A stretch of DNA of 64,000 nucleotides from a virus, in IMG/VR virus record IMGVR_UViG_3300013232_000047, positions 1 through 64,000 of that record; one strand, given 5' to 3'. The notes below the pieces were generated by a model that saw only the letters and a program-made list of their open reading frames with translations, ran no database searches and was not told the origin of the DNA. The translations under genes and the position numbers were made by a program. Shown piece by piece: positions 1 through 64,000 of this stretch (positions are counted from its first letter, which is position 1; each line of letters starts with the position of its first letter).

Positions 1-120
1 GGTGCTCTATGTGTCTTTGGCTCGCTCTTATTATTCGGTGCTCTCGTCTCAGTTGGCTCGCTCCTGCCGGTCGGTGCTCTTCGGTGCGTTGGCTCGCTTT
101 CTTTATTTGGTGCTCTCACC
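1..120. repeat. 36-nt period tandem repeat of two fixed motifs with variable spacers (truncated by window edge)
   Basis: GGTGCTCT at 1, 37, 73, 109; TTGGCTCGCT at 17, 53, 89. Confidence 0.85.
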
Positions 121-131
121 GGTTCTGGCTT

Positions 132-506
132 TTATCGCAGCGGCAGCGGTGCATAAATCTGTATTACTGACCAAGTATCATTTTCGGTCGCAGAAAATTT
201 ATGGGTGCTGCTGCCGACATATTGCCCAGATTCGGTGCGGGCCACAACAGTCGCAACCGAGTCAGGCTGGAACAAAATCATACGAAGAGGCAGGACTTGT
301 CCGACCCCCAACGGTGACGAATTGATTTTGCGACCATCTTGAAAAACGTCTAGGACATATCCGCTGTTGTTAACAATTGACCATTGGCTTCCAATCATGC
401 TGTAGCACTGGCCCTGTGGACGTTGTGGACAGCTGCAACATCCTGTTAAAATGCTAGCGAGCGTTATTACAGCTGCAGCGTATACATTTAGCTTTTTCAT
501 GTTCAT
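132..506 (-). CDS. putative lipoprotein
   Basis: MKKLNVYAAAVITLASILTG-C signal peptide with lipobox. Confidence 0.7.
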   Translation of the reverse strand: MNMKKLNVYAAAVITLASILTGCCSCPQRPQGQCYSMIGSQWSIVNNSGYVLDVFQDGRKINSSPLGVGQVLPLRMILFQPDSVATVVARTESGQYVGSSTHKFSATENDTWSVIQIYAPLPLR

Positions 507-834
507 CGAGGGGTTTGTTGGGGTTTGACAAGACAGCAATTTCCTGTTTGGTTAGCTTTGCCAGCGCGGATTTTCTGATCTGCAAGCGCTTTTGTATTTC
601 TGCGACGTTTTGGTTCCAGATATTGTCGCCGTCTGTATCGTGTGCAAGGTTCCTCCAGTAGTTTATCCAGCTGTCTCCCCACTCCTCGGGTGGATCGCCT
701 AAATTTTCTCGAAGCTTATCTGCATGTTGATCCGCTTCAGCTATTGCTTCGAGTACAGTAGTCAGAAGGTCGCCCATTCGTTTCAAACGTTGTTCAGTGT
801 TTAGTTTTGAGAAGTGATTGGGTCTCTCTTTCAT
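454..834 (-). CDS. hypothetical protein
   Basis: 126-aa ORF coupled (ATGA overlap) to upstream gene. Confidence 0.6.
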   Translation of the reverse strand: MKERPNHFSKLNTEQRLKRMGDLLTTVLEAIAEADQHADKLRENLGDPPEEWGDSWINYWRNLAHDTDGDNIWNQNVAEIQKRLQIRKSALAKLTKQEIAVLSNPNKPLDEHEKAKCIRCSCNNAR

Positions 835-1265
835 TGTTGTTCTTTCTGTTTAGTGTTCATTTGTTCGATAAAGCGTTTAGCGGCGGCTTCAGCGTCTTGA
901 GCTGTGTTCCATTTTTGGACATCATTCTCGTAGACCTCTTTGTCGTCTACATACGCGTAATAGTGGTTTCCGTAGAGCTGTTTCACGATCCTTATTGCGT
1001 TTGTTTTATCTGCATCTTTTGGCCAGCCTTTGCCGTCAATGTAGCCTCGCTTCACCAGTTCTATAGGGTGGCACACGTGGCCGGGAGGCACGATAGGTGT
1101 GTTGTTACGCATCGCGAATTGAACGTGTTCCAGTCCACCCATTTCCTCCTGCTCCCATTTGATTCTCCCGGCGATCAGCAGATTTAAGACATTCACTGTC
1201 GTCGCCAGTTCCGGTCTTTTAGCTAGAATTGCGGCTCCTTCTGCAATGAGTTGGTGTGCGTTCAT
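831..1265 (-). CDS. hypothetical protein
   Basis: 144-aa ORF, ATGA overlaps on both sides. Confidence 0.7.
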   Translation of the reverse strand: MNAHQLIAEGAAILAKRPELATTVNVLNLLIAGRIKWEQEEMGGLEHVQFAMRNNTPIVPPGHVCHPIELVKRGYIDGKGWPKDADKTNAIRIVKQLYGNHYYAYVDDKEVYENDVQKWNTAQDAEAAAKRFIEQMNTKQKEQQ

Positions 1266-1708
1266 GCTTTTACAGACGCTTGCTGTGCTTCACGTAATCG
1301 TAAGTTTTCAGCGCGATATTTGGCGCTTGCGCGTCGCTCATGGTCAGCCCGGCGGCGTGCGGCGCGTTGAATAGCTTTTGATTCCTTGCGAGCGCGGGCT
1401 TTCTCCAGCTGGAGTCGAACGGCCTTGTTGCGGAGCAGCCAGCCGTATACTGCCTTTAGCTCTACCTGAACTACCTGCCGGGTTTTGAGCGGTTTGAGGA
1501 CGAGCACGTCACCATTAATCAAACCGACAACCAACTTGCGTTTGCTATCGGGGCCGTATCCATAGCCTAGGGTATTTCGGGTGACGCGCCAGACTTCACT
1601 CGACACAGTTTTGGTAACAGGCTTACCGTGCTCATCCGTCACTAAAACGAATTTTCCGTGAACACGCTTGCGGCAGGCGATTTCTTTCTGGCGTCCTATT
1701 TCAATCAT
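1262..1708 (-). CDS. hypothetical basic protein
   Basis: 148-aa ORF directly after a sigma70-like promoter. Confidence 0.7.
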   Translation of the reverse strand: MIEIGRQKEIACRKRVHGKFVLVTDEHGKPVTKTVSSEVWRVTRNTLGYGYGPDSKRKLVVGLINGDVLVLKPLKTRQVVQVELKAVYGWLLRNKAVRLQLEKARARKESKAIQRAARRRADHERRASAKYRAENLRLREAQQASVKA

Positions 1709-1713
1709 GTGCT

Positions 1714-1750
1714 TAATGTCTACGTTTAGCTGGCGAACGTCAACTAGAAA
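1714..1750 (-). promoter_or_regulatory. sigma70-type (early) promoter
   Basis: TTTCTAG-TTGACG-N17-GACATT on minus strand; same extended -35 context as other early promoters. Confidence 0.55.
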
Positions 1751-1765
1751 TAACGCTAAATTTAT

Positions 1766-2059
1766 TTAGCGCCAGTCTATGATGGGTGGACCCACCGGAC
1801 TGATCGTGATATGCTTGCTGGTCCTGTGTGCGTCTTCGATGACTTCAAAGAGGGCGGCTGCAGGCACAACCGCAATGGTTGGCTCTGGTTCGTCTTGGCT
1901 CACGAGTGAGTAGTCTCGCACTACAAAGCTGTCACTTGAGCGGACTAAGGATACGATGTCGATTGGTTTCATCAGGTTAAGAGAACAGAACCAGAGCACT
2001 AAAGCGGTTCTTCGCACATGGGCGTCCGCAGGTGCTATTCTGTAGTGAATCTGTTTCAC
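1766..2059 (-). CDS. hypothetical protein
   Basis: 97-aa ORF in co-oriented cluster; start uncertain. Confidence 0.5.
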   Translation of the reverse strand: MKQIHYRIAPADAHVRRTALVLWFCSLNLMKPIDIVSLVRSSDSFVVRDYSLVSQDEPEPTIAVVPAAALFEVIEDAHRTSKHITISPVGPPIIDWR

Positions 2060-2092
2060 TATTTTCCATGTTACCTGTGCTCTGGTTAAATT

Positions 2093-3223
2093 TTAATCGG
2101 GCATGAGGAGTGTAGGCGGTATCGGGTCGATCCAGCGTAGCTCATGGTTGCGCCAGAAAGCGGCCTGAACCTCGGGATCTACTTTGTCCCAGTCGATGGT
2201 GCCTTCGACTTCTTTGCGAGGCAGTGATCCTGCTGGAACAAAGTTTGGATCTTTGCGTTTGCCTATGAATTGATGGGTGAAGTGTCCCGGCGTCCACTGG
2301 GTTCTTATCGTGGTGCTACGCGGCGTGCCTGTGCCTGTGTCTCCATTTCGGCGTTGAAAGACGTAATCCCAGCCGACTGTGCTTGGGTTCCAAAGTTCGT
2401 CAAGCCAGACTACGCCCTTTTTCATTTTTTTAGGCCGGGCTAAGGTGCCGTTTCGTATGACATGGGGTCGAGCTGTAAAGGCAAGCATGAGCTTTATGGC
2501 GAATATCGTCATTTTCTCTTGCAGTTCCCTTTCCTGTTCCGGTGTTGGAGCCCCTACGACTTCAGGCACTTTGAAAGGTGAAAGGCTGCGCTCGTAAACA
2601 GTGGCGTCTACGTAGTCTGCACCTTTGATAGCGCTCAGGTCTAGCGTAAGCGGCCAGCTTCCTGAATAGTCACAGGGCAGGTCTTCGGTGTAGTAGCACG
2701 GAAAGTGTAGCAGCATTCTGTCTACTTCATTAAGGATCGGACAGAATTTTGCTATTTCCCAACCTCGTTTGACGGTCCATGCGTAGTCGGCGGAGCGTGG
2801 ATACACACCTTTGGCAGACCTGCAGATAGACAGGAAGGGCACGTTTAGCTTGAAAAAGCTTTGCACGAAGTCGTTTGGTAACACAAAAAGCATTGCGTCA
2901 AGAGGCCACTTCAGTTCACTGAGCTTGAAGTCTTGCGGTAATTTAGTGTTGGCTACTGCTTGCGCGAATTCACTTCGTACAAAGTAAGTGGGTACTCCCA
3001 TCGCTGTCTGCTGGAGCGCTGTGAGGGCGCAAACTGCGTGAGGCAGCATATTCAGTTCAGGACGGTCCCACATTAAACTGCAGCTGGCGAGGTTGGCTGC
3101 GTAGTCTTTTGGGTTGGCGTACCCGTTCGGAGGTATGATCCGTTTTGGATAGCAGGAAGCCCATATGTTGGGCACGTGTTCAGCAACTAGGCTTGGAAAG
3201 TTTTTTGCAGGTGAATTTGGCAT
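2093..3223 (-). CDS. hypothetical protein
   Basis: 376-aa ORF preceded by TTGACT-N17-TAAAGT. Confidence 0.8.
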   Translation of the reverse strand: MPNSPAKNFPSLVAEHVPNIWASCYPKRIIPPNGYANPKDYAANLASCSLMWDRPELNMLPHAVCALTALQQTAMGVPTYFVRSEFAQAVANTKLPQDFKLSELKWPLDAMLFVLPNDFVQSFFKLNVPFLSICRSAKGVYPRSADYAWTVKRGWEIAKFCPILNEVDRMLLHFPCYYTEDLPCDYSGSWPLTLDLSAIKGADYVDATVYERSLSPFKVPEVVGAPTPEQERELQEKMTIFAIKLMLAFTARPHVIRNGTLARPKKMKKGVVWLDELWNPSTVGWDYVFQRRNGDTGTGTPRSTTIRTQWTPGHFTHQFIGKRKDPNFVPAGSLPRKEVEGTIDWDKVDPEVQAAFWRNHELRWIDPIPPTLLMPD

Positions 3224-3339
3224 ACGCTATTACTTGATTCGATATGAGGACTTTATTGTAAATATTGAATTCAGTCAACTTAAAAAAATTGTGTTTACAA
3301 TAAAAATTCCAAGTTATTACAGTTCAGTGAGTAGTTAAG

Positions 3340-3750
3340 GTGCGAGATATGAATGAACACACCAAAGGCCGTTACATTCTGCTGGAAGTTCCTGAATTCA
3401 AGTCAACGATTCCGGCGCATCTGCTCGGAAAGCTTTCTGATAGCGAACGCTTCATGGTAGAGACGATGAGCAAGTTGGAAAATCAATCTGACTTTTTGGT
3501 AAAAGTGGCGATGCAGAGCAATCGTGAAAATATTGACGTTGATTCTAGACTTATGGTGCTAGAAGACTGGAAGGAAAAGGCTGGAACAACTGAACCAGCC
3601 TTGGCTGACGTTGTGACAAAAGTACGCCAGCTATGGGACTGGCATCTGATGTTCTCCGGGAAGTGGGCGGCGGTTTGGGTTTTGTTTCTGCTTGTAGTGC
3701 CGATTTTGCTAAAAACGGCAATAGACATGGCCATCCGAAAGTCACCCTAA
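3340..3750 (+). CDS. membrane-anchored coiled-coil protein (holin/hemolysin-like architecture, unproven)
   Basis: C-terminal hydrophobic helix WAAVWVLFLLVVPILL; GTAGTTAAG motif upstream. Confidence 0.6.
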   Translation: MRDMNEHTKGRYILLEVPEFKSTIPAHLLGKLSDSERFMVETMSKLENQSDFLVKVAMQSNRENIDVDSRLMVLEDWKEKAGTTEPALADVVTKVRQLWDWHLMFSGKWAAVWVLFLLVVPILLKTAIDMAIRKSP

Positions 3751-3751
3751 A

Positions 3752-4108
3752 TTACTCGCTTTTCAATGCTTCAATCGTTTTTCGTTTTTGCAGGCGAAGG
3801 TAGATAGTCTGCATCGCATCTTTGTGTGCTTCAGGCAGGTTTAGTTTAGCTGTTTCTTCGAAGATATGCGTCCATTCACCGTCGGCAAGTGCGACGCCTG
3901 CAATCAGTTTTTCAACGATGGCGCGATCGTAGGGATTGTTGGCAGTGCTAATAAGCAGGAGGCAGTCTCGAAGTAAAATTTGTTGAGTCAACGCGGTGCT
4001 GAGTGTTTGGACCTGTCTCTGTAGGTCCTGAAGCAGACTAGCGTCACGAGGTATCTTAGATTCTTGTTTCATGGCTTTTAACGTATACAACCTGCTATTT
4101 TGCGTCAA
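3752..4108 (-). CDS. hypothetical protein
   Basis: 118-aa ORF coupled to upstream gene. Confidence 0.6.
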   Translation of the reverse strand: MTQNSRLYTLKAMKQESKIPRDASLLQDLQRQVQTLSTALTQQILLRDCLLLISTANNPYDRAIVEKLIAGVALADGEWTHIFEETAKLNLPEAHKDAMQTIYLRLQKRKTIEALKSE

Positions 4109-4473
4109 CCTTTAATTTTTTCTTGTTCCGGATCTTGGATCAGGATTGCGCACACGTCGCTGTAGAGACTAAAATTAGGATCGTTGGAGTCTGAACAGGC
4201 TGCCATCATCTCACAAGCTTTCCTGTAAGCTTGGCCTCCCCATTGGGCTTTCATATGGCGCACCGTTATGAGTGGTTCCCAGAGAGATGCGGCAGCTTCG
4301 GATTTGCCGGTGTCCAGAAATTGTTGCAGTCCTGTCAGGATTACCAGTGCCGACGCAGCTGCGCGAGGTCCTTCGCCGATGAGTCTTGAGAGCATGTTGG
4401 CGACTTGTTCGTTGGGACCGTTTTCAACGAGAGGAAGTAGATTTACAGAGGGTTCTGATTGGGGGGTATCCAT
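4105..4473 (-). CDS. hypothetical protein
   Basis: 122-aa ORF. Confidence 0.6.
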   Translation of the reverse strand: MDTPQSEPSVNLLPLVENGPNEQVANMLSRLIGEGPRAAASALVILTGLQQFLDTGKSEAAASLWEPLITVRHMKAQWGGQAYRKACEMMAACSDSNDPNFSLYSDVCAILIQDPEQEKIKG

Positions 4474-4477
4474 GATT

Positions 4478-4750
4478 TTAGTTTAAGTGTGAAGGGCTGT
4501 TTTTTGTATTTTTGAATCTCAAGGTAGCTTCTCCCCTGAAGATTATGCGCAGTATAAGGCGACTGAAGTGCCCGGCTAAACGAATACGGTTCCAAAACGT
4601 CTTGGCGGTGAAGCGGACGTGATGAGCTTCAGAGGTAACTTTGTGTTCAGGTGTGTCGCGCATTAAGCGGTCAGCTTCCGCCAACAGCCTGTCAGCTTCG
4701 GCGAAAACTCTGTCGAACCGTTCCCATATTACGCGGGTGCTTTTAATCAC
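4478..4750 (-). CDS. hypothetical protein
   Basis: 90-aa ORF, GTTCTT motif 12 nt upstream of GTG. Confidence 0.55.
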   Translation of the reverse strand: MIKSTRVIWERFDRVFAEADRLLAEADRLMRDTPEHKVTSEAHHVRFTAKTFWNRIRLAGHFSRLILRIIFRGEATLRFKNTKNSPSHLN

Positions 4751-4779
4751 GCAATCAAGAACTGAAAAGATACTGGTTT

Positions 4780-4815
4780 TTTCTGGTTGACTGCTTTGCT
4801 GGATCTGTTTACTTT
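4780..4815 (+). promoter_or_regulatory. sigma70-type promoter
   Basis: TTTCTGG-TTGACT(4787)-N17-TACTTT(4810). Confidence 0.65.
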
Positions 4816-4836
4816 TAGCTCAGACGTTACCTAAAA

Positions 4837-4912
4837 GCTACCGTGCCTGATTTGGTATAGGGACTCGTCTCTAAAACGAAGGATGTCGGTTCGATTCCGA
4901 CCGGTAGCACCA
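4837..4912 (+). tRNA. amber suppressor tRNA, anticodon CUA
   Basis: 76-nt cloverleaf: GCTACCG/CGGTAGC-ACCA, anticodon loop CT-CTA-AA, T-loop TTCGATT. Confidence 0.85.
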
Positions 4913-4928
4913 ATTTGCACGAATACGC

Positions 4929-6608
4929 ATGAAACTAAACTGTAAAATTGCATGGCTTAAAAAGATTAAGGAAAGAGGTGGAACTGATTTTAGCGAGCCA
5001 TTTAGATGGCGAAGCGATGATCAGTTTGCAGAAATAGACACTGAAAAGTGCAGTGATGCAGATATTGCTTTGATCAAGGAGGTAGTGAAGGAGAGTGGCG
5101 AAAGAGGCAGCCAGAGTGTGCTGCGAAAGATTGAGATGCTTCTCAAGCTTAAAGTAAACCTTACCGGTGCAAAGATTGGTTCTTTGGACATGCTGGCGCA
5201 AGCGCTTCGGGATTACATCTCTGTATCTGAACACAAGTGGCTGTTCAAAGAGCATAGCGATGGGTGCCTGATTCCATGGTACGTGTCTAGCATAGCCTAC
5301 TTCCCCTATGATAAGCGTACTGAGCAGCCTGCGCACACGCTGCTGAAGCTTGTGGCGGCCCGTCATGGCAAAAAGATTGAAGCAAGCATACGCTGGACGC
5401 CGTGCGATCTAGGCACAGACGTTGTGACCTGTCTTAAGGACGAAGGTTACTACCTCGAAACAGCAGAAGCGGTGAGTGCCTACCATGTCCAAATGGAGCA
5501 CTACAAAGCGATCCAGCCACATACTGGTAAGCAGTTTCAAGGTTGTGGTTTTGCTTTCGAAACGAATAGCTGGTCAGCACACTACAGTGTTCTTTCTTTA
5601 GAGCGTGACGGTTCGCTTGCCCGGCTGGTAATGGATGACACGGTGGATGAAAAAGGTGAACAAAAAGCATTCAGTATCGTTTCAGCGTCTTTAGCTTACT
5701 GGTCTGATCAGAACTCTGATCTTGATACTGAAACAGTGGATCACGGTGAAAAGACTGTCATTGTTCCAACGCATCCTTATGTGAACGTTTTCGATTTGGA
5801 ACGTCATAGCTACTGGAGTGTTCACACGTCAAATCTTAAGCCCTACGCGTACGACCCTACGCTGATCGACAAGCTCATTTTACCGTTGGAGCGTAAAGAC
5901 CTCATTTCAATTTTAGTTGCCGGGGCAGACGTTCAGCTGGAGGACATCGTGCGCGGTAAAACAGGCGGCATTATTGTCATCTGTACCGGTCCTCCGGGAA
6001 CCGGGAAGACCCTTAGTGCTGAGGTATTCAGCGAGTTGGTTAAGCGTCCGTTGTACCGCGTTCAGTGCTCACAACTGGGCACAAGTGAGATCGCACTAGA
6101 GAAAACGTTGAGCACAGTTCTTACGCGTTCATCTCGTTGGAATTCCATCCTGCTCATTGACGAGGCCGATGTTTACGTCCACGAGCGTGGAGAGGACATC
6201 CAACAGAATGCCATTGTAGGTGTGTTTCTGCGCCTGCTTGAGAATTACCGAGGTGTTCTGTTTATGACCAGCAATAGGGATACCATTATTGACGACGCCA
6301 TCATGTCACGAGCGACAGCGTGGATTCAGTACGACTATCCGGAACCAAAGGCACTGGTTGAAATTTGGCGCGTGCTTTCAACCAACTATGAGGTTGAGCT
6401 GAGCGCTGCTGAAATCGACGAGCTTTGTAAGGCGTTCCCCAAGATTTCGGGGAGGTCTATCAAAAATCTGCTCAGGTTAGGCCGCCTGCTTGCGCTTAAG
6501 AAAAACTGTAAGGTTGACGTAAAGTTGATTCAATACGTCAGCCAGTTCATCGAACTTGACGGCAAGCGAAAATCGAAAATTAGCAGCGCTATTGCCGTAG
6601 GGCGCTAG
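4929..6608 (+). CDS. AAA+ ATPase
   Basis: Walker A GPPGTGKT, Walker B LLIDEAD, sensor TSN, IDDAIMSR arginine finger. Confidence 0.9.
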   Translation: MKLNCKIAWLKKIKERGGTDFSEPFRWRSDDQFAEIDTEKCSDADIALIKEVVKESGERGSQSVLRKIEMLLKLKVNLTGAKIGSLDMLAQALRDYISVSEHKWLFKEHSDGCLIPWYVSSIAYFPYDKRTEQPAHTLLKLVAARHGKKIEASIRWTPCDLGTDVVTCLKDEGYYLETAEAVSAYHVQMEHYKAIQPHTGKQFQGCGFAFETNSWSAHYSVLSLERDGSLARLVMDDTVDEKGEQKAFSIVSASLAYWSDQNSDLDTETVDHGEKTVIVPTHPYVNVFDLERHSYWSVHTSNLKPYAYDPTLIDKLILPLERKDLISILVAGADVQLEDIVRGKTGGIIVICTGPPGTGKTLSAEVFSELVKRPLYRVQCSQLGTSEIALEKTLSTVLTRSSRWNSILLIDEADVYVHERGEDIQQNAIVGVFLRLLENYRGVLFMTSNRDTIIDDAIMSRATAWIQYDYPEPKALVEIWRVLSTNYEVELSAAEIDELCKAFPKISGRSIKNLLRLGRLLALKKNCKVDVKLIQYVSQFIELDGKRKSKISSAIAVGR

Positions 6609-7558
6609 TATCCGTAACCACCTGTAGACTGCATTGCAGGTAGTTCGCCGCTTGCTGTGAACGGTTTTGTTTTTCGACCTTTCCAGTTGGTTCCCATCGC
6701 ACAGGGCTCACTTTCCAGATGGAACACGCGCAGCGTGGGCAGTAACGTGCGTTGTTTACGGGGCCAGCGCAGTGCCCATACGACGTCTTCCTGTTCAGCG
6801 CTACCGTGCGTTTCTGGATAGCGAAGGTTGTACTTCTGCATGTATTCGCTGTGCCAGATCTGGAAAAATCCGATAGGGCAGTAGCCGTACTCTTTATGGA
6901 CAAGATTCGCACCGATAGGGACATCATCCGGCGTGCTTACCAGACAGCGACGGCTGAACTGAGGGTTGCGGTGATACTCTGCTTTAAAGTGGGTCCAGCG
7001 GTGGTAGGACGTGATATTGGCGCGTTCACAGCCGTAAATATGTTCACGTTGAAGTCCTGATTTATCCAGCATGTTTCGGAAGCTGAGTGGCAGGACAATA
7101 TCTGCATCCATTTGAAGCAACCATCCGGTGCAGCGTAGGCTGCTGAGGCCAATATTGATGGCCGGGCCTTTGCCAAAGGAGCGTCCGCCTTCGCTGAACA
7201 GGTCGGTTACAATGCATTCCACGCTCCATTTGAGGCAGACCTCTCTGGTTCGTTCGTCGCCATGGCTGGTGACTACTACCATGCGATCTACGTGTGGAAG
7301 GTTGTAGGGCAGTGTTTCCTCTAAGAAGTCACTGTAGTTCTCACACACGACAACGGCTTCTAAGCGCGTGTCTGTGTACTTTGACGGGAGGGTGCTGTAG
7401 CTCATATTTTTACCAGAGTGTTGTTGCGACATTGCCTTGTAGTGGATTCGGTTGTTCCATTGCCCATTTTGCGCCAATAGTAAGCAGCATTCGAGGACTC
7501 TCGCTGGTCCGTGCAATTTGGACAAAAATACCTGATTTGGAATCTGTAGCTGTTCCAA
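6605..7558 (-). CDS. glycosyltransferase family 2-like protein (true start may be downstream)
   Basis: VVVCENYSDFL..TLP, DADI (DxD) motif, GFFQIW, EQED. Confidence 0.75.
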   Translation of the reverse strand: MEQLQIPNQVFLSKLHGPARVLECCLLLAQNGQWNNRIHYKAMSQQHSGKNMSYSTLPSKYTDTRLEAVVVCENYSDFLEETLPYNLPHVDRMVVVTSHGDERTREVCLKWSVECIVTDLFSEGGRSFGKGPAINIGLSSLRCTGWLLQMDADIVLPLSFRNMLDKSGLQREHIYGCERANITSYHRWTHFKAEYHRNPQFSRRCLVSTPDDVPIGANLVHKEYGYCPIGFFQIWHSEYMQKYNLRYPETHGSAEQEDVVWALRWPRKQRTLLPTLRVFHLESEPCAMGTNWKGRKTKPFTASGELPAMQSTGGYGY

Positions 7559-7745
7559 CGGAAACGTTTTCTGATTTCAGGTGTGAGGTAAGATAGCCTG
7601 CTTCAAAAGCAGGTTTTTCCACGTTAGCCAAAGCTGCTTTGTAGAGCTTGGCCAGCACAGGCGGTGTGATTCCTGCATGGTTGCGGATGGATGATTCGAG
7701 TGCAACATGGTGCTCTGGGAGTATGAATGTATGGTGTAAAAACAT
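7410..7745 (-). CDS. hypothetical protein
   Basis: 111-aa ORF following 7749..8156. Confidence 0.5.
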   Translation of the reverse strand: MFLHHTFILPEHHVALESSIRNHAGITPPVLAKLYKAALANVEKPAFEAGYLTSHLKSENVSVGTATDSKSGIFVQIARTSESPRMLLTIGAKWAMEQPNPLQGNVATTLW

Positions 7746-7748
7746 AGG

Positions 7749-8156
7749 TTAGGTTTTTGAAAGTGTGTGCTCTAATGCTTGAAGCGATTTAGCGTGGTCT
7801 TTAAGCACGTTGTTGAAAGATTCAATGGCTGCAATCTGGTGATTGTGCCGGGCAGTAAAGTACTTTAAAATTTCTTCTTTGTGCTTCCAGAACATTGTTT
7901 CGTAGTGTTCGAGGGCTCTACACGCACAGTTGTATACGAATTCTTTATCGTCCAGATGCGCAATAAGCACAAAGTCGTTCGGATGTTCGATGAAGCTGTT
8001 TGGACTCTGTTTAGCCTTGGCCCTGAGCTGTTCCAATTCGCCGTCCTCGTAGCCGGTTCCATGTGAGGCAAAGTGTGTACAACCGCACCGACATACACCA
8101 CAGACACTGCCATAGTGGCGGAGTGAGTAGAAGAATTCGTCAGATACTTTGTTCAC
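7749..8156 (-). CDS. hypothetical Cys-rich protein
   Basis: 135-aa ORF, CGVCRCGC and CAC. Confidence 0.6.
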   Translation of the reverse strand: MNKVSDEFFYSLRHYGSVCGVCRCGCTHFASHGTGYEDGELEQLRAKAKQSPNSFIEHPNDFVLIAHLDDKEFVYNCACRALEHYETMFWKHKEEILKYFTARHNHQIAAIESFNNVLKDHAKSLQALEHTLSKT

Positions 8157-8728
8157 GTAGGTATAGAACTGAAAGCTTTAGGATAAAGTACCGTAATTTC
8201 TGTTTGTTCTTGTCCCTGCCAACACCAGAACTTCCAACAGGTGCCTCCACCCAGCATTTTGTCTTCTGCAAAAAGTGCATCTCCTACTGCTTTGCTGATG
8301 TTATCGTAATCGGGCTTGCTGCGGGCTGGATGACCGTTCAGAGCCGTTTTCTTTTTCATGCTCCATGATTCTGGCATAGGGAGTAGCGCTATGATCAGAA
8401 CACTGATCGGATCGCCGGGCGGCAGGGTGCCTGCGCATTCACGGATTTTATCGGCGTATTCTCGGTAGCGCAGGACGGCTGGTCGTTTCATCCATTTGTC
8501 GCGTTGGGTCATACGAGGTTTGCCCCGAGGTTCTCCCGGCACGATGAAGAAGTATCTATCGCAAGTGTTTACAATTGGATTTGCTGTTGGGGCTGGAGTC
8601 TTAGATTTTTCACTAAACGTTTCAATATGAGTTGACTCGCCTAGTCTTTTCTGGTTGACTAGGCCCAACAATTTGTTACGTTTTTTGTGTGCTAAAAGCT
8701 GTTCTATAGTCCAACTCATATATGTCAA
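8153..8728 (-). CDS. rusA: RusA-family Holliday junction resolvase
   Basis: VPGEPRGKPR and KPDYDNISKAVGDAL RusA signature. Confidence 0.85.
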   Translation of the reverse strand: MTYMSWTIEQLLAHKKRNKLLGLVNQKRLGESTHIETFSEKSKTPAPTANPIVNTCDRYFFIVPGEPRGKPRMTQRDKWMKRPAVLRYREYADKIRECAGTLPPGDPISVLIIALLPMPESWSMKKKTALNGHPARSKPDYDNISKAVGDALFAEDKMLGGGTCWKFWCWQGQEQTEITVLYPKAFSSIPT

Positions 8729-9996
8729 ATGCCCTTATTAAGAACCACGTTTCGTTATTTTCTTTGGCTGAAGAAGCTGTACTTCGTGAATTTCGTTTGA
8801 TCGACGCCGCAGGTAGGCTGGTTGAAGCGTATCTCGAACGTCCAGAAAATAAGCCTTTGGGCCACGGGTTTAAGCTGAATTTAGACGTTATTCAGCGTCT
8901 AAGTGCGGCAGACACTACGCCAGATAAAAGGTGGTTGCGCTGGATTTTCTTTCAAGCGGGGGGTGGCCAGCGTGCCAAGGACGCATCTACTAAAGCATTA
9001 GATCAGACTAGAGACAGGTTCATAGCTGAGCGCGTGAATGGATATGAGGACGCGGTTACAAAGACGGTATTTGAGCCCGTATCCAAGACAGAAGCTGAGT
9101 CCCGTTGGAATGCGCTAGAATCGCGCTGGAGTGACCAGCTGACTTCGGCAGATCAAGATGTGGTGGAGCACCTTCATGTTTTTGGGTACTATCGAGCGTG
9201 GCCGGGTAAGGATAAGCTTTACAGCCGCGTGGCTGATGCTGTGACAAAAATACTGAGTCTCTCGAAAGAGATTAAGCTCATGAACTTGGAGTGTGCGGAG
9301 ACTTCGGGTAAAAGTATAGCATCAGAACCAAGTGATTTTGCCACTATTGATGATCTGGAAGGTGCTGTTAAAGCTGTTGAACGCTACTTTGCCAGCAAAG
9401 GAGCTCGCGACGACATAAAGGTGGATTTTATTTATGAGGACGATAACGTGCGGGTGATCTGCCCGCTTACTTACGCAGCTTCTGTGCGCTACGGTTTTGA
9501 CAATTGGCCTTTCTCCAATCGAACGATATTTGAGGAAGTGCTCGAATCAGATAACAGTTTTCGTGATGCGTGGAAGTCTACAACTTCACGATCAGTGCTG
9601 GTATTCTGGTACTGGAAAGTGCCAATGCCGTCGTGGATTAGCCGCAAGAATAACGAATTTTGTCGTTACGAGCTGGTTAACTTGGCTATGGAGATGCCAC
9701 GCACACCCTCAGTTGGCTCTGAGCCTCAGTTTCATGACGAAGAACTGGCAACCAACCTGTCTTGTAATCAGCTGAAAGCAATGATATTGGATGAGCCAGT
9801 GCGTCTACCAGATCCGCAAGACGAAGAACTTCCGGTAAAACGTGGACCGAATGCCTACAGTAGCCAATACGAAGCTGACGTCAGGATACAGTCGCTTGGA
9901 AGAGCATTCGCGGCTATAAATTGTTGGTTTAATACGTTCGATCTTAAACGCATCAAGTCTGACGCGTTAGGTTTGGACGTAGTCGCAGCACCGTGA
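8722..9996 (+). CDS. hypothetical protein
   Basis: 424-aa ORF. Confidence 0.8.
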   Translation: MSNALIKNHVSLFSLAEEAVLREFRLIDAAGRLVEAYLERPENKPLGHGFKLNLDVIQRLSAADTTPDKRWLRWIFFQAGGGQRAKDASTKALDQTRDRFIAERVNGYEDAVTKTVFEPVSKTEAESRWNALESRWSDQLTSADQDVVEHLHVFGYYRAWPGKDKLYSRVADAVTKILSLSKEIKLMNLECAETSGKSIASEPSDFATIDDLEGAVKAVERYFASKGARDDIKVDFIYEDDNVRVICPLTYAASVRYGFDNWPFSNRTIFEEVLESDNSFRDAWKSTTSRSVLVFWYWKVPMPSWISRKNNEFCRYELVNLAMEMPRTPSVGSEPQFHDEELATNLSCNQLKAMILDEPVRLPDPQDEELPVKRGPNAYSSQYEADVRIQSLGRAFAAINCWFNTFDLKRIKSDALGLDVVAAP

Positions 9997-10704
9997 TCAA
10001 GCAGACCGTTGAACCACGTTGCGGATGATCACACGTAACCCGGCAGCTACTGACAGATCCAGAACGCTTTTCAGGTTGTCTGTGACCAGCGCAGCAAAAG
10101 CGCAACCAAAGCAGCGATGGATGTCGCCGGGGCAGTAGGCGGAGGTCAGTGGCACAAGTGAGAAGTAGCTCTTGCCACTGGCGAATTGGGCGGTAGGTCC
10201 CCATTTGTATACGTCTACACCCACGGAGTCACCGAAGGAAACGTTGTTAGCCAGAAGCGCGTTAGAGAAATGTATGCCTACAAGACGATCAGCAGAGTGA
10301 CCTCTATTCGGGTAGGTCTGAATCAATTCTGCATACGATTTGCATTTGGAGCGCGTATTACTGTCCTTGATTGCACTGGCGAATTGTTCGACTTGCTCTG
10401 AGTCAGGGGCAATCAGTTTTTTCTCCCAGATGGATTCAGCTCGTTCACCTCCGCGAGCGTGTATGAGCAAACCGAATTCCCGCAGCACAGCCTTGCTAGC
10501 TTTGGGGTTGCCGAGCAGAGAGGGGTAAAGTCGTATAAGGGGATCTTTGGTCGCGCTAAGTTCGATCTCCGTGTCGAGCACCTGCTTGTCGAATGGCTGC
10601 CATTCAATGGACTCCCACATGCTCTTAACGTGCTGTTGTTTACCTAGCTCATGGGCAAGCAAATAGCTGCCAGCTTGTTTTACGATTTGTTGAAAAGTAG
10701 GCAT
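9997..10704 (-). CDS. hypothetical protein
   Basis: 235-aa ORF at end of minus-strand operon. Confidence 0.75.
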   Translation of the reverse strand: MPTFQQIVKQAGSYLLAHELGKQQHVKSMWESIEWQPFDKQVLDTEIELSATKDPLIRLYPSLLGNPKASKAVLREFGLLIHARGGERAESIWEKKLIAPDSEQVEQFASAIKDSNTRSKCKSYAELIQTYPNRGHSADRLVGIHFSNALLANNVSFGDSVGVDVYKWGPTAQFASGKSYFSLVPLTSAYCPGDIHRCFGCAFAALVTDNLKSVLDLSVAAGLRVIIRNVVQRSA

Positions 10705-10707
10705 ATT

Positions 10708-11751
10708 TTAATGTGTTCTGACGGCTACAGCTCCGCTGCGGAGATCGGTGGAACTGCCATCGTAATAGCTGGCGAAGTGTTGCCAGCCGTCGGTTGCTAT
10801 GGCATTATCGGCAGCGGCGTTTATGTTGATGCCAACGGCTTCGGCGGCTTGTTTCAAGGCTTCTTCCTCACCATAGACGTCCCTAAGCCATTCCATAGGG
10901 TCAAATTCAGCAATTTTTTTCTCTCTGAACGCTTCTTGCCCGGCTTCTAGTAAATCCTCGTTTGGAACAAAATTATCAGAGTCATCGTAAAAGTCCTCTC
11001 TGTTAAGGATGCCCTGTCTAATAAGGTAATCAACTTGCTCCTGTTCGTCCATTTCTGTCAGAAACTCAATGTCACCTGCTATATCTCTAAAGTGCTCCTT
11101 GAGAGCGTCCCTGTTGATGAAACGTAGAAGCCAGTCTTGATTGAACGATCCCGGATCAGTTTGGAGCTGGTCGCGAACAACGTCCAGCGTTTCGGCTCGG
11201 GCTGCATCTTCGGATCTCCAAAGTGTCCATTCAGTGCCATCATCGCCTTCCAACTCAACTTTAATTACGCTATCTGGATCATCTAGAAAAGCTCTGGAGC
11301 GTGGAGCGACGCTGAATTGCGTGTCTTGATCATCACCCAGCTCGGCCATGGCCGCGTGAATCCAGCTGTCGTGGGGTGTTGACAGGATGTAATCACGAGC
11401 GTCAAATTCTTCGCCGGGAGGTGTTGGGATCAGCTCATCAGCTTCGTTTGTGATGCGAGAAAGACCCTTGCCCGGCTTACCTCGATTCTTGGGTGAGTCA
11501 ACCTCTTTGACCATCTTTTTGATTTTATTGATAGTCTCTACGTTGCAGCGATCACACAGGCGCTTACGGTGTGCTTCACGCATGTTTTTGTAAGAGCCGT
11601 GAACATGCGAGCACTTGGGACACTTCATGTAAAACTCTATGTCCGGGTACTTTGAACAGTCTGCGTAAATGCCTGTGGTGTTCGTCCAGTTTGGTGCTGG
11701 GCGCTTTTTCTCGTGAAGATCATGAATGATTTCAAGGGCGGTCATGGCCAT
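10708..11751 (-). CDS. acidic putative virion (head) protein with Zn-finger
   Basis: CPKC..H..H..CDRC; EEFDARDYIL motif shared with other ORFs. Confidence 0.7.
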   Translation of the reverse strand: MAMTALEIIHDLHEKKRPAPNWTNTTGIYADCSKYPDIEFYMKCPKCSHVHGSYKNMREAHRKRLCDRCNVETINKIKKMVKEVDSPKNRGKPGKGLSRITNEADELIPTPPGEEFDARDYILSTPHDSWIHAAMAELGDDQDTQFSVAPRSRAFLDDPDSVIKVELEGDDGTEWTLWRSEDAARAETLDVVRDQLQTDPGSFNQDWLLRFINRDALKEHFRDIAGDIEFLTEMDEQEQVDYLIRQGILNREDFYDDSDNFVPNEDLLEAGQEAFREKKIAEFDPMEWLRDVYGEEEALKQAAEAVGININAAADNAIATDGWQHFASYYDGSSTDLRSGAVAVRTH

Positions 11752-12410
11752 CCATGTGCAGCGAGTCTGTGACTGCGCTTGCGCTCTTTAGGCTCGGCTT
11801 GGTGGTGCAAGGTTCCGTCTGGCGCAATTGAGTCACCATCGGTGAAAGGAATGTACCAACCACTATCGTAAGTTCCGGCATTGGTTGCCCGGTTATACCA
11901 GAACATTTTGCCGATTCCGCCGCGAATGGGCTGTCCGCCTCTGGGCGTTTCCCACCAAAGTTCAGGGGTTTCCTCTCCGTGCTTTTTGAACGGTTCGGTA
12001 TAGATTGCCCAACCAGCAGGTATCCACGCGTCTATGCGATCGCGGGTGGTTCTGGTGGGCCAACCGCCAGTATTGAAAGTGGCAGTGCCATCAGGCGAGT
12101 AAGTTACGATGTTCGTCTGATGTAGGCGGACATGAATTGCACCGTTATCGCCGCGAAGCAGGTAGGTGTTGTTGTCGATTTTAAGTCTGGGACGCCGTGT
12201 TAACTGTGCGCTCATCTGTTGATAGCGCTGCAAGCCAGTGCCTCTAGAGCTGCGAGCTTGAAAGGGTTCTGGAGCCTTATTCAGTCGGAGAAAAAGATCA
12301 CGAATGTCCTCGTCTTCCTCTTTGTCAGAGGAAGACTGTTTTGGCTGCTCTGGTGTTATAGGTGGATCATCTTCTAGCAGCCGGTCTACAATTAGCTGGA
12401 CTTTGTTCAT
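11742..12410 (-). CDS. putative virion (head) protein
   Basis: N-terminal VQLIVDRLLED motif. Confidence 0.7.
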   Translation of the reverse strand: MNKVQLIVDRLLEDDPPITPEQPKQSSSDKEEDEDIRDLFLRLNKAPEPFQARSSRGTGLQRYQQMSAQLTRRPRLKIDNNTYLLRGDNGAIHVRLHQTNIVTYSPDGTATFNTGGWPTRTTRDRIDAWIPAGWAIYTEPFKKHGEETPELWWETPRGGQPIRGGIGKMFWYNRATNAGTYDSGWYIPFTDGDSIAPDGTLHHQAEPKERKRSHRLAAHGWP

Positions 12411-13087
12411 GCAGCTCCGCCAACAAGTTTGACCTCATTTTCTGGGAACTCACGTTCAGTGTTGCCGAAAGCGACTGTAACCATGCCGTTGGCAGACTTG
12501 GTGACTTTACCCGTGTAAGTCTGACTTTCTGCTGGATTTGCGCCGCCGGGCATGACCATTACGTTGTCGCCGATACCAGCTCTACCGGTTGTAGGTGAAA
12601 GATTGGCGTTGGGCGCGGATGGCGGGCGTGTGGAAGCTGCGGCAGCTGCGGCTGGTGGAGCCGTAGGTGGCACAGCTGGGCGGCCTGTGGGTGTCGCAGG
12701 TGGTGGCACTCGTAAAGACGAGCCACTGTCATGCCCAGTGCCGGGAGAAAGCAATTCACTGATATTGCGATCAGAGTGGTTCATAGCGAACTGGTGCGAG
12801 GCGTTGGGGCGGTCCCATGATTTGGTCCACTCTTCTTTTCCCTCTATCACGTCCTTTTTAGTCGTGTTCTCTTGTTCGGCTAATTCACGCATCTCGTTCA
12901 CTTTGTTTTGGTCTTGCGACACGAGCAAAAAGCCGGTATCTGGGTCGGGCACCAACCAGCGGCGTTGCAGAGCTTCTTGCAAGCCTTCAGATTCGAGCGC
13001 GGCCAGCATTTCACCCTGCATGACGACGGGGTTCATTGCGTTCCGCCGGTTCAATAAAACTTGGGCGATATCTTGCGCTGATTTCAT
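12407..13087 (-). CDS. putative virion protein, Pro/Ala linker and C-terminal SH3/KOW-like domain
   Basis: 226-aa ORF; GIGDNVMV...YTGKVTK..VTVAF. Confidence 0.7.
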   Translation of the reverse strand: MKSAQDIAQVLLNRRNAMNPVVMQGEMLAALESEGLQEALQRRWLVPDPDTGFLLVSQDQNKVNEMRELAEQENTTKKDVIEGKEEWTKSWDRPNASHQFAMNHSDRNISELLSPGTGHDSGSSLRVPPPATPTGRPAVPPTAPPAAAAAASTRPPSAPNANLSPTTGRAGIGDNVMVMPGGANPAESQTYTGKVTKSANGMVTVAFGNTEREFPENEVKLVGGAA

Positions 13088-13114
13088 ATTCGTTTTTATC
13101 TATTGGTTGATGAC

Positions 13115-13759
13115 TTAAATTCGTTCACTTCTGGGACGTTTATTGCCTTCGCCGGGTGCTTCGCCCGGAAGTTCTTCTCCCGGAGTGCCTGCTTCTTCCG
13201 GAGTAGCTCCTTCTGGACCACCCGGTTCACCACCCTCGGTTCCCGGAGGTGGCACGCCTTCTGGACCACCCGGTGGCACTTCTTCTCCACCCGGCGGGGG
13301 TTCTTCTTCTGCTCCGAAAGCAGGTGACATAGGCGGAGCACCGCCACCACCGCCACCTCCAGCAAAGGGATCGTTTTGATTCATGTCTACTCCGCGAGGC
13401 AGTTCTTCCTCGGAAGCGAGTAGGACACGAAGTTGATCACGCAGGCTGGAAAAGTAGCTGGCCATGTTCCACGTGTCTACAGAAAGCATGTCTGCTGCAG
13501 ATTTAAGGACTTCCAGTGTTTCACGATTTATGGAGCCGTTGATTTCGTTGGAACGCCATATTTTAAGGAATTCTCGAAGCTTGTCTGCGTACGGAAAATT
13601 GCGGCCCTTCTCTGCATCCGCCAACGCGTTTATCAGCTGGCGTTCAATTTTCCCATGCCACTGGACAATGGAAGTGCCTGAATACGTTTCACATATGTCT
13701 GGCTCCCGATTGTGAAATCGGATGTAACCCATGCTTTCGTAATCGTGGACAGTGTTCAT
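13115..13759 (-). CDS. hypothetical protein with Gly/Pro/Glu-rich C-terminus
   Basis: 214-aa ORF, coupled to neighbours. Confidence 0.7.
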   Translation of the reverse strand: MNTVHDYESMGYIRFHNREPDICETYSGTSIVQWHGKIERQLINALADAEKGRNFPYADKLREFLKIWRSNEINGSINRETLEVLKSAADMLSVDTWNMASYFSSLRDQLRVLLASEEELPRGVDMNQNDPFAGGGGGGGAPPMSPAFGAEEEPPPGGEEVPPGGPEGVPPPGTEGGEPGGPEGATPEEAGTPGEELPGEAPGEGNKRPRSERI

Positions 13760-14079
13760 TCAAAATTGGGAGTGGTAGACCACTCATCTGCGTTGCGGTT
13801 GTCGATATAAAAGGAGTCGTACATACCAAACTTCACTGGGACACGAAACTTTTCTGGCTGGCGAACCCAGCGCTTGGTAGCACCCATTTTCCGAACTTCG
13901 ATTGGACGGTCGCTACGTGCATATTTTTTCGTGCGATGATAAAACGTGTCCGCTGTCATCGCCGTATCAGCGTCAACAATTCCGCGCTTTGTAGGCTGAG
14001 ACAGGATGTACTCGCGAGCATCAAATTCCTCGCCTTCATCCTCCAGCAGCTTACTAACTATTTGCTGGACTGACTCCAT
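13756..14079 (-). CDS. putative virion (head) protein
   Basis: MESVQQIVSKLLEDEGEEFDAREYIL. Confidence 0.7.
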   Translation of the reverse strand: MESVQQIVSKLLEDEGEEFDAREYILSQPTKRGIVDADTAMTADTFYHRTKKYARSDRPIEVRKMGATKRWVRQPEKFRVPVKFGMYDSFYIDNRNADEWSTTPNFE

Positions 14080-14830
14080 TAGGTTTTACGGGTGGTTTAA
14101 CGCGCCGACGTGGCAATGCCCGGCTGCGAGGTGAATTTATGCTCATCGGATTACCACCAGACGGAAATGCAGGTACTGAGCCTGTTCCAGTCATTTCCAA
14201 TAAATCGTCTACAAGTGCTTTGGGTGACTTTGATTCTTTAACCTTTGCAGCAGTGCCTTTAGGTTTACCTTCAGGATCTTTGCCATCGGTAGCTTTACCG
14301 ATGCCAGTCTGCTTTTCACCCATGTCTGGATCTTCAAGTTCGATGGGATTCTCGTCTTTTTTGCTACGCTTAAATTCTGTGGCTGCGTCTTTTTGAGCAT
14401 CCTTTCGGATCTTCTCCATGTCTTTAGGCTTGTCGCCGTCTGTAGTTTCGGTGGTTTGGATTTCAATGAAGCTTATCTTGTAGTCGGGCTTTTCATTGGC
14501 CATCGCACTATCTCCACCTTTTGCCACAACCCAGCCCATCTCCGCTAGCTTAGTAATGGCGTCGGCGTCTGCTAGCTTTCGGCAGAAACAGTGGTACGTG
14601 GCGTCGTCGCTGCAATGAATCTCACAACATTGCGTTCCAGCTACTACCGGTTCGTCGATGCCAAGGGCTTTGAGCGCGTCGGCTAACGGTTTCTTGTTGG
14701 CGACCATTTCTTCGCATTCAGCTTCATCAGCTTCCTCGAATAGTCGCACAATTTGTTCGCCGAGGTCGTGACCTTTGGTCTCACGTACCACAGTTTCGCC
14801 AAATAGGAACTCCAGTAGGTTCGTTCGCAT
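14054..14830 (-). CDS. putative virion (head) protein
   Basis: 258-aa acidic ORF; ESKSPKALVDDLLE motif. Confidence 0.7.
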   Translation of the reverse strand: MRTNLLEFLFGETVVRETKGHDLGEQIVRLFEEADEAECEEMVANKKPLADALKALGIDEPVVAGTQCCEIHCSDDATYHCFCRKLADADAITKLAEMGWVVAKGGDSAMANEKPDYKISFIEIQTTETTDGDKPKDMEKIRKDAQKDAATEFKRSKKDENPIELEDPDMGEKQTGIGKATDGKDPEGKPKGTAAKVKESKSPKALVDDLLEMTGTGSVPAFPSGGNPMSINSPRSRALPRRRVKPPVKPNGVSPANS

Positions 14831-14891
14831 ATACTTTCAATACTAATTACGAGCGCTGAAGACCTGACCGAATGAATGGCGTTGTATACAC

Positions 14892-15395
14892 TTACCCTAA
14901 GATTAGCTGCTTGTCTTTGGCAGCGGCAACTATGAGCTGGGTCTCTATGACATTCGCCAGATCAGGCGACTGCCAGCCGGGTGGTTTCATCCATTTTCCA
15001 TCGGCGCGTTTGTAGCTTCCGGGACCAAATTTGGCCATATTGCTGCGGTGAACTTCCTCCCAACCTGATTCCAAATCAGTACCCATGGCTATCCCGGTGC
15101 CTACGGTGAACACCATTAGGTCCAGTACGGCGTCGTAAGCTTCTACTAACGCTTCTCGGGAATGTTCGGGAAAAAAGGGTCGTTTAGAAGGTTCAGCCAT
15201 GAAGTTGTTAGTGCTGCCTCCACGGTTGTTTACGTCTATTTCAAGGCCGAAGGCATTAGCCAGTTCGCACAGTTCTTCGGCCAGCCATTTGAGCCGACCG
15301 ACGCGAACTGACATGTTGGGCATGGTAGGCCGGTCAGGCACGTGCTGTTCGGCTTTGACCATGAATTCGTGTATTTGAGCTTGTTCTTTATGCAT
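14892..15395 (-). CDS. MazG-like NTP pyrophosphohydrolase (PRA-PH-like family)
   Basis: LAEELCEL, DAVLDL, EVHRSNMAK, GKWMKPPGW. Confidence 0.85.
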   Translation of the reverse strand: MHKEQAQIHEFMVKAEQHVPDRPTMPNMSVRVGRLKWLAEELCELANAFGLEIDVNNRGGSTNNFMAEPSKRPFFPEHSREALVEAYDAVLDLMVFTVGTGIAMGTDLESGWEEVHRSNMAKFGPGSYKRADGKWMKPPGWQSPDLANVIETQLIVAAAKDKQLILG

Positions 15396-15404
15396 ATTGT
15401 TTAT

Positions 15405-17126
15405 TTACTTTATGTGCCATACGAAACTATCTTCGAACCATTTAGGGAAGAACTGTAAATTATCCTCGTTGTAGAGTCGGTAGAAATCTCGGTCTAAAAT
15501 GTAGGTGTCTCCGTAGTCCGTGTCGCTGCGAACGATGCGGCCACACGCCTGTATGATCGTCATAACAGTCTGAAGCGTGTACCACTCAGGATCTAAGTTT
15601 TTCTTGGCCGCCACTTGTTTATCGCCGAGATAAGGGAAAGGAATTTTTGCTATTATCTGAAAGCGTGCGAGTTCGTCGTCTAAGCTGAAACCTTCTGTCA
15701 TGGACGGACTCAGTAAAACTGTAGGTTCTGTGGACAGACGGTGTTGCTTAAACATCTCGTTGCGGTTTTTAGCTAGGGCTGGAAAAAGCACTCGTGGTGC
15801 GTGCTCTGTGGTCGCCAAGCGGTCATTTATGGCCCGGCCCAAGCTGTAGCTGTGGCAGTGAATCAGCCCTTTCTTGTTGGCATGCTTTTTCAGAATTCGT
15901 TCGATTGTAGACAGCAGCCTCGGCAATGTTTCACTGTAACTTTTGCGACCCATTGACCCCAGCATGGCCATGTGGACTGGGCGGTGGGAAATAGGGAACG
16001 GGCTGCTGAAATTTTTCCAAGCGACTTTACTCGGGTCAAGGCCCAGTGAACGGCAAAAGCTATTTTTTGGGCCGGGGTAGGCTGAAAGATAAATGCGCAG
16101 TGGGGCTGTGCTGCCGATGTACTCCTTGAAATAGGGCGCGGCGCTGAGCGGCTTGAGCATATAATCGTAGCCCTCTGGGTGCTCTGGGTTACCAACAGGT
16201 TCTGACCAAAACACCCAGTTTTCTGGTTCCCTTGGCACCACAACGTAGATGCGCTTTATTTTGTTTTGAACTCTTTCTAATTCATCCATCATTCGCTCAT
16301 ATTTGCCATGTCCTGTTGTGTCAAATTGTTCCTTAGCAGAAGTCCAAGCGTAATCCACGGAAGGTTCATATTCACGCTTCAACCAGCTTAGAAATTCGGT
16401 TGCATTCTCAAGGCTTACATTGGACACATCGAGTGAGTACTTGTGGATGTCGTCGCTGGTAATCACAAGTTCTTCGGCCTGCAGCAGCAGTTTTTCTAGT
16501 GAGTGGCACTCATCGCAGATAAGGACATTTTTGGTAGGAAACTGGTCTACAAACTTTTTCTCTGTGAGCCAGTAAGCATAGTTGGTTACTCCAATAGGCC
16601 GTGTAATAAACTCTTGTTTGTGCCAGTCGTAAGGGCACTCAGGTATTTCGCGTCGTTTCCAACCACTGTCCTTTTCAGTGTCTTTTTCTACCAGTGCGTT
16701 GCATGGTGGTTGGACGGGACATCCATTTTCAAACCAGTCATTAGTGAGCTTGTGTCCTTTGGCGCAGTTTAGGCATCCTCCGCAGGGATATTCAGAAGCG
16801 GTTTTCAGGGTAATTCCAGTATGGGCGAAGCAGGAAGCAAATCTGTCAAAGTCAGCGGTGATCTGATCTTGAAGAAGTTTCTGAGTGACAAGGTAGTAGC
16901 CGCCCGGTACACCGCCTAATTCAGCAGATACTGAGGTAGTTGCCGACCAAAGACAAGCGGCTAGCCCAACGCCAGTTTTACCGACTCCCGTCGGTGCGGA
17001 TACCACAATGTCACGATACCCTGCGTTAACCATGCGAAAGATGAAGTCCATGGCTGCTACCTGTTTTTCACGCGGCGCACTTGGTAGCGGAAAGAATGGC
17101 GTTAAAGTTTCTTGTATGTCAGGCAC
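15405..17126 (-). CDS. DinG/Rad3(XPD)-family SF2 helicase
   Basis: SAPTGVGKT, DECH, Fe-S Cys, QACGRIVRS..DYG helicase C2 motif. Confidence 0.9.
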   Translation of the reverse strand: MPDIQETLTPFFPLPSAPREKQVAAMDFIFRMVNAGYRDIVVSAPTGVGKTGVGLAACLWSATTSVSAELGGVPGGYYLVTQKLLQDQITADFDRFASCFAHTGITLKTASEYPCGGCLNCAKGHKLTNDWFENGCPVQPPCNALVEKDTEKDSGWKRREIPECPYDWHKQEFITRPIGVTNYAYWLTEKKFVDQFPTKNVLICDECHSLEKLLLQAEELVITSDDIHKYSLDVSNVSLENATEFLSWLKREYEPSVDYAWTSAKEQFDTTGHGKYERMMDELERVQNKIKRIYVVVPREPENWVFWSEPVGNPEHPEGYDYMLKPLSAAPYFKEYIGSTAPLRIYLSAYPGPKNSFCRSLGLDPSKVAWKNFSSPFPISHRPVHMAMLGSMGRKSYSETLPRLLSTIERILKKHANKKGLIHCHSYSLGRAINDRLATTEHAPRVLFPALAKNRNEMFKQHRLSTEPTVLLSPSMTEGFSLDDELARFQIIAKIPFPYLGDKQVAAKKNLDPEWYTLQTVMTIIQACGRIVRSDTDYGDTYILDRDFYRLYNEDNLQFFPKWFEDSFVWHIK

Positions 17127-17188
17127 GCTGTAAAAGAACGTAGTGTGCGCAAAATTGTATGCACTCTGATCCGTGGTGTAGTTAAAAT

Positions 17189-17587
17189 ATGAATTTCATA
17201 TATCCTTCTGCCAAGGACCTGATGATGACGAAGCAGCTGGACTTGCTTAGTGCTCCTGTTTTAGGTGTACTTGTGAGTGTAGGCTACACAGCTTCGCCTA
17301 ATCACGCTACTTTGGCAGACATTCCGGTGGTTACCCGAGTGGCATTTACCGGAACGCTGGAGAATAGATCGGTATCGAGCGGAATTTTTAATGCATACCC
17401 TGCTACGGCGTCGCAGGTGTACGGCGACGATGTTACGGCTATAGTGCTCGTAAGCTACAGCGGTACAGATACCAGCTCGCCTTTAATCGCTTTTCTGGAC
17501 CAGAGCCCGAATTTGCCTGCCAACCCTACAGGTGGCAATTTGATTTTCAATTGGGATACGTCTACCTACAAAATTTTTGCTATTTGA
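17189..17587 (+). CDS. putative virion structural protein
   Basis: 132-aa beta-rich ORF upstream of baseplate gene; GTAGTTAA motif. Confidence 0.6.
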   Translation: MNFIYPSAKDLMMTKQLDLLSAPVLGVLVSVGYTASPNHATLADIPVVTRVAFTGTLENRSVSSGIFNAYPATASQVYGDDVTAIVLVSYSGTDTSSPLIAFLDQSPNLPANPTGGNLIFNWDTSTYKIFAI

Positions 17588-17598
17588 CTTAGTTCTTA

Positions 17599-17859
17599 AT
17601 GGTCATGCATAACGTTTCGTTGGAAAAGCAAATCGCCATTATAAGGCAGCAAAAGGATAGCTTTTTAAGATTAAGCGATAAGGATGTAAAGTCTGACCGA
17701 GCAACAGAGCAAGACCTGTTTGCTATGCTAGCTGCTATTAGAACACTTGATCGGTTGTTGGCTTTGAGACAACATCTTCAGAATGCTGATAATGCCGACG
17801 AAGCAGCACAAAGCAGGATGGTTAAAGAGTTGCTGACCCTTCTGGATCTTCCAGCGTAG
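17599..17859 (+). CDS. hypothetical protein
   Basis: 86-aa helical ORF. Confidence 0.6.
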   Translation: MVMHNVSLEKQIAIIRQQKDSFLRLSDKDVKSDRATEQDLFAMLAAIRTLDRLLALRQHLQNADNADEAAQSRMVKELLTLLDLPA

Positions 17860-17866
17860 TTAAGGC

Positions 17867-18184
17867 GTGAACGCACAACAAACGGTCGATCGCTTGTTAG
17901 AGGCTGATGAGTTTAACGCTCGCGAGTACTTTGAAAAGACGCCTCATGAGGAATTTGATGAGGCAGCAGAAGACATTCTTCGGAATGCTCGACAACTATA
18001 CGCCATGCTTAAGCGTGAGAATATTATAGGTGTGGCCAAAGAGCAGCAGCGTGGATCAAGTGCTACCCCAGATGATCGTGATGTAGCACAGGCGGTACTT
18101 CAACTGGCTTTGGAGAAGCGAGGTGCGCCCGGCGCTCGTCGCATGTACCTTCGCATTAAACGTTACGGTCGCTACATCATATGA
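17867..18184 (+). CDS. putative virion (head) protein
   Basis: MNAQQTVDRLLEADEFNAREYF motif. Confidence 0.7.
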   Translation: MNAQQTVDRLLEADEFNAREYFEKTPHEEFDEAAEDILRNARQLYAMLKRENIIGVAKEQQRGSSATPDDRDVAQAVLQLALEKRGAPGARRMYLRIKRYGRYII

Positions 18185-20550
18185 GTACCGAAAATACTTT
18201 ACGTTACATCAAGCTCGATTATCAGAGCCACAAGGACGCTTTGCTTCAGCGCATACGTGATCGGTATCCAAATACGTGGAATGATTTTTTGGCTAACAGT
18301 TTTGGTATCGTTCTTGTAGACGTTGTGGCTTGGGGTCTGGCGACGTTGGCTTTTACTCTGAATTTCATCGGAGCCGAGAATTTTTTGTCTACGATGAGAC
18401 TTAGAGAGTCTGCTGTTCGTCTTGGCCGACTGGTCAATTACAGTCTCCGCAGCCCGGTTCCTGCGACAGTTTCTTGTGAAGCAACATTGGCAGGGGGTGT
18501 GATAAGCGCGGCTGTTGTCATACAAAAAGGCACATTGATTCGCACGTCAGATTCAAATAATTTGCCGTTTGAGGTTGCCAGTGATTATCGAATTGAAGCG
18601 GGGTACCTTACACCCCAGACCCCTGTTGTAACGTTTTCTCCATCTCAAGCCGGGGCGAACGTGCTTAATACCTTCGTCAACGTTACTAGCAATTCAGCTA
18701 ACGTGGACCCTGTGGATTCAACAATTGATCTGTCTCAGTTTGTTCAGGCCGGGCAGACCTTCAGCGTAGACGGGGTGACGTTGTACACGATTCAGAGTAT
18801 CGAACAAGCTCCGGGGGCTGTTAGTCTTTATTCACGTATTGTGCTTACAACCGCTTACACAGGGACAACTGCCATTACGTCTGCTTCGGTAATTGACACG
18901 CGTATTCAGTTGATTCAGGGCCAGACCATATCGGAACGTTACGTGGCTCCTTCAGGTGCGACAGATGGCTACGCTCTTAAATTAAGCCGGACTTCGGTTA
19001 TTGACAATTCTACCCTTGTTACGGTGGCTGGGGAGACGTGGTCCCAAGCAGAGAGCGTTGGTGTTTCAGGACCCTTTGACAAGGTGTATCAGATCCGCAC
19101 GCTTACGTCTGGCTCAACGCTTATTCTGTTTGGTGATGGCGTGTTCGGTATGGCCGTACCTTCTAACGCGCCTATTGAAGTGATTTATCGTGTTGGTGGA
19201 GGTATTGCCGGTAACATTGACCTGAACGTGATCAATACGTCGATTACGGGCTCTATCGAAAGTCTAGCAAGCCCGACTACAGTTTTAATATCAAATCAGA
19301 CTTCTACGGGTGTTGGAGGAAATGACGCGGAAACACTGGATCAAGCACGTGTAAACATTCCCTATTTTGCTCGCACAAACAATAGGGCTGTAACTTTGGA
19401 AGATTATCAGACGCTGGCGCAGCAGTATTCTGATGCTCAACTAGGCTCTGTTGCCTACGCTCGTGCTACTGTGCGTCGAGATAATGCATTGCTGGAGGGT
19501 AATATTGTCGCGATTTATGCGTGGTCAACGGGGATAAACGGCGGGTTGGTAGCTTGTACACCTCAGCTTAAATTGGCGCTTCAAGACTACCTTCAGACTA
19601 AATCAATAGGCACAGATTTTGTGCAGATTTACAACGGTTCAGCTCGACCAGTACCTATTAGCCTTCGATTTAAGGTATTCGACGGGTTCAGTATATCTGA
19701 TACAAAACGTCTGGTTACAGACACGATTCGAGCATTTGTGAATACTCTCCGGCCCGGCGATCCCATTTTTTATTCGAATTTGCTGCGGGCAATGGATGAA
19801 ACTTACGGTGTTGACACAGTTAACATGGCCACGCCTATCAATGATTTGTATCCGTCTAATGACTTTGAGCTGTTCAGTGTACCTCAAGATACACTTGCCT
19901 ATTCTATTACCAAGAATGGAGCCAGCTCACCCAAGGACGATGGCACGGGACTAGGCGTTGTTAGCTTATACGCGGCGCAGTTGCCTGTATTTCCGTTGGC
20001 GGCTTGGTCTTTTAAGCTTTACCTCGGCACCAGTGAATTGACCATTATGCCTTATGTTACGGCAGGGTACGCCCGGCTGTTTGGCCAAAATTTGAGCACA
20101 GCTGACACAGTGCAAGTGGACGGTGAGTTTGTAAACTTCAACTCGACTGTAAATCTGCTTACAGGCCAAGTGAACCTGTGGATTCGAGGTGCGCCGGGTG
20201 ATCTTACCATGAAGCTGGTTACCGTTCAGGGGTATTCTACGGAGCGCGTGGTTAATGTGTACATCGGGTACATTGGCGAGAATACTCAGTCTAAACGTCA
20301 GGAGATTCGGTCAGCCCTTCGATCATGGAGTGACGGCATGTTTATTGGAGGCGCAATGTATGCTCGGCAAGTGACAGGCATATCTGCTTCACAGGTTAGC
20401 GTAACAGACGTGGTTGCCTCTGTATCAGGTGTTGACACCGTAACCCGTGTGGCATTGGGTACTCCCGGCAACAATGACAGTAGGATTACGGCGGCAGATT
20501 ACGAACTGTTGCGCGTGGGCAACGTGATTATCAATAACCAATCAGCCTAA
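18181..20550 (+). CDS. baseplate wedge protein (T4 gp6 / baseplate J-like)
   Basis: LDY..K..L..I...YP..WNDF, FGDG..G, YRVGGG..GN, GGNDAET, RAVTLEDY. Confidence 0.9.
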   Translation: MSTENTLRYIKLDYQSHKDALLQRIRDRYPNTWNDFLANSFGIVLVDVVAWGLATLAFTLNFIGAENFLSTMRLRESAVRLGRLVNYSLRSPVPATVSCEATLAGGVISAAVVIQKGTLIRTSDSNNLPFEVASDYRIEAGYLTPQTPVVTFSPSQAGANVLNTFVNVTSNSANVDPVDSTIDLSQFVQAGQTFSVDGVTLYTIQSIEQAPGAVSLYSRIVLTTAYTGTTAITSASVIDTRIQLIQGQTISERYVAPSGATDGYALKLSRTSVIDNSTLVTVAGETWSQAESVGVSGPFDKVYQIRTLTSGSTLILFGDGVFGMAVPSNAPIEVIYRVGGGIAGNIDLNVINTSITGSIESLASPTTVLISNQTSTGVGGNDAETLDQARVNIPYFARTNNRAVTLEDYQTLAQQYSDAQLGSVAYARATVRRDNALLEGNIVAIYAWSTGINGGLVACTPQLKLALQDYLQTKSIGTDFVQIYNGSARPVPISLRFKVFDGFSISDTKRLVTDTIRAFVNTLRPGDPIFYSNLLRAMDETYGVDTVNMATPINDLYPSNDFELFSVPQDTLAYSITKNGASSPKDDGTGLGVVSLYAAQLPVFPLAAWSFKLYLGTSELTIMPYVTAGYARLFGQNLSTADTVQVDGEFVNFNSTVNLLTGQVNLWIRGAPGDLTMKLVTVQGYSTERVVNVYIGYIGENTQSKRQEIRSALRSWSDGMFIGGAMYARQVTGISASQVSVTDVVASVSGVDTVTRVALGTPGNNDSRITAADYELLRVGNVIINNQSA

Positions 20551-21188
20551 ACATGCTGGAATATGGCCCAGCCGTAACGATTCTGTCCGTTAGCGAATAG
20601 CTTGTAATTCGGGTCGCTGCTGAGATGTCTAAGGCTAGGTCCTGTTTTCATGCTGCGCACATCGTCTAAGGCAATGAATTTAGATCCGTAGACGGCTTTA
20701 AATTCTGCGTCACCACTGAACAGTGAGCTGTCAATAAGCACGAAGTCGAATGGGCCACCATTGAGCGCTAGTGCTTGTGCAATACCATTATCAGGTACTC
20801 CACTTTTGGCCTGATAATCAATTTCCATCTGGAGCCAGCTTTTATAGGTGTCGCCGCTAAATTCGTTTCCGTAGTGAGGAACGTAAGCATCAATCTGTGC
20901 GGGGGTAAGCCACTGTTCTTTGGGAACGCTGAAGGCATTGATGCAGGTGATCCTCGCTCTCCCAGCATAACGTTGCTGGAGGGCTTCAAAGCGCTCTTTT
21001 GAGGCTTCAAGGCTGTATAGCTCAGCAACAGTATTAGTGTGCATGCCACGCATAAAGCAGGCTGTGCTACCATCTCCAGAGGATGCTCCTAGTTCGAGGA
21101 TAGACTTGATGGGGAAGCTGGCGACAGTAGTTTCCAATGCTAAGGCAAACTCGTCGTTTGTTATTTCGGGGCCGATGATGTTGTTCAT
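20547..21188 (-). CDS. class I SAM-dependent methyltransferase-like protein
   Basis: ILELGASSGDGST, FDFVLID, IALDD. Confidence 0.75.
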   Translation of the reverse strand: MNNIIGPEITNDEFALALETTVASFPIKSILELGASSGDGSTACFMRGMHTNTVAELYSLEASKERFEALQQRYAGRARITCINAFSVPKEQWLTPAQIDAYVPHYGNEFSGDTYKSWLQMEIDYQAKSGVPDNGIAQALALNGGPFDFVLIDSSLFSGDAEFKAVYGSKFIALDDVRSMKTGPSLRHLSSDPNYKLFANGQNRYGWAIFQHV

Positions 21189-21661
21189 TTGTTTTGTGCT
21201 TTTTTAAGACTTAAAAACCATGGTCGGTTGAAGTTGAGTTCAGATAACATTCGTTCTACGTCACCGTTTTTATAGGGATAAAATACCTGAATATTGCTGA
21301 ACATAGACATAAGCTTGGGCGCATCGAGTTCAATGTGGGAAGGGCCGTAAGTGGGATAGCCAGAATAGCCAACGAGACCTACGGGCACTTTTTGACAGTG
21401 AACATCCAGCTTGATCTGTTCGAAGGCACGTTCGATAAGGAACGGGGTGATAGTGTATACAATTGGATGAAGACCCGCCATAGCCATTCCAGCGGCTATG
21501 CCAATCATGCTTTGTTCTGCGACTCCTATTTCAATGTGGCGACCCGGACATTTGGCTCTAAAGTCATCAAATAGGGCACCTCCTACGTCACCGGTGAGGA
21601 GGTAAATTAGAGGGTCTTTTTCGGCAAGTGACGTCAGCACTCGTGCAAATTCGTAGCGCAT
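21185..21661 (-). CDS. transketolase pyrimidine-binding subunit (short, no C-terminal domain)
   Basis: IEIGVAEQSMIGIAAGMA, RAFEQIK, GPSH. Confidence 0.9.
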   Translation of the reverse strand: MRYEFARVLTSLAEKDPLIYLLTGDVGGALFDDFRAKCPGRHIEIGVAEQSMIGIAAGMAMAGLHPIVYTITPFLIERAFEQIKLDVHCQKVPVGLVGYSGYPTYGPSHIELDAPKLMSMFSNIQVFYPYKNGDVERMLSELNFNRPWFLSLKKAQNK

Positions 21662-21662
21662 A

Positions 21663-22307
21663 TCAGGTGAGTTCAGTTAAAGCTTGGGCGTACTCCTCGT
21701 CGGTGAGGTAGTGGACGTGCCATTCCGGGTGTTGTTCAAAAAAGCTAATGCCCATTCCTTTGGGAATGCCGTATGTTGCGATCGGAAAAATCTGTCGCAT
21801 TTTTTCGATAATGAAAGGGTCTAAGTGTTCACACGAGCCTTGAAAGCCGTTATCATCAACATGGACCGTAAGCCAGCTTCGTAATCCTAGTCTGTTGGCT
21901 AGGACTAGACTTTCCCATGTAGTGCCTTCAAGACATTCACCATCACCTAGAAGTACGTGTACATGTCCGGGCTGACAGGCCCGTTTCTTAGCTAGTGCCA
22001 ATCCGACAGCGATCGGAAGGCCGTGTCCAAGACTTCCGGTGGTACAAGTGACACCGTTTGCGATGTCACGTTCAGGGTGTATGCAGCGAACGTCAGGATG
22101 ATACCCTAGTGCTTCTAAGACGGCATACCACGCAGGGCAAGCATGTCCTTTGCTCAGGATGAACACATCGTTCTCAAGATCCATCGTCTGGTAGAGATAC
22201 ACGATGATAGGCAAGGCGCTTAAGCTACCACACAGGTGCCCGTGTGAATGCTGTTTAGCCATGGTCACCATACGGCGGCGCAGTGCTTTTATATCAAGCG
22301 ATACCAT
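21663..22307 (-). CDS. transketolase N-terminal ThDP-binding subunit
   Basis: FILSKGHA, TGSLGHGL, GDGE...N ThDP motif. Confidence 0.9.
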   Translation of the reverse strand: MVSLDIKALRRRMVTMAKQHSHGHLCGSLSALPIIVYLYQTMDLENDVFILSKGHACPAWYAVLEALGYHPDVRCIHPERDIANGVTCTTGSLGHGLPIAVGLALAKKRACQPGHVHVLLGDGECLEGTTWESLVLANRLGLRSWLTVHVDDNGFQGSCEHLDPFIIEKMRQIFPIATYGIPKGMGISFFEQHPEWHVHYLTDEEYAQALTELT

Positions 22308-22866
22308 AAAATATAAACCAGTTTGTTCGGTCTATGAAGCCAGTGTGTACAGGGAGGTTCATCCAACGCGCATAGTCTTGAACAGCTCGGCTTACACCCG
22401 GATAATCAGCAGTGTAGTCATCGCCGCAGAGCAGGCCGCCGTCGCGGATCTTTGGACCCCAAGCTTCTAGGTCAGCCAGCGTTGCGTCGTAGCTGTGGTT
22501 GGCATCGAGATAAGCAAAGTCCAAACTTCGGTCTTTGAACGTTTGGGCTGTTTCAACAGAAAAAGCATGGATGATTTCGCTGCGTACGCCGAAGGGCGCT
22601 AGCTTGGCAACTGTCATCTGGTAGTTCTGCTTCTGACCTTGCGGATTGTCCGTATAAATAGCCGGGTCTTGTTCCACCCAGCAGTCGAGTGAGTAGAGCT
22701 TTTTTCCTTGCCACTTGGTAAGCAGCTGAACGGAAAAGTCTCCTCTATATGTGCCAACTTCGATGCCTGATTCGGTGAAGCCAAGCATATTCAGGACGAA
22801 GCCTAAATCGTCCCGGCGAATTGTTTTGATTGCATCTTGAGCTTTAGATGTAGCTGTCATAATCAA
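22294..22866 (-). CDS. SAM methyltransferase (Methyltransf_24-like)
   Basis: IEVGTYRG, FAYLDANHSY, GGLLCGDDY. Confidence 0.85.
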   Translation of the reverse strand: MIMTATSKAQDAIKTIRRDDLGFVLNMLGFTESGIEVGTYRGDFSVQLLTKWQGKKLYSLDCWVEQDPAIYTDNPQGQKQNYQMTVAKLAPFGVRSEIIHAFSVETAQTFKDRSLDFAYLDANHSYDATLADLEAWGPKIRDGGLLCGDDYTADYPGVSRAVQDYARWMNLPVHTGFIDRTNWFIFYGIA

Positions 22867-23432
22867 AAAAACCAGTCTTGGATAATTTTACCTGCTGCGC
22901 TATAGTCTGCTTTAATTTTGTTCATCTCGATGTCCCAGCCAGTGCCTTTGTGATGAAATTCTACAAAGAAGGTGCTGATACGCCTTAGCGCTTCGGGGTA
23001 GCCTAGTAGCGCAGGTAGCGCCGTGAATTCTCCACCTTCACAGTCCAGTTTCAGCTCAATGACGTCATTGGGTGCCGTATGTCGAAGGATGAACTCAGGC
23101 AGTGAGACCATCGGGAATACTAATTCGTATCCGGCATTTAAGTTTACAACGGGTGTCGGTGGGTTGCAGTAAAGGTAGCGCTCAAAGGAGTCTCCACGGG
23201 GATCTATCTTAGGAAAAAATTCAGCAGTTGTGTTTTCTCCACCTATACCGAACGGACAGAGCACTACAGAATAGCGACTTTTAACGGCGTCTATTTTGGC
23301 CATGAGCTGCGGAAAGTGACGAATAGACGGCTCAAAACACCAGATTTTCCAGCCATCATGCTTGTTGTTTCCGACGAGGTAATCGTCAAAAGTTTGGCCG
23401 ATGTTGGCTCCTACATCAAAGAAGTGGTTCAT
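22863..23432 (-). CDS. FkbM-family methyltransferase
   Basis: FFDVGANIG, CFEP, LKLDCEGGE. Confidence 0.85.
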   Translation of the reverse strand: MNHFFDVGANIGQTFDDYLVGNNKHDGWKIWCFEPSIRHFPQLMAKIDAVKSRYSVVLCPFGIGGENTTAEFFPKIDPRGDSFERYLYCNPPTPVVNLNAGYELVFPMVSLPEFILRHTAPNDVIELKLDCEGGEFTALPALLGYPEALRRISTFFVEFHHKGTGWDIEMNKIKADYSAAGKIIQDWFF

Positions 23433-24520
23433 ATAAAGTTATCGTGGGCACTTAGAATATCATGCATTAGGATGTTTTTCTCGTCGTTGGCGCACTGATG
23501 CTGGCAGGCTGCAGTGGGGTCCAACGTTTCAAAAAATTTCTTGGTTTCGTCGTTGAACCAAAGGTCTGCGAATCTTTGATTAACAATGGAGCCGACCTTA
23601 CCTTTGGCGTCGTACGCCTTGTTGTGACAGGCGTAAACGTTGCCATCTGCAGCAATGACTGGAACGATCTGCATGAACAAGCACTTGTGATACTTGCGTA
23701 CGGTGGAGTGGGAGGGTGAGGCTAGATCATAGGTGCTGTTTACCTCGAACTTGCCGTCCACGAACGCTTGTGCTGCTTGGAGCTGAGCTAGCACTTTTTC
23801 TCGGATTGGAGCGTGGTATTCCTGCATGTTCGGTATCCACATCGGGCTGAAGCGCACGTTCTCCGCGCCGTGCGCTTTGAACAGGTGTGCTGCTTCAAAG
23901 AGGCCATCACAGTTGCCCTTGTGAACAATGTAGTTCAAAAACAAGTTACAGCCGGGGTCTTTGAGAAGACTGAAGTCTTTAAGGTTCTTCATCAACGCTT
24001 CGAACATGCGTTCTTGCACGTTGCGGTGCGCATGCATCTGCTTGGCATTATGATAATCGACTGATACACGAACCCATTTGGCTTTGCCCAGAACGGCGGC
24101 TCGTTCACCAGAGAGTGCTTGACCATTGGTGATAATGGACAGGTCTATGCCAAGCTCTAGCGTGCGTTTCATAACTTGGACGATGCCACCATGCACCAGC
24201 GGTTCACCACCACCGGAATAGGTGACTGCTTTGACGCCCATAGCGTGGAAGTCATCGAGTATTTCCAGCAGTTTGTCCGTGGTCAGCTCGGCGATCTTAC
24301 CCACATAATTGGTCTCACGGTCAGGTGAGAGCTCATGCATTCCGGAGAATGAAGCTTTGTATACACAGAAAAAACAATCGTGGTTGCATCTGTTGGTTGG
24401 CTTGACTCGCACGTAGATCGGTGCGGTTACCGTGCCCCGGCGAAATGACTCCAGTTTCTCTGGAAACCATGCGATTTTATGAATGCTGTATTTGTTGCTG
24501 CTCATGGCCGTATAATCCAA
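23429..24520 (-). CDS. radical SAM/SPASM protein
   Basis: CNHDCFFC, SGGGEP, C-terminal C..GNVYAC..C..C SPASM cysteines. Confidence 0.9.
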   Translation of the reverse strand: MDYTAMSSNKYSIHKIAWFPEKLESFRRGTVTAPIYVRVKPTNRCNHDCFFCVYKASFSGMHELSPDRETNYVGKIAELTTDKLLEILDDFHAMGVKAVTYSGGGEPLVHGGIVQVMKRTLELGIDLSIITNGQALSGERAAVLGKAKWVRVSVDYHNAKQMHAHRNVQERMFEALMKNLKDFSLLKDPGCNLFLNYIVHKGNCDGLFEAAHLFKAHGAENVRFSPMWIPNMQEYHAPIREKVLAQLQAAQAFVDGKFEVNSTYDLASPSHSTVRKYHKCLFMQIVPVIAADGNVYACHNKAYDAKGKVGSIVNQRFADLWFNDETKKFFETLDPTAACQHQCANDEKNILMHDILSAHDNFI

Positions 24521-25071
24521 GTGCTACCATTTGATCCTGACAGGCGAACACCGCTCGGAAAGGCTTCGTCCACGGCACGTTTGACATGCTGTGGTCCATT
24601 CCAGCCGTAGTCGTGTCCGGCGAGGTAACCGCCGGGTTTTACTTTTGAGCGCCACGCAGCGATATCCGATTTCACAGGTTCGTAGGCATGCTGGGCATCT
24701 ATGAAGACCATGAAGGCGCTGCTATCTTCAAAATATTTGGAGGCTTCCAGTGACGGCAACGGCATAGGCACTATGATAGACTGTGCGCCACAGGCACGAA
24801 CATTGTTTACGAACTGATGCCATACGTGGCCATAGTGGGCTCGTATTAGCACTTGATCTTCAGGGCAGTGTTCTTCAGAACCGCGCCACGTATCCACTGC
24901 AAATACGCGGATATCCTTTCCGCTTGCGCTGACAGCTTCAGCTAGATAGATGACAGATCGGCCCAGCCAACAGCCGACTTCAATCAGGGTGCTGCCATTA
25001 GGCGCTGCTGCTACGACTTCGTTGTATACACTTTCGAAATCGAAGTATCCGGGTACACTGGTGTAGTTCAT
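24502..25071 (-). CDS. SAM methyltransferase (Methyltransf_24-like)
   Basis: IEVGCWLGRS, FIDAQHAYE, KPGGYLAGHDY; paralog of 25577..26131. Confidence 0.88.
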   Translation of the reverse strand: MNYTSVPGYFDFESVYNEVVAAAPNGSTLIEVGCWLGRSVIYLAEAVSASGKDIRVFAVDTWRGSEEHCPEDQVLIRAHYGHVWHQFVNNVRACGAQSIIVPMPLPSLEASKYFEDSSAFMVFIDAQHAYEPVKSDIAAWRSKVKPGGYLAGHDYGWNGPQHVKRAVDEAFPSGVRLSGSNGSTWIIRP

Positions 25072-25580
25072 GGCTTTATGAATTGTTTGACGTTGCTGAC
25101 AACGGTGGTTCCACGAGTGTACGTGCCTCCATCTTTAGCCCAAATTCCGCTCACGTAGTCATCACAGCGATACTTGAATGTATCGAAGCTGTTGCCCCAA
25201 GCGTAGTCTGGGTGGCAGGTTGGTTCGGTGTCATGGCAGATTAGGAAGTCCGCGTTATTGGCCTCTTGGAGCAGAATGGCCCGGCGCTGTCTGCCGGGAT
25301 CAAAGTCAATGAACAGCACTCCAGCGTGAGGAACCATAGCTTGATAGTAGCTGTAGTCACTTACCAGCACAAATACATGGTTAGGTGTGGACAGGTGAGT
25401 GTACCTAGATAGCCACTCCATGTTATTGTCTACAGATACGATGTAGCGATCAGGAAAGGTGTCATGAAGCAGTTGTGTGCTCCAGTCACCTGTGCCGAGT
25501 TCAATAATCGGGCCTGTGGTTTGTCGGCAAGCTGCTAGGAGTATAAGTTGGTGGGTTCCGTACGGATCAAATGGGTTCAT
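25068..25580 (-). CDS. methyltransferase-fold protein
   Basis: IIELGTGDWST, LFID, ICHDTE. Confidence 0.7.
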   Translation of the reverse strand: MNPFDPYGTHQLILLAACRQTTGPIIELGTGDWSTQLLHDTFPDRYIVSVDNNMEWLSRYTHLSTPNHVFVLVSDYSYYQAMVPHAGVLFIDFDPGRQRRAILLQEANNADFLICHDTEPTCHPDYAWGNSFDTFKYRCDDYVSGIWAKDGGTYTRGTTVVSNVKQFIKP

Positions 25581-26131
25581 AGCTTAATCATCCATGTGGA
25601 GTTTACTGTATCAATAGTCACATTTTTTGAAAAAGTTTCGTCCACTGCCCTACAAACGCCAGACCAGTAGGGGTTGTAGTCGTGGCCCGCTAGTATTCCG
25701 CCGGGTTTTACTTTCGGACGCCAAGCGGCGATATCCGCTTTGACGGCTTCGTATGCGTGGTCTGCGTCGATAAAGGCCATGAAAATGCTTTCGTCTTCAA
25801 AGAAAGTTGCGGCTTCTGTTGATGGAAGGCACATGGGCGTTATGACAGACTGTACTCCGCAGGCACGAACATTGTTTACGAATTCGTGCCATAAAAAACC
25901 ATGGTGCTTGCACTCGATGGGTGGCAAGTGTCCTTCGGACCAGTGCCACGTGTCTACGGCAAAAATACGGAGGTCTTTTTTGCTGGCAAGGACTGCTTCA
26001 GCCAGATAGATAACCGATCTGCCAAACCAGCAGCCAATTTCAACGAGAGTGCTACCATTAGGCGCGGTATTTACTGCTTCGCAGTACACCTCGTTAAATC
26101 CTAAGTAGCCCCTAACGTCTGCGTGATTCAT
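25577..26131 (-). CDS. SAM methyltransferase (Methyltransf_24-like)
   Basis: VEIGCWFGRS, FIDADHAYE, KPGGILAGHDY. Confidence 0.88.
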   Translation of the reverse strand: MNHADVRGYLGFNEVYCEAVNTAPNGSTLVEIGCWFGRSVIYLAEAVLASKKDLRIFAVDTWHWSEGHLPPIECKHHGFLWHEFVNNVRACGVQSVITPMCLPSTEAATFFEDESIFMAFIDADHAYEAVKADIAAWRPKVKPGGILAGHDYNPYWSGVCRAVDETFSKNVTIDTVNSTWMIKL

Positions 26132-26940
26132 GTGCTTTGGAGCTGTTTAATGACTTGCTGGTAACTTTGAGTCCTGTTCAGAGTTGCATTCTGACCCGGC
26201 CAGTAGGGCATGTATTGGCTCAGTTGAACTGGCCATTGGGTATTAGACTGAAGCGCCCGCCAGTAGGCGAGCATGTTGGTTTGTCTGTAGTAGTTTTCTT
26301 TGAAACGAACCTGCTGCTCCAAGGCATAGCCAAAGTGGGCGAAGATAAGTCCTAAACCACCTGTTTCAGGACGGGAAAGTACACGGCCTTCGTAGGCAAT
26401 GGCTGGGGGCTCATGGGCTTGCCAAGGTTCGCCTGCGTAACGATGAGTTCGAATCCATGAATGGCTTATGCTGTCGCCGTAAGATTCTGTGTTTACTACG
26501 TGGATGTCTGCACCGTAGTAGCAGTCGGAGTAGTACCAGCCTTTGCCAGCATCTTGGTGCGTGAACAGGTCGTGGATAGTTTCGAGCTGGGTGCGGGACC
26601 AAAATTCATCTACATCAACTTCATGGAGCACTGCACCTTTAGAGATGTTTACGAGGGGTGCGTTGCACATGTCCAGTTTGCCATGCCATGGTCCGGGATT
26701 ACGGTACACTAAAACTTGATCACTACGTATGGAATCAAGGTACTCGGTTGTGCCGTCGTTGGATAGCCAGTTGTTGTGGTCGGTTGGTAGAACCGGTTGG
26801 CACCAACTGGTGCATTTTTCAGGAAGGGCAACACCTTCGATAATGTGCCAGCGCCACGGGACAGACAGCCGGGAGAAAATAGTCAGGTGTTCCTTGATGA
26901 AGGGCATTCCGTTTAAGACTAACGTGAATATTTCTAGCAT
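26128..26940 (-). CDS. glycosyltransferase (GT-A fold)
   Basis: SNDGTTEYL, EVDVDEFW DxD motif. Confidence 0.8.
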   Translation of the reverse strand: MLEIFTLVLNGMPFIKEHLTIFSRLSVPWRWHIIEGVALPEKCTSWCQPVLPTDHNNWLSNDGTTEYLDSIRSDQVLVYRNPGPWHGKLDMCNAPLVNISKGAVLHEVDVDEFWSRTQLETIHDLFTHQDAGKGWYYSDCYYGADIHVVNTESYGDSISHSWIRTHRYAGEPWQAHEPPAIAYEGRVLSRPETGGLGLIFAHFGYALEQQVRFKENYYRQTNMLAYWRALQSNTQWPVQLSQYMPYWPGQNATLNRTQSYQQVIKQLQST

Positions 26941-26942
26941 GG

Positions 26943-27712
26943 TTATAGGAGTTTTTGGTCTACTAGGAAATTAGCAGCACCTTGGATGTAGCCGAAGTGA
27001 TGGCACGTTGTGTCGTAGTCGAGTTTGATATAGTCCAGTAAAACTATGCGAAGCTTCACTTTGCCTGCGTTGGTTTTGTTCCACGTAAGCCAGCTAGGGC
27101 CTGTGCTTATCATCAAGTGATACTTGCAGAAATTAGACACGTTTCCTATGCCGCTGATGCTGATACCCTGTTCGAATGTACAGGGCACACCTGCAATAGA
27201 CGGGTTAGTTGTGATGACTGTATGACCTTTTTCTAGTAGCAGCTCGATGAGTGAATTCATCTCGCTCACATTGTAGTTGAATTGGCCGCTGAGCGGCTGA
27301 GCGTTTACCACAAGGAAGTCAAACGGCTTACTGAGTGTCGTTGGTTTGTCGATGGAAGGGAAATCCCACCAAAGGTCTGCAACGGTTTTAAAAGGGTTAG
27401 GTAACCCGGCTTCTTTGCTGATTATGCCGAACCATTCCAGCCAAAATGGCAGCATTTGGTTACGGTTAGGGTGCGTGTGCCAGTATTGGCCTCGTCCAAT
27501 CCAGCAGTTTATGGCTTGCGGTGTCTTTTCTTCTAGAGCACCGAGACGGGCGTTGGGAAGGTGTTCAATGGTCTCGGCGAGCTGGGCATGATGTTCTTTT
27601 CGGCAGTAAAATATGAACTCGTCATTCGGAAACTTTGGCGCGAGCCTGTGAAAGTAGAGGCATTGAAACAGTCCGTCGCCAAGGTGCCAGTCATTAAAGA
27701 ATTCGTAGGTCA
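26943..27712 (-). CDS. glycosyltransferase-like protein (GT-B/GT9-like); start likely MTYEFF
   Basis: HLGDGLF N-terminal motif, STGPSW; position in glycan cluster. Confidence 0.6.
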
Positions 27713-28348
27713 TATCTTCGTATAAGGTAGACAAAATCCCCGATAGCCCTCTGCCCACCAGTAGCAAGTTTTCTTGTCGCTTCCTTCTACAGGCAGCATG
27801 TCGTTTCGAACTGCGACACGATGAAGGTGCGAGCACTGGACGCTAAGCGCTGGATTCGAGGCGGTCAAGCCAGATTCCACAGCTTTTTGCACAAGCAGGG
27901 AATCACAGCCTACAATGCCAAGGATAAGATTCCAGCCGTCAAATTGCTTGATTGGAGCTTTGAAAACCCACGTGTCTTGTGATCCTTCATTCTGGAGCCT
28001 GCCATCTTCATTGGTCCGTGTGATGGCAAATAGATGATTTCCCCAGCACTCTTTGGGCAGGTAGATGAACTTTGTGAGAGTGTCGTTGTACATGACATCC
28101 GTGTTGGAGACGACACAGATTTTTTCGGGGTAAAACTGATTGGCATACTGGAAAAAGTCTCCGTAAAGCATTCTGCGCGGCATGTCTACAGTAATGAGCT
28201 TTTCATGTGTGATGCTGGGTCGGGCACCTTTTTCACAAAGTAGCACGACGTTCTTAAAGAAAGGCTGTGCTAGGTTGTGCTTTAAGCACACTTCCAATTC
28301 TTCAGCGCGTTCCGGTGTCGTCGGAAAGAAAGCTGTCAGCAGTATCAT
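27710..28348 (-). CDS. glycosyltransferase-like protein
   Basis: VSNTDVMY, SQDTWVF, LGIVGCD, HLH. Confidence 0.65.
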   Translation of the reverse strand: MILLTAFFPTTPERAEELEVCLKHNLAQPFFKNVVLLCEKGARPSITHEKLITVDMPRRMLYGDFFQYANQFYPEKICVVSNTDVMYNDTLTKFIYLPKECWGNHLFAITRTNEDGRLQNEGSQDTWVFKAPIKQFDGWNLILGIVGCDSLLVQKAVESGLTASNPALSVQCSHLHRVAVRNDMLPVEGSDKKTCYWWAEGYRGFCLPYTKI

Positions 28349-28421
28349 GCGTTAAAGAACTAAATATTGAGCAATATTTTCTGGTTGACTGAATTGTTTT
28401 ATTCGTATACGTTTTGCCTCA

Positions 28422-29297
28422 ATGAATCTGGATCTATACCGCAGGCTGTTGGAAGTGCCCTCCGAAACTGGACGAGAGGGCGCGATGGTTAAGTTTTTGA
28501 TCAAGCACGTGAAGTCACGTGGCGAAAAACGTTGCGGAAAAGTTTGGTGCGATGAGCACAAGAACGTTTATGTGATCAAAGGTAAGGCAGAATACTACCC
28601 CTGCTTGAGCGCTCATATTGACACCGTGCAGCCTTACGATCGAAAAGTAAACATTATCCAGACAGAGGATACCTTCTTGGGTTTGGACGAGCAGGGAGAG
28701 CCTGCTGGAATTGGTGGGGACTGTAAGAGCGGTATCATGGTCTGTTTGGAGGCGCTGGAACGTTTGGACAACGTAGCGCTGGCGCTTTTTGCCTACGAGG
28801 AGCACGGTGGCATGGGAGCACGCAATTCTGATCCTGAGTTTTTTGAGCGTATAGGCTACGTTCTAGAATTTGATTGCCCGGCTAGAAACCTGTTCAGCTA
28901 CAGTAATTCGGGGGTGAGGCTATTCCAGAATGATGGCGAGTTTATTACGCGGGCGATGCCTTCACTGCGTTCACGCAGTATGCTTTGGCAGCGCCATCCT
29001 TATACGGATGTTACTTTTCTCAGAAAACGGTTTCCGTTGAGCATGATGAATATGAGTAGTGGCTACTACAACTGGCACTCGGATAACGAGTACGTTCGTA
29101 TTTCAGATACGGTCCACGCGGTTGATTTAGCTTGTGAGCTGGTTCAAGCTTTGGGCGAAAAACAGTATCCTTTTCCGGTTCACAGTGAGCAGCGTTGTAA
29201 TGCAAAACCTCTGGTTGAAATAGGCCCATTAGTCGTTGAGGACTACGTGCTTGAAGCGAGTAAATTACGTAAGAAGTCTCAACAGGTTAGGACATAG
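28422..29297 (+). CDS. M20/M28-family Zn peptidase
   Basis: SAHIDTV, GGDCKSG, EEHG, GYYNWHS..E; preceded by TTGACT promoter at 28385. Confidence 0.85.
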   Translation: MNLDLYRRLLEVPSETGREGAMVKFLIKHVKSRGEKRCGKVWCDEHKNVYVIKGKAEYYPCLSAHIDTVQPYDRKVNIIQTEDTFLGLDEQGEPAGIGGDCKSGIMVCLEALERLDNVALALFAYEEHGGMGARNSDPEFFERIGYVLEFDCPARNLFSYSNSGVRLFQNDGEFITRAMPSLRSRSMLWQRHPYTDVTFLRKRFPLSMMNMSSGYYNWHSDNEYVRISDTVHAVDLACELVQALGEKQYPFPVHSEQRCNAKPLVEIGPLVVEDYVLEASKLRKKSQQVRT

Positions 29298-30699
29298 CGT
29301 CTATTGTCTTTTCCAAGCTGGCTTTTTGTCTGGAGCTGCGACCACGCGAGCGCTTCTGTCCCGGCTCTGCTTCTTCTTCAGGCGTGTAGTCTATTTTCTT
29401 GTCGATGGTCATCCGCATAAGCTCTGGATCTACACGCCCTTCGAATTGAACAAGCTGGGGGCCATGACGGTTTAGAAATATGAAGTAGCGTACTCGGTTT
29501 TGTAGACGTTCTTCATCTGTGAAACAGATGCCTACGGCTGCGTCTACTGCCCCGGCTTTTTCAAATGAACCTTGAAAGGAAGTCATGCTTGGCACACTCC
29601 TACCGACGGTTTCTTTGTTGCACCTATCAGGCATTATGATGGCTGCTCCTAGCTTCTTGCCCATTGCCCGAGCTGCGATGTAAATGTCGGCTTGCTGGCG
29701 ACTATCCGGTACATTTTTTCCCACCAAAGAGGGCCTCACTGTTTCCGCGTAGTCTATAAAGATGGCTTTTGGTTTAAGTCCTTTTTGCTGACACAGGTAT
29801 CTGGCATGTTGTTCGATTTCAAAAATGGATGCTGTTTTGGACGGAAACGATTTGAACCAGAGGTTGCCTGTTAATCGCGTTTCTATGCCTTTTTTGGCTT
29901 CTTGAATAAACTTCTCGACTCCCATTTCAAATAGGTTGTCGCTGCTTTTGCCGGTGATGTTGTAGTACGCTCGCATGGCGGCCAGTTCTTCGTCAATTTC
30001 ACAAGCGTAGTAGATCACGTCTTCACCAACCTTGGACCCGGCCATGTTCAAGGCTAGGTTAATGCAGAAGGTAGTTTTGTAACTTTTCGGCGGAGCTAGC
30101 GGCACAATGAGCCAGCCCGGTCCCCAGCCTGTTTTCCAGATGTCATCCAGCAGGTTGTAGCCAGTCGGGATACCGTAAGATACATTGGTCGTATTGCGTA
30201 TGACCTGTTCGTAGTTGTTTACAGCGTCTATGCCTAGTTTGCGCACGTCTTCACCGACGATGAGAGCTTCCTCTACTTCTTTTACAGGGTCCACTTCGTT
30301 GCCCTTACCTTCCATCTGAGCTGAATGAATCTTTCGCAGAGCAGCAAACAGGGAGCGCTCCTTGGCGAACTTAATCATCAGCTTGCGTATGCCTTGCCAG
30401 TCGGACGTATCGAGTTCCGTGAGTGACATCACGTAATCGACAAGTTGGTTCGCTTTGTCCGCGTTGCTGCGCTCAAATTTCTGGTAGACCCAATTCATCA
30501 GGGTTGAGAAATTGGGATACTTGCTGAATTCCTCGACGTAGTCTTTCAGGGCGAAAGCGACTTCACACGCGTCAGCCCCATTGAAGTACTGGGCTTTCAT
30601 TATATCGCCGAAGCTCCAAAATTCATCAGGATAGCGCACCATACACGCGAGAATCGCGTTTTGAAATTCATTCGAAAAATTATATTCCTCCCAAGCCAT
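29287..30699 (-). CDS. DnaB/T4 gp41-like replicative helicase
   Basis: GIPTGY..LD, Walker A variant APPKSYKTT, YYACE, IFIDYAE, LNRHG. Confidence 0.85.
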   Translation of the reverse strand: MAWEEYNFSNEFQNAILACMVRYPDEFWSFGDIMKAQYFNGADACEVAFALKDYVEEFSKYPNFSTLMNWVYQKFERSNADKANQLVDYVMSLTELDTSDWQGIRKLMIKFAKERSLFAALRKIHSAQMEGKGNEVDPVKEVEEALIVGEDVRKLGIDAVNNYEQVIRNTTNVSYGIPTGYNLLDDIWKTGWGPGWLIVPLAPPKSYKTTFCINLALNMAGSKVGEDVIYYACEIDEELAAMRAYYNITGKSSDNLFEMGVEKFIQEAKKGIETRLTGNLWFKSFPSKTASIFEIEQHARYLCQQKGLKPKAIFIDYAETVRPSLVGKNVPDSRQQADIYIAARAMGKKLGAAIIMPDRCNKETVGRSVPSMTSFQGSFEKAGAVDAAVGICFTDEERLQNRVRYFIFLNRHGPQLVQFEGRVDPELMRMTIDKKIDYTPEEEAEPGQKRSRGRSSRQKASLEKTIDAMS

Positions 30700-30808
30700 A
30701 ATATTAAACGACTTACAACTATTTAGAGCCGATTGTAGACATGTTCAGGATTTCTTTATTGTAGGTTTGTTGTAGCACACAGCGAGACTAAGAACTGTCT
30801 TTGAAAGT

Positions 30809-31846
30809 TTACCTGTTGAATATACTTTTTTCTCCGTGCAGATAATTCAGCAGGTTGTAGTGAAGAATAGCCCGGCCTAGTGTCACCCAGAGTTCTAGCG
30901 GGTTTGTAATAGCCTTGTCCTCAATTTCAAAGTCATCAACTTTATAACCGAAATGTTCCAGCACTCTAGCCACAGCCTGTGGGAGTATTTGCTGCCGGGC
31001 TCGGAATACAGTGATTGCTACGTTTTTATGCCGCTTTAGAAAGCCGATGCTCTGGACAACTGAATAGCGGTGTCTGCGTATCTCAAGGCTGCTTTTGGCA
31101 TCCCTATCCAATACCAGTTTTTTGTAGGTGTCTTCAATGGCCAACCAGTAGGGATCAAGATTCATTTCTTCGCATTCGTAGAACAGGTCATAGGGAGGTC
31201 CTTCGTGGACCATTTTGTGACCAACTAACCAACGACCAGCAGTGACTTCGCTGTTCAACATTTTGTATTCAATATCGTTGGCTTCGTAGTTGGTTTCATG
31301 CAGCGCACTTAAAGCGGATAGCGTAAACGTACCGAATTTTTTGCGGCAAAGTTCTGAATACATACTTGCTCGTTCTAAGGCTTTACTGTCTGCGAGCATG
31401 TGTACTTTGAAGTGTCTTGTGCGGTGTAACGGTGTTTTTGCTACCATTTCGGCTTCCATTCTCAGGTGGCCCATCATGTTTGAAAGTAGGAACAGGCGCA
31501 GAGAACAGTTGGCTTTACGCACGTTGGTAATGATGTCCTCTCGGTATTTTCCGATGTTGTAGTTGGTTGGTTCTTTGCCAAAAACAGTGGTGTGGCAAAG
31601 TAGGTATACTCTTTGCAATTCTGGTGTTTCCGGATCATCAATGTCGATGTTGAAGCGCATTTCATAGGCTTCAGGTAGTATTCGAAAAGTCGCTTTACTG
31701 AGCGGTATTCGATTGAGCCGGGATAGCATATAGCGCTGGCATGCAGTGCTATGAGGGCACGTCTGGCATTTAGGGTCGGCCTTGTTGTGCTCTAGTGCGA
31801 AACAAGATAGAGGCGCTTCTGTTGGTGTTAGTTCTGGCCAGTTCAT
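30809..31846 (-). CDS. hypothetical protein
   Basis: 345-aa ORF with N-terminal Cys cluster. Confidence 0.8.
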   Translation of the reverse strand: MNWPELTPTEAPLSCFALEHNKADPKCQTCPHSTACQRYMLSRLNRIPLSKATFRILPEAYEMRFNIDIDDPETPELQRVYLLCHTTVFGKEPTNYNIGKYREDIITNVRKANCSLRLFLLSNMMGHLRMEAEMVAKTPLHRTRHFKVHMLADSKALERASMYSELCRKKFGTFTLSALSALHETNYEANDIEYKMLNSEVTAGRWLVGHKMVHEGPPYDLFYECEEMNLDPYWLAIEDTYKKLVLDRDAKSSLEIRRHRYSVVQSIGFLKRHKNVAITVFRARQQILPQAVARVLEHFGYKVDDFEIEDKAITNPLELWVTLGRAILHYNLLNYLHGEKSIFNR

Positions 31847-31913
31847 TCTACCTTTCAGAACTACAAAAGTTCAGAATCTCAAAAGCAGGCTACGAAAGGT
31901 GGTTCTTTAAGGC

Positions 31914-34900
31914 GTGGAAACATCTGAAGCTCCAAAACGTGTTAAGGGTCCAAAAAAGTTATGGGCCACACCTGACGGTTTGCTGATGGACTTGAATTCC
32001 AAAGCCGTTCGGTACGACAAGTTTTATCGGGATGTGCTGCTTTACTGGCACGGTGAAACGCTGATCGAGGACGTAGACACGGGCAAAACTCGGGTACCGA
32101 GTGCTTTGGTCACCTTGTTTGATCCGAACAATCCGCTGGGAGCTGAGCCTTTGCAGCCGGGAGCTGCGTCTCCGATATGTGCTAAATGCAAACTATTCGA
32201 GACAGGGTGCAAGAGCCCCTTTATGCAGCCAGTTGGTTCTGAGACGCCGCTGGTTACCATAATCTGTGACAGCGTGACCAAGAATGAGGACGCGAAAGGG
32301 CAGATAAGCATCGACGGTTTTCCCGGTTGGATAGCGAAAATAATCCACGCTTGCAGAGAAGAAACGGGTGTGTCACTCGATGACATCCGATGGTTTCCGC
32401 TGACTCGGTGTGCTAATGCAGGTAAAGCCAAGGTGGACTATAAGATCAAAGGAAACTGGTGCCGTTACCATCTCGTGGATGACCTGATGAGGCACCCGCC
32501 TAAGCTCATCATACCCGTAGGCACAGCTTCGCTGGGCATGCTCTGCCATAAGTCTAATGCGCAGGATTGGCAGGGTAAATTGCTTACCTACCGTGGTTGG
32601 CCTGACGACTGGTTGACTGACAAGCGCTTCGTTTTGCCCCGGCCTCATCCAGTAGACGCAACAAAACAGATAACGGGACATCCTGTCTTTGGCGAAGTTC
32701 CTAGTGTGCGCATACCGATGATGCCAATTCAGAGTCCTCGTCTTGTTTTGCTTGCGATGAACAAGGTTGTAACCGCTCGGTGGAAACAGATCCTTGTTAA
32801 TGCCATGAAGCTCGTGAAGGAGGGCGTTAAACCGAAGGTGTACACGCGTCCGTGGTATCGTTTTACTACTGACCCGGACGTAGCAGCGGAGGGCCTTTGT
32901 GAAATTATTAACAATCCGGGGATGCTGCTCTGCTACGACACAGAAACTACTGGATTAAAGCCATGGTCATTTCACAAGCTCTGTACGACTAAGCTGCCCA
33001 CACCGCCAGCTATCGTCAGCATGATGTTCCGATGGAGCGATCCAAAGACAGGTAATTCACGGTCGATTGGTTTTCCATGGGATTACGAAGCCAGTCCAAT
33101 GAAGCCCTATTTAAAAATACTGGGTCCATTGGTTTACGAGGCGCTGACTAAGTCTAAGCTTATTGGTCATAATTTGACTTTTGATGTTTTGTATACTTTT
33201 GCCACGTTGTACCAGAAATGGTTGGTAGGATGGGATAATCCCGAGTTTAACAAAAAGCGTGATCGTTGGCTTTGTGCTTTGGCTGACGCTGCGAAATTCG
33301 ACACATGGCATGCGGCGTACACTTACATGCAGCGTGTCGGGTCATTGGGCTTGGAAATCATAGCCTATGATTGGGCACCTGAATTGGCCGGTTACGAGGA
33401 GGACATGGTTCTGCTTATCGAGCTTCATAAGGAGGCCATGCATCCCGGTGAAAATAAAGGCGGGCACTATCTCAACTGCGACAAGAAATATTGGCCTACG
33501 CATGTTATTCCGTATGTGATGGGAGACGTGGAATCCTGCTTTTTGGCTTCAGGACGCTTGCGTGAAAAGCTCAAGTCTACGGAAGGAAGACGCTACAACA
33601 TTCCACTTGCCCGGCCCGGCTCGCCCGGTCGTTTTCGTTTCTATACTCCCCTTTCACGTGCTTTTGTCTACGAAAGCATCATGGTTCCAGCGGCAGCGGT
33701 CCTTATGAAAATCATGGGTCGTGGCATGACCGTTGATCTCAAAAAACTCAATCAGATGGAGACCGCGTTGCCTAAAACTATCAGCGATCTTAGAACCAAG
33801 TTGAAGCAGGAGACTCCGGCGATCGGTCAATGGTGTGAGGAACAGGCATCACTTACTCCGGGATGGGAACTGGATTTGGAGAATAAGGGCCACTTGAAAG
33901 ACCTTTTGTTTAACGTGCTCAATCTGCCTGTTCAGCGCTTTACCAAAAATGGTAAGAAGTTTTACGGTGAGGACGAAAAGGCTTGGTCTGAGAATATCGA
34001 GAGCGCGGTTAAAAAACGGTTTCCTGACCTTGCTGAAGTTGAGCTGACTAAGAAAATAAGGGAGGAATGGCTTGAATTTGCAGCTACGGATAAGTTTACG
34101 CTAAACAGGATGGCTGTTGACCATGAGAGTGTACGACCATTGCAGGACTATCGTAAAGTCTACAAGTTATATTCAACCTACGTGCGTCCGCTGCGAAATA
34201 TTACCGTGGTTGGCCTCGACAAAAAGGCTCGTGTTAAGGACCCTCACCTGTGCTCAGATGCTTGTATTCACGCTAGCTTTTTAATGACAGGTACGCGTGG
34301 GGGACGACTTTGTGTGTCTGGTGATACTCGACTTGAAGTTAGAGTCGATGGCGTGAAGAAAGTTGTTGTAATTTCAGACTTGTGGAAGCACATTAATCAG
34401 CATGTTACAGTCAAAACACACTGTGGGCGATGGCAGCGAATCAAACGTCTGTACTTCAAGGGTTACGAGCGGATGTTTGAAGCAACTACTGAAAGCGGCG
34501 GCACGGTTAAAGCAACAGCCGAGCACAGGGTTTTCAGTGAGCGAGGATGGCAGTCTCTTGGGGTTGTTGCCGGACAAAAGCTCAAGTTATTCGTTGATTT
34601 GGCATCCGCAACTAGGACTGGTTTTGAACGAACAAAGTTTTCGGAGGTTGGCGCTACAAAAACAAATGAGTTTTCAGCAGATGAGCGAAACGATTTCAAG
34701 GCGTGTGGCTTTACGGAGCTGGCGGGCCTACCCTCAGTTGAAAGCGGAACTTCAACGGTTGCATCGGGCGCGTTTGGCCGATGCTCAGAAGGGCAACGAA
34801 AATGGTCGGAGAATGCCGTCAGTAGCGCTGCCAGAGGCCAAATTGGAGGCTTTGATCAGCCGTGGAATACCCATAGAGCGCATCGCGAAGGAGATGAAAA

Positions 34901-37658
34901 CAACGCCTTTTTTAGTCGAACGGAACATTCAGGTGTATGGGTTGCAGAAATTGGGCAACGCGCCGGTTCGTGCCAGAGTTCTGACAGAGTTTCAACTGAA
35001 GCAGATAGAAGCAGCGTGTCCGGGGTTGACAACATCTTTTGCGAGTTATTCTACGGACAAGGAGAGTTTTTTCCGAAAAGCTTATCAAGCGTACATGAGT
35101 CTTTTGCAGCAGGCTTGGTTTTTGAAGGATATGTGTCAGATGCCGTTTACACGATTGAAGGAGGACAGAGGTGGTATGGAGGAAATTTCGTGGTCGATGA
35201 ACCGCCACGAGTTGGCACTGTCTCAAGAGCTATTGTCTTTGAATATTCCGAATTATCGGGAGTACGTATACAGTGGGAACAAACGAGCCGACTTTGGGCT
35301 GATTGGCACGAACATCCTGATAGAAGTGGACGGAGATTACCATGTAGAGGCTCAAGACAAAGTCAATACAAGCATAGCCGAGCATTTAGGCTATCAAGTA
35401 CTGCGCTTCACAACACGCCAAGTCCAATTCAAAATGTCGGCGGTGATTGCCGAAATACAGGGCGCTTTGAAGCAGTCATTCAGTGGCGTTCCGTTGGTGT
35501 CCAAGCGGTGTGGGACATTGAAGTTGAAGGCGACCACAGCTACTTAGCACAAGGTCTTTTTCATCATAACTCATGCCGGGACCCAAATTTGCAGCAGCTA
35601 CCTCGTGATGGGGAAGTTAAGAGCCTTTACATTTCTCGATTTGGGAAGCGTGGCTGCATGTATCAGGGCGATCTTTCACAAGTTGAGCTGCGTCTGATGG
35701 CATCGGCTTGCGGTGATCCGACCATGGTTAAGGCGTACTTTGACGAAACAGACCTTCACACGCTTACAACTAGCCGTATTTTTAACACGCCTTACGAGCA
35801 TTTTAGTAAGGACTACATGAAGTGGCTTCAGGAGAGGCATAGAGACAAGGAAGCCAAGGAATTGAGTCAAAAGCGTAACATTGGAAAGTGTGTCGATCCG
35901 TCTACACTGGTGTCTGTAAACGGTCGAATCACGCGTATCGGTGATATTCACGCAGGAAGGGAAGAAGATACGTTTTATCCGATGAGCGGCAGGCACGTAC
36001 AGACTCCGAACGGCACGCAGGAAATTAGAGAATTTTATTGTAGCGGCATAAAAGAAAGAGTGCTTGTATGCAGTTTACACGGGATTATCAGCTGTAGTCC
36101 AAATCACCGCTTTCAACTTGCCGACGGTAGTTTGATTCAAGCGTCTCTTTTGAAAAAGGGTATGCTGTTGGCTGATGGCCAATCCTTGGTATGCGAACAC
36201 GTAAAAGCTGGCGTGTTTTTCGACCCATTTGGCACTTCGCCTAAATCAAATGTGTTCCAGATAAATATAACTCCAGATTTAGCTTACGTTCTTGGTCTGT
36301 TTTATGGTGATGGATGCTCTAACCTCGGTGAAGTTTCTATCTGTACAGGTGGAACACCCGAGTTTTTTGAATGGCAGGACATCATTGCGGATTCAGTGAG
36401 AAGGGCTGGTTTTTATCCAAAAATTGACCGAACAGTTTGGAGTAGTGAGGTTAGTGGGCCAAAAGTAATTAAGACAGGACCCACGGTTGGGCAGGAGATT
36501 AACGGAGCTTACGGACTTGTTAACTTTGGATGCACTAGGGTTTCCGACTTATTTATTCAGCTTGGGGCTGTAGACGAGACACGTTTTCGACGGCGGACGC
36601 TTACTTTACCTGAATGGATGTTCAACGCTCCAGACGATGTAAAATTGGAGTTTATTGCCGGAGTGCTGGATACGGATGGCTATGTAAAAAAGGACGGTAG
36701 CGCCTCTATTTGTACAAAATCGTGGCGATTTGCCCAAGACTTAATGGTGCTTGTTGGAACACTCGGCATTGCCTGCACGGTTGCGCCGGACTGGAATAAA
36801 ACCTACGAGCGCTATTACTTTATAGTCCGTTTTGCTCGACGTGACTCACACTTGTTTGCAGATAAATTGCGTAATCCCGGCAAGCGTGGCAGGATTAAAC
36901 CGGTAGTGTTTAGGTACTCAAAACGTGTTAAAAATAGGGTGACCTTGGTAATGGAGCAGGAACCTTCAATGCTTGTAGAGATCGCTATTGATAGCCCACA
37001 TCTGTATACTCCTGAAGGACTTACAACTCATCAAACGGTAAACTTCTTAACAGGTTATGGAGGAGGAGCTTTTGGGCTTCAAAACGTGTTAGCAGCCAAG
37101 TCTATCTATTTGAGCATCGAGCAGTGCGAAGCTATTATTGAATCCTTTTTCGCGTCGTACCCTGCTCTCCAGCGGTTCCTGATGTATTACAAGCAATTCA
37201 TAGTGGAGCAGCACGTGGCTGTTTCTATTTTTGGACGTGTCAGGGTGTTTGAAGAAGTTCAAGGTGACGACCAAGAGGCTAAAGCCAAAGCGCTTCGGGC
37301 CGGGTGTAACCACGTTATTCAATCGACGGCTTCAGACATGATGCTTTTGGCACTTGTTGCCATCGAAGACATGATGAAAGAAGCGGACCTTGAATCCATT
37401 TTGGTATCAACAGTGCATGACTCTCTTTTGGTAGATTGTGTACAATCTGAATTGCCTGTGGTTCACGATATTGTGACAACTGTTTTGAATAATTTTCCAA
37501 CAGTGCTGCCTGCACTGCTTGGCGCTGATTTTGATACAAGCTGGCTTCTGGTCCCCTTCACGGGGGACTGTGAAGTAGGCTTGGATTATTTGAGTGCAAA
37601 GTCCATTCCAAAGGATAACATCGACTGGGACAAACTTCTGTATCCTAGCAATGAGTAG
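31914..37658 (+). CDS. polA: DNA polymerase family A with N-terminal UDG-like domain, 3'-5' exonuclease and two inteins
   Basis: Exo YDTETTG / GHNLTFD; motif A DLSQVELR; motif B K-(intein)-TVNF..YG; motif C VHDS; GRL-(intein)-SCRDPNLQ. Confidence 0.95.
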   Translation: METSEAPKRVKGPKKLWATPDGLLMDLNSKAVRYDKFYRDVLLYWHGETLIEDVDTGKTRVPSALVTLFDPNNPLGAEPLQPGAASPICAKCKLFETGCKSPFMQPVGSETPLVTIICDSVTKNEDAKGQISIDGFPGWIAKIIHACREETGVSLDDIRWFPLTRCANAGKAKVDYKIKGNWCRYHLVDDLMRHPPKLIIPVGTASLGMLCHKSNAQDWQGKLLTYRGWPDDWLTDKRFVLPRPHPVDATKQITGHPVFGEVPSVRIPMMPIQSPRLVLLAMNKVVTARWKQILVNAMKLVKEGVKPKVYTRPWYRFTTDPDVAAEGLCEIINNPGMLLCYDTETTGLKPWSFHKLCTTKLPTPPAIVSMMFRWSDPKTGNSRSIGFPWDYEASPMKPYLKILGPLVYEALTKSKLIGHNLTFDVLYTFATLYQKWLVGWDNPEFNKKRDRWLCALADAAKFDTWHAAYTYMQRVGSLGLEIIAYDWAPELAGYEEDMVLLIELHKEAMHPGENKGGHYLNCDKKYWPTHVIPYVMGDVESCFLASGRLREKLKSTEGRRYNIPLARPGSPGRFRFYTPLSRAFVYESIMVPAAAVLMKIMGRGMTVDLKKLNQMETALPKTISDLRTKLKQETPAIGQWCEEQASLTPGWELDLENKGHLKDLLFNVLNLPVQRFTKNGKKFYGEDEKAWSENIESAVKKRFPDLAEVELTKKIREEWLEFAATDKFTLNRMAVDHESVRPLQDYRKVYKLYSTYVRPLRNITVVGLDKKARVKDPHLCSDACIHASFLMTGTRGGRLCVSGDTRLEVRVDGVKKVVVISDLWKHINQHVTVKTHCGRWQRIKRLYFKGYERMFEATTESGGTVKATAEHRVFSERGWQSLGVVAGQKLKLFVDLASATRTGFERTKFSEVGATKTNEFSADERNDFKACGFTELAGLPSVESGTSTVASGAFGRCSEGQRKWSENAVSSAARGQIGGFDQPWNTHRAHREGDENNAFFSRTEHSGVWVAEIGQRAGSCQSSDRVSTEADRSSVSGVDNIFCELFYGQGEFFPKSLSSVHESFAAGLVFEGYVSDAVYTIEGGQRWYGGNFVVDEPPRVGTVSRAIVFEYSELSGVRIQWEQTSRLWADWHEHPDRSGRRLPCRGSRQSQYKHSRAFRLSSTALHNTPSPIQNVGGDCRNTGRFEAVIQWRSVGVQAVWDIEVEGDHSYLAQGLFHHNSCRDPNLQQLPRDGEVKSLYISRFGKRGCMYQGDLSQVELRLMASACGDPTMVKAYFDETDLHTLTTSRIFNTPYEHFSKDYMKWLQERHRDKEAKELSQKRNIGKCVDPSTLVSVNGRITRIGDIHAGREEDTFYPMSGRHVQTPNGTQEIREFYCSGIKERVLVCSLHGIISCSPNHRFQLADGSLIQASLLKKGMLLADGQSLVCEHVKAGVFFDPFGTSPKSNVFQINITPDLAYVLGLFYGDGCSNLGEVSICTGGTPEFFEWQDIIADSVRRAGFYPKIDRTVWSSEVSGPKVIKTGPTVGQEINGAYGLVNFGCTRVSDLFIQLGAVDETRFRRRTLTLPEWMFNAPDDVKLEFIAGVLDTDGYVKKDGSASICTKSWRFAQDLMVLVGTLGIACTVAPDWNKTYERYYFIVRFARRDSHLFADKLRNPGKRGRIKPVVFRYSKRVKNRVTLVMEQEPSMLVEIAIDSPHLYTPEGLTTHQTVNFLTGYGGGAFGLQNVLAAKSIYLSIEQCEAIIESFFASYPALQRFLMYYKQFIVEQHVAVSIFGRVRVFEEVQGDDQEAKAKALRAGCNHVIQSTASDMMLLALVAIEDMMKEADLESILVSTVHDSLLVDCVQSELPVVHDIVTTVLNNFPTVLPALLGADFDTSWLLVPFTGDCEVGLDYLSAKSIPKDNIDWDKLLYPSNE
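34311..35570 (+). mobile_element. intein 1 (420 aa) in PolA GRL/S site
   Basis: starts CVSGDT, block B ATAEHRV, ends WDIEVEGDHSYLAQGLFHHN then Ser. Confidence 0.92.
34594..35547 (+). CDS. Vsr/DUF559-like PD-(D/E)XK endonuclease overprinted in +1 frame inside intein 1 (start uncertain: 34594, 34666 or 34681)
   Basis: HELAL...YREY...RADF....ILIEVDGDYH...D......GYQVLRF plus HTH-like GIPIERIAKEM. Confidence 0.85.
   Translation: MIWHPQLGLVLNEQSFRRLALQKQMSFQQMSETISRRVALRSWRAYPQLKAELQRLHRARLADAQKGNENGRRMPSVALPEAKLEALISRGIPIERIAKEMKTTPFLVERNIQVYGLQKLGNAPVRARVLTEFQLKQIEAACPGLTTSFASYSTDKESFFRKAYQAYMSLLQQAWFLKDMCQMPFTRLKEDRGGMEEISWSMNRHELALSQELLSLNIPNYREYVYSGNKRADFGLIGTNILIEVDGDYHVEAQDKVNTSIAEHLGYQVLRFTTRQVQFKMSAVIAEIQGALKQSFSGVPLVSKRCGTLKLKATTAT
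35889..37034 (+). mobile_element. intein 2 (382 aa) with LAGLIDADG endonuclease, C-terminal Gln
   Basis: starts CVDPST, SPNHRF, LAYVLGLFYGDG and FIAGVLDTDG, ends TTHQ then Thr. Confidence 0.92.
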
Positions 37659-37914
37659 TTATTATCGAATGAAAGCACGAGAACTTTTTGAGATGGGAGC
37701 AGCCCCAGTTGCTCCACCAAGACCGGGAGTTAAACCGGAGCATCCTACGACGCATCCGGGACGCCCAGCTCCACGGCCCGGCAGATTTCCAAGTCCATCA
37801 CGACGAAAGTTCCCCGGTAAGCGTGAGGAAGAGCTGCCAAAGCCTAAAGCTTGTGACAGTGCGACCAAGTACGAAAGTCGGGCACAACTAATCGTTAAAC
37901 GCCTTTTGGCATGA
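37651..37914 (+). CDS. Pro-rich putative virion protein (start approximate)
   Basis: MKARELFEM..., ends ESRAQLIVKRLLA motif. Confidence 0.6.
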   Translation: MSSYYRMKARELFEMGAAPVAPPRPGVKPEHPTTHPGRPAPRPGRFPSPSRRKFPGKREEELPKPKACDSATKYESRAQLIVKRLLA

Positions 37915-39245
37915 ACAACAAAGTTAAACGTTTGGTGGAAATGGCGCTCGATCTCGGCGGAGCGCCAGACTGGATTGACCGTGAAAAGAAACGGAAGATT
38001 ACAAGTCACGAGCATCCCTACGCACAGAATCCAGCCTTCCCGCGTGAGCCGGGTCCCGGTTCGTTTCCACAAGGCGAGGGTGAGCCACGTCCCGGTCAGG
38101 TTCGTAGCTACGCGGAGCTAGTTGCCTCAGACGTTTATCCGAAGATTGTGCGGAAGCTTCAGGCATCTCTGGGTGGCCAGATTCCACGTGGTGGCCCGAT
38201 GCAAATTTTGCAGATGCTTCAAGGAGCGCTTCAACGGGCAGTTCAGTTTGAGCAGGGACATGAACGGGAGCTGGAGCAGGCAGCTGTTCGCGTTGTGCTC
38301 GATTTGCCTGAGTTCAAGGATGCCAAGGCGGCGTATGCTGACGGTGACTTAAAGATAGTAGCTCAGCTTCGCCCGCAAATTGATCTTGGCGGCACCAGTG
38401 TCGAACCGGAAGCTCCAGATGAGGAACAAGAGGCGGAGCTTGAGATTGCGCAAATTGCGCAGGAGCTTGACCTTGAAAAAGAGAAGCGCCGAATGGTGAA
38501 CATGATGATTCAAGGCGCGGCAATAAATAAAAACCATGCCTACATGCAGATTGAGCAGGAGCTTCGGCGGATTAATCCACAAATTGTAAACACTTACGCT
38601 TTGTTGATGTCCGGCGGTGAACTTGCCTATTGGGTCCTGCCTGAAGAAATGCAGAAGATGATGTCTGGCGGAGGTGGCGGAGGTGGCGCTGCTGGTGTGG
38701 AAAAATTGAGTTTTGATGAGAATGGCACGCCTGTTATCACCGCACAGGCCGTTGTGTTCCCCGTGCTGATTCAGGAACTGGTCAAAGGGTTGATGGAATT
38801 CTATTCCTACGACGACAACGCGGACCCGAACACGCAGAGGCACGTCCATGGTCAAACAGATACTCTCGGTAATGAGCTTTGGGACATCAAGTTTGGTCCA
38901 GCTGTCTGGCGGCAGATTCTTCGCATGATTGGCGACGACAACCAAGAGTACATGCCTTACATCTATCGGCATTTGCTTGAATTGCCGACGACTGAATTTA
39001 ACACTCGAATGCAGCAGTTTTTGAGAGGCGAGCCTGAAGGTCGTCAGTTCATCGCTGATTTGGTTACACAGATCAAGAAGGAACATGAAGGCGAAGGTCA
39101 GCAACAGCAGCCTGAATTCGGTAGCGAACCTGCACCTGACGAAGGTGGCGAACCCGGCGCTGAGCCGGGGGAAGACGATAGTGCTGATTGGTGGAAGCAG
39201 GAGTCCGGTGCCAAGAAAATTGTCAAAGATTTACTGGGGGAGTAA
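37911..39245 (+). CDS. putative virion (head) protein
   Basis: 444-aa ORF, VKRLVEM at N-term and ESGAKKIVKDLLGE at C-term. Confidence 0.8.
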   Translation: MNNKVKRLVEMALDLGGAPDWIDREKKRKITSHEHPYAQNPAFPREPGPGSFPQGEGEPRPGQVRSYAELVASDVYPKIVRKLQASLGGQIPRGGPMQILQMLQGALQRAVQFEQGHERELEQAAVRVVLDLPEFKDAKAAYADGDLKIVAQLRPQIDLGGTSVEPEAPDEEQEAELEIAQIAQELDLEKEKRRMVNMMIQGAAINKNHAYMQIEQELRRINPQIVNTYALLMSGGELAYWVLPEEMQKMMSGGGGGGGAAGVEKLSFDENGTPVITAQAVVFPVLIQELVKGLMEFYSYDDNADPNTQRHVHGQTDTLGNELWDIKFGPAVWRQILRMIGDDNQEYMPYIYRHLLELPTTEFNTRMQQFLRGEPEGRQFIADLVTQIKKEHEGEGQQQQPEFGSEPAPDEGGEPGAEPGEDDSADWWKQESGAKKIVKDLLGE

Positions 39246-39590
39246 AGTTTCTTTTTTGCACTCCGGGCAGGCATAAACAAGAAAGCTTTTATCATCAAGG
39301 GCGATTCCTCGAATGGGATCGCCTTTAATGCGTACTCCACAGTGCCCACAGCTTCTACCGGGTTTCAAAGCAGCTTCCGCTTTCTTAGCAGATACCAACG
39401 CAGCAGCTCCGCTGATTACAGGCAGCGATTGGGACGGTTTAGGCGTACTCGTTAAGGCACACTGCAGCAGATCCATCAGGGTGCGATTTATCAGGAAGAT
39501 TATCAGAACGGTGCTTGTAAGCGTAATCAGTGCTACAGCTGAACAGGCCAGTAGCAGCCCAATCCAAGTTGTTGTGGTATTCTCAAGCAT
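39231..39590 (-). CDS. membrane-anchored Zn-ribbon protein
   Basis: N-terminal TM helix, CGHC...CPEC. Confidence 0.7.
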   Translation of the reverse strand: MLENTTTTWIGLLLACSAVALITLTSTVLIIFLINRTLMDLLQCALTSTPKPSQSLPVISGAAALVSAKKAEAALKPGRSCGHCGVRIKGDPIRGIALDDKSFLVYACPECKKETLLPQ

Positions 39591-39748
39591 AAATTTTTTA
39601 GTTTACAACGCCTACGGTATGTGTACGCTTCATCTATCGTTACATTTAAGAACTGAATATATGCGAGAAGCACTAAACACCGCTTGGGCTGAAACAGGGG
39701 CAACAGGCTATGTGTTTTGATAATCTCTCCATACAAATTCTACCGTTT

Positions 39749-41743
39749 ATGCTCGAAATAAATACTCGTATAGTGGAACTCCGCAATCTCATTCGCCAGT
39801 ATGACTACTTCTACTACGTGGTGGATGTTCCTAAAGTTGAAGACCATATCTACGATAAGCTCTACAAGGAACTGCAGGATCTGGAGACTAAGTACCCTGA
39901 ATTCTCCGATGTGAATTCACCAACCAAACGCATCGGTGGCATAGGTTCAAGCGGCTTTATTAAAACCAAGCATGATCGGAGAATGCTTTCGCTTCAGAAC
40001 GTCTATAACGCAAAGGAAGTTTTGGACTATTTTGGCCAAGGTGAGGAGGGAGTCTTGGAGCCAAAAATTGATGGCTTATCATTGAAGCTTATCTACAAGG
40101 AAGGAGAGCTGTACAAGGCTGTTACGAGGGGTAACGGTGAATTCGGCGACGATGTTACAGAGAATGCCCGGACTATTGTCAGCATTCCGCTGGTGTTAAC
40201 CAGTCCTACTGATATCGAGGTTACAGGTGAGGTCTACATGACCTATTCCGTGTTCAACAGGCTGAACGAAGAGCTGGAGGCAGAAGCACTGGAACAGTTC
40301 GCTAACGCTCGCAACGCTGCAAGTGGAACACTGAAACTCAAAAGTTCGGCGGAAGTTGCCAAGCGTAATCTGTCCTTTGTTGCGCACGGTAGCGTTACGG
40401 AATTTACGGAAATTGAGACACAGATGGAGCTTATTAGCATGTTGGAAAACTTAGGTTTTCAGACGACGTTCATGCTGCCAGTGCTTTCATCGTGTCCTAC
40501 GGTGACTCGATTACTGACATTCGATAATGCGTACGATATTCAAAAAAGCATAGAGAATGCGGATATAAATCGGAAGTTTCTTAATTTGGCGACGGATGGT
40601 TTGGTATTCAAGCTTAACAACTTGAAAAAACAGCGTGAATTAGGCGAAGGCACAAAATCTCCTCTATGGGCTTGCGCTTACAAGTTTCCGCCAGAGCGAA
40701 AATCTACAACCCTTCTCGACGTTACCCTTCAGGTTGGCAAATCAAGTAAGATTACACCGGTCGCAGAACTGAAACCTGTCCTTTTAAGCGGGACCTTGGT
40801 TAAACGGGCGAGTCTTTGTAATCAGGACGAAATTAATCGTCTTGGTGCTAATATCGGTGATGAGGTCTATGTTGAGAAGTCGGCAGAAATTATTCCCAAG
40901 GTCATGGGGGTCGCGAATAAGGTAACGGGTGGTGTCTATAAAATGCCCGACGTCTGTCCCTGCTGCAGGACCAAGCTGGTGAATCCAAGCGGCAAAGTAG
41001 ACTGGTTCTGCCCTAACCGTGACTGCGATGATCAGGTGTACGCCCGGCTGCGCCACGCAACAGGTAAGGCTGCTCTCGATATGGACGGATTCGGAGCGTC
41101 TATGATCCGTGAACTGATGACGCATGGCGTTCGTAAACTTTCAGACATATTCTTGCTTGATAACCTCACTTTTCTAAAAAATTCGGCTCGTAAAAAGCTT
41201 TTGGAAGGGCGCATTGCAGCAAAGAAACAACCGTTTTGGCGACAGCTGCACGCGTTGGGCATCGAAGGCATTGGCCAGACAACTTGCCAAGAAATTGCTG
41301 CTCAGTGGACTTCCCTTATTTCAGTCTTCGATGAGCTTGACAGGTTCAAAGAATTGTTCGGCGAAGTAGCCTTTAATAGTTTCCTTGAATACTACGCGTG
41401 TGAGGAACAAGAGCTGAATACGCTAGAGGCGTGCGGACTCACGTTTGAGACGGAACGGAACGGTATAGGAAGGCTCGCTGGAAAAGTATTTGCCATCACC
41501 GGAACCTTGATGTCAGGCAGTCGCGATCAAGTGATGCGTCGCATTGAGGCTGCAGGTGGAATGGTGAAAGCCAATGTTAGCGCGAAGTGCCATTATCTGG
41601 TTCTAGGCACAGACGCTGGTGCAATCAAGCCGGGCAAAGCGGAGAAGCTGGGAGTACCTGTCATAACAGAAGAACATCTGTATGAGATGATAGGTGAAGC
41701 GATGCCGGTTGCTCCGGAAGTAGAACCAGAAAGGGAGTATTAA
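39749..41743 (+). CDS. ligA: NAD-dependent DNA ligase
   Basis: EPKIDG, TRGNG..G, RN.ASG, Zn-finger, HhH, BRCT (FAITGTL). Confidence 0.97.
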   Translation: MLEINTRIVELRNLIRQYDYFYYVVDVPKVEDHIYDKLYKELQDLETKYPEFSDVNSPTKRIGGIGSSGFIKTKHDRRMLSLQNVYNAKEVLDYFGQGEEGVLEPKIDGLSLKLIYKEGELYKAVTRGNGEFGDDVTENARTIVSIPLVLTSPTDIEVTGEVYMTYSVFNRLNEELEAEALEQFANARNAASGTLKLKSSAEVAKRNLSFVAHGSVTEFTEIETQMELISMLENLGFQTTFMLPVLSSCPTVTRLLTFDNAYDIQKSIENADINRKFLNLATDGLVFKLNNLKKQRELGEGTKSPLWACAYKFPPERKSTTLLDVTLQVGKSSKITPVAELKPVLLSGTLVKRASLCNQDEINRLGANIGDEVYVEKSAEIIPKVMGVANKVTGGVYKMPDVCPCCRTKLVNPSGKVDWFCPNRDCDDQVYARLRHATGKAALDMDGFGASMIRELMTHGVRKLSDIFLLDNLTFLKNSARKKLLEGRIAAKKQPFWRQLHALGIEGIGQTTCQEIAAQWTSLISVFDELDRFKELFGEVAFNSFLEYYACEEQELNTLEACGLTFETERNGIGRLAGKVFAITGTLMSGSRDQVMRRIEAAGGMVKANVSAKCHYLVLGTDAGAIKPGKAEKLGVPVITEEHLYEMIGEAMPVAPEVEPEREY

Positions 41744-41746
41744 GTC

Positions 41747-42223
41747 ATGCCAACGGTAATATGTTCACATGAAGGCTGCGACGCAGTCTTTACCAAAGAA
41801 ACACAAAACAGTGCGAATCAAGCTCTGAGAATGCATATAGGGCGGACGCACGAAAAACGAATCATTATGTTAAAAAATAATAATATCGAGTATTCTCAAC
41901 GGTGCCTTAGCAACGCGGAAACAGATAAGATCGTCGCGTTCATTAACGAGCGTCGAACAAAGTTTCCAACTAAGCTGGCCTGTTTTCAAGCTGCGTTGGA
42001 GCATATTGGTGCGACTAAACGCATATCCGCTACATCCAGCACAGTTACGCGCTACTTTGATAAGGCTGATAAGCGTAATAGTGCTGATGTGCCTGCCAAA
42101 CGCAAGTACACCCGGCGTCAGATCCAGCCAGAGTCGCGTGAAGTTCGTGTGAACTTTTGTCCGAACTGTGGCTGTAACATTCACGCTGTCGCCACAGGGT
42201 TGGCGATGGATAAAATCGCTTAG
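41747..42223 (+). CDS. Zn-finger protein
   Basis: CSHEGC...H...H and FCPNCG. Confidence 0.7.
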   Translation: MPTVICSHEGCDAVFTKETQNSANQALRMHIGRTHEKRIIMLKNNNIEYSQRCLSNAETDKIVAFINERRTKFPTKLACFQAALEHIGATKRISATSSTVTRYFDKADKRNSADVPAKRKYTRRQIQPESREVRVNFCPNCGCNIHAVATGLAMDKIA

Positions 42224-42225
42224 CC

Positions 42226-42570
42226 ATGAGCACTACTAAAATTGAAAAAGCAGCACGCAAGCTCTGCACGCATACGGTTATCTTCACTGACATCACAGAC
42301 AAGCTGGTGGCTGTTCGGGCGATGCAGGGACGCACTACTGGAGCCATTGCGCACGAGTTCGGCCTCACAAAGTCAGAGGCTCAGTACCGTATAACTAAGG
42401 CGCAGAAAAGCCTGAATACGCGCTTCCGCGCTGACTACCGCAATGGAGAAGGAGAGCTAGCTGCGAAGATGCTTGCAGCGACTACCAACATTGCAAGGCA
42501 GGTCGTGGAAAAACAGATTGCTCCGAAGTTTATTCCTTTCGCTCGTTCAGGGGTGCCACGTACTCCTTGA
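42226..42570 (+). CDS. HTH-like DNA-binding protein
   Basis: GRTTGAIAHEFGLTKSEAQYRI. Confidence 0.65.
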   Translation: MSTTKIEKAARKLCTHTVIFTDITDKLVAVRAMQGRTTGAIAHEFGLTKSEAQYRITKAQKSLNTRFRADYRNGEGELAAKMLAATTNIARQVVEKQIAPKFIPFARSGVPRTP

Positions 42571-42668
42571 AAAAGATTCTTTAAAAAACTTGTAAAAAGT
42601 TCTTGCGCGATAGCGAGTGTATACAGTAACGTGTATCCACGGTCAGGCACTAACGCTCTGACCCAATA

Positions 42669-42803
42669 ATGACGACAATGAATTTAGCAGCGAACATTAA
42701 AGACCGGACAAGTATGAAGGGGTATCCCCTGCATAATTGGCAGGTGTTTGCTCCGTCATCGTTGTGTGTCCGTACGGAGGAACCAGTTGGGGTAGGCGGG
42801 TAG
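42669..42803 (+). CDS. putative attenuator leader peptide (44 aa, all 20 amino acids)
   Basis: MTTMNLAANIKDRTSMKGYPLHNWQVFAPSSLCVRTEEPVGVGG*; last codons complementary to terminator 5' arm. Confidence 0.7.
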   Translation: MTTMNLAANIKDRTSMKGYPLHNWQVFAPSSLCVRTEEPVGVGG

Positions 42804-42823
42804 GACACAGGAAAATACTTTCC

Positions 42824-42862
42824 AAAACCCGCTACCCGAAAGAGTAGCGGGTTTTTTATTTT
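42824..42862 (+). terminator. intrinsic terminator (attenuator)
   Basis: AAAACCCGCTAC-CCGAAAGA-GTAGCGGGTTTT-TTATTTT. Confidence 0.88.
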
Positions 42863-42985
42863 CAGTTTATGCGCCGTAAGGCGACGAGAGCCGGGCCGAT
42901 AATCCGGTAAACAACCACCGTGAAGTAAACCTGTGGATGCTGAAAAGCAAATGGGTGTTTGTTCTTTAGTTAAGTTATACGATCC

Positions 42986-43285
42986 TTGCGCCGCAATCCA
43001 CATACTCTGGTGGACGGCGCAGGGGCCGTATTTACTTTTGTGAAACCAAGTATTGCAGCCGCAGCTATCCGTATAGGCGAACGAATTTTTGCTGGTAAAA
43101 CCCAGTTTGAGGCTGTCGGCAAGCTTGTCAGAACGCCCAATGTCAGTGCCGAGGAGAAAATCGAGATGCTACTAGCGGGCGAAGCCGGGTATGTTACCGA
43201 CGACGGCCAGTTCGTAAACACCGATGATGCTTACGAGATTTCGCGGCAAGCGGGTGTTGTTTCCAATGCGGGTGTAGCTCAATAG
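42986..43285 (+). CDS. hypothetical protein (start unclear; in-frame ATA at 42977 follows TAGTTAAG)
   Basis: protein-like ORF (GYVTDDGQFV..DAYEI); end overlaps tRNA-Gly. Confidence 0.5.
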   Translation: MRRNPHTLVDGAGAVFTFVKPSIAAAAIRIGERIFAGKTQFEAVGKLVRTPNVSAEEKIEMLLAGEAGYVTDDGQFVNTDDAYEISRQAGVVSNAGVAQ

Positions 43286-43341
43286 TAGAGCGCGTGCTTG
43301 CCAAGCACAGGACGACGGTGCGATACCGTTCACTCGCTCCA
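43268..43341 (+). tRNA. tRNA-Gly(GCC)
   Basis: cloverleaf, loop TT-GCC-AA, CCA end. Confidence 0.9.
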
Positions 43342-43460
43342 ATTTTAGATCGTACGTTAAACCGGGAGTACTGCGATTAGCTATCGCAGGGTGGATGCGA
43401 AGGCCACACAGCTCAGGATCGGGGGTTGCAACCTCTGATCACTCTGGCCGGTCACTTTAT

Positions 43461-43536
43461 GGGGATATGGCGCGACAAGTAAGGCAGTTGCTTTGCAAGC
43501 AATTTCATGTGGGGGCGGTACCCACTATCTCCACCA
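43461..43536 (+). tRNA. tRNA-Ala(TGC)
   Basis: GGGGATA/TATCTCC acceptor with G3-U70, loop TT-TGC-AA. Confidence 0.85.
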
Positions 43537-44062
43537 CTGTTTTAGTAAGTGTAAACTTTCCTGTTTTGGTTAAAAAATGAAGTTCTAAATGACAGGTTGG
43601 GCACAGCACCTGTAGGTTTTTGGGTTTGTTATTTTTTCTATTTTTGTCTAGGTGGTGTACTTCTAGCACTTCTAAGTAACGGTTATATCCACATTTAGCA
43701 CATTTTGCACCATGCACGCGCAGTCCCACTTGTCTGTAAGCAGAGGCTCCTCCTTTAAAGTGCCGGAGAAGTTCTGGGTAATTTTCGGTACATTGTGCTT
43801 CGTCTCTGCATTTTCTGGAGCAAAAGTGTAATCCTGATTTGCTTAGACGTAGCCGTTTATTCGTTCGGTTAAAGTGTTTGCCACAAAGGCTGCATTCGAT
43901 TTGAACTTGTTTTTGGCTGTTTATTCCACTGCACTCTCTTGAACAGAATTTTTGAGCTAGAAAATGTTTTGGCACCCAAAAAGGTTTATCACAAATTTTA
44001 CAGCATTTTTGGTGCAGGTTTCTGGCTTTTCCATCGTAATCTTTAGACGTTTTAGCTTGCAT
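43505..44062 (-). CDS. HNH homing endonuclease with Zn-finger repeats
   Basis: C..C...FCSREC repeats; EVHHLDKNRKNNKPKNLQVLCPTCH. Confidence 0.9.
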   Translation of the reverse strand: MQAKTSKDYDGKARNLHQKCCKICDKPFWVPKHFLAQKFCSRECSGINSQKQVQIECSLCGKHFNRTNKRLRLSKSGLHFCSRKCRDEAQCTENYPELLRHFKGGASAYRQVGLRVHGAKCAKCGYNRYLEVLEVHHLDKNRKNNKPKNLQVLCPTCHLELHFLTKTGKFTLTKTVVEIVGTAPT

Positions 44063-44135
44063 CGTGTAGATATAACGTAGCACGCAAAGCCAGTCTTTTC
44101 CACCAATTTATGAGGTGGTAAACGTTAAAATAGTC

Positions 44136-44167
44136 GGTCGCAGGTGGAAATCCTGTTATCTCCACCA
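44136..44167 (+). pseudogene. tRNA 3'-half remnant (Ala-type)
   Basis: T-arm GCAGG-TGGAAAT-CCTGT followed by TATCTCCACCA identical to tRNA-Ala 3' end. Confidence 0.65.
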
Positions 44168-44184
44168 TTTCGTGTAGTTAAGGC

Positions 44185-45252
44185 ATGGCAGCGATTATTC
44201 GATCCTACGGAAGGTCAGGCGTGAATCACATTCGTCCTGCGCCGGGAAGTTACTACCTTCGAGGTCCAGAGATTCGTGAGCCCTACATCCCACCGTATCC
44301 GCCACTTCCTGCACCTGTCGTGCCACCATCTCCGCCTTCAACGTTGCCCGTAGTCATTACAGGTGAAGTACGTTTGGAAGGTATTCCTTATGATTCTGCA
44401 GTGGTTGCCTTCAGTGGTTCCGGATCTGTGGTTACGGATTCTTTTGGAACTTATGTTGGAACGGTGAGCTATGGCTACACAGGCACATCTTCGCTTTCAG
44501 GCTTTGATTTGCCAGTGTATACGGTAACACCTTCTTATCGCAGCTATGCAGGTCTGTCTACGGATGTGGCAGGTCAGGACTTTGACGTTGACATCAACTT
44601 TCTCAATATTTCAGGAACCGTGACGGAGAATGGCACTGGATTTAGTGTTCCGATTACCAACGGTGCCGGGACGTGGGCAACGAGTTCAAATGGATCTTAC
44701 GGATACTACGTGCCGTATGGTTGGAGCGGATCAACTGTTCCTCTTTCTGGTAGCGGAACATTTTCTCCTGATTCGTATGTTTATGGTCCTGTTGGCATTG
44801 ATCATTCCAATCAGAATTTTGCATTCACAGCGTTTGCGCCTGTGCCGCCTACACCTTCTATTGTTGACTGGACATTCTACGGTCCCTACAGCCCGGCACC
44901 TGTGTCTAATGGGGACACCATGAATGAGGCTTTCATGACTGTGAACGCCGGTGCGTCATGGTTAACTGCAGGTCCTACTACCCATTCAGTTAAAAACGTA
45001 GGAGCGTCGCCGCTTACGATTACGGACGTTCAACTTGCGGGCACCGGCTGGACAATGGATCTGTGGGACTATACCAGCATGGTTCCGTTTGTTCCTCCTT
45101 CCGCGTTAAATGACATTCCTGCTGGAGCACCGTTCCTGTTTAATATCGTTTTGACAGCTTCTGGGACGGGCGGTTATTCGTCGGCAGTAGTCACGGTAAC
45201 GCATACAGGTTCTAACTCTCCTTATACTGTAAATCTTGAGCGCACAGCATGA
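44185..45252 (+). CDS. putative virion decoration/tail protein with beta-sandwich repeats
   Basis: Ser/Thr/Gly-rich repeats (G.Y...V..GYSGT..P); paralogous to 55820..56488. Confidence 0.7.
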   Translation: MAAIIRSYGRSGVNHIRPAPGSYYLRGPEIREPYIPPYPPLPAPVVPPSPPSTLPVVITGEVRLEGIPYDSAVVAFSGSGSVVTDSFGTYVGTVSYGYTGTSSLSGFDLPVYTVTPSYRSYAGLSTDVAGQDFDVDINFLNISGTVTENGTGFSVPITNGAGTWATSSNGSYGYYVPYGWSGSTVPLSGSGTFSPDSYVYGPVGIDHSNQNFAFTAFAPVPPTPSIVDWTFYGPYSPAPVSNGDTMNEAFMTVNAGASWLTAGPTTHSVKNVGASPLTITDVQLAGTGWTMDLWDYTSMVPFVPPSALNDIPAGAPFLFNIVLTASGTGGYSSAVVTVTHTGSNSPYTVNLERTA

Positions 45253-45803
45253 GAGCGCTGATAGTCTTAAACATGTGGTCGTTTAAGGAGTTGGACGAAG
45301 TAAAGGCTCATGACGCGATGTTCGGTGATAAGCTTCGTATTGTAACGCCGCTGAACATCGACTTTGGTAACGTATGGCAGGTGCCCGATTCTATGAAGCT
45401 TCGAGTGGAGTGGACCAAGCGTTTTCTGCGTCGGTTTTTGCAGGAGTCGCATGACGTGCTCGTAAAAATTGATCCAGACACCGTTATCAAGAAACTGCCG
45501 GACATGCCTGCCGATTGTGACGTGGCAGGTGATTTCAGAAAGTCATCTGTAGGCTGGGTGTGGCTGGGTGCTTGCCAGTACTATACGCGTTCTGCTGTGG
45601 AAAAGATTTTATCCGATCCGCTTTACATTAACGGTTGTTACTATCAGGACGCAGCGCTGGCTAGCGTTGTATGCAGAACTGGTTTGAGGGCATTCAACAT
45701 GCCAGAGATCGACGGCTGGAGCCAGCCGGGTTCTACATCTGCTGTAACACATCGAGCCAAAAGTTCTATTCCAAAACAACCTGCTGGATTTGTTGAATTT
45801 TGA
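45249..45803 (+). CDS. glycosyltransferase-like protein
   Basis: VKIDPDT DxD motif, GACQ; paralog of 53359..54105. Confidence 0.65.
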   Translation: MRALIVLNMWSFKELDEVKAHDAMFGDKLRIVTPLNIDFGNVWQVPDSMKLRVEWTKRFLRRFLQESHDVLVKIDPDTVIKKLPDMPADCDVAGDFRKSSVGWVWLGACQYYTRSAVEKILSDPLYINGCYYQDAALASVVCRTGLRAFNMPEIDGWSQPGSTSAVTHRAKSSIPKQPAGFVEF

Positions 45804-45948
45804 GTGTCGCACTATACGCCCGGCGGATGGCAGCTCCGGAGTCGCTCTACTAAAAGGGCTGGCGTTAGAACGGATAAGCACGTGGTTATCGCCATGTCAC
45901 CTGTGTTAGGTCAAAGCTAGTCTACGCATCTGCGACACTCAAAACTTT

Positions 45949-46025
45949 AGCCCTGTGGTGGAATTAGTAGACACATCCGACTTTGAATCGGACAATTGCA
46001 GGTGCGAGTCCTGCCGGGGCTGCCA
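45949..46025 (+). tRNA. tRNA-Gln(TTG)
   Basis: cloverleaf, loop CT-TTG-AA. Confidence 0.88.
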
Positions 46026-46091
46026 TTTGCGGTGTTTGGGTGCAACAACCATTTGAGCCGAGCCGCATTAAAAGTTTCGGCGCGATTTCAT

Positions 46092-46164
46092 ACGGAGGGC
46101 ATCAGCTGTGCAGACTGGTCTCCAAAACCGGTCGTGTCGAGAGCGTCACTCGAACTCCGTGCCA
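46092..46164 (+). tRNA. tRNA-Trp(CCA), atypical
   Basis: loop CT-CCA-AA, acceptor ACGGAG/CTCCGT, GCCA end; weak D arm. Confidence 0.7.
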
Positions 46165-46279
46165 TTTTCAGCGGGCCTCTGTGCATTGCAACACGGGGAT
46201 ACAACAGACCTGAGACACGGCAACGAGGATTTGTATACGTCCAAGTTGGCCGCAGGAAGAACCGCTGAACAATTTTGTT

Positions 46280-46370
46280 GGTAGCGTGAGCCGAGCAGCG
46301 ATGGCAACAGACTGTAAATCTGTCACCCTCTGGGAAAACACCACTGGTGCGAGTCCAGTCGCTACCACCA
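46280..46370 (+). tRNA. tRNA-Tyr(GTA)
   Basis: loop CT-GTA-AA, long variable arm. Confidence 0.88.
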
Positions 46371-46373
46371 TTT

Positions 46374-46850
46374 TCAAGCTAACTGCTGCAGATGTTGTTG
46401 ATGATGTTGGTGATGACGGACGTTAAAGATCGAAAAATAACGTTTTAGTAGCGTGACTAGATCCTCTAGCGTAATAGGTTTAACGATCACCGCTAGAGCG
46501 CCATAACTGTCAATTAGCCTGTATACATCATCGTCAGGAAATCCAGTAATGATGAGTACAGGCACGTTGATGTCTAAGCGGCGCATCTCCTTAATGACTT
46601 CAAATCCAGTCATACCTACCATGCGGATATCCAACAGTACACCTGAAAACTGGTCTTCGGCTAGAGCTCTTAGAGCGCTGGCACCGTCGTTGGCTACTCT
46701 TGACGTACAGCCTAGCCGAGCTAATCCAAACGCCAGTACGCTACAAACAGACGCCTCATCGTCTACGATTAGAAAGTGCGAAGGTTTAGCCAGCTTTTCA
46801 GCCAATTTTAAAACTGTCATTGGCTCGTTTAACACAGCATAACTACTCAA
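46374..46850 (-). CDS. stand-alone response regulator receiver protein
   Basis: LIVDDE, LLDIRM..MTG, IITG, KP. Confidence 0.9.
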   Translation of the reverse strand: MSSYAVLNEPMTVLKLAEKLAKPSHFLIVDDEASVCSVLAFGLARLGCTSRVANDGASALRALAEDQFSGVLLDIRMVGMTGFEVIKEMRRLDINVPVLIITGFPDDDVYRLIDSYGALAVIVKPITLEDLVTLLKRYFSIFNVRHHQHHQQHLQQLA

Positions 46851-46861
46851 CTCATTTTAAC

Positions 46862-46939
46862 GGGACGTTAGCTCAGTCCAGTCAGAGCGCTCGCCTGTCT
46901 AGCGAAAGGCCACGGGAGCGAAGCCCGTACGTCCCGCCA
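46862..46939 (+). tRNA. tRNA-Asp(GTC)
   Basis: cloverleaf, loop CT-GTC-TA. Confidence 0.88.
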
Positions 46940-46955
46940 ATTGCGTAGATAGAGC

Positions 46956-47138
46956 ATGGCATTGACTGTACTCAAAGGTAAGAAGTTCAGTGTTTCTGTC
47001 AAATCGAAGGATAAGCGGCCAGATTACGTCAAAGTAGAACTGGTTGCAGGTGACAGAAGCCGAAAAGTATCACATCATCTTACACCGGCAGAGTGTAAGG
47101 TTTTTGCCTTCGCACTGCAGAAAGCCTCTAAAGCATGA
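46956..47138 (+). CDS. hypothetical protein
   Basis: 60-aa ORF with GTAGATAG motif 11 nt upstream. Confidence 0.6.
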   Translation: MALTVLKGKKFSVSVKSKDKRPDYVKVELVAGDRSRKVSHHLTPAECKVFAFALQKASKA

Positions 47139-47584
47139 TGATGAACGCACTTGAATTAGCACAGAAACTTACAGAAGCACGCGAAATTGTAGACGAAGCT
47201 ATCGTAAAAAATTGCCCAGTGCCGGTATTTTATGCCGATAAGGATGGAAAATTGTGCCGGGTTAACAACCTTTTGGGAAAATTACTGGCTGCAGATCCTG
47301 ATGATATTTTGGCTGATCGTTGGTTGAAGTTTGTAAAAGCAGGCAAGAAAGACTGGGAAGCTACCCTAAGAGCTAAACAAGATTCGACCAAAGTCTATTT
47401 GAAGCTTAAAGCAAGTGATGGAAGAGAGTTTGCTGTTTTTGTGAGTTTGATTCGATTAGTGAATGGTGGTTATATCGGATTTGTTTTACCAATTTGCGAG
47501 CATCCTACGGGGTGCCCGATGCATGGTTTCCTGCTTCACAATGTTGAGGATGATGGAACCAATGCAGCCCAAGTGCGTGGCTGA
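47135..47584 (+). CDS. PAS-domain protein
   Basis: PVPVFYADKDGKLCRVN...L....DDI...W..FV...LKASDG. Confidence 0.7.
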   Translation: MMMNALELAQKLTEAREIVDEAIVKNCPVPVFYADKDGKLCRVNNLLGKLLAADPDDILADRWLKFVKAGKKDWEATLRAKQDSTKVYLKLKASDGREFAVFVSLIRLVNGGYIGFVLPICEHPTGCPMHGFLLHNVEDDGTNAAQVRG

Positions 47585-47652
47585 ACCTGTCTACACGAGG
47601 GACAGTGGAAGTAATGATGGGAATGCTGCGAGTCCCCTTGGGCAAAGTTTTT

Positions 47653-47730
47653 CGAGCTGTAGCGTAGCCTAGTTAGCGCGTCTGTTTCGGGAACAGAAGG
47701 TCGTGAGTGCGAATCTCACCAGCTCGACCA
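47653..47730 (+). tRNA. tRNA-Pro(CGG)
   Basis: cloverleaf, loop TT-CGG-GA. Confidence 0.88.
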
Positions 47731-47732
47731 TC

Positions 47733-48235
47733 TTAAGCTGATAAGCCTCTTGGACCCGGCTCACCTTGTTCGCCTTGTTCGCCTTGAATACCTTGTATGC
47801 CCTGAATACCTTGACTACCTTGGGTGCCTTTATCTCCTTTTTTATCTTCTTTGTGACTGATAAAATAGAGTGCCATGACGTAAGCAGCTGAGTTTTGGCT
47901 TTTGGTTTTTGCGCTAGATCAAGGGTTGCGTTAACCAAGGCTTCTTCACGTAGCAGGTGTGCTCGTAGTTGGAGCACAGCTAGCACCATGAATGCGGAGA
48001 CAGATATCCCCACAACAGTGGTGATGTTTTCGTAAGGTTCGCCGTGCCATTGAAAGCCGACTTCAGCTAGGCTTAATAGCCGACGAGCCAGAACAAATAG
48101 ATTTAAACCCATTAGGGCGTACCAAAGTTTTGGCGGTGTAAGTCTGCGAAGTGGCCGGGCTAAAAAAGTGGCAACAATTTGCAGTAAAATAGCCGTAACA
48201 GACATTGAGAATTGAATAATGTCTAGCGTCGTCAT
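47733..48235 (-). CDS. 3-TM membrane protein with collagen-like tail in -1 frame
   Basis: three hydrophobic helices; A AAA AAG at 47843-47837 leads into (G-X-Y)n repeat ending at 47733. Confidence 0.65.
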
Positions 48236-48277
48236 CGCTTTAACTACGTTTAGCTTTTTAAGCGGACTCGTTATTTT

Positions 48278-48355
48278 CGGGGTGTAGCGAAGTTAGCCTA
48301 ACGCGCCTGATTTGGGGTCAGGAGATCATCGGTGCGAATCCGATCACCCCGACCA
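48278..48355 (+). tRNA. tRNA-Pro(TGG)
   Basis: cloverleaf, loop TT-TGG-GG. Confidence 0.88.
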
Positions 48356-48361
48356 TTTTAT

Positions 48362-48438
48362 TGCTAGGTAGCTCAAATTAGTCGAGCGCGATATTGTTAA
48401 TATCGAAGATGTTGGTGCGAATCCGACCCTAGCAGCCA
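48362..48438 (+). tRNA. tRNA-Asn(GTT)
   Basis: cloverleaf, loop TT-GTT-AA. Confidence 0.88.
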
Positions 48439-48440
48439 TT

Positions 48441-48848
48441 TTAGTTAGGGTACTTCGGCAGGTTGTTGGCTCTAGCTTGATCCTCGTACCAGCTGATTTC
48501 ATCTCGGAGTTTGGCTAGATGTTCAGCTAGTTTTTCTGCGACACAATCGCACGCGTTTCCGTTTAAGTTGAGTGATTTCCGCAATGCTGCTTTGCGAAGC
48601 ACAAATTTGTATACAGCTAACGTGGAAATTAAGGCTACGAGTGCGATGCCGTTGGCCGTGACAACGCTGAACCAGTCTGACAGTTTTAAGGTTTCACAGA
48701 TACGGTGCAAGAACATTATGACGAAGCCTAGAAATACTGCCAACCATGTCTGCATGTTTATCTTACGCCAGCAGAGACACCATACAATAACTGCGACCAT
48801 TTGTAGCATCAGTGCGAGCGTCACAAAAATTGATACAGTAGTGCTCAC
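48441..48848 (-). CDS. 3-TM membrane protein (paralog-like to 47733..48235)
   Basis: three hydrophobic helices, LQ.VA and W..R motifs shared. Confidence 0.7.
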   Translation of the reverse strand: MSTTVSIFVTLALMLQMVAVIVWCLCWRKINMQTWLAVFLGFVIMFLHRICETLKLSDWFSVVTANGIALVALISTLAVYKFVLRKAALRKSLNLNGNACDCVAEKLAEHLAKLRDEISWYEDQARANNLPKYPN

Positions 48849-48862
48849 AGACTAACTATCAT

Positions 48863-48938
48863 GCTCCCGTGGCCGAGTACACGAGGCATTCGCCTTCTGA
48901 GCGAATAAACGCAGGTGGGATTCCTGCCGGGAGTACCA
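48863..48938 (+). tRNA. tRNA-Arg(TCT)
   Basis: cloverleaf, loop CT-TCT-GA. Confidence 0.88.
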
Positions 48939-48948
48939 ATTTTTAGAT

Positions 48949-49038
48949 GGAGGATTGGCTGAGTACTTAAAGCATCGGTCTTGAAAACCGAAGTCTGCCT
49001 TAAAAGCAGCGCAGGTGGAAATCCTGCATCCTCCGCCA
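48949..49038 (+). tRNA. tRNA-Ser(TGA)
   Basis: loop CT-TGA-AA, long V arm, G73. Confidence 0.9.
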
Positions 49039-49189
49039 CTTTGTGAGTAGCGCCCGCGCAGCGCTACGTTCCTGCCAAAATCCACGAGTAGCCAGCGGCT
49101 GGCCAGCCAACAGCTACAAACCTCGCTACAGAGGGTAACGCATTGGATATTCTGTTGGTGAAAATCCACGGGGCAGGACACAAACTTTT

Positions 49190-49277
49190 GGAAGATTGGC
49201 CGAGTCCAGTAAGGCACCGGCTTGGAAAGCCGGAGTCGTCGCAAGGCGCGTGAGAGCGAAGCTCACATCTTCCGCCA
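49190..49277 (+). tRNA. tRNA-Ser(GGA)
   Basis: loop TT-GGA-AA, long V arm. Confidence 0.88.
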
Positions 49278-49291
49278 TTTGTAATTAAGAC

Positions 49292-49444
49292 ATGGCAACA
49301 CCAACAACAGGTCAAGTCGGTATGCCGGTGGAAGTGGTATTTGATGGGACTAATTTTCCGTCACCGGAGCCGCTGGTAGACTCAACAGATGCAGGTGAAC
49401 CTGTGAAGTATGTTCCAACGCCGGGCGCAGCAGATGATGCTTAA
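49292..49444 (+). CDS. small acidic protein (50 aa, not in ORF track)
   Basis: MATPTTGQVG...AADDA*, GTAATTAAG motif 11 nt upstream, fills gap between tRNAs. Confidence 0.6.
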   Translation: MATPTTGQVGMPVEVVFDGTNFPSPEPLVDSTDAGEPVKYVPTPGAADDA

Positions 49445-49445
49445 T

Positions 49446-49533
49446 GGAAGATTGGCCGAGTACTAAGGCTCCCGCCTCGAAAGCGGAGGACTAGGGTAAC
49501 CTAGCGCAGGTGGGATTCCTGCATCTTCCGCCA
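49446..49533 (+). tRNA. tRNA-Ser(CGA)
   Basis: loop CT-CGA-AA, long V arm. Confidence 0.88.
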
Positions 49534-49536
49534 TTT

Positions 49537-49863
49537 TTATGGAATTACGATATACCTTGGTTCTACAATGACCGCATCTCGCTGGTCCAATTTGGCGTAG
49601 GCGATGATGTAATCTGAAGTCAGTGTAACAGTTCCATTGCTGGTGTCTGACAAATTGGTTACCCCTGCTGTGGCTGAGGGATTCTTTTCCAGTCCGACCA
49701 TGTATGCTGTCAAGTCTTGTCCTGAAAGAGTTTGAATTGGAGGGCTATCTGCACCTACGACATTCGGCCCTGTCGTGACTGGTTGGCCGATGGCGTTGCG
49801 GCCTGCTACTGAAACAGCTCCAGCGGCTCCCGGCCCGGAGTAATTCTTTGAGTCGTATGTCAT
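49537..49863 (-). CDS. putative virion protein
   Basis: 108-aa ORF with GTAGTTAAG motif. Confidence 0.65.
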   Translation of the reverse strand: MTYDSKNYSGPGAAGAVSVAGRNAIGQPVTTGPNVVGADSPPIQTLSGQDLTAYMVGLEKNPSATAGVTNLSDTSNGTVTLTSDYIIAYAKLDQRDAVIVEPRYIVIP

Positions 49864-49888
49864 ACCTTAACTACGATTTGGTTCTTGG

Positions 49889-50254
49889 ATGTACATGTAC
49901 ATTAAGCCAAAAGTCTACAAAAAGGGTTGGGGCCGTGAACACTGGCTACACAATTCTGAGAAATACGCCTTCAAGATTTTGGAGTTCAAAAAGGGTGGAC
50001 GTAGCAGTCTCCACTTTCACGCGAAGAAAACGAAGACGTGGTTCGTTGAGTCTGGTGGGTTTGAGGTAGTGTTTGTAGACGGTGCGAATGCAAAGCGCAT
50101 CAAGCTTACAGTTACCCAAGGTATGGTGTTTCACATTCTGCCCGGCATTCCGCACCAAGTTCGTTGCTTTATGGCGGGTAGAATATTTGAGGCTAGCACC
50201 CAGCACTTTGAGGACGACAGTTATCGCATCGAAAAAGGCGGTATCTGCCATTGA
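49889..50254 (+). CDS. cupin (mannose-6-phosphate isomerase-like)
   Basis: KGWGRE, SSLHFH..K, PG.PH, EAST...DDSYR. Confidence 0.85.
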   Translation: MYMYIKPKVYKKGWGREHWLHNSEKYAFKILEFKKGGRSSLHFHAKKTKTWFVESGGFEVVFVDGANAKRIKLTVTQGMVFHILPGIPHQVRCFMAGRIFEASTQHFEDDSYRIEKGGICH

Positions 50255-50257
50255 TTT

Positions 50258-50382
50258 TGACGGGTCGAACTGAATACGGGTTATCATATGTAAAATGAAC
50301 AACGTGAGTTCAATTCTCACCCATGGCTCCAAATGCCATGGCCTTGGAGGTAAACACTCCGTGTCTAAAACCTTACCCGTCA
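50258..50382 (+). ncRNA. Y RNA (YrlA-like, T arm + closed acceptor stem)
   Basis: TGACGGGTCGAA...GGTTATC...GTGAG-TTCAATT-CTCAC-CCATGGC/GCCATGG...CCTTACCCGTCA. Confidence 0.75.
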
Positions 50383-50387
50383 TTATC

Positions 50388-50463
50388 GGTCAGTTAGCTC
50401 ATTTGGTAGAGCAGCGTCTCGATAAGGCGCAGGCGGCTGGATCGTAGCCAGCACTGACCACCA
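50388..50463 (+). tRNA. tRNA-Ile(GAT)
   Basis: cloverleaf, loop TC-GAT-AA. Confidence 0.88.
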
Positions 50464-50469
50464 ATTTAC

Positions 50470-50545
50470 GTCGGAGTAGCTCAGATGGAAGAGCAGAAGA
50501 CTGAAAATCTTCGTGTCACCAGCTCGAAACTGGTCTCCGGCACCA
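50470..50545 (+). tRNA. tRNA-Phe(GAA)
   Basis: cloverleaf, loop CT-GAA-AA. Confidence 0.9.
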
Positions 50546-50548
50546 TTT

Positions 50549-50612
50549 CTGCGAGTCGAACAGCATCGGTTATCTTTGGATGAAAATCCGATGCGAATTA
50601 ACTTACTTGCAG
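50549..50612 (+). ncRNA. minimal Y RNA
   Basis: CTGCGAGTCGAA-CA-GCATCGG-TTATC...CCGATGC...CTTACTTGCAG. Confidence 0.7.
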
Positions 50613-50616
50613 GATT

Positions 50617-50695
50617 GTCCGTGAGCGCAAAGTCGTCGAGCGACCTGCCCTTCAAGCAGGAAATCTAAGGGGTGCGAGTCCCCTCACGGATACCA
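50617..50695 (+). tRNA. tRNA-Glu(TTC), atypical
   Basis: loop CC-TTC-AA, acceptor GTCCGTG/CACGGAT. Confidence 0.8.
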
Positions 50696-50702
50696 ATTTA
50701 AC

Positions 50703-50777
50703 GGCCCGTTCGGCTATCAGCTAGGCCATCGGATTCTCAATCCGGGAAAGCGAGGGCGGCACTCGCACGGGCTACCA
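50703..50777 (+). tRNA. tRNA-Glu(CTC)
   Basis: loop TT-CTC-AA. Confidence 0.85.
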
Positions 50778-50792
50778 TCTTGTAATTAGGAT

Positions 50793-51236
50793 ATGACACG
50801 TGTTGAGTTTATTGTAGCTTCTTTGCTGGAATCTCCGGTGCGTGTGAGGCTTACGCATCTAGAGCCGAAGGGTCCTCCTGTTTGGAAGAAGCCCGCTGAA
50901 ATTCGAATGGTGCGGCTACAACCTGTGGACGAGTGGACTTCTTTTTGGAGCAACGGACACGGTGCTGTAAACGTGAAAGACCGTTTGAAGCGCGAACATT
51001 GGGATGCTTATCTGTCAGCGATGCGAGCTTTGAATGCTTATTTGAAACGTGAGTCGTTTATGGTAGATGCTTCTGGTTGGACGCTTAAAATGCCAGATGG
51101 CTACTGTATCGTTGGTAAGGGATCGCAAGGTGTTAGCTTTTTTGGTTCGGATATGTCTTCAAGAGAAAGAGGCAAAGAGATGGATAACCCTATCCTTCCT
51201 GAGTACGAAAATCGCACGTGGCGAAGGGGCTTTTAA
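50793..51236 (+). CDS. putative virion protein
   Basis: MTRVEFIVASLLES motif; GTAATTAGG upstream. Confidence 0.7.
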   Translation: MTRVEFIVASLLESPVRVRLTHLEPKGPPVWKKPAEIRMVRLQPVDEWTSFWSNGHGAVNVKDRLKREHWDAYLSAMRALNAYLKRESFMVDASGWTLKMPDGYCIVGKGSQGVSFFGSDMSSRERGKEMDNPILPEYENRTWRRGF

Positions 51237-51287
51237 ATAACTGTTTTTTCTAGTTGACGAACAGATTAAATCTGTTACTTTTATCAC

Positions 51288-51509
51288 ATGAACGCGAAAT
51301 TTTTAGCTGAATCTATAAACAATGTGAGTGATGTTAAAGACGCATGTCGTCATCTGCGCACCGTGAGTGTTGTTGAGCGCGATGCAGCGTGTGGCCAAAT
51401 CCACGACGCTTGCTGCAGACTAAATGACAAGCTGTGTCACCAATACGCTAGTGACGCGATGTACTTTACTCTCTTTGGTAAAGAATTCGTAAAAGCTTTG
51501 CCCCTGTAA
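51288..51509 (+). CDS. hypothetical protein
   Basis: 73-aa ORF after TTTTCTAG-TTGACG...TACTTT promoter. Confidence 0.6.
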   Translation: MNAKFLAESINNVSDVKDACRHLRTVSVVERDAACGQIHDACCRLNDKLCHQYASDAMYFTLFGKEFVKALPL

Positions 51510-51525
51510 GTTTCGCCTATCACTT

Positions 51526-52188
51526 CTATTGCTTCGGTGGTCTACATGCTGGCGTGTACTGACCACCGTTTTCACGTAAAGCCTGTAGCGCGGCAACTAT
51601 CGGCACAGGTCTTCGCCCCATTCCAGAGTACCAGTAATGCGTTACTAAGGCGTCGGGGCAGAACGTTGAATCTGGGTTTTGTATAACAGCATCGGAGACT
51701 ATGTCTACATTTTCGTGAATAACGTTGAAATCACCTAGTATAGCTTTGAACGTATGTTGTTCCCAGAGCTGGTTACTGCTGAATCGTTGGTGAGATGCTA
51801 ATGACATTTCGCCCAAAAACAGCCATGTGGCCAAAAGTTGAACTGACCAAGCACAGTTTTTAAGGGCGAATACGCCGCAGCATACGCCACAAGAATCTGA
51901 AGAAATCAGCATTGGTTTTACAGTGCTTTGGAACAGATCTACGAGTGTGCGTTGCCTGTTTACGAATACCGCATCTGCATCAATCCAGAATATCCAGTCA
52001 CAATTGGCTATTTCCTGCTGGATTACGCGTAACTTGTTCCACGAAGGATTCAGGTTAGGATCAGGTAAGCTTCGATAGCACACGAAATCATAGCCGTGGC
52101 TCTGCGCGTAATGCCGATTGAGTTCGCAGGTGACGTCGCCGATGGCGCTCATTGCGTCATCATAAAGTGTCACGATTTTAATGCGCAT
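51526..52188 (-). CDS. glycosyltransferase (GT34/MNN10-like)
   Basis: YAQSHGY, SWNKL, WIFWIDADA, WEQ. Confidence 0.85.
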   Translation of the reverse strand: MRIKIVTLYDDAMSAIGDVTCELNRHYAQSHGYDFVCYRSLPDPNLNPSWNKLRVIQQEIANCDWIFWIDADAVFVNRQRTLVDLFQSTVKPMLISSDSCGVCCGVFALKNCAWSVQLLATWLFLGEMSLASHQRFSSNQLWEQHTFKAILGDFNVIHENVDIVSDAVIQNPDSTFCPDALVTHYWYSGMGRRPVPIVAALQALRENGGQYTPACRPPKQ

Positions 52189-52189
52189 G

Positions 52190-53320
52190 CTAGTCTGGCA
52201 AGTCGCCGTGCTTTTTAAGTTCTTCGAGTTTTGGAGCGGGATCTGCGAGTCCGCCGATGACGGTGTAGACTGTCAGGTTGTCCTTGTTGCCTCGGTAAAT
52301 GCCACGGTGTACCGTATTTCCCGGCTTAAGCATGCGATTCATTTGATCAAAAGCGTGATCGAGGTTCAGCTGCGGTATCGAGGAAAGAACACCTACTCCG
52401 CCGATAATGACTACCCCGGCTACGCTGCCTGTGCCCAAGTCCACGTCTCCGGAAAGCAGGTTTTTCTTCAGATTGTTGCGGACGGCATAGCTGATGTCCG
52501 TGGCGTCATTCCATTTTACGACAGGCGTTGCACCGAAGGTAATGAGACCTGAGTCAAATACCGTCTTTAGATCATTCACGTCAAAGCTGCTGTAGTGGCT
52601 GTGTTTTACAGACACCGTGTTGAACAGGTGAAGCAGGCTGCATACGCTCATGTTTGCAGTGTCCCAGAACGGGTCTACGGCAAGCGATGGATACATCTTT
52701 CCGATCTTCTCGTTGTCACAGATAATGAGGGGGGATATGACGCCTTTATCCCGGAGGAATAGCAGATCCTTTAAGGTGTTGTAGGCATTTACACTGACTT
52801 TCTTACCTTCTGAAATCTTGGGTAAGGCAACGATGACACCCACTTTTTCGGAAGGGCAGCGAAGGGCTTTCTGAAGTTCGACGGCGGTGTCTACAAGGTG
52901 TACTGCAGTGCCAGCGCCGGTTCCTCCGCCCGCTCCTACGCAGACGAAGATGCGCTCAAAGCCCTGACCAAATGAACGGCGCATAAAATCAAGGACATCT
53001 TCCTTGCGTTCATGCATAAGCGCCTTGGCTACTGACGGGTTCTTACCTGCGCCTCCAGTGCCAAAGCATAGCTTGCGATCAGCTGGCAATTGGATATGGG
53101 TTAGGTCTTGTTCTGCTGTGTTGATACAGCAGACGCGTTTGTATCCCATTTTGTAAAATGTGGCAGCTAGCCGGGAGCCACCTTGGCCGCTGCCAATGAA
53201 GGCGAATTTGAAACCAGCCTGAAAGTCGTCAATAATTTCTTGATTTGCGACTTCTTCGGGCATTGGGATTTCTGGCACATTTACGTCAAATTCTACTGCG
53301 TTATTGGCTTCATCACTCAT
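52190..53320 (-). CDS. tubulin/FtsZ-superfamily GTPase
   Basis: IGSGQGG, INT, GAGKNP, GAGGGTGAG signature, DN. Confidence 0.9.
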   Translation of the reverse strand: MSDEANNAVEFDVNVPEIPMPEEVANQEIIDDFQAGFKFAFIGSGQGGSRLAATFYKMGYKRVCCINTAEQDLTHIQLPADRKLCFGTGGAGKNPSVAKALMHERKEDVLDFMRRSFGQGFERIFVCVGAGGGTGAGTAVHLVDTAVELQKALRCPSEKVGVIVALPKISEGKKVSVNAYNTLKDLLFLRDKGVISPLIICDNEKIGKMYPSLAVDPFWDTANMSVCSLLHLFNTVSVKHSHYSSFDVNDLKTVFDSGLITFGATPVVKWNDATDISYAVRNNLKKNLLSGDVDLGTGSVAGVVIIGGVGVLSSIPQLNLDHAFDQMNRMLKPGNTVHRGIYRGNKDNLTVYTVIGGLADPAPKLEELKKHGDLPD

Positions 53321-53347
53321 AACTTAGATACAGAACAGATTTTTAGT

Positions 53348-53423
53348 GCTCCCGTAGCTCAGTTTATAGAGCGTCGCTTTCCTAGGGCGAATGTCGCTGG
53401 CGAGATCCCAGCCGGGAGTGCCA
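53348..53423 (+). tRNA. tRNA-Arg(CCT)
   Basis: loop TT-CCT-AG. Confidence 0.87.
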
Positions 53424-54105
53424 ATTTATTCACGGCAAGGGACTGAGTTTGTTTAAGGGAGTCTGTGGGGGTGCGTGATGTCATATTTTCGGTCTCTATT
53501 GGAGTACCGTTCATAAAGTAATAGCAGGACATGTCTGGGTGATTGTCCCACGTCATGTTGAGTCGTTTCAAAACGTGCATGTTGATACGGTCCGTAGACA
53601 AGTAATCTGCCCAACCCGTTGGTCCGAAGTCAGTATCTGCGTGGCCACCGCCGAAAGCCCATGTGTGCCAGTCTTTGTAAGCGTCATCAAGGAGAACTTG
53701 GCTATTAAAAATGCGTTCGGCGGCGCTGCGCCAGAAGCCTTGGCAGCCTCCTTGGATGTGTTCCTGAATGTGATTTTTACCCAGTAGGGTGCCAAAGCAG
53801 TCAGCTGCAGGGATGACTTTAAGCGGTCTATTTACGTGAGCATCTGGATCTATTTTGAAGATGAGCTCACCTTGTTCCTTTAAGCCTTCTCGAAATAAAC
53901 GGTCCCACCAAAGGGCTCCGCTGGCTTGATTTTTCATGGGAGTGCTTTGAACGAATCGGGCATTTATGTCCATTAGATCAGATCGAATTCTATCTGCAAT
54001 TAGCACGATTGAAGCCGTCGGGTATGCGCGGTAGATCAGATCAACTGATTCTTGAATGGCTACTTTTTGTTCACAAGCGACAGTCATCGCCCAAATAGTT
54101 TTCAT
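53359..54105 (-). CDS. glycosyltransferase-like protein
   Basis: FKIDPDA, IQGGCQ; C-terminal end runs antisense over tRNA. Confidence 0.65.
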   Translation of the reverse strand: MKTIWAMTVACEQKVAIQESVDLIYRAYPTASIVLIADRIRSDLMDINARFVQSTPMKNQASGALWWDRLFREGLKEQGELIFKIDPDAHVNRPLKVIPAADCFGTLLGKNHIQEHIQGGCQGFWRSAAERIFNSQVLLDDAYKDWHTWAFGGGHADTDFGPTGWADYLSTDRINMHVLKRLNMTWDNHPDMSCYYFMNGTPIETENMTSRTPTDSLKQTQSLAVNKLALPAGISPATFALGKRRSIN

Positions 54106-54125
54106 AGCGTATTAGAACTTAATTT

Positions 54126-54201
54126 GCTCGCGTAGCTCAGTTTATAGAGCGCAGCCCTGCGAAGGCTGAGGTCGTTGGTGAGACTCCAACCGCGAGCACC
54201 A
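54126..54201 (+). tRNA. tRNA-Arg(GCG)
   Basis: loop CT-GCG-AA. Confidence 0.87.
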
Positions 54202-54244
54202 TCGTATTTAAAAAGACGGTTACCGTTCTTTCTAGTAACAGTAT

Positions 54245-54862
54245 ATGATACGAAAATTATTTACGCCGTTGTTTACACCAATGTCTGATGCAGGCATGCT
54301 AGATCCGGGTAGGGCTGTAAACATTGCTCACTACGCTCTTCAGTGCTCAGAACTGCCGGGTGCAATGGTTGAGTTTGGATGCTATAACGGTTGTTCATCT
54401 GCAGTCTTAGCGGTAGTGGCTGATAAGCCGCTTTACGTCTATGACAGCTTTGAGGGGTTGCCAGAGCGTGCGCCACAAGATGTAGGAGCACACGAATCAT
54501 TCAAAGCTGGATCGCTGGCTGTCGGCGAACATGAGATTCATGCTCTTTTTGCCAAATACGATCTGCGCAAGCCGATTGTTTGGAAGCTCTGGTTTAATCA
54601 GGTTGGACCTGAGCATCTGCCAGAGAGCATCTGTTTTGCTTATCTGGACGGTGATTTTTACACCAGCATTCGCGATAGTTTGAGCCTCGTTTATCCACGG
54701 ATGGTGCCGGGTGCAGCCTGCATCATTGACGACTACGGTTGGGAGGCTTTGAGTGGTGTTAAGATCGCAGTTGATGAATACATGGCTGATAAGCCTGAAA
54801 AGGTGAAACAGCTCGTGACTGGGAATCCTAGTGGTCTTCACGCCGTTTTCATAAAGATTTAG
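54245..54862 (+). CDS. TylF/MycF-family O-methyltransferase
   Basis: GAMVEFGCYNG, DSFEGLP, LDGDFY.S, IIDDY. Confidence 0.9.
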   Translation: MIRKLFTPLFTPMSDAGMLDPGRAVNIAHYALQCSELPGAMVEFGCYNGCSSAVLAVVADKPLYVYDSFEGLPERAPQDVGAHESFKAGSLAVGEHEIHALFAKYDLRKPIVWKLWFNQVGPEHLPESICFAYLDGDFYTSIRDSLSLVYPRMVPGAACIIDDYGWEALSGVKIAVDEYMADKPEKVKQLVTGNPSGLHAVFIKI

Positions 54863-54869
54863 TCAGTAG

Positions 54870-54943
54870 ATCCCGCTTGCATAATAGAAGTGCCTGAATC
54901 CTACAAATTCAAGGTGGCGGTGCGACTCCGTCGCGGGATACCA
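54870..54943 (+). tRNA. tRNA-Val(TAC)
   Basis: loop CC-TAC-AA. Confidence 0.8.
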
Positions 54944-54947
54944 TTTT

Positions 54948-55023
54948 GCCAGTATGCCTCAGCAGCTACAGGATTGGTTTTGTAAACCAATATTCGGCGG
55001 TGCGAGTCCGCCTACTGGCTCCA
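54948..55023 (+). tRNA. tRNA-Thr(TGT)
   Basis: loop TT-TGT-AA. Confidence 0.85.
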
Positions 55024-55026
55024 GAT

Positions 55027-55103
55027 GTGGCCGTAGCTCAATTTAGCTAGAGCCGTGGATTGTGAATCCACCTATACGGATGCGAATTCCGTCGGCCACC
55101 CCA
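55027..55103 (+). tRNA. tRNA-His(GTG)
   Basis: loop TT-GTG-AA, C73. Confidence 0.88.
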
Positions 55104-55107
55104 AGTC

Positions 55108-55182
55108 AGCCCGTTGGTCGAGTAGTAAGGCATCCGTCTGCAAAACGGAATTACGCTGGTGCGATTCCAGTACGGGCTTCCA
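55108..55182 (+). tRNA. tRNA-Cys(GCA)
   Basis: loop CT-GCA-AA, U73. Confidence 0.88.
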
Positions 55183-55202
55183 ATTTGTTTTGTATTTAGG
55201 GC

Positions 55203-55547
55203 ATGTTCAGTATCGCACGCGTTATGCAATCCAATGTTTTTAAAGTGGTTAGAGCGCTTCTTGAAAATGAGAAAATTCCTGCCCCAACAGGAAGCGGTCG
55301 CATCGTGCGCATAAGAACACCTGAAGGTGAAATCAAAGGCAACTGGAATGGCTACTATGATCTGCGTCATGTTGGTGCCGGTACGCATCATTCTATTGGC
55401 TATATAGACGCAAATGGCCAGTGGACTCATGGGATGCTCAAATCCGGTTACGAGCTTTTAGATCCAGTGCCTTCTTTCGAAGAATGGACTAAAGAAAATG
55501 AGCGTAAGGACGCGGAGCGCAGAGCTCGTAAGGATCAGATATACTAG
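55203..55547 (+). CDS. putative virion protein
   Basis: VFKVVRALLENE motif; GTATTTAGG upstream. Confidence 0.65.
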   Translation: MFSIARVMQSNVFKVVRALLENEKIPAPTGSGRIVRIRTPEGEIKGNWNGYYDLRHVGAGTHHSIGYIDANGQWTHGMLKSGYELLDPVPSFEEWTKENERKDAERRARKDQIY

Positions 55548-55557
55548 AAATTTTAAT

Positions 55558-55632
55558 GCGGCATAGGTGCTGATAGACGCACGTGAGTTTTCCGAACTTG
55601 AGGAGTGGGCGCGATACCCACATGCCGCTCCA
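55558..55632 (+). tRNA. tRNA-Gly(TCC)
   Basis: loop TT-TCC-GA. Confidence 0.83.
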
Positions 55633-55716
55633 GATGTCACGCATTGGATACGTCACGGTGTGACCCGGCCTGTAGCCGGGATATTGTTGGTGTGATCTCA
55701 GTGCGTGGCTTTATTT

Positions 55717-55787
55717 CGCAGCAGGTCAAGTGACTGCGATGGTCCCATAAGCCGTCTAGCCCGGCGCGATACCGGGTGCTGCGACCA
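55717..55787 (+). tRNA. tRNA-Met(CAT), atypical short D arm
   Basis: loop CC-CAT-AA, acceptor CGCAGCA/TGCTGCG. Confidence 0.7.
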
Positions 55788-55819
55788 CTTTTTTCAAGGT
55801 AATGTGCGTAGTTAAGACG

Positions 55820-56488
55820 ATGAATCCGAATTATAATCCGAATGTTGCCGGTGCTGAAAGAACCAGCATTTTCAGTTGGGCTTATCATCCGACTGGTTAC
55901 GTAAACACTGACGCTGGACCTTCGGCAGCTGGAATGGACCCGGATTTGGAAATCGGAACAGCCGGGACAACTACGTCTGCGCTCAGCTGGCTTATCTCTG
56001 GGAGGTTTACACAGAGCGGCACAGGCATGGGTGGTATGGGCCTCGTGTTTCCTGCTGTGGGCACGGCTGCAACGACAGGTGATGGCAACTACGCTATTAC
56101 GGTGCCTGATGGCTATAGTGGCACGGCTACTCCGCTTGGAATCGGTGGAACATTTTCACCTCTTTTCCGAGTGTATACAAATGTTGCGGCCAGCGCGATT
56201 AATCAGGATTACGCTTTCACACCTACACCTTCAGCTTCGATCCTTATTTCAGGCACTATTGCTGAAGACGGCACAGGTTTTAGCACAGCTATTCTTGCCA
56301 CTGGTTTGTTACCAACCTTCTGGAGTGCTTCTAACGGCAGCTACGGTATATCTGTAGATTCTGGATATAGCGGCACAATTCGTCCTGTTCACATTGTTGC
56401 GGGTACATTCGTGCCTGAAAACCGTGTATACACCAACGTTCTGGCTCCTTACACTGCTCAGAATTTCGCTTACTCTGGCACAGTCTAA
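55820..56488 (+). CDS. putative virion decoration protein with beta-sandwich repeats
   Basis: repeats shared with 44185..45252; GTAGTTAAG at 55808. Confidence 0.7.
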   Translation: MNPNYNPNVAGAERTSIFSWAYHPTGYVNTDAGPSAAGMDPDLEIGTAGTTTSALSWLISGRFTQSGTGMGGMGLVFPAVGTAATTGDGNYAITVPDGYSGTATPLGIGGTFSPLFRVYTNVAASAINQDYAFTPTPSASILISGTIAEDGTGFSTAILATGLLPTFWSASNGSYGISVDSGYSGTIRPVHIVAGTFVPENRVYTNVLAPYTAQNFAYSGTV

Positions 56489-56494
56489 TTTTAC

Positions 56495-56570
56495 GCCTCC
56501 CTAGCTCAACTACTAGAGCATCTGGCTCTTAACCAGAATGTTGTGAGTGGAAATCTCACGGGTGGCACCA
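56495..56570 (+). tRNA. tRNA-Lys(CTT)
   Basis: loop CT-CTT-AA. Confidence 0.87.
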
Positions 56571-56573
56571 TTT

Positions 56574-56645
56574 GCCGATACCGCCAGCGCGGATGCGAGT
56601 TCCGTAAACTTGCAGTGGTTGGAGCGACACCAACTATCGGCTCCA
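56574..56645 (+). tRNA. tRNA-Thr(CGT), atypical
   Basis: loop TC-CGT-AA, short D arm. Confidence 0.75.
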
Positions 56646-56646
56646 C

Positions 56647-56721
56647 GGGGGTGTAGCTCAACAGTAGAGCAGCGGAGAGACAATCCGAAGGTCGTTGGGG
56701 CGGCACCAACCATTCCCACCA
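56647..56721 (+). tRNA. tRNA-Val(GAC)
   Basis: loop GA-GAC-AA. Confidence 0.8.
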
Positions 56722-56771
56722 TTTTTTCATTTTCTGCGAAGAAAATGAGGTTCATGTGCGGATATAGTAGT

Positions 56772-57005
56772 ATGACTACACATGAACTTGTTAATCTGGA
56801 GATTGATTATCTGACTCGCGTAACGAAAAAAGCTAATCGTATACAACTTCGGGAAGAGCTGTTGGCACATCCAGACCGTTTTGCTGACAGTGAACTGGCA
56901 GCCTTGCTGTTCTTTGGAGATGAGTATGAACTGACAGCTTTGTCGTTCTTAGGAAATGAATATGAGTATGAACATTCCAATGCAGCCCATGCCGGTAGCG
57001 TATAG
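56772..57005 (+). CDS. hypothetical protein
   Basis: MTTHELVNLEIDY... portion of track ORF outside tRNAs. Confidence 0.5.
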   Translation: MTTHELVNLEIDYLTRVTKKANRIQLREELLAHPDRFADSELAALLFFGDEYELTALSFLGNEYEYEHSNAAHAGSV

Positions 57006-57228
57006 ACTCGTCTATTCGAACGATGCTACTGAGTTTGAAAACACCATAAACAGCCTGCTTAAAAAGGGTTGGACATTTCATGGTCCAACCATTGTGAAGC
57101 TTCTAGGCGAACACGGCGGACAAGGCTGGTACCAGCCTATGATTCAGCTTGAAGTCCAACCTGTTAAGATGGGCAAGATGGATACTCTCGACATTGTGTC
57201 TCCGATGAGTGGCATAATGACACGTTAA
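56956..57228 (+). CDS. DUF1737-like small protein
   Basis: YRLV...FE..IN.LL..GW..HG.......YQPM pattern. Confidence 0.6.
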   Translation: MNMSMNIPMQPMPVAYRLVYSNDATEFENTINSLLKKGWTFHGPTIVKLLGEHGGQGWYQPMIQLEVQPVKMGKMDTLDIVSPMSGIMTR

Positions 57229-57304
57229 GCTCCCGTAGCTCAATTACTAGAGCAATTGTCTTCGGAACAATTGGTTGCAGGTGGGATTCCTGCCGGGAGT
57301 ACCA
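57229..57304 (+). tRNA. tRNA-Arg(TCG)
   Basis: loop CT-TCG-GA. Confidence 0.88.
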
Positions 57305-57306
57305 CT

Positions 57307-58287
57307 TTACAGAGATGACGGGCCACCCATGCTTGGGTAAAACGAAGCTTTGGGTGGCGGACCTTTAAGCTCAGGAGTCAACCCGGCTTTTTTGGCAGTG
57401 GCGTAATAGTCTTTCCGCTCAGCATGATGATGGCTGCGTATGACTTCAGCTGTTGCCGGGTCGCTGGTGTGCTCACGTTCAACCTTACGTCCAGCTTTCT
57501 TTTCCCAGTCTGAAACGTTCTTTACGTCGGCTTTGGGCTTAAGCGCCTCTGTCTGACGGAGAGTAGCGTAGTGATTTGGATTATCGGCGATGTTTGCTAG
57601 TACAGTCTCTTTGGCTTTTTCGTAGTCACCGAGGCGGCGAAATTCGTAACGAATAGCTGGGGCCAGTTTTATGGCATCAAAAGGTGAGTTCGGAGCTTCG
57701 CCCCATTCGTTTATAAGGAGGTCCATAACGATGTGTCCTGCGCTTTCTTTGGTGTAGAATATGCCGCTGTCTAAACAATCGTCTGCACAGCCTTGGCACA
57801 TAGGGGTGCCTGTTTCGTCCTTCATGTCTGACCGATAAACGGTTGTTCGAGCAGGTTTGTAGCATTTACCTTGGCAGACTGGGCAGCCGGGATCACCACA
57901 TTCGCAGAAATGCGGCGGTGGAATTTTCACGCGCTGCCGGGGCACAGTAGGGTCCAAGGCTTCTTGGGCGGGTTGGGTGAACTGTTTGGCGAGTTTCTGT
58001 AACAGCTCGTTTTTGATATTTTTGGGCGACTGCTTTTGATTTAAAACATAGTCTCTGGCGTTGAAGTCGCTACCTTCGGTTTCGTTAGGAATTATCCAGC
58101 CTCTGCTTTCTAATTCCTTTTGAAAACCTTGGTCTATGACGGGTCCAGCACCAACTCCGTTAGTAGCCCGGCCCCACACCTCCGGTGACAGGTCCATAAC
58201 CTGAATGTGCCAGCCATGTTCTGGCCAATACTGTCCTTTAGCAGGGTACTGTTTGCCATCGTACTGGTTTTTTACCAAAAAGTTCAT
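57307..58287 (-). CDS. modular putative virion protein
   Basis: SDFNARDYVL, Cys-rich module, ESAGHIVMDLLINE, VEREHT...HHH.E..DYY. Confidence 0.75.
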   Translation of the reverse strand: MNFLVKNQYDGKQYPAKGQYWPEHGWHIQVMDLSPEVWGRATNGVGAGPVIDQGFQKELESRGWIIPNETEGSDFNARDYVLNQKQSPKNIKNELLQKLAKQFTQPAQEALDPTVPRQRVKIPPPHFCECGDPGCPVCQGKCYKPARTTVYRSDMKDETGTPMCQGCADDCLDSGIFYTKESAGHIVMDLLINEWGEAPNSPFDAIKLAPAIRYEFRRLGDYEKAKETVLANIADNPNHYATLRQTEALKPKADVKNVSDWEKKAGRKVEREHTSDPATAEVIRSHHHAERKDYYATAKKAGLTPELKGPPPKASFYPSMGGPSSL

Positions 58288-58305
58288 TTGATTTAACTAC
58301 ACATT

Positions 58306-58389
58306 GGGGATGTGGTTTACCCAGAATAGCAGATGGGACTCATTCAGATTGAGACAGCCTTGGAGGTGCGATTCCTCTTATCCCCACCA
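58306..58389 (+). tRNA. tRNA-Leu(CAG), atypical D region
   Basis: acceptor GGGGATG/TATCCCC-ACCA, CTCA-TTCAGAT-TGAG, T arm. Confidence 0.65.
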
Positions 58390-58397
58390 ATTTAAAT

Positions 58398-58474
58398 GCC
58401 CACGTAGCCCAACAGCAAGAGGCGCTAGTTTTAGGAACTAGCTGTTGTCGGTGCGAATCCGACCGTGGGTACCA
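58398..58474 (+). tRNA. tRNA-Leu(TAG), short variable arm
   Basis: loop TT-TAG-GA. Confidence 0.85.
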
Positions 58475-58480
58475 ATTTGT

Positions 58481-58555
58481 GCCCCCGTAGCCCAACGCAG
58501 AGGCAACGGGTTTAAGCTCCGTTAAGTGCAGGTTCAAGACCTGTCGGGGGCACCA
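58481..58555 (+). tRNA. tRNA-Leu(TAA), short variable arm
   Basis: loop TT-TAA-GC. Confidence 0.85.
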
Positions 58556-58558
58556 TGA

Positions 58559-58636
58559 CGCGCCGTAGCCCAACTAGCAGGAGGCAGCAGTTTCAAAAAC
58601 TGAACAGTGCAGGTGCGAATCCTGTCGGCGCGACCA
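58559..58636 (+). tRNA. tRNA-Leu(CAA), short variable arm
   Basis: loop TT-CAA-AA. Confidence 0.85.
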
Positions 58637-58670
58637 TTTTTGGAACCTGAAAAATAGTAATTATTTCGTG

Positions 58671-58716
58671 TTGACAGTTAAAACATGTTTGAATACATTG
58701 GTTGTGTTCTTTGAAA
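58671..58716 (+). promoter_or_regulatory. sigma70 promoter followed by boxA-like element
   Basis: TTGACA-N17-TACATT then TGTTCTTTGAAA. Confidence 0.75.
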
Positions 58717-58782
58717 TCTATGTTCCGAAAGCTCTCCAAGAGCCGTGGTTTAATTCCACATCGGAACACCAATTTACGGTAT

Positions 58783-58859
58783 CGCGGGGTGGAGCAGCCC
58801 GGAAGCTCGCGACGCTCATAACGTCGAGGTCACAGGTTCAAATCCTGTCCCCGCAACCA
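58783..58859 (+). tRNA. initiator tRNA-fMet(CAT)
   Basis: CGCGGGGTGGAGCAGCCCGG, C1:A72 mismatch, loop CT-CAT-AA. Confidence 0.9.
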
Positions 58860-58978
58860 ATTTTTACAGGTGTTCATTGAGGGCATAACCTAGAGTACCG
58901 AGGTGAGGGGATACTCCGTTTGTAACTGAGGAAGGGTAAGGAGTGAGCGACCTGAGACACCTGTAAGTTTTAATGCTT

Positions 58979-59063
58979 GGTCTCGTGCGCCTAACGGTAG
59001 GGCGGGGTTTACTTCCCCACGAAGTTTTACCCAGTGCTGGTTCGAATCCAGCTGAGACCACCA
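58979..59063 (+). ncRNA. tRNA-like RNA with extended anticodon arm
   Basis: normal acceptor, D and T arms; anticodon arm GGGT-TT-ACTTC-CCCAC-GAAGT-TTT-ACCC. Confidence 0.75.
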
Positions 59064-59067
59064 TTTT

Positions 59068-59154
59068 GGGCGGTTAGTGACATTCAAATAGCACGTTGCG
59101 CCCCCGCAAGGGACGAGCGCAAAAGAGTCGGTGAAAAGCCGATGCCGTCCACCA
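59068..59154 (+). ncRNA. tRNA-like RNA with extended anticodon arm
   Basis: acceptor GGGCGGT/GCCGTCC-ACCA; TTGCGC..CCC-GCAA-GGG-ACGA..GCGCAA. Confidence 0.7.
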
Positions 59155-59215
59155 ATTTTACTTTATTTGGTAAGCGCATAACCGTTCCGCTATTTAAACC
59201 AAAGGTTGTAAATCA

Positions 59216-59473
59216 TGGGCCAAGATCATCAATTTGCCGAAAGGCACTGTAGATGTAGTCATTGAACTACTGGTGGAGGGCACCTGTAGTGCCCCCGAAA
59301 GTGCAGCGTTGTGTGACAACGCACATGGCGCTGCACACTCGATTTAGACAAGTAGTAGAGCCGTGTGGATGCGGCGACGGCACGTACCGTTGAATGCGGG
59401 TTCAACTCCCGCTACGAAAGTCTCGGTCTAAGCTCTAGATCGTAACTCAGGTGAAAGCCCTGAATGAGCCCAA
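59216..59473 (+). ncRNA. large structured RNA candidate
   Basis: many hairpins, two T-loop-like arms, no ORF. Confidence 0.55.
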
Positions 59474-59644
59474 TTTTAGTTTGTTCTTTGAAGCGTGCAA
59501 ACAGGGTGAAGCCTGTGTCGTTCCGTTCGGGCATGGTTACTAACTCCCTTCACGCACGATCCGTTAGTGTGTCTGACGCCAGAATGGCGAAAGCTTGATT
59601 CTGGACAGTAGAGCAATGACAGCACGCTTTTGTTCTTTGAAATG

Positions 59645-60088
59645 GGGGCCGTAATGGTTTCGATTTACGAAAACTTACGGTTATGACATGTCGAGGATGG
59701 CTATCGGCCTCGTTAAGTAGTAGCCACAAGTCAAATGCTGACAACAGTGATGACAATATCCTGAACATCGACAGTTTGCTGGCTCAAGCAGAGTCCATCG
59801 TGAATAACGCGGACGAAGTGTTGGCCCAGTTTCCTGTCGAACAGGAACTTGCTGCAGCCTGAAGTGCTGTAGGCGGTGCAGTGGAGACTCCTGCTATCCA
59901 TTGTATCGCTAAACTAGCAGGGAAGTGTTCTACCGAGCACAGTCGGTGGGCTTGTCGATAAAGCTTAATCGAATCCTGCAGTTACTTTTTAGCTATTTAA
60001 AGCCTGCAGGTATAAAAATAGAGAAGCATGTGTAAGTAACCGGCGAGAGGTCGTAAAGAAAGGGGTTCGACTCCCCTCGGCTCCACCA
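59645..60088 (+). ncRNA. ssrA: tmRNA
   Basis: GGGGCCG..GGTTTCGA 5' end, G3-U70, tag ORF 59737-59862 ending ELAAA*, 3' GGTTCGACTCC..CGGCTCCACCA. Confidence 0.93.
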
Positions 60089-60095
60089 TTTTTAA

Positions 60096-60222
60096 GGCTT
60101 GTGGGTCTAGAAGAGTAGGATTGCTATTAAGGGTGCTGCAACATCATGAGGCGTCCTCGGATAAGACGGCTGTAGGGTTACAGCTACAGATAAGTGAGGT
60201 TCGAATCCTCAACAAGCCATCA
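60096..60222 (+). ncRNA. expanded tRNA-like RNA
   Basis: acceptor GGCTTGT/ACAAGCC, T arm TGAGG-TTCGAAT-CCTCA, multi-hairpin interior. Confidence 0.6.
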
Positions 60223-60435
60223 ATTTCCCGCCCGTTGCATCATAGTACAGAGCAGTACGACGGCCTAAAAACCGTATGAATAGGAGCGTAGCGAACTCTA
60301 GGGTGCCGGTATCTCGAAGTCACGAGGTCGCGGCGGGAAAGCTCTTTGAAATTTTGTGGTTGCGTTGTTGAACATAGGCTTATTAACTCACTATGTTCAG
60401 CACTATACACGCAGCCACAAAGCTCTTTGAAAATT

Positions 60436-60578
60436 TAGCGGGTCGAAATCGTTGGTTATCACCAAACTGTTTGTCGAAGGTTCGAATCCTTCTCCCGGCT
60501 CCATATGCCGGGGTAGCTCAGTTGGCAGAGCAATAGTCTTCCCGAAAGGGAATTTCCGACGGTAAACCTTATCCGCTA
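60436..60578 (+). ncRNA. Y RNA, YrlA-type with permuted tRNA-like domain
   Basis: TAGCGGGTCGAA/CCTTATCCGCTA Ro helix; T arm, closed acceptor stem CCCGGC/GCCGGG, then D arm. Confidence 0.88.
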
Positions 60579-60663
60579 TACTTTATGCAGTCAGCCTGTT
60601 CTTTGGCTACATGTTTCTTGCTTCAGTGTAGCCTAACTTTTCAGACAGGCTGACTGCGCTATT

Positions 60664-60726
60664 TTGTCGGGTCGAACGTAAAGGGTTATCTCTAAAAATC
60701 GCCCTTTGCCACCACTTACCTGACAA
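60664..60726 (+). ncRNA. minimal Y RNA
   Basis: TTGTCGGGTCGAA-C-GTAAAGGG-TTATC...CCCTTTGC..CACTTACCTGACAA. Confidence 0.78.
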
Positions 60727-60732
60727 GAGCTT

Positions 60733-60890
60733 AAAAGTGTCGAGAGACCGCGTGTCGCTGGTTCAATTCCAGCCGTGTTCGCAGTAGCTCAGCGGTAGAG
60801 CAGCGCCGGAAGCGTGTGTCGCAGGTTCAAATCCTGCCTGTAAATGAACATGTAGCTCAGTGGTAGAGCAGCGAGTTCTCTCGACATTTT
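60733..60890 (+). ncRNA. double tRNA-elbow RNA
   Basis: order T arm, D arm, hairpin, T arm, D arm inside a 14-bp closing stem. Confidence 0.8.
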
Positions 60891-60941
60891 TTGTCGTTTT
60901 TTCTAGTTGACGGAAAACACGTGATTCGATAGCTTAGTCCT

Positions 60942-61304
60942 ATGAAAAGAATCTACCTAAGCAAAGCAGGTGAAGTAAGGATGCCGACTATCGACGAGCG
61001 TAGTCACTACGGAATGGCTAAAACTATTCTCGGTCCTTCTTGGGTAGGTGACACAGAAGATGCCTATACTGCTATGTGGCTGCTTGGCTGGGTGCGTGTA
61101 GCAGAATATGATGACACAGTTTACGCTGAAAAGTACATAAATGGAGAACCTGTAAAGTGGGTTGATCTTCCAAGAGCACAACGTGAATGGCTCGAAGACA
61201 GAAAGTTAGAAGGTAAGCAGGTCATGTGGAACGACACAGTGTTCGAGTCAACGCGTGAAGGAAAACAATTTGCAGGTGATATTGTTAAGGCTCTTTTGCA
61301 GTAA
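60942..61304 (+). CDS. hypothetical protein
   Basis: 120-aa ORF after TTGACG promoter; ends FAGDIVKALLQ. Confidence 0.7.
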   Translation: MKRIYLSKAGEVRMPTIDERSHYGMAKTILGPSWVGDTEDAYTAMWLLGWVRVAEYDDTVYAEKYINGEPVKWVDLPRAQREWLEDRKLEGKQVMWNDTVFESTREGKQFAGDIVKALLQ

Positions 61305-61320
61305 GTTACGTTTTTTCTAT

Positions 61321-61410
61321 GCCAATGTGAGCTAACCTAAAGGCTACCGCGTCCCGGAGAAAGTCTGGACAAGCGCGGCAGTGAGGGCGAAACCCCCTCC
61401 ATTGGCTCCA
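61321..61410 (+). ncRNA. tRNA-like RNA with extended anticodon arm
   Basis: acceptor GCCAATG/CATTGGC-TCCA; CCGCG/CGCGG stem enclosing 22-nt hairpin. Confidence 0.7.
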
Positions 61411-61515
61411 ATTTCCGACGGGTCACCAACTTACCTGTCGGGTCAGTAAACCGCAAACGGCCCTCGCAGGGGCTTACGCGAGTTGGAGCGACTGCACAGA
61501 AGGAGGCGCAAAATT

Positions 61516-63222
61516 ATGGGCGCTATCAAGGTTAGTTCGTTAAATACTTCCCGCCAGCAGGCGCGGAACAAGAACCTCTCAGTTCAACAGCCTATTCCAG
61601 ACAAGGGGCAAGTGCTTAACAGCACGGGTGGCTACGTCTGGCAAGCCAATGACTGGGATCTGCTCACTCGGTTTCTTATTCTCGGTGTCGAGGGCGGCAC
61701 CTACTACGTGAATGAGCCGGAACTGTTGAAGAGTAACACAGAAGCCGTAAAGCGTTGCATTCATACGCACGGTGTTCGCACTGTAAAGGAAATCGTAGAC
61801 GTGTCTGTAAATGGACGTGCCTATCGTAACGATCCGGCTATCTACGCATTGGCACTGGCTACCTATCTTGGAAATCAAAAGACCACAGAGGCTGCATACG
61901 CAGCTGTTCCTAACGTGTGTCGCACCGGCACTCACCTGTATCACTTCGCCATGTACTGCGACGCCCTCCGTGGCTGGGGTCGTGGTTTGAAGAAGGCAGT
62001 GGGCCGTTGGTTTACGTGTCAGGACGCTAATCGTCTGGCCTACCAGATGGTAAAGTATCAGCAGCGGGATGGTTGGTCTGCGGCAGACTTGCTGCGAAAG
62101 TCACATCCTGTTGCCGAGGACGCTGCTCAAGATGCGGTGTTTCGTTGGGTCGTTGCTGGAATGGATTGCCTTGGTGCCCGTCAGATCAAGCGCAAGTGCG
62201 GTTCTACGGAACTGATACATGACTACGCAGACGTGACGGCACATCTGCCAAAGTTTATCGAGGTGTTTGAGAAGGCCAAGACTGCCAGTGAGAAGGAACT
62301 GGTCAAGCTCATCCTTGACCATGGTCTTCCTCGTGAGGGCGTGCCAACGGAGAAGTTGAACAGCGTCGCTGTTTGGGACGCACTGCTCCAGAAGATGCCG
62401 CTCACGGCCATGATTCGTAACCTCGGAAAGATGACCAGTATCGGGCTGTTGAAGCCGATGTCCGAAGGTTCTAAGCTGGTAAGTGAGCGCCTTCGAGACG
62501 CTGATTACCTGAAGAAGTCTCGTGTTCATCCGATGGCGGTGCTTGTTGCGTCCAAGGTGTATGCAAACAACAAGGGCTTGAAGGGCAAGCTGACGTGGAA
62601 TCATGTTCCGCAACTCCTGACTGCGCTTGATGAGGCGTTCTACGCGACCTTTGGCAACGTTGTGCCTTCGGGCAAGGATATGCTAATCGCGCTGGATGTA
62701 TCTGGTTCCATGTCCAGTGCAATTGCGGGTAGCGTGATATCTTCTGCGGAAGCTGTTGCAGCTATGTCTTTGGTTTGGGCATCTACGGAGCCGTCGGTTC
62801 ACGTGTTTGGATTTGCTAACACGTTTCGTGATCTGGGTATCCGCAAGGGTATGTCACTCGCTGAGGCAACGCGCCGGGCGCAAGACTCGAACTTCGGTTC
62901 GACAGATGTTTCGCTGGCTTACCAGTTTGCGCTTGATAACCGCATCAAGGTTGGTGGATTCATCGTAATGACGGATAACGAAGTCAATAGTGGTCGGCAC
63001 CCTGCGCTGGCTTTGCGTGAATACCGTGAGCGCTTTGTCAGCGATGCGCGTAGCGTCGTGGTTGCTACAGCTGCAACCAGATTCACGATTAACGATCCTA
63101 CAGATAAGTGGGGTTTGGATGTATCCGGGTTCGACACCTCGGTGCCGAACGTAGTCACCGACTTTATCCGTGGTGAGCACGTAAAGGCTGAAATGGATGA
63201 AGAAGTTTCGGTTGAGGATTAA
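61516..63222 (+). CDS. Ro60 (TROVE + vWA) RNA-binding protein
   Basis: NSTGGY, RFLILG.EGGTYY, GWGR, KYQQRDGW, MPLTAMIRNLGKMT, DVSGSM MIDAS, TDNE, GFD; AGGAGG SD before ATG 61516. Confidence 0.95.
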   Translation: MGAIKVSSLNTSRQQARNKNLSVQQPIPDKGQVLNSTGGYVWQANDWDLLTRFLILGVEGGTYYVNEPELLKSNTEAVKRCIHTHGVRTVKEIVDVSVNGRAYRNDPAIYALALATYLGNQKTTEAAYAAVPNVCRTGTHLYHFAMYCDALRGWGRGLKKAVGRWFTCQDANRLAYQMVKYQQRDGWSAADLLRKSHPVAEDAAQDAVFRWVVAGMDCLGARQIKRKCGSTELIHDYADVTAHLPKFIEVFEKAKTASEKELVKLILDHGLPREGVPTEKLNSVAVWDALLQKMPLTAMIRNLGKMTSIGLLKPMSEGSKLVSERLRDADYLKKSRVHPMAVLVASKVYANNKGLKGKLTWNHVPQLLTALDEAFYATFGNVVPSGKDMLIALDVSGSMSSAIAGSVISSAEAVAAMSLVWASTEPSVHVFGFANTFRDLGIRKGMSLAEATRRAQDSNFGSTDVSLAYQFALDNRIKVGGFIVMTDNEVNSGRHPALALREYRERFVSDARSVVVATAATRFTINDPTDKWGLDVSGFDTSVPNVVTDFIRGEHVKAEMDEEVSVED

Positions 63223-63251
63223 GTTCCGACAGAGGAACAGGTAGTTTACAA

Positions 63252-63290
63252 AGAGCGCCCCGGCGAAAGCTCGGGCGCTCTGTTCTATTT
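63252..63290 (+). terminator. probable intrinsic terminator
   Basis: AGAGCGCCC..GCGAAAGC..GGGCGCTCT followed by T-rich tail. Confidence 0.6.
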
Positions 63291-63296
63291 AAGCGT

Positions 63297-63611
63297 ATGA
63301 ACGCATCAATAAGTTTTCAGGATTGTGAAAGAAAAAGTCCGCCCGTGAATTATCCGATCATGTTTCTGGACGCTAAACCGTCTGGGATTGATCTTAAATT
63401 CAGCAAAGAAACCGATCCACGCAGCCGTCGTCCTAACGTCTACACTGTTTCTTTGACGCCAGCTGTTAAGATGGGCGAGTGGAACAATGTCGAAGGCGAC
63501 GAAGGCGACATTGAACAAGTGCAGTCTACAAAGCTTCCGCAAGGTACCCGAGTTGAAGGCATTTGGTGCGAAGCCGGGGAGCGACGCATCGTGGTGCTAG
63601 AATACGTTTGA
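63297..63611 (+). CDS. hypothetical protein
   Basis: 104-aa ORF. Confidence 0.65.
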   Translation: MNASISFQDCERKSPPVNYPIMFLDAKPSGIDLKFSKETDPRSRRPNVYTVSLTPAVKMGEWNNVEGDEGDIEQVQSTKLPQGTRVEGIWCEAGERRIVVLEYV

Positions 63612-63616
63612 TTTTT

Positions 63617-63704
63617 GGAGGATTGCTAGAGTACTAATAGGCCGACCTGCTAAGTCGAGGCCGTCGTAAAAGGCGCACAGGTGGAAATCCTGTATCCTCC
63701 GCCA
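63617..63704 (+). tRNA. tRNA-Ser(GCT)
   Basis: loop CT-GCT-AA, long V arm. Confidence 0.88.
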
Positions 63705-63711
63705 TTTTAGT

Positions 63712-63789
63712 GGACCCGTAGCTCAATGTTTAGAGCACCAGACTCATAATCTGCGAGGTTGTGGGTGCGAATCTCCACCGGGTCCACCA
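63712..63789 (+). tRNA. tRNA-CAT (Ile2 or elongator Met)
   Basis: loop CT-CAT-AA. Confidence 0.8.
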
Positions 63790-63791
63790 AC

Positions 63792-63876
63792 GGGCACGTG
63801 GCTAAGAGGGAATTAGCAGACCCCTGAGCTTGAGAAGTTCAGAACCTTGGGAGTGCGAGTCTCCCCGTGCCCACCA
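63792..63876 (+). tRNA. tRNA-Leu(GAG), atypical D region
   Basis: loop TT-GAG-AA, acceptor GGGCACG/CGTGCCC. Confidence 0.72.
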
Positions 63877-63882
63877 ATTTTC

Positions 63883-63956
63883 GCCTTGCAAGCATTAAAG
63901 TGATGCAGCGCGCTTTTAACGCGCAGAACACGGAGCGTTACCGTGGCGGGGCACCA
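63883..63956 (+). tRNA. tRNA-Lys(TTT)
   Basis: loop CT-TTT-AA. Confidence 0.83.
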
Positions 63957-64000
63957 TTTCATAGTTCCAGACTCTGCTGTTTTCGGTTCCTTTTTTAGGG

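Follow-up and report, generated by a model that had tools for sequence, protein, structure and literature searches.

The tRNA genes of an uncultured clade of jumbo phages are headed by an element that, judged from sequence comparison, is a ribosome-mediated (leader-peptide) transcription attenuator; we give this reading a probability of about 0.7. The element lies in a 64,000-nucleotide stretch of viral DNA (the window), between a gene for a 114-aa protein and a large tRNA island (Table 1). Its anatomy is conserved among relatives, its reading frame is maintained, and three of its helices covary. The core claim of an earlier note on this DNA, namely that a translated leader provides, with its 3' end, the antiterminator strand of the terminator that heads the tRNA genes, has strong comparative support. 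The production of tRNA from this locus probably rises when ribosomes run slowly.

Table 1. Features of the leader region and the adjacent parts of the window.
Feature	Position	Strand	Remarks
Gene for 114-aa protein, weak HTH-like match	42226-42570	+	Pfam HTH_10, E 0.0077, below cut-off
Promoter-like block	42603-42632	+	TTGCGC 42603-42608; palindrome TGTATACA 42618-42625; TAACGT 42627-42632
5' hairpin, GGTCAG...CTGACC	42641-42663	+	MFE fold; near likely transcript start
Leader ORF	42669-42803	+	ATG...TAG; stop TAG at 42801-42803
Small conserved hairpin in ORF, GGGG-UAU-CCCC	42719-42729	+	RNAalifold
Strand a, TGTGTCC (Cys-Val codons)	42765-42771	+	encloses antiterminator strand with a'
Antiterminator strand (region 2), GGGTAGGCGGGT	42790-42801	+	last four codons and first stop base
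Strand a', GGACACA	42803-42809	+	begins at last stop-codon base; MFE fold, partner test
Intrinsic terminator	42824-42862	+	12-pair stem 42824-42855, then TTATTTT
Conserved structured spacer	42863-43025	+	RNAalifold, 12 sequences: 47 pairs, 24 with compensatory change
BoxA-like stretch, GGGTGTTTGTTCTTTA	42953-42968	+	within structured spacer
Long hairpin, then U-rich run	42984-43024	+	spacer structure
tRNA-Gly(GCC), first island gene	43268-43341	+	ARAGORN, Rfam

Organization and conservation of the leader locus

Related loci were anchored on the 114-aa gene, which is always located directly 5' of the leader in these loci. The protein has 38 homologues, two of which are named transcriptional regulator by JGI, and is a possible regulator itself. 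A blastn search with positions 42571-43270 matched 23 of the 33 related loci at 70-84% identity, and the main alignment of leaders (A2) consists of 18 distinct sequences, the window and 17 further metagenomic versions. The members of A2 and a distant locus, L035, keep the same order of elements: the HTH-like gene, the promoter-like block, the short ORF, the terminator, the structured spacer, and tRNA-Gly(GCC) at the head of the array. In L035, where the flanking protein is 42% identical, the same design is written in different letters, with 45 codons, a TGA within the antiterminator strand, and an 11-bp antiterminator of -20.1 kcal/mol. All 18 aligned sequences and L035 possess the ORF, the terminator and the alternative pairing, and no homologue was found that keeps the terminator while losing the ORF or its codon diversity.

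Neither the DNA nor the 114-aa protein had a match in the 'phages' collection, and IMG/VR scans that used this protein and the DNA ligase as queries yielded no close relative. An exact IMG/VR scan for the terminator arms returned L003, an unrelated terminator behind an unrelated gene, which was rejected as a homologue. A covariance model (R1), built from alignment A4 with a consensus structure of just 11 pairs, matched the window's own leader and nothing in two IMG/VR records with distant homologues of the 114-aa protein, suggesting that the leader does not travel with this gene in distant phages. Among RNA data sets, none is listed as containing this stretch. The only hint of expression is a metatranscriptome contig of 550 nt, X19, from a relative similar to L032, which covers the spacer and tRNA-Gly; it may be DNA and carries no transcript ends. 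The loose end of X19 resembles the post-terminator sequence of a relative.

The promoter proposed in the earlier note, TTGCGC and TAACGT separated by 18 nt, is backed by conservation, with TTG and TAnnnT present at the respective positions in 20 of the 20 aligned rows. The palindrome TGTATACA, which sits in the promoter spacer, is invariant, and an A-rich stretch precedes the block. A sigma-70 scan missed the block, which is not a canonical site of this type, because the -35 element matches at just 3 of 6 positions. In the 5' hairpin, all five pairs of the main helix (helix 3) are changed on both sides among the aligned relatives.

Alternative helices at the end of the leader

The strong intrinsic terminator described previously was recovered by a terminator scan, complete with the stem and the U tract, and is found in all 18 aligned sequences, with hairpin energies from -12.6 to -22.6 kcal/mol. 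The complementarity reported between the end of the ORF and the 5' arm of this terminator, with one bulge, is likewise borne out: GGGTAGGCGGGT and ACCCGCTACCC (42827-42837) form 11 pairs around one bulged G. Across the 18 sequences, 91.4% of the cells of this antiterminator are paired, and 3 of the 11 pairs are changed on both sides. An additional helix that the earlier note had missed, a:a', pairs GTGTCC (42766-42771) with GGACAC (42803-42808) and is also conserved and covarying. For the terminator, the antiterminator and a:a', strands are more stable with their own partners than with those of other sequences (-20.3 versus -18.3 kcal/mol for the antiterminator, -13.8 versus -11.3 kcal/mol for a:a'), and for each helix 0 of 10000 permutations was as good, a test that ignores the kinship of the relatives and hence overstates independence. 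Coordinated changes of the pairing are seen in L022, L006, the group of the window, and L035; L022 carries a triplet of matching strands (GTGGG / CCCAC / GTGGG), and L006 has a paired one-base deletion. Per-sequence duplex energies were used for these comparisons in place of RNAalifold, which on A2 recovered the terminator and little else because the MAFFT columns are out of structural register around a'.

In energy, the terminated conformer differs little from the readthrough conformer (by -5.0 to +11.4 kcal/mol). As long as the 3' arm of the terminator has not been made, the antiterminator is more stable than a:a' in every one of the 18 sequences, with a margin of 2.8-15.9 kcal/mol. When a ribosome footprint is masked, the 5' arm is freed only with the A site in the last ~5-8 codons. 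The stop codon is located 21-28 nt before the 5' arm in all 18 sequences, so that a terminating ribosome leaves the terminator itself uncovered.

In the mechanism that we propose, transcription would begin at the conserved promoter-like block, at about position 42640, and the leader of 41-44 codons would be translated as the polymerase moves ahead. The antiterminator strand would be made up of the stop codon and the four codons before it, and could pair with the 5' arm of the terminator ~24 nt downstream. A timely ribosome, positioned at the last ~5-8 codons or at the stop codon, would cover both this strand and a', which would let the terminator fold and end transcription at about 42860. A lagging ribosome would allow the antiterminator to form, with readthrough via the structured spacer into tRNA-Gly and the tRNAs that follow. 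We infer both the direction of this switch and slow decoding as its signal.

The alternative that survives best restricts sensing to the end of the leader. Under this scenario, a:a' corresponds to the 1:2 hairpin of trp, serving as a pause and anti-antiterminator, and readthrough occurs only when a ribosome stalls at about 10 codons, Ser-Ser-Leu-Cys-Ala/Val-Arg-(Ser)-Thr-Glu-Glu, where it covers strand a and not region 2; the amino-acid set further upstream would be incidental or reflect other constraints. The conservation and partner preference of a:a' speak for such a role, and this helix would form ahead of the synthesis of the terminator 5' arm; a conserved U-rich run, ~12 nt after a' in the alignment, would suit a pause site; FAPSSLCxRSTEEP is the best-conserved block of the peptide; and a:a' could trap the RNA such that early stalls lead to termination, as in trp. 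However, the antiterminator conformer is the more stable one before the 3' arm is made, in all 18 sequences, the two helices could coexist as a pseudoknot, and the persistence of all 20 amino acids and of codon diversity over the entire ORF would be left unexplained. We consider this restricted form of attenuation unlikely.

Codon repertoire of the leader

Counted from the ATG at 42669, the leader ORF has 44 sense codons, 37 of them distinct, and encodes all 20 amino acids; this recount agrees with the earlier one, although the alignment indicates that the start common to the relatives is the second in-frame ATG, at 42678, which gives 41 codons and still includes 37 distinct codons and 20 amino acids. 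The codons used repeatedly are ATG and GGG (three times each), and ACG, ACA and AAT (twice each). Tandem regulatory codons are absent and each amino acid occurs at most four times; given that no amino acid is repeated in tandem, sensitivity to a single tRNA would be low.

Stop-free 44-codon segments of the 120-kb record contain 29.0 distinct codons on average (sd 2.9). In this comparison with background segments, which the earlier note had proposed, only 0.12% reach 37 distinct codons, 0.87% encode the full set of 20 amino acids and 0.02% satisfy both criteria; among the 578 ORFs of 35-60 codons, the leader is the only one that combines the two properties. Rarity in a single genome could, on its own, reflect a post-hoc choice among many segments, and it is the relatives that carry the weight. 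Their leaders use 34-38 distinct codons over 39-45 codons, and usually all 20 amino acids. The complete set is retained in 12 of the 14 distinct peptides, compared with 6.3 (sd 1.4) in column shuffles, of which 0 of 20000 reach 12, the shuffles again disregarding kinship. There are 19 kinds of amino acids in L014, 18 in L006 and 19 in L035; the sole His of L006 was lost when a hairpin of the RNA underwent a compensatory change. Codon diversity exceeds that of synonymous resampling in all 15 distinct ORFs (individual P from 0.004 to 0.25).

Selection may act directly on the near-complete repertoire of amino acids and on the high codon diversity, so that a shortage of almost any tRNA would delay the ribosome and turn the array on; this is a tentative proposal, to which we assign somewhat less than even odds. 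A little more doubtful is the stronger version, in which the leader would be a complete decoding "test track" of about 42 codons, with each amino acid and the greatest possible variety of codons preserved by selection, and almost any depletion of host tRNA would switch on the replacement tRNAs, making the element a universal sensor of tRNA supply that builds on the principle of the trp attenuator. Depletion could result from starvation, a mismatch in codon usage or anticodon nucleases, the last of these links being conjecture. The claim that stalling at any codon triggers readthrough is partly upheld: before the 3' arm is made, the antiterminator is favoured in 18 of 18 sequences unless the A site is in the last ~5-8 codons, and the set of 20 amino acids is retained beyond expectation, but a:a' could take the part of the trp 1:2 hairpin, so that only ~10 codons would be sensed. 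Sensing at any codon is plausible and unproven.

The spacer and the tRNA island

The covarying structure of the spacer begins ~15 nt past the U tract and no promoter-like block was seen in the spacer, which therefore seems to be made by readthrough. One spacer hairpin of the relatives is absent from the window. The sequence TGTTCTTTA sits within GGGTGTTTGTTCT, a block that shows no variation among the 12 aligned spacers. The motif TGTTCTTT(A/G) found here is a candidate boxA, similar to those of rrn operons and lambda nut sites, with the binding of NusB/NusE putative; it is located 3' of a regulated terminator and just 5' of a hairpin and of structural RNA genes, with further copies in the island. 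Six of the nine + strand copies of TGTTCTTT[AG] fall in the 21-kb island. A part of the boxA-like motif pairs with an upstream GAGA, without covariation, in the RNAalifold structure.

Of the 24 loci scanned, 15 have the gene for tRNA-Gly(GCC) behind the leader: it is the first tRNA in 13 and the second, after a weak extra call, in two. In L019, a Gly-like tRNA missed by ARAGORN is readable by eye. Within the window, ARAGORN at default settings predicts 24 tRNAs 3' of the ORF on the + strand, to which Rfam at the gathering score adds five; relaxed settings (-ps90) give 34 + strand candidates from 43268 to 63956, whereas the calls at -ps80, many of them overlapping and implausible, were excluded from the counts. 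A tRNA for Glu is unconfirmed in the island, and a Trp candidate emerges only when the loosest setting is used, at a place where it overlaps another call. The earlier figure of about 38 tRNAs, with every amino acid covered, was not reproduced.

The earlier note placed all of these tRNAs on one strand. The island carries ORFs on both strands, for instance an HNH gene on the minus strand (43505-44083), and at least one sigma-70-like internal promoter (58671-58699), and is not one uninterrupted + unit. A second hairpin with a U run precedes tRNA-Gly; together with the internal promoters, it implies that the terminator at 42824-42862 is not the sole control point. No further leader/terminator cassettes of the same design were detected at 46860-47140, 57800-58400 or 60700-60950. 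The suggestion that the attenuator switches on the tRNA set can hold, in this genome, for the first transcription unit of the island only.

Reading frame, peptide and competing explanations

The leader frame is free of stops in 18 of 18 sequences, and both other frames (+1 and +2) are interrupted in 18 of 18. Gap runs are multiples of three in 10 of 11 cases within the ORF, compared with 6 of 23 outside (4 of 13 and 2 of 10 in the two flanks). The median dN/dS is 0.40, with values below 1 in 33 of 36 pairs, and each of the 20 rows has ATG or GTG at the aligned start. The third codon position is just mildly more variable (7.5) than the first two (5.8 and 6.0), which points to additional constraint on the leader as RNA. 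In the small hairpin within the ORF (helix 4), pairing is kept in 86.5% of cells among the aligned sequences, and two of its seven pairs are changed on both sides.

Purifying selection on the peptide, a well-conserved C-terminal half and a strong terminator would also be expected if the leader were a conventional gene for a small protein, equipped with a promoter and a terminator and encoding a peptide that has its own function, in which case the tRNAs would be made by constitutive leak-through or from another promoter. This explanation appears improbable: a terminator by itself does not call for an upstream duplicate of the 3' arm that varies together with the 5' arm, as observed in L022, L006 and L035; the peptide matches no Pfam or PHROG family; and the covarying RNA of the spacer follows closely behind the U tract, and a promoter-like block was not seen ahead of it. 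We rate as slightly less probable still a nascent-peptide arrest leader of the tnaC, erm or vmlR type, in which stalling by the peptide would be triggered by a small molecule or by an agent that targets ribosomes, and not by tRNA supply. The peptide is conserved more than a pure codon sensor requires, and the architecture matches that of antibiotic-responsive attenuators; yet the conserved stretch of the peptide coincides with conserved RNA helices, so that the conservation may be at the RNA level, no known arrest motif was recognised, and tRNAs as the regulated genes fit the sensing of decoding supply. An RNA switch that is not translated and responds to a bound protein or ligand, with the open frame incidental, would account for the unusually strong folding of the leader region (z = -3.5), for the several conserved hairpins and for the modest excess of third-position variability, but is very improbable in view of the gap pattern, the open frame, the dN/dS values, the conserved start codon, and Rfam matches that are all below threshold.

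Relation to known regulatory systems

Attenuators that depend on leader peptides control amino-acid operons, with trpL, hisL, leuL and pheL among the examples and the leaders of thr and ilvGMEDA being multivalent. The phage element shares with the trpL type a short translated leader, an intrinsic terminator before the regulated genes, an upstream antiterminator strand that is masked by a ribosome at the leader end, and an extra upstream helix comparable to trp 1:2. It differs in that the leader, in place of tandem regulatory codons, has 34-38 distinct codons among 39-45, that it is encoded by a phage, and that the controlled genes are those for tRNAs and not for biosynthetic enzymes. At family thresholds, Rfam reports nothing for the leader or the spacer in the window and five relatives; the Trp_leader family (RF00513) scores 21.9 bits on the window, against a threshold of 41 (E 0.074), and the aligned part is mostly the terminator. 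No T-box was detected in the window at E up to 10 or in five relatives at E up to 1. In pyrBI-type systems, the leader ORF runs into the terminator hairpin, whereas the phage stop codon lies upstream of the 5' arm in all 18 sequences, at the distance given above.

The erm leaders, vmlR and bmrCD are ribosome-stalling attenuators of antibiotic-resistance genes. They resemble the phage element in that a leader ORF reports trouble in elongation and relieves a downstream terminator, and they respond to drug-bound ribosomes in particular peptide contexts and control resistance proteins. The output of the phage element, in contrast, is the supply of tRNA itself, which would give direct feedback.

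The published system closest in function is the trn operon of Anabaena PCC 7120, a long tRNA array that is induced by translational stress and controlled at the promoter level by a protein repressor, TrcR (PMC8421152, PMC10272220). In the main text of PMC8421152, 'attenuat', 'leader' and 'terminator' each occur 0 times. The trn operon resembles the phage locus as an accessory tRNA array that is turned on when translation is impaired, as we infer on the phage side, and the two differ in that a repressor acts in Anabaena and a leader ORF with a terminator and antiterminator would act in the phage. Our literature search yielded no published account of a leader-peptide attenuator before a tRNA array, the nearest case being this repressor control.

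The Anabaena trn/TrcR system is the only published stress-induced tRNA array that we found. An attenuator located before a tRNA array would constitute direct feedback from decoding speed to tRNA supply and, if true, would extend the textbook mechanism of trp and his from amino-acid synthesis to the translation machinery, with a leader encoding all 20 amino acids suggesting a general sensor and not one for a single amino acid. Being short and self-contained, the element could be studied in cell-free systems despite the phage being uncultured. It offers a testable link between phage tRNA arrays and the depletion of host tRNAs, including that caused by tRNA-targeting defences.

Conservation of the leader in related phages

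Searches of public phage records and IMG/VR yielded nothing close. Related loci were collected through alignment A1 of the 38 homologues (51-100% identity) of the 114-aa HTH-like protein encoded next to the leader, which led to 2 viral and 34 metagenomic loci (given here L numbers). The region 42571-43270 matches 23 of 33 loci at 70-84% identity (blastn), and the conservation of this intergenic DNA is close to that of the neighbouring protein. The 10 loci without a blastn match are L004, L005, L033 and L036-L038, which are distant, and L023, L024, L026 (with only 227 bases downstream) and L035, in which the leader is nevertheless present and was found by eye. The earlier note had proposed a search for short ORFs and switches ahead of tRNA arrays in related phages, and the relatives indeed keep the same order: the HTH-like gene, an A-rich promoter-like block, a 5' hairpin, the short ORF, the terminator, the spacer and tRNA-Gly(GCC), followed by tRNA-Ala and further tRNAs. 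The arrays in the relatives are compact (12 tRNA calls in 2.1 kb in L032). Of the 24 loci scanned, 13 have tRNA-Gly as the first tRNA behind the leader and 2 have it second, behind a weak extra call; the remaining 9, including L019, yielded no tRNA call. A tRNA-Gly(GCC)-like sequence with odd D and T arms, missed by ARAGORN with default settings, is recognizable by eye at 4727-4800 of L019. An extra small ORF without a match among Pfam or PHROG families, sharing 18 nt with the tRNA gene, is found in the window, L014, L018/L019, L020 and L035 and is absent from the other relatives.

In the promoter-like block, TTG and TAnnnT are retained in all 20 aligned rows, and the 8-bp palindrome TGTATACA, located between the -35-like and -10-like elements, is invariant. 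The HTH-like gene always adjoins the leader promoter, and its product and the palindrome are a candidate repressor/operator pair.

Features of the leader region and the tRNA island (window coordinates unless a record or locus is named; G000 is the whole 120-kb record)
Feature	Coordinates	Strand	Remarks
tRNA with anticodon CTA	4837-4912		far from the island
NAD-dependent-ligase-sized ORF	39710-41743		upstream of leader
158-aa ORF			upstream of leader
114-aa ORF	42226-42570		upstream of leader; weak HTH match below the Pfam cut-off
Palindrome TGTATACA	42618-42625
Leader ORF	42669-42803	+
Region 2 (antiterminator strand)	42790-42801	+
Terminator stem	42824-42855	+	12 pairs, then U tract
Spacer	42863-43025; L008 1441-1636		also in other relatives
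Inverted repeat GGGTGTTTGTTCTTTAGTTAAGT	42953-42975	+	exact, 23 nt
Inverted repeat, second copy	G000 64414-64436 (L002 1501-1523)	-
Extra small ORF	43040-43285; L035 about 900-1253		between spacer and tRNA-Gly
tRNA-Ala(TGC) candidate	43461-43536		weak
HNH endonuclease ORF	43505-44083	-
Sigma-70-like promoter	58671-58699		good; inside island, then TGTTCTTTG
tmRNA	59645-60088		within island; Rfam RF00023, 107 bits; phage-encoded

Evidence for translation of the leader ORF

As the earlier note had counted, the leader ORF has 44 sense codons, 37 of them distinct, and all 20 amino acids. The start common to all rows (ATG or GTG) aligns to 42678, the second in-frame ATG of the ORF in the window; counted from there, the ORF has 41 codons, 37 of them distinct, and still includes all 20 amino acids. 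From this shared start to a conserved TAG or TAA, the frame is open in all 18 aligned sequences; the other two frames contain stops in all 18. Distinct gap runs come in multiples of three in 10 of 11 cases within the ORF, the sole exception being at the stop codon; the corresponding counts are 4 of 13 for the 5' leader and 2 of 10 for the segment from the stop to the U tract. For nine representatives compared pairwise, the median dN/dS is 0.40, and 33 of 36 pairs have values under 1. Variation is 7.5 at the third codon position versus 5.8 and 6.0 at the first and second, a small excess that fits a sequence probably constrained also as RNA. No strong Shine-Dalgarno sequence precedes the ORF; in the whole record, GGAG lies upstream of only 5 of 72 long ORFs and most long ORFs lack a Shine-Dalgarno sequence, which hints at a host with weak usage of this signal. 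Judging from the alignment, translation of the leader ORF appears well supported.

Terminator, antiterminator and a third helix

A 241-nt stretch folds better than 200 of 200 shuffled versions (z = -3.5). The pairing proposed previously between region 2, GGGTAGGCGGGT, and ACCCGCTACCC comprises 11 pairs with one bulge, and the terminator was recovered by the terminator scan. All 18 sequences contain a terminator (hairpins of -12.6 to -22.6 kcal/mol), the 5' arm of which begins 21-28 nt past the stop codon. In most relatives, the last codons (AGGUAAGCGGGU) are fully complementary to the 5' arm (ACCCGCUUACCU). In L022, region 2 (GUGGG) has co-changed with both terminator arms (CCCAC on the 5' side and GUGGG on the 3' side); in L006, one base is lost from each side of the antiterminator pairing; the window group has its own co-changed version; and in L035 the pairing is preserved in wholly different letters, GACCUGAGCG with CGCUCAGGU (11 bp, -20.1 kcal/mol), with the TGA inside the strand. 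Evaluated on fixed alignment columns, 91.4% of the antiterminator is paired, with 3 of 11 pairs altered on both sides; for the whole tested structure the figure is 83.3%, compared with at most 58.4% when the partners were slid.

A third helix, missed in the earlier note, joins GUGUGCCC within the ORF (strand a) to GGGCACAC immediately 3' of the stop (strand a'; GUGUCC with GGACAC in the window) and, because its strands are so placed, encloses region 2. All three helices are more stable with their own partners than with those of other sequences (-13.8 versus -11.3 kcal/mol for a:a', -20.3 versus -18.3 for the antiterminator and -19.6 versus -16.5 for the terminator), with 0 of 10000 permutations as good in each case; these counts, obtained with 15 distinct sets out of 18, overstate independence because the sequences are related.

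Proposed direction of the switch

In full-length leaders, the terminated and readthrough conformers differ by -5.0 to +11.4 kcal/mol, the readthrough conformer being the minimum or tied in L006, L010, L011, L027 and L032. When a 30-nt ribosome mask was moved codon by codon, the 5' arm stayed paired to region 2 for A-site positions up to about codon -9 in the window and -7 in L008, and was freed only once the ribosome had reached the stop or the few codons before it. Under the proposed mechanism, a ribosome reaching the end of the ORF on time would cause termination, and a delayed ribosome would allow readthrough into the tRNA genes. The comparative data support the attenuator reading well, and we put its probability at about 0.7.

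The previously suggested switch logic holds in that masking frees the 5' arm only at the end of the ORF; the sensing of stalls at any codon is less secure, given that a:a' may restrict the codons sensed. This helix may instead form together with the antiterminator, in a pseudoknot, a type of structure outside the reach of ViennaRNA. Under a kinetic alternative, a:a', which forms first, may be long-lived enough to impose termination whenever no ribosome covers strand a, and only about 10 codons, Ser-Ser-Leu-Cys-Ala/Val-Arg-Ser-Thr-Glu-Glu, may then be sensed; however, before the 3' arm is made, the antiterminator conformer is favored over a:a' in every one of the 18 sequences, by 2.8-15.9 kcal/mol.

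Codon and amino acid diversity

Compared with random windows of the genome, as the earlier note had advised, the codon diversity of the leader ORF is high: the mean for stop-free 44-codon windows is 29.0 distinct codons (sd 2.9), at least 37 together with all 20 amino acids occur in only 0.02% of them, and among 578 short ORFs this is the only one with both properties. In so large a scan, a single such ORF could be a chance find, and the relatives were therefore examined. All 20 amino acids are present in 18 of 20 aligned rows (39-45 codons each, 34-38 of them distinct); L014 lacks Asp, and L006 lacks Val and His, its sole His having been lost when an RNA hairpin underwent a compensatory change. 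The L035 leader has 19 kinds of amino acids and 35 distinct codons among 45. Complete sets are found in 12 of 14 distinct peptides, compared with 6.3 (sd 1.4) after within-column residue shuffles, none of 20000 of which reaches 12; the signal comes from single-copy residues that occupy differing sites in different lineages, such as Trp (HNW versus HNLGW), Asp (IKD versus EPD) and Phe (FAP versus SFHN). With the peptide fixed and codons drawn from the usage of the window genome, the number of distinct codons exceeds synonymous resampling in each of the 15 distinct ORFs (P 0.004-0.25 individually), a test that, like the column shuffle, is weakened by shared ancestry. Selection for amino acid completeness is a tentative reading, somewhat short of even odds, and a universal sensor is about equally or slightly less probable.

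The spacer and a possible transcript

The spacer is a covarying multi-hairpin RNA of about 190 nt (47 predicted pairs, 24 with compensatory changes, in 12 sequences) that matches no Rfam family; the window version lacks one internal hairpin present in the relatives. Its structure begins about 15 nt past the U tract and no promoter-like block was seen in between, which argues that the spacer would be made by readthrough of the terminator. In the relatives, it ends in an invariant GGGTGTTTGTTCT, a 17-18 bp hairpin and 3-5 U, directly followed by tRNA-Gly; this hairpin and U run might act as a second checkpoint or be a processing or nut-like site. The repeat GGGTGTTTGTTCTTTAGTTAAGT brackets the island, its second copy immediately preceding the start ATG of a small ORF on the minus strand.

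No RNA runs were listed as containing the leader stretch. One 550-nt contig from a metatranscriptomic library aligns to the spacer and tRNA-Gly; its loose end resembles the sequence just past the terminator in a relative. This contig would fit a readthrough transcript from a relative but may be DNA, and carries little weight.

The tRNA island

CheckV puts the 120,022-base record, of which the window is the first 64 kb, at 53% complete, implying a jumbo phage of about 225 kb. ARAGORN identified 24 plus-strand tRNAs from 43268 to the window end, Rfam at gathering score added 5, and relaxed ARAGORN gave 34 plus-strand candidates (43268-63956); the 38 tRNAs reported previously are unconfirmed, as are tRNA-Glu and tRNA-Trp in the window and hence the full set for 20 amino acids. 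Minus-strand genes and an internal promoter interrupt the island, and therefore the attenuator would govern at most its first unit in this genome.

The tRNA-Ala(TGC) candidate scores 33.1 bits with Rfam, is called by ARAGORN only at relaxed settings and overlaps the HNH endonuclease ORF at its 3' end; in the relatives, the second tRNA is Ala. Plus-strand copies of TGTTCTTTG, which we take to resemble boxA, occur in the island at 56908, 58705, 59482, 59631 and 60597, one of them 6 nt after the internal promoter and another ending 6 nt before the tmRNA gene; of the 9 plus-strand TGTTCTTT[AG] sites in the 120-kb record, the island contains 6. The CTA-anticodon tRNA (tRNA-Pyl by ARAGORN; 54.8 bits with the Rfam tRNA model) is a possible amber suppressor.

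Comparison with known systems

A T-box was rejected by Rfam search of the window and relatives, the Rfam Trp_leader model scored 21.9 bits versus 41 required, and a pyrBI-type attenuator is ruled out because the ORF ends before the terminator. By function, the nearest case is the Anabaena trn operon, a tRNA array induced by translational stress via promoter repeats and the repressor TrcR (PMC8421152, PMC10272220); "attenuat", "leader" and "terminator" do not occur in the main text of PMC8421152. In full-text literature searches, we found no published account of a leader-peptide attenuator on tRNA genes, in phages or cells. The window element has the structure of a trp/his-type leader-peptide attenuator but lacks a run of regulatory codons, and the genes it would regulate are tRNA genes. 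The proposed mechanism would be a variant of the trp/his type, placed ahead of tRNA genes.

Follow-up and report, generated by a model that had tools for sequence, protein, structure and literature searches.

Matched alternative D-loop/T-loop elbows in the tRNA genes of a clade of uncultured phages

Can the corner of a tRNA be rebuilt with other nucleotides while the molecule keeps its shape? The tRNA-specific elbow has a T-loop of the form U54-U55-C56-R57-A58, with G18 intercalating and G19 paired with C56. The window studied here, the whole stretch of DNA analysed, covers the initial 64 kb of an IMG/VR contig, 120 kb long, from an uncultured giant phage. A first-pass annotation proposed that most of its tRNAs are non-canonical in the T-loop, that D-loop and T-loop covary at 18-55 and 19-56, and that the genes look like functional tRNAs that keep their shape. 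As a possible reason for the change it offered escape from host defences aimed at tRNA, or from dependence on modification.

The tRNA genes of the window

ARAGORN reported 25 tRNAs in the window, and Rfam yielded further ones. A custom cloverleaf scanner, which required four stems and an encoded CCA and disregarded loop sequence, returned 31 on the + strand and none on the - strand. Seven more CCA-ended genes came from Rfam or a custom covariance model (Ala-TGC 43461, Tyr-GTA 46280, 56574, 58306, 58979, Met-CAT 63712 and 63792), for a total of 38 CCA-ended tRNA or tRNA-like genes (Table 1). Ala-TGC escaped the scanner because its D-stem was judged too weak, and was also missed by ARAGORN; Glu-TTC 50617 was found by the scanner only, and is in none of the ARAGORN, Rfam and covariance-model lists. 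The anticodon arm of Tyr-GTA was read by eye. The array runs from 43268 (Gly-GCC) to 63956 (Lys-TTT including CCA), the limits originally assigned to it. Position 55 is G in 32 of the 38 genes, so that most T-loops are indeed non-canonical, and U in six: Sup-CTA, Ile, Phe, Leu-TAA, the initiator Met and the RNA at 58979.

Are these genuine tRNAs? Pairing holds in 96.6% of the cloverleaf cells, where compensatory changes are many; covariation scores 0.894, against 0.197 when shuffled. Among 195 unique tRNAs, G53-C61 is conserved in 190, U8 in 175 and A14 in 175; the 54/58 combinations in the clade include U54-A58 (121) and C54-A58 (10), and G54 always occurs with G58 (6/6). The 3' CCA is encoded in the genes, and the window, which is half of the genome, serves 19 of the 20 amino acids, Trp alone being without a tRNA. 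Together with the synteny and matched double changes described below, these features agree with the description of functional-looking, shape-keeping tRNAs.

Table 1. tRNA genes and associated features, arranged by elbow (nucleotides 18-19 / 55-56)
Feature	Position	Strand	D-loop / T-loop	Elbow and remarks
tRNA-Gly(GCC)	43268..43341	+	AATAGTA / TGCGATA	A18 G19 / G55 C56
tRNA-Ala(TGC)	43461..43536	+	GACAAGTA / GGCGGTA	AG / G55 C56, G54-G58; G3:U70
tRNA-Gln(TTG)	45949..46025	+	AATTAGTAG / TGCGAGT	AG / GC
tRNA-Tyr(GTA)	46280..46370	+	/ TGCGAGT	AG within D-loop; long variable arm
tRNA-Asp(GTC)	46862..46939	+	AGTCCAGTCA / AGCGAAG	AG / GC, A54-A58
tRNA-Pro(CGG)	47653..47730	+	AGCCTAGTTA / TGCGAAT	AG / GC
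tRNA-Pro(TGG)	48278..48355	+	AGTTAGCCTA / TGCGAAT	AG / GC
tRNA-Asn(GTT)	48362..48438	+	AAATTAGTC / TGCGAAT	AG / GC
tRNA-Ser(GGA)	49190..49277	+	AGTCCAGTA / AGCGAAG	AG / GC
tRNA-Glu(CTC)	50703..50777	+	ATCAGCTA / GGCGGCA	AG / G55 C56, G54-G58
tRNA-Val(TAC)	54870..54943	+	AATAGAA / TGCGACT	AG / GC
tRNA-Thr(TGT)	54948..55023	+	AGCAGCTA / TGCGAGT	AG / GC
tRNA-His(GTG)	55027..55103	+	AATTTAGCTA / TGCGAAT	AG / GC
tRNA-Cys(GCA)	55108..55182	+	AGTAGTA / TGCGATT	AG / GC
tRNA-Gly(TCC)	55558..55632	+	TGATAGAC / CGCGATA	AG / G55 C56, C54-A58
tRNA-Val(GAC)	56647..56721	+	AACAGTA / GGCGGCA	AG / G55 C56, G54-G58
tRNA-Leu(TAG)	58398..58474	+	AACAGCAAG / TGCGAAT	AG / GC; short variable region
tRNA-Leu(CAA)	58559..58636	+	AACTAGCAGG / TGCGAAT	AG / GC; short variable region
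tRNA-Lys(TTT)	63883..63956	+	TAAAGTG / AGCGTTA	AG / G55 C56, A54-U58
tRNA-Arg(TCT)	48863..48938	+	AGTACACG / TGGGATT	A18 C19 / G55 G56
tRNA-Ser(TGA)	48949..49038	+	AGTACTTA / TGGAAAT	AC / GG
tRNA-Ser(CGA)	49446..49533	+	AGTACTA / TGGGATT	AC / GG
tRNA-Lys(CTT)	56495..56570	+	AACTACTA / TGGAAAT	AC / GG
tRNA-Arg(TCG)	57229..57304	+	AATTACTA / TGGGATT	AC / GG
tRNA-Ser(GCT)	63617..63704	+	AGTACTA / TGGAAAT	AC / GG
tRNA-Arg(CCT)	53348..53423	+	AGTTTATA / CGAGATC	U19-A56, identity of 18 uncertain
tRNA-Arg(GCG)	54126..54201	+	AGTTTATA / TGAGACT	U19-A56, identity of 18 uncertain
tRNA-Glu(TTC)	50617..50695	+	AAGTCGTCG / TGCGAGT	exception
tRNA-Leu(TAA)	58481..58555	+	AACGCAG / TTCAAGA	exception; short variable region
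tRNA-Met or Ile2 (CAT)	63712..63789	+	AATGTTTA / TGCGAAT	exception; bulged T-stem
CCA-ended tRNA-like RNA	56574..56645	+	/ AGCGACA	small D-arm, unusual anticodon arm
CCA-ended tRNA-like RNA	58306..58389	+	ACCCAGAATAGC / TGCGATT	12-nt D-loop
CCA-ended tRNA-like RNA	63792..63876	+	AGAGGGAAT / TGCGAGT	
Suppressor tRNA(CTA)	4837..4912	+	ATTTGGTA / TTCGATT	canonical; outside array
tRNA-Ile(GAT)	50388..50463	+	ATTTGGTA / ATCGTAG	G18 G19 / U55 C56, A54-U58 swap
tRNA-Phe(GAA)	50470..50545	+	AGATGGAA / CTCGAAA	GG / U55 C56, C54-A58
Initiator-type tRNA-Met(CAT)	58783..58859	+	AGCCCGGAA / TTCAAAT	canonical; C1/A72 mismatch
tRNA-like RNA	58979..59063	+	AACGGTA / TTCGAAT	canonical elbow; long anticodon arm, 5-nt closing loop
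tmRNA	59645..60088	+	/ TTCGACT	canonical
YrlA-like modules in tandem	60190..60880	+		T-arm then D-arm; all GG + TTC-type loops
Ro60/Rsr homolog (TROVE + vWA_Ro60)	61483..63222	+		context; outside elbow rewiring

Covariation between D-loop and T-loop

The two main classes stand as first described: T-loop NGC goes with D-loop AG in Gly-GCC, Gln, Asp, both Pro, Asn, His and Cys, and TGG goes with AC in all six of Arg-TCT, Ser-TGA, Ser-CGA, Ser-GCT, Lys-CTT and Arg-TCG. Ser-GGA and Ser-CGA have their acceptor and D stems in common, yet belong to opposite 19-56 classes. A third class, NGA with AT, had been proposed for Arg-GCG and Arg-CCT. The T-loops are as stated, and the two tRNAs share the D-loop AGTTTATA, in which AT is only the penultimate dinucleotide and is doubtful as 18-19, because no nucleotide 20 would remain; the usual register gives TT. 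Since nucleotide 19 is U under both registers, the U19-A56 pair stands and A18 is uncertain. For tRNAs with A56, the base read at 18 can be any of the four (A, U, C or G) according to register, which loosens the 18-55 rule.

How strong is the covariation? Two strict rules were applied: 18-55 must be A with G or G with U, and 19-56 must form a Watson-Crick pair. Of the scanner's 31 window tRNAs, 27 satisfy both, where T-loop shuffling expects 11.7 and none of 5000 shuffles gave at least 27. Across the clade both rules hold for 171 of 195 unique tRNAs (78.5 expected); the 24 misfits include Glu-TTC, Leu-TAA, Arg-CCT and Arg-GCG of the window. With C56 fixed, the D-loops of G55 tRNAs are AG-only in 107 cases and have GG in 3, while those of U55 tRNAs are AG-only in 0 cases and have GG in 40 (Fisher 2.8e-33); since tRNAs of one array are related, P-values of this kind exaggerate how many independent events there were. 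The dinucleotide [A/G]C occurs in 17 of 20 tRNAs with G56 versus 30 of 160 with C56. AA is found in 2/2 of the G55-U56 class and GA in 2/2 of the U55-U56 class; with A19 thus also found opposite U56, all four Watson-Crick 19-56 pairs are represented.

An ordinary covariance-model alignment pairs 19-56 in just 69% of rows, because the D-loop register cannot be fixed there. A register-free measure, mutual information over 7-nt D-loops (n=50), involves no alignment choice. The peak for N55 lies at D-loop position 4, nucleotide 18, with 0.55 bit, and that for N56 at position 5, nucleotide 19, with 0.80 bit, neither value being equalled in 1000 shuffles; N57 has no link to these D-loops. Each of the two T-loop nucleotides shares information with its one D-loop position only, which places the signal at 18-55 and 19-56. 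Shuffles, Fisher test and mutual information all bear out the covariation claimed at 18-55 and 19-56.

The exceptions in the window are, in full, Glu-TTC 50617, Arg-CCT, Arg-GCG, Leu-TAA 58481 and Met-CAT 63712. In Glu-TTC a G19-C56 pair is possible and nucleotide 18 is other than A (C18?); the Leu-TAA D-loop has no 18-19 dinucleotide that fits; and Met-CAT, which is not among the 31, has TG (U18? G19) with G55-C56, to be compared with AATTGTA / TGCAACC in a CAT tRNA of phage G019. The RNA at 63792 is possibly a Leu-GAG with additional bases ahead of the anticodon stem.

Rewiring across the phage clade

The rewired elbow extends through a clade of uncultured phages. The share of G55 per array is 26/31 in G000 (the phage of the window), 32/32 in G019, 26/27 in G021, 22/25 in G010, 21/25 in G003, 9/17 in G018 and 0/38 in G001, a sister phage that uses G18/U55, yet has A54. 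The G001 and G000 arrays are syntenic, with anticodons in like order, and 21 of 27 same-anticodon pairs are G55 versus U55. For Gly-GCC and for Asp-GTC, all 32 stem positions compared (acceptor, D and T stems) are identical between G000 and G001, and 18 and 55 differ; the G001 orthologs read AACGGTA / ATCGACA and AGTCTGGCTA / ATCGAAG. Between G001 and G010, the sole D-loop change in Pro is G18 to A18 and the sole T-loop change is U55 to G55. Arg-TCT has the elbows AC/GG in G000, AG/GC in G010 and GC/UG in G001; other G001 counterparts are AGTTGTATA / TTAAAGT for Arg-GCG and ACCGGGAATGGC / TTCAAGT for the 58306 RNA. Orthologous tRNAs thus carry paired double changes at 18/55 and 19/56; the anticodon stems of orthologs have diverged too, so faster change at the elbow than elsewhere cannot be claimed. 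Outside the clade, one G55 T-arm 17-mer has matches that parse as cloverleaves: of the 13 from genomes, 11 have AG-only D-loops, as do 39 of the 41 from viral contigs, and GG occurs in none of them.

Not every RNA of the window is rewired. Canonical elbows, as first noted, are kept by the initiator Met, Sup-CTA, the tmRNA and the YrlA-like modules (GG, TTCRAWT), whose Rfam matches of 29.5-32.8 bits lie under the 69-bit cut-off and which were also read by sequence. In G019 a CAT tRNA with an initiator-type D-arm carries A18/G55, so the canonical exceptions are no clade-wide rule. A Ro60/Rsr homolog is present in the G001 and G003 arrays too.

A proposed shift to the general T-loop design and its possible cause

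What might the swap achieve? From their sequences, the phage genes are most likely working tRNAs with an alternative elbow that preserves shape, and we infer that the rewired tRNAs have a role in translation. The reading to which we give a probability of about 0.7 is that the elbow of these working tRNAs has shifted from the tRNA-specific to the general T-loop design. The general design would be Y/G54-G55-N56-R57-A/G58 with A18 as the intercalating base, and nucleotide 56 could be any base, given a Watson-Crick partner at 19. By analogy, the elbow should be equivalent in three dimensions, A18-G55 geometry included. At the flat face of the 19-56 pair RNA partners stack, and base groups are read by proteins, according to the portion of PMC4810234 drawn on here. 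As the tRNA would keep its L-shape and the outer 19-56 pair would stay flat, stacking partners such as the ribosome and RNase P should still dock. The change would fall on the base groups read by proteins, as U55 and G18 are lost, and in some tRNAs U54 or A58 as well; without U55, no pseudouridine-55 is possible.

Which protein might be evaded? Because whole arrays switch together, a trans-acting agent is proposed, which could be a host nuclease, a defence effector or a modification enzyme; escape from such a T-loop-reading protein is our leading guess for what drives the swap. No nuclease, ligase or tRNA-modifying enzyme was found in or around the arrays, nor a candidate T-loop reader in the phage DNA examined, and a literature search found no description of an A18/G55 swap. 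No RNA run proved to contain the DNA of the window. It would seem that there is more than one way of building a tRNA elbow, the textbook corner contacts being swapped for a matched alternative set, and that set spans the nearly complete tRNA complement of the phage.

The alternative has counterparts in other RNAs. In the part of bioRxiv 10.1101/2022.12.26.521914 that we draw on, the T-loops of FMN and cobalamin riboswitches follow UGNRA or CGNRA, and the base that intercalates between their positions 4 and 5 is nearly always an adenosine; the UUCRA of tRNA is a variant among T-loops, and one rRNA T-loop is GGAAG. The phage G55 loops, UGNRA, CGNRA and GGNRG, fit the general T-loop motif that riboswitches and rRNA share, in which the intercalating base is an adenosine.

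The tRNA set and its elbow classes

How many tRNAs does the window encode? ARAGORN finds 25, and Rfam contributes further tRNAs together with a tmRNA and sub-threshold YrlA matches; 26 window matches stand at or over the RF00005 cut-off of 29 bits (more with laxer filters), and 29 of the 30 matches in the whole record exceed it. Since ARAGORN and Rfam score the T-loop and D-loop, we wrote a scanner that requires four stems and an encoded CCA and leaves loop sequence unscored. On the + strand it detects 31 tRNAs; the - strand yields none that has a CCA. Rfam or our own covariance model supplies another seven, bringing the set to 38 CCA-ended tRNA or tRNA-like genes, the suppressor Sup-CTA lying outside the array. 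ARAGORN missed 13 of the 38, a caution that gene finders undercount such tRNAs. The anticodons serve 19 of the 20 amino acids; Trp is absent from this half-genome and present in the related phages G001 and G003.

The cloverleaf itself is well kept. In the covariance-model alignment of the clade's tRNAs (A2), 96.6% of stem cells are paired, shuffling lowers the covariation score from 0.894 to 0.197, and both sides vary in 22 of 22 stem pairs, so that all four stems are retained through compensatory change. Dropping identical sequences reduced 242 clade tRNAs to 195 unique ones (G007 is much the same as G001, and G017 duplicates a portion of G021). Among these, position 33 is U in 165 and position 37 a purine in 189; C33 is parsed in 29, some of which may be mis-registered anticodon loops. 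The T-loop is 7 nt long, with G53-C61 in 190 of the 195 and a purine at 57 in 194. Identity marks are in place: G3:U70 in Ala, long arms in Ser and Tyr, C73 in His and A73 in Leu. In bacteria G-1 is usually encoded in the tRNA-His gene, and here it is absent. A long variable arm is the norm for Leu tRNAs in bacteria; three Leu genes of the window have short variable regions. Short-arm Leu tRNAs of Streptomyces coelicolor are reported in the accessible part of PMC6614811.

Counting from the 3' end sets T-loop positions 54-60 unambiguously. On that count G55 occurs in 32 of the 38 genes, and in 26 of the 31 that the scanner detects; the remaining six of the 38 have U55: Sup-CTA, Ile, Phe, Leu-TAA, initiator Met and the tRNA-like gene at 58979. 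The 31 scanner tRNAs display ten kinds of 54-56 triplet: TGC (12), TGG (6), AGC (3), TTC (3), GGC (2), and ATC, CTC, CGA, TGA and CGC once each. A YGNRA consensus describes 21 of the 31 T-loops (19 with U54, 2 with C54), the remaining G55 loops having A54 (3) or G54 (2). The 19-56 pair is Watson-Crick in 30 of 31, being C19-G56 in six tRNAs and U19-A56 in two. The first-pass annotation had matched T-loop NGC with D-loop AG at positions 18-19 (Gly-GCC, Gln, Asp, Pro, Asn, His, Cys) and TGG with AC (Arg-TCT, Ser-TGA, Ser-CGA, Ser-GCT, Lys-CTT, Arg-TCG), and every tRNA that it named is as described. It had also called the tmRNA and YrlA-like RNA canonical, which holds: the tmRNA T-loop is TTCGACT, and all the YrlA-like modules combine GG with TTC. 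Its third class, NGA with AT in Arg-GCG and Arg-CCT, stands in part. The T-loops and the U19-A56 pair are right, but A18 is doubtful, the usual register giving TT at 18-19. The D-loop common to the two, AGTTTATA, has its sole AT as the penultimate dinucleotide, with nothing left over for nucleotide 20, and the G001 Arg ortholog, AGTTGTATA with TTAAAGT, favors the reading N18-U19-A20-U-A21.

Features by position, in window coordinates unless marked
Position	Feature	Remarks
4837-4912	Sup-CTA suppressor tRNA	38 kb from array
21185-27836	split transketolase-like genes, radical SAM/SPASM protein, four or five methyltransferases in a row	may be a sugar or DNA modification module
31914-37658	family A DNA polymerase, 1914 aa	intein splicing domain and LAGLIDADG domain
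43268-63956	tRNA array	
43505-44083	HNH endonuclease gene	beside array
46374-46850	response-regulator receiver domain	between tRNA genes
47135-47584	PAS domain	between tRNA genes
52190-53320	tubulin/FtsZ-like GTPase	between tRNA genes
54245-54862	TylF-like methyltransferase	between tRNA genes
55026-55103	tRNA-His	C73, T at -1
56574-56645	tRNA-shaped RNA, CCA-ended	non-standard anticodon arm
58306-58389	tRNA-shaped RNA, CCA-ended	non-standard anticodon arm
58398-58474	tRNA-Leu-TAG	5-nt variable region, A73
58481-58555	tRNA-Leu-TAA	5-nt variable region, A73
58559-58636	tRNA-Leu-CAA	5-nt variable region, A73
58979-59063	tRNA-shaped RNA, CCA-ended	non-standard anticodon arm
59645-60088	tmRNA	Rfam match
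59645-63222	tmRNA, several tandem YrlA-like T-arm/D-arm modules and Ro60/Rsr gene	together inside array
about 60190-60880	YrlA-like modules	
60468-60874	YrlA matches	Rfam, sub-threshold
63792-63876	tRNA-shaped RNA, CCA-ended	non-standard anticodon arm
64359-65003 (whole record)	HNH endonuclease gene	beside array

Structured RNAs of other kinds share the array. The best three matches to RF02553 (YrlA/Y RNA) score 29.5-32.8 bits against a cut-off of 69 bits, and the modules lie upstream of the Ro60 gene, so we label them only YrlA-like. Ro60 is also found within the G001 and G003 arrays. Among Ro60 relatives at 41-45% identity, an array occurs only in L003, an unrelated phage, whose tRNAs are mostly canonical (TTC in 12 of 18), with a few 19-56 covariants. 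L003 Gln-TTG (GT with TTAGA) and Thr-CGT (GC with TTGAA) retain G18 and U55 while 19-56 covaries; its Pro-CGG has GC with TCGAA, position 55 being C. The four odd tRNA-shaped RNAs of the window have anticodon arms with closed 5-nt loops or with extra bases ahead of the stem. They have counterparts in G001, and may be tRNA mimics or unusual Leu tRNAs.

Covariation and the D-loop register

The register of the D-loop varies, which makes a chosen dinucleotide easy to find, and three controls were used. In the first, T-loops were shuffled among tRNAs and every register was accepted in which 18-19 is flanked on both sides by one base or more. The two rules (A18 with G55 or G18 with U55, and a Watson-Crick 19-56 pair) hold together in 27 of the 31 window tRNAs against 11.7 expected, a value that none of 5000 shuffles reached, and in 171 of the 195 unique clade tRNAs against 78.5 expected. 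The second control was D-loops of fixed length. In the 7-nt loops (n=50), the sole loop position informative about N55 is position 4 (0.55 bit), which is nucleotide 18, and the sole one informative about N56 is position 5 (0.80 bit), which is nucleotide 19; the 8-nt loops occupy two neighboring registers, and no fixed-length set gives a signal for N57. The third was the comparison of ortholog D-loops of equal length, which places A exactly at the G18 site.

The two contacts can also be separated. When C56 is held fixed, G55 goes with AG-only D-loops in 107 tRNAs and with GG in 3, and U55 with AG-only in none and GG in 40 (Fisher P = 2.8e-33), while A or G followed by C is present in 17 of 20 D-loops with G56 against 30 of 160 with C56 (P = 6e-9), P-values that assume independent tRNAs although the tRNAs are in fact related. 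Contrasts between orthologs and between paralogs are the better evidence of repeated events. Ser-GGA and Ser-CGA, for example, have acceptor and D stems in common and differ in elbow class. The rare U56 loops follow the same rules, with AA in both G55-U56 tRNAs and GA in both U55-U56 tRNAs, so that all four Watson-Crick 19-56 pairs are represented. Across the unique clade tRNAs the 54-58 pair is U-A in 121, A-A in 26, A-U in 26, C-A in 10, G-G in 6 and C-C in 3, G54 being paired exclusively with G58.

The covariation does not vanish on formal alignment once the register is handled. In alignment A2 only 69% of rows are paired at 19-56 because the covariance model does not fix the D-loop register, and for that reason shuffles, fixed-length loops and orthologs were used instead. 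The gapless alignment A1 puts GC or CA in columns 18-19 for Thr and Arg-TCT. For Arg-GCG and Arg-CCT, the register together with the G001 ortholog leaves U19-A56 standing and A18 in doubt.

The sister phage and the origin of the rewiring

The record, 120,022 bp long with a GC content of 48.8% and a CheckV completeness of 53%, has the window as its bases 1-64000. It codes for a T4-type major capsid protein, a head protease, a baseplate wedge protein, a UvsX-like recombinase, a family A DNA polymerase (intein, LAGLIDADG), an NAD-dependent ligase, DnaB-like and DEAD-type helicases, a tubulin-like protein and a Ro60 homolog. A DNA search of isolated phages returned neither a near-identical record nor a close relative, and the best capsid match among isolates is below 30% identity; the genome is thus that of an uncultured large phage. 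The sequencing-run index gives two DNA runs that contain small shares of the stretch (0.11 and 0.06), and the stretch is in none of the RNA runs listed. A search with the capsid protein recovered 52 related loci at 31-97% identity.

G55 shares in the present phage (G000) and related records, from whole-record tRNA searches and fetched arrays
Record	tRNAs with G55	Capsid identity to G000
G000	26/31	reference
G010	22/25	82%
G003	21/25	80%
G018	9/17	89%
G021	26/27	68%
G019	32/32	62%
G001	0/38	89%
G007	0/37	89%

The sister phage G001 keeps the anticodon order of the present array and uses another code, G18-G19 with A54-U55-C56 (ATC in 24 of 38). In the 27 same-anticodon pairs of the two phages, G55 here faces U55 in 21 and C55 in two, and both have U55 in four. 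The 19-56 pair changes as well: C-G here is G-C in G001 for Lys-CTT and Ser-GCT, G-C is C-G for initiator Met, and U-A is C-G for Arg-CCT. The A54 of those 24 G001 tRNAs is often accompanied by U58 (ATCGTNN), reversing the U54-A58 pair, and the others have A54-A58. A CAT tRNA of G019 with an initiator-type D-arm has A18/G55, so the canonical exceptions of the present phage follow no fixed rule of the clade. Three relatives, G002, G004 and G005, are 89-98% complete and have only one or two tRNAs each; the lone tRNA is a suppressor in G004 (TTA) and in G005 (CTA). G001 too has a CTA suppressor outside its large array. Stop-codon recoding was considered as the reason for Sup-CTA and rejected, there being no trace of it in the 120-kb record: 25 of 119 ORFs stop at TAG, and treating TAG as a sense codon brings no greater gain than treating TGA or TAA that way.

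How far does this elbow extend beyond the clade? A single G55 T-arm 17-mer from G021 was used to query genome contigs and viral contigs. It has at least 123 matches in each. Among the genome-contig matches listed, 13 parse as cloverleaves (11 AG-only, none GG, two neither), including ones from an Opitutus MAG, a Saccharibacteria MAG and two DPANN-type archaeal MAGs; among the viral-contig matches listed, 41 parse, with 39 AG-only and none GG. Those that do not parse appear to be chance occurrences in GC-rich sequence. An Arg/Ser T-arm 17-mer was discarded as a probe, because Rfam finds no tRNA at the matched positions of its 19 viral-contig loci, and these are chance matches.

Two readings would explain the pattern away. 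One is that the pattern is produced by flexible matching, a chosen dinucleotide being present in most 7-10-nt loops and the register being picked to fit. The register does vary, A1 and A2 are imperfect at 18-19 and 19-56, and the AT class requires an unusual register; nevertheless the shuffles, the register-free localization of the signal to positions 4 and 5, and the equal-length orthologs lead us to reject this reading. The other, which we consider very improbable, is that the RNAs have no part in translation, and are decaying copies, decoys or regulatory tRNA mimics. The four odd neighbors, the Ro60 gene and YrlA-like RNAs within the array, and the blindness of ARAGORN to a third of the set are in keeping with it. 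Against it are the compensatory changes in all four stems, the standard anticodon loops, the fitting identity marks, the anticodon order kept between phages, and the matched changes at 18-55 and 19-56, which decay would not be expected to yield.

That genomes are nearly all-or-none, and that this phage and G001 differ wholesale, would argue for an agent acting on all the tRNAs at once, presumably a T-loop-reading protein of host or phage origin. We suggest, with a probability of roughly one in four, that the elbow is a battleground: a T-loop-reading host protein (a tRNA nuclease, a defense effector or a modification-dependent checkpoint) would select phage sets with altered letters and the same shape, sister phages would arrive at different codes (U54-G55/A18 here, A54-U55/G18 in G001), and the near-complete rewired set would be a natural orthogonal pool able to translate when canonical tRNAs are attacked. 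No tRNA nuclease, ligase or modification enzyme was recognized with Pfam and PHROGs among hand-picked larger ORFs of the 120 kb and the relatives' arrays, or in two ESM Atlas look-ups. The main rival is pure drift. It is possible, though we remain doubtful, that in short-lived tRNAs that can dispense with full modification the constraint is relaxed, and that A18/G55, being equally fit, was reached by chance and then inherited with the array, with neither defense nor enzyme involved. The alternative design is a general stable solution for T-loops in many RNAs, variants coexist in one genome (ten triplets here, about half G55 and half U55 in G018), the same swap occurs in unrelated genomes, the Saccharibacteria and archaeal ones among them, and the scanned ORFs yielded no phage T-loop enzyme. 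Drift predicts, however, more mixed genomes and more half-changed intermediates than are seen, as G019 and G001 stand at the two extremes and, with C56, GG occurs in just 3 of 110 G55 tRNAs. It would also need many separate double changes in one direction for the 21 differing pairs with G001, and the A54 of G001 comes with T-stems that differ, a combination not accounted for by gene conversion of entire arms. A special case of the battleground reading makes the phage itself the agent: the phage, or an abortive response of its host, would destroy or disable canonical tRNAs, and the rewired elbow would be the mark by which the phage set is spared. The near-complete set, the uniformity of whole arrays and the reading of elbow base groups by proteins, with the flat face used by the ribosome and RNase P for stacking, are compatible with it. 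We think this version improbable. The initiator tRNA, suppressor, tmRNA and YrlA-like RNAs that the phage itself encodes are canonical and would be hit too, which is evidence against a phage nuclease that kills everything canonical; the scanned ORFs include no nuclease candidate, and G002, G004 and G005 have almost no tRNAs.

Elbow design and known systems

How might the altered elbow hold together? G18, G19, U55 (as pseudouridine) and C56 are conserved tRNA marks in the accessible portions of PMC7912444 and PMC7609411, the former naming pseudouridine-55 as the most universally conserved tRNA modification. With G55, pseudouridine-55 is impossible. According to the available text of bioRxiv 10.1101/2022.12.26.521914, T-loops of FMN and cobalamin riboswitches are UGNRA in 88.7% and CGNRA in 10.9%, the base intercalating between loop positions 4 and 5 is almost always adenosine, the tRNA loop UUCRA is the variant in which position 2 is U, and one rRNA T-loop is GGAAG. 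By analogy, the phage loops UGCGA, UGGGA, UGAGA, CGCGA and GGCGG, with A standing in for G18, would be instances of the general T-loop design, the adenosine probably stacking between T-loop positions 4 and 5. The part of the elbow review PMC4810234 at hand places residue 18 between these positions and 19-56 as an exposed flat pair, on which 23S rRNA, RNase P and T-boxes stack, whereas proteins hydrogen-bond base groups. We infer that the rewired elbow would meet the needs of its RNA partners by keeping the shape, and change the letters that proteins read. A full-text literature search, covering few subscription journals and so perhaps passing over older mutational or combinatorial D/T-loop work, returned no description of an A18/G55 tRNA elbow; nor is it mentioned in the accessible parts of the reviews on T-loop chemistry (PMC7912444) and non-canonical tRNAs (PMC7609411).

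What the window contributes is a near-complete natural tRNA set that drops the G18/G19/U55/C56 marks in a rule-bound way, together with the whole range of 19-56 and 54-58 variants, and its sister phage adds a different code in the same array. A second elbow design is thereby worked out, with contact rules, exceptions and natural ortholog pairs to compare. The genes would imply working tRNAs that do without pseudouridine-55, and they supply natural components for the engineering of orthogonal tRNAs. Should a defense that reads the T-loop lie behind the rewiring, it opens a new front in the conflict between phage and host over translation.

The tRNAs of T5-type phages escape anticodon nucleases via altered anticodon loops. 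They resemble the present case in that phage sets differ from host tRNAs at sites that host proteins read; they differ in that the change lies in the anticodon loop and the nuclease is known, whereas here it lies in the elbow and no nuclease is known. The L-arrays, such as the Anabaena trn operon (PMC8421152), are likewise dense, with dozens of tRNA genes and adjoining HNH endonuclease genes, but the present array is in a phage genome and also holds a tmRNA, Ro60 and YrlA-like RNAs; the available text of PMC8421152 does not mention the D-loop, G18 or tertiary pairs. The canonical elbow (G18-pseudouridine55, G19-C56, T54-A58 and the R57 stack) shares with the phage form the cloverleaf, a 7-nt T-loop closed by G53-C61, purine 57 and a Watson-Crick 19-56 pair. 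The phage form departs from it in having G55 for U55 and A18 for G18, in a 19-56 pair that may be G-C, C-G, U-A or A-U, and in a 54-58 pair that may be U-A, A-A, A-U, C-A, G-G or C-C. It resembles the general T-loop motif of riboswitches, RNase P and rRNA in having loops of the form UGNRA, CGNRA or GGNRG and A as partner base; unlike that motif, the phage version, known from its sequence, sits inside a tRNA and would dock a D-loop, its position 3 pairing with nucleotide 19. A further likeness is to the eukaryotic initiator tRNA, for which the accessible part of PMC7912444 describes a purine-purine A54-A58 pair in the T-loop. The same pair is present in window Asp and Ser-GGA and in many G001 tRNAs, but the phage examples are elongator tRNAs, often with G55, and the clade also has the reversed pair A54-U58, in 26 of the 195 unique tRNAs.

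What the first reader, a model, noticed from the sequence alone, without database searches (positions are those of the whole stretch)
60436..63222. Phage-encoded Ro60 with a family of at least four Y RNAs sharing a GG-UUAUC motif
Seen: a Ro60 gene (61516-63222) and four RNAs with one architecture: RGUCGAA / CUUAYY helix, a second stem ending in GG, then unpaired UUAUC. They are 60436-60578 (with T arm, closed acceptor stem and D arm), 60664-60726 (minimal), and, 10 kb away among tRNAs, 50258-50382 (T arm and acceptor only) and 50549-50612 (minimal). Stem sequences differ while pairing is kept. Established: bacterial Ro60 binds Y RNAs, and YrlA-type RNAs mimic tRNA. From memory, UUAUC at the loop start is the conserved motif of animal Y RNAs and nematode stem-bulge RNAs. 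Inference: the phage carries a diversified set of Ro adaptors or decoys linked to tRNA damage, repair or decay.
Basis: partly seen in the sequence, partly recalled or inferred. Interest (0 to 1): 0.85.

Follow-up and report, generated by a model that had tools for sequence, protein, structure and literature searches.

The report
Phage Ro60 with four Y RNAs
An uncultured giant phage carries a Ro60 RNA-binding protein together with four small partner RNAs (Y RNAs), a set that matches what related bacteria carry, so it is a well-supported but ordinary member of a known system.

Summary
Window 61516-63222 encodes a full-length Ro60: TROVE plus Ro60-vWA domains, E 1e-108 to Xenopus Ro60. Four + strand RNAs (60436-60578, 60664-60726, 50258-50382, 50549-50612) share an 8-bp lower helix with bulged C and GUCGAA, a covarying upper stem ending in GG, and unpaired UUAUC. 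The motif occurs 4 times against 0.03 expected.

A covariance model built from the short form finds the same RNA beside Ro60 in 5 other phage contigs. It also finds it in 67 of 80 prokaryotic Ro60 loci, with 93 of 94 hits on the Ro60 strand. In 85 sequences 96% of cells are paired and 15 of 18 pairs covary.

The architecture is the published YrlA design (GNCGAA, then YUAY). Phage Ro60 with Y RNAs is already known from mycobacteriophages and Thermus phage phiLo. The closest bacterial loci (Verrucomicrobiota) carry 2-3 such RNAs, up to 5, so four is not unusual.

The proposed link to tRNA repair has no support: no RtcB, Rnl2-type ligase or CCA enzyme was found in the 120 kb, which is about half the genome.

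Side results:
- Relatives of the short form pass Rfam's threshold for nematode stem-bulge RNAs.
- The acceptor-like loops read N-CCA plus 3 nt.
- Ro60 loci often lie inside tRNA arrays.

Expression and binding are untested. The scan noted this same stretch twice.

The parts
61516..63222 (+). Ro60 (Rsr) gene, 568 aa, preceded by a GGAGG ribosome-binding site
   Evidence: Pfam TROVE 3e-40 and vWA_Ro60 1.3e-44. PDB 1yvp Xenopus Ro60 1.3e-108, 9nen human RO60 2.2e-108, 2nvo Deinococcus Rsr 2.1e-104, each over nearly the full length. The DVSGS (MIDAS DxSxS) residues are invariant in the 6-sequence phage alignment.
60436..60578 (+). Y1: long YrlA-type Y RNA. Order of elements: lower helix with GUCGAA, upper stem, UUAUC, canonical T arm, 7-bp acceptor-like stem closed by an N-CCA+3 loop, D arm, GAAA-loop hairpin.
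   Evidence: Rfam YrlA partial match 60468-60535, 32.8 bits. The module aligns to a real tRNA-Tyr/tRNA-Asn junction in phage Viktualia. Near-identical acceptor-like stems occur in Verrucomicrobiota loci.
60664..60726 (+). Y2: minimal Y RNA, with lower helix, upper stem, UUAUC and a short loop
   Evidence: CM R1 38.9 bits, R2 60.1 bits, E 6e-12. Rfam sbRNA RF01656 24.9 bits, below the gathering score of 38.
50258..50382 (+). Y3: long Y RNA with a canonical T arm and a 7-bp acceptor-like stem (N-CCA+3 loop) but no D arm. It ends 5 nt before tRNA-Ile.
   Evidence: (descriptor score 17). tRNA-Ile lies at 50388-50463.
50549..50612 (+). Y4: minimal Y RNA, starting 3 nt after the CCA end of tRNA-Phe
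   Evidence: A seed of CM R1, so it matches by construction (75.1 bits). R2 68.7 bits. RF01656 21.2 bits. tRNA-Phe lies at 50470-50545.
61415..61441 (+). Hairpin in the Ro60 leader: a 7-bp Ro-site-like helix whose loop keeps the conserved 3' ACCAACUU signature. Probably a truncated minimal Y RNA. Low confidence.
   Evidence: Seen. CM R2 gives only 9.6 bits, E 1.8. In 24 close bacterial loci a minimal Y RNA usually occupies this position, 85-150 nt before Ro60.
60738..60890 (+). RNA with two YrlA-like tRNA-elbow modules inside a closing stem. It has no GUCGAA/CUUAYY helix and no UUAUC. It is associated with the system but not shown to be a Y RNA.
   Evidence: Rfam YrlA partial matches 60749-60805 (29.5 bits) and 60813-60874 (32.2 bits); tRNA match 60778-60845 (44.2 bits). 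Fold. A terminator-like site lies at 60882-60896.

Best explanation
This is a phage copy of the bacterial rsr (Ro60) and Y RNA system. The phage makes a ring-shaped Ro60 protein and four Y RNAs.

Shown by sequence and comparison: each RNA has the Ro60-site helix (8 bp, bulged C, GUCGAA opposite CUUAYY), a covarying upper stem, and UUAUC at the position of YrlA's conserved YUAY.

Inferred:
- Ro60 binds the lower helix, as shown for Xenopus, Deinococcus and Thermus phage phiLo.
- The variable part of each RNA decides what the particle does. In Y1 and Y3 that part is a host-like tRNA elbow. In Y2 and Y4 it is only a short loop.
- The elbow modules would recruit a host factor that binds tRNA elbows, or PNPase.
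- The minimal forms would gate or titrate Ro60.
- The RNAs are probably cut out of the tRNA/tmRNA island transcripts by tRNA-processing enzymes. Y3 and Y4 flank tRNA-Ile and tRNA-Phe with spacers of 5 and 3 nt.

The net role is most likely to redirect or damp host structured-RNA decay during infection.

The confidence given applies to the identity claim (a Ro60 with four cognate Y RNAs). The effector and net role are much less certain.
For: Ro60 identity.

Motif and pairing in the four copies.

The family is tied to Ro60:
- CM R1/R2 hits lie on the Ro60 strand beside Ro60 in phage loci L010, L011, L012 (weak) and L013, and in L037 and L072. Ro60 in the last two was confirmed by tblastn over all 117 pattern loci.
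- 67 of 80 prokaryotic Ro60 loci have a hit, by my count of the table. 93 of 94 hits are on the Ro60 strand.

Covariation:
- 8 sequences: 95.8% of cells paired, 13 of 18 pairs changed on both sides, slid controls at most 46%.
- 85 sequences: 96.3% paired, 15 of 18 pairs changed, slid controls at most 48%.
- Column counts: bulged C 85 of 85; UUAYC nearly invariant (U 85, U 85, A 82, Y 85, C 84 of 85).

The published YrlA design has the same order of elements, GNCGAA then YUAY then a T/AS/D domain (Chen 2014 passages; Rfam consensus).

Phage precedent: 22 phages in Chen 2014. In phiLo, Ro60 binds two Yrls and forms a complex with host PNPase that lowers its activity (passages).

Co-transcription precedent: the Deinococcus Yrn2-tRNA-Asp-Yrn1 precursor.

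Elbows: Y1 and Y3 have canonical UUCRA T loops, while 21 of 25 ARAGORN-called phage tRNAs do not.
Against: - No expression or binding data exist. No RNA run holds the stretch, so discrete RNA species and ends are unproven.
- No copy reaches an Rfam gathering score. YrlA gives 32.8 against 69; RF01656 gives 24.9 and 21.2 against 38; Y_RNA RF00019 gives nothing at E<=10.
- The CM alignments are fitted to the model's own structure and motif. Pair counts and motif conservation therefore lean towards it.
- Y3 and Y4 lie 11 kb from Ro60, outside the 4-kb rule used by Chen 2014.
- The CM for the short form does not detect the long forms Y1 and Y3. Their membership rests on my descriptor, the shared motif and the partial YrlA match.
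- Y3's upper stem competes with an alternative hairpin in the MFE fold.
- The effector (PNPase or an elbow-binding protein) is inferred from other species only.
Confidence: 0.8

Rival explanations
1. Counter-defence particle. Ro60 plus canonical-elbow tRNA mimics act as decoys or inhibitors against a host anti-phage system, while the phage's own tRNAs escape recognition through altered elbows.
For: The Ro60-like gp130 of phage Bas63, located just upstream of its tRNA genes, was reported to counter the Ppl defence system (PhageMaP preprint, passage read). The Y1, Y3 and two-elbow RNA modules keep UUCRA T loops, whereas 21 of 25 phage tRNAs lack them.
Against: The same Y RNA design, including canonical elbows, occurs in chromosomal bacterial Ro60 loci. 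The elbows are therefore inherited rather than a phage invention. No defence target is known for this uncultured host. This reading is compatible with the main explanation rather than exclusive of it.
Confidence: 0.15
2. Quality control for the tRNA island. Ro60 and the Y RNAs monitor, or help process, the many unusual tRNAs transcribed from the array, sending misfolded ones to decay.
For: Ro60 sits inside dense same-strand tRNA arrays here: 25 tRNAs plus a tmRNA. Among the 80 closest prokaryotic Ro60 loci, 42 have >=3 tRNAs and 22 have >=10, by my count. A TROVE gene was reported in 20 of 29 archaeal tRNA clusters (Morgado and Vicente 2019, passage). Ro60's known role is binding misfolded noncoding RNA (passages).
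Against: This is association only. 38 of the 80 loci have fewer than 3 tRNAs nearby. The 80 are the best of 517 relatives of this one phage protein, so they are not an unbiased sample.
Confidence: 0.2
3. RNA-repair platform. The Y RNAs and Ro60 work with RtcB-type repair of damaged tRNAs.
For: In Salmonella, rsr and the yrl RNAs share an operon with rtcBA (abstract and listing of PMC7790460). Iyer et al. 2021 place phage TROVE proteins under RNA repair (passage).
Against: RtcB, PolyA_pol and Rnl2-type ligase are absent from the 120 kb. The Rnl1 search was uninformative. The record is only about 53% complete, so absence is not proven.
Confidence: 0.08
4. They are not partner RNAs but decayed tRNA genes, transcript-processing signals or terminators that only look alike.
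For: They lie among tRNAs. Two contain tRNA pieces with a fossil-like N-CCA junction. No expression data exist.
Against: The minimal forms contain no tRNA part. The helix, the bulged C and UUAYC are conserved with compensatory changes across phyla, always beside Ro60 and on its strand.
Confidence: 0.03

Closest known systems
YrlA-type bacterial Y RNAs (Chen et al. 2014; Rfam RF02553), including those of mycobacteriophages
   Same: GNCGAA Ro site near the 5' end, a second stem, YUAY (here UUAU), then a permuted tRNA-like domain (T arm, closed acceptor-like stem, D arm). Encoded on the Ro60 strand. More than one Y RNA per genome, one of them a simple hairpin.
   Different: Only Y1 has the full domain and Y3 lacks the D arm. 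All copies score far below Rfam's threshold, but so does the mycobacteriophage ParkTD locus (36.1 bits). Two copies lie 11 kb from Ro60, inside the tRNA array. The acceptor-like loops encode N-CCA.
Thermus phage phiLo Ro60 with Yrl1/Yrl2 (NAR 2025, PMC12135203)
   Same: A phage Ro60 with several small CGAA-motif stem-bulge-stem RNAs encoded upstream. That study shows binding and a complex with host PNPase, which is the best functional model for this locus.
   Different: Four RNAs rather than two, two of them with tRNA-like modules. The phage lineage and likely host are different; the closest Ro60 relatives are Verrucomicrobiota at 50-53% identity. Nothing has been tested here.
Nematode stem-bulge RNAs and vertebrate Y RNAs (Rfam RF01656, RF00019)
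   Same: Lower helix with bulged C, an upper stem ending in G, UUAUC at the start of the loop, and a 3' strand with the same conserved block as the Rfam sbRNA consensus. Seven relatives in 6 of 14 scanned loci pass RF01656's gathering score.
   Different: The window's own copies are below threshold (24.9 and 21.2 against 38). There is no match to RF00019. The host and transcription machinery are prokaryotic. The published role of UUAUC is in eukaryotic DNA replication, not Ro60 binding.
Deinococcus radiodurans Yrn1/Yrn2
   Same: Several Y RNAs co-transcribed with a tRNA and bound by Rsr. Y RNA tethers Rsr to PNPase (passages).
   Different: The tRNA-like parts are arranged differently, and no similarity search links them to the RNAs here.

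Membership tests
Ro60 / TROVE proteins | TROVE (HEAT-repeat ring) domain followed by a vWA domain with a MIDAS motif | tested here: met
   Pfam TROVE 3e-40 and vWA_Ro60 1.3e-44. DVSGS is present and invariant in 6 phage Ro60s.
Ro60 / TROVE proteins | Full-length similarity to structurally solved Ro60 | tested here: met
   1yvp 1.3e-108 (query 24-550), 9nen 2.2e-108, 2nvo 2.1e-104.
YrlA-type Y RNA (Chen 2014 / RF02553) | GNCGAA(N0-1)G motif near the 5' end | tested here: met
   GUCGAA is present in 4 of 4 copies. The trailing G within 0-1 nt is present in only 1 of 4 (Y2), read.
YrlA-type Y RNA (Chen 2014 / RF02553) | Conserved YUAY after the second stem | tested here: met
   UUAU(C) in 4 of 4 copies. 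It occupies the same place as CUAc in the Rfam consensus.
YrlA-type Y RNA (Chen 2014 / RF02553) | tRNA-like domain: T arm, closed acceptor-like stem, D arm | tested here: inconclusive
   Met in Y1 (model positions 23-85, 32.8 bits). Y3 has the T arm and acceptor-like stem only. Y2 and Y4 have none.
YrlA-type Y RNA (Chen 2014 / RF02553) | Encoded within about 4 kb of Ro60 on the same strand | tested here: inconclusive
   Y1 and Y2 lie 0.8-1.1 kb upstream on the same strand. Y3 and Y4 lie about 11 kb upstream on the same strand.
YrlA-type Y RNA (Chen 2014 / RF02553) | Rfam gathering score (69 bits) | tested here: not met
   The best score is 32.8 bits. The model is narrow: mycobacteriophage ParkTD scores 36.1 and L012 scores 41.0.
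YrlA-type Y RNA (Chen 2014 / RF02553) | Bound by the cognate Ro60 | not testable with these tools
   Needs RIP or EMSA.
   Y2 scores 38.9 bits with R1, which did not contain it. Y4 was a seed. Both score >=60 bits with R2. Y1 and Y3 are not detected because the insert is too long.
Metazoan Y RNA / nematode sbRNA (RF00019, RF01656) | Rfam gathering scores (38 bits each) | tested here: not met
   RF01656 gives 24.9 and 21.2 bits. RF00019 gives no match at E<=10. Relatives do pass RF01656: 7 RNAs in 6 of 14 loci.
Metazoan Y RNA / nematode sbRNA (RF00019, RF01656) | UUAUC at the 5' side of the loop and a bulged-C lower helix | tested here: met
   The motif is named in Kowalski and Krude 2015.

The most novel reading that the evidence does not exclude
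The short Ro60-linked hairpins of phages and prokaryotes are the same RNA family as nematode stem-bulge RNAs and animal Y RNAs. They share the bulged-C helix, G-UUAUC and the same conserved 3' block. UUAUC would then be an ancient element of the Ro60 particle rather than a eukaryotic replication signal.

In this phage the particle would additionally carry host-type tRNA elbows, with an encoded N-CCA in the acceptor-like loop. These would act as bait for a host tRNA-binding factor that the phage's own rewired tRNAs avoid.
Probability: 0.25. Interest if true: 0.65.

Novelty: new member of a known kind. Interest (0 to 1): 0.4.

Why it matters
For the window itself, the result is a clean annotation of one protein gene and four unannotated RNA genes in an uncultured giant phage. 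It also points to a Verrucomicrobiota-like origin of the module.

Three wider points could interest Ro60 specialists:
1. A short Y RNA class with near-invariant UUAYC lies directly upstream of Ro60 in most of the 80 prokaryotic loci examined. In the loci scanned, the only Rfam family that matched it was the nematode sbRNA family. This bears on the published statement that bacterial Y RNAs are 'not homologous' with the vertebrate Y RNA clades.
2. The N-CCA+3 loops, and the alignment to a real tRNA-tRNA junction, are concrete support for the proposed origin of YrlA from dimeric tRNA transcripts.
3. Ro60 and Y RNAs recur inside tRNA arrays. This suggests where to look for their substrate.

Tried and rejected
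- Rfam at gathering thresholds gave no YrlA, Y_RNA or sbRNA match in the window. In evalue mode there were only sub-threshold matches. RF00019 on the whole record gave nothing at E<=10.
- MAFFT alignments of six and of four short RNAs misaligned the 3' halves and were not used. A three-sequence alignment seeded model R1.
- Model R2 with filters off over 42-64 kb did not recover the long forms Y1 and Y3. It scored the Ro60-leader hairpin at only E 1.8.
R2 was run on 100 of the 117 and hit 3 loci; L116-L132 were not searched with R2. tblastn for Ro60 over all 117 found it in 2.
- My descriptor is noisy at low scores: about 24 hits per shuffled genome at any score, and 0-2 at score >=15.
- Promoter and terminator scans gave counts near the shuffled expectation. 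Only a terminator-like site at 60882-60896 looked useful.
- A repeated 17-mer flanking the hairpin upstream of Y1 occurs only twice; 12 of 100 shuffles reach 2 matches.
- Expression: no RNA holder was listed.
- RNA-repair genes: RtcB, PolyA_pol and RNA_ligase (PF09414) had no match. RNA_lig_T4_1 had no match, but its control rang nowhere. PNPase and RtcA were not searched.
- Literature:
  - UUAUC with 'Y RNA' gave 5 papers and UUAUC with Ro60 gave 9. By title and abstract start none concerns bacteria or phages; I read passages of only one of them (PMC4726728).
  - 'tRNA array' with Ro60 gave 0 papers.
  - 'tRNA array' with TROVE gave 1 paper, which reports the association in archaea.
  - The reviews PMC10870794 and PMC6047535 are not held.
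- No structure prediction, tree, protein-atlas or large protein-database search was run. None seemed needed for the verdict.


Full report
WHAT IS THERE. The window is the first 64 kb of a 120,022-base linear IMG/VR virus record that CheckV estimates at about 53% complete. From about 43 kb onward it is an island of + strand RNA genes. ARAGORN tRNAs (one of them far upstream at 4.8 kb). Rfam tRNAs and a tmRNA at 59645-60088.

The ORF 61516-63222 has a GGAGG ribosome-binding site and encodes 568 aa. It matches Pfam TROVE (3e-40) and vWA_Ro60 (1.3e-44). It matches solved Ro60 structures over nearly its full length: Xenopus 1yvp 1.3e-108, human 9nen 2.2e-108, Deinococcus Rsr 2nvo 2.1e-104. It is a Ro60.

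THE FOUR RNAs.
The expectation is 0.03, and 0 of 100 shuffles reach 4. There are no further matches in the rest of the record.
- Every copy pairs 8 of 8 in the lower helix and 7 of 7 in the last seven pairs of the upper stem. Between copies there are both-side changes at four lower and five upper positions.
- Between the two helices each copy has an unpaired C followed by GA, which can pair with UU on the 3' strand. After the upper stem each copy reads UUAUC.
- Y2 (60664-60726) and Y4 (50549-50612) contain nothing more than a short loop.
- Y1 (60436-60578) adds a canonical T arm, a 7-bp closed acceptor-like stem, a D arm and a GAAA-loop hairpin. Rfam's YrlA model matches its positions 23-85 at 32.8 bits.
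- Y3 (50258-50382) has the T arm and acceptor-like stem but no D arm. Its upper stem competes with a small hairpin in the MFE fold.
- Y3 ends 5 nt before tRNA-Ile and Y4 begins 3 nt after the CCA of tRNA-Phe. This fits release from a shared precursor by tRNA-processing enzymes. Chen et al. 2014 showed that arrangement for Deinococcus Yrn2-tRNA-Asp-Yrn1 (passage).

COMPARATIVE TEST: PHAGES. Four IMG/VR contigs encode Ro60 relatives at 41-45% identity.
- I built a covariance model (R1) from three short RNAs: Y4 and one each from L010 and L011.
- R1 found Y2 at 38.9 bits. It also found further copies in L010, L011 and L013, all on the Ro60 strand, and weaker ones in L012 and in mycobacteriophage ParkTD, flanking its partial YrlA match.
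- On the 8-sequence alignment 95.8% of cells pair and 13 of 18 pairs change on both sides. Slid controls reach at most 46%.
- The rebuilt model R2 found no further copy in the own record.
- R2 hit 3 of the 100 IMG/VR pattern loci it was run on. Two of those three encode Ro60 next to the hits (tblastn over all 117 loci).

COMPARATIVE TEST: PROKARYOTES. The 80 best of 517 Ro60 relatives in prokaryotic assemblies are led by Verrucomicrobiota at 50-53% identity.
- R2 gave 94 hits at E<=0.1, 93 of them on the Ro60 strand, in 67 of the 80 loci by my count. Most lie just upstream of Ro60.
- The 85-sequence alignment is 96.3% paired with 15 of 18 covarying pairs. Slid controls reach at most 48%.
- Its columns show the bulged C in 85 of 85 sequences and UUAYC nearly invariant.
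- These alignments are fitted to the model, so the figures lean towards it. The strand and position bias does not depend on that fitting.

HOW UNUSUAL IS FOUR? A structural descriptor of my own catches long forms too, though it is noisy below score 15.
- At score >=15 it finds exactly the four RNAs in the own record, against 0-2 in shuffles.
- In related phage loci it finds 2 to 6 per locus: 5 in L011 and 6 in L012.
- In the 24 closest bacterial loci it finds 3 RNAs in 11 loci, 2 in 7, 1 in 3, 0 in 1, 4 in 1 and 5 in 1.
- The typical layout there is one RNA of about 66-70 nt placed 85-150 nt before Ro60, plus one to three long forms.
- One Limisphaerales long form has the same module order as Y1 and nearly the same acceptor-like stem.

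The phage set is therefore the normal complement of this lineage's rsr locus, probably acquired with the gene. What differs is the placement: two copies sit 11 kb away among tRNAs. The slot just before Ro60 holds only a 27-nt hairpin (61415-61441). That hairpin keeps the lower helix and the conserved 3' block but lacks the upper stem and UUAUC. I read it as a truncated minimal Y RNA, on weak evidence (R2 E 1.8).

RELATION TO WHAT IS KNOWN.
- Chen et al. 2014 (passages read) describe YrlA-like RNAs beside Ro60 in 254 bacteria and 22 phages. Those RNAs have a GNCGAA(N0-1)G motif taken as the Ro site, a conserved YUAY beginning the next loop, a T/AS/D tRNA-like domain, and at least one additional simple hairpin Y RNA per species.
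- The Rfam YrlA consensus has these elements in the order seen here.
- The Rfam model is narrow: the mycobacteriophage locus scores 36.1 bits against a threshold of 69.
- Thermus phage phiLo Ro60 binds two upstream Yrls and forms a complex with host PNPase that lowers its activity (passages).
- Iyer et al. 2021 note TROVE proteins in some jumbo phages.
- A preprint reports that the Ro60-like gp130 of phage Bas63, next to its tRNA genes, counters the Ppl defence system.

The kind is therefore known, and this is a new member of it.

THE UUAUC QUESTION. Kowalski and Krude 2015 name UUAUC as conserved in sbRNAs and vertebrate Y RNAs and as needed for replication activity. [quoted passage not shown]
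- Y2 and Y4 align end to end to Rfam's nematode sbRNA family RF01656, below its threshold (24.9 and 21.2 against 38 bits).
- In a gathering-threshold scan of 14 related loci, seven short Y RNAs in six loci pass that threshold (38.6-47.5 bits). One of them is in phage locus L013.
- The vertebrate model RF00019 finds nothing.
- Two literature searches turned up no paper that, by title and abstract start, concerns bacterial or phage Y RNAs. Reviews and supplements I could not read may cover this.

Whether the resemblance reflects common descent or shared constraint from Ro60 cannot be settled here.

tRNA-LIKE MODULES.
- The acceptor-like loops of Y1 and Y3 read N-CCA followed by three bases.
- Y1's module aligns to a genuine tRNA-Tyr/tRNA-Asn junction of Pseudomonas phage Viktualia: T arm, acceptor 3' strand, N-CCA, spacer, acceptor 5' strand, D arm.
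- Loops of the same type occur in 23 of 114 T-arm...D-arm regex matches across 91 sources, mostly Verrucomicrobiota Ro60 loci. A few of the 114 are ordinary tRNA junctions.
- This fits the dimeric-tRNA origin model quoted in the YrlA structure preprint.
- With 7-bp stems, it also raises the possibility of RNase P cleavage, as shown for Mycobacterium smegmatis YrlA.
- The modules of Y1, Y3 and the two-elbow RNA, and also the tmRNA, have canonical UUCRA T loops. In contrast 21 of 25 ARAGORN-called phage tRNAs do not.

MECHANISM AND RIVALS.
- Shown: the gene's identity, and the RNAs' architecture, conservation and linkage to Ro60.
- Inferred from other species: Ro60 binds the lower helix; the variable module selects a partner (PNPase or a tRNA-elbow-binding protein); the short forms gate or titrate the ring.
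- Rivals that fit the data less directly: a counter-defence role, quality control of array tRNAs, and an RNA-repair platform.
- The repair idea has no support in the available half of the genome.
- The array idea gains some weight. Among the 80 prokaryotic Ro60 loci, 42 have at least 3 tRNAs and 22 have at least 10, almost all on the Ro60 strand. Some of these lie on contigs of 1-2.4 Mb.
- A TROVE gene in 20 of 29 archaeal tRNA clusters is already in print.

VERDICT. Expression and binding are untested, since no RNA run holds the stretch.

Noticed in passing
window 60738-60890: An RNA closed by an 11-bp stem holds two YrlA-like elbow modules; the inner part scores as a tRNA with a shortened anticodon loop (44.2 bits). 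It has no Ro-site helix and no UUAUC. It follows Y2 by about 11 nt and ends at a terminator-like site. The scan has a separate note on it.
   Followed up: partly
window 61415-61441: A hairpin 75 nt before the Ro60 start keeps the Y RNA lower helix and the conserved 3' block in its loop. In the closest bacterial loci a complete minimal Y RNA occupies this position. It may be a truncated Y RNA or an autoregulatory Ro60 site. L012 has a comparable small hairpin just before its Ro60.
   Followed up: partly
window 43268-63789: 21 of 25 ARAGORN-called tRNAs lack the canonical UUCRA T loop, and most read UGNGA instead. All 25 encode their CCA end. The tmRNA and the tRNA mimics near Ro60 keep the canonical loop.
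   Followed up: partly
window 60096-60219 and 60226-60337: Two more structured stretches lie between the tmRNA and Y1. The first is a 124-nt tRNA-like RNA with a 7-bp acceptor stem, a canonical T arm and a long insert. The second is a region closed by a long-range G+C stem. Strong hairpins at 60341-60434 and 60587-60655 flank Y1.
   Followed up: no
window 50619-50778: Two tRNA-like sequences ending in CCA lie directly after Y4. Neither ARAGORN nor Rfam called them.
   Followed up: no
window 4837-4912: A tRNA with anticodon CUA, which reads UAG, with a canonical T loop. It raises the question of stop-codon suppression or recoding in this phage.
   Followed up: no
L136-L215 (prokaryotic Ro60 loci): 42 of 80 loci have at least 3 tRNA genes within about 4 kb of Ro60 and 22 have at least 10, nearly all on the Ro60 strand. 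Some lie on contigs of 1-2.4 Mb. A Bathyarchaeota MAG (L191) has four model hits upstream of its Ro60.
   Followed up: partly
L137, L143, L144, L153, L198, L013: Short Ro60-adjacent RNAs in these loci pass the Rfam gathering score of the nematode sbRNA family RF01656 (38.6-47.5 bits). An automatic annotation would therefore label them as nematode RNAs.
   Followed up: partly
L217 2501-2575 (Streptomyces phage SparkleGoddess and 11 similar records): An unannotated YrlA-like module, 80% identical to Y1's module, lies between tRNA-Ile and tRNA-Ser, 2 kb upstream of the annotated Ro-like protein.
   Followed up: partly
L012 8864-8991: A Y RNA whose insert is a tRNA-like unit in normal order (D arm, short anticodon stem, T arm; tRNA model 33.7 bits), not the permuted order. 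The insert module therefore varies between family members. A CC-GAAA-GG hairpin recurs in several phage Y RNAs (Y1, L011, L012, L015).
   Followed up: no
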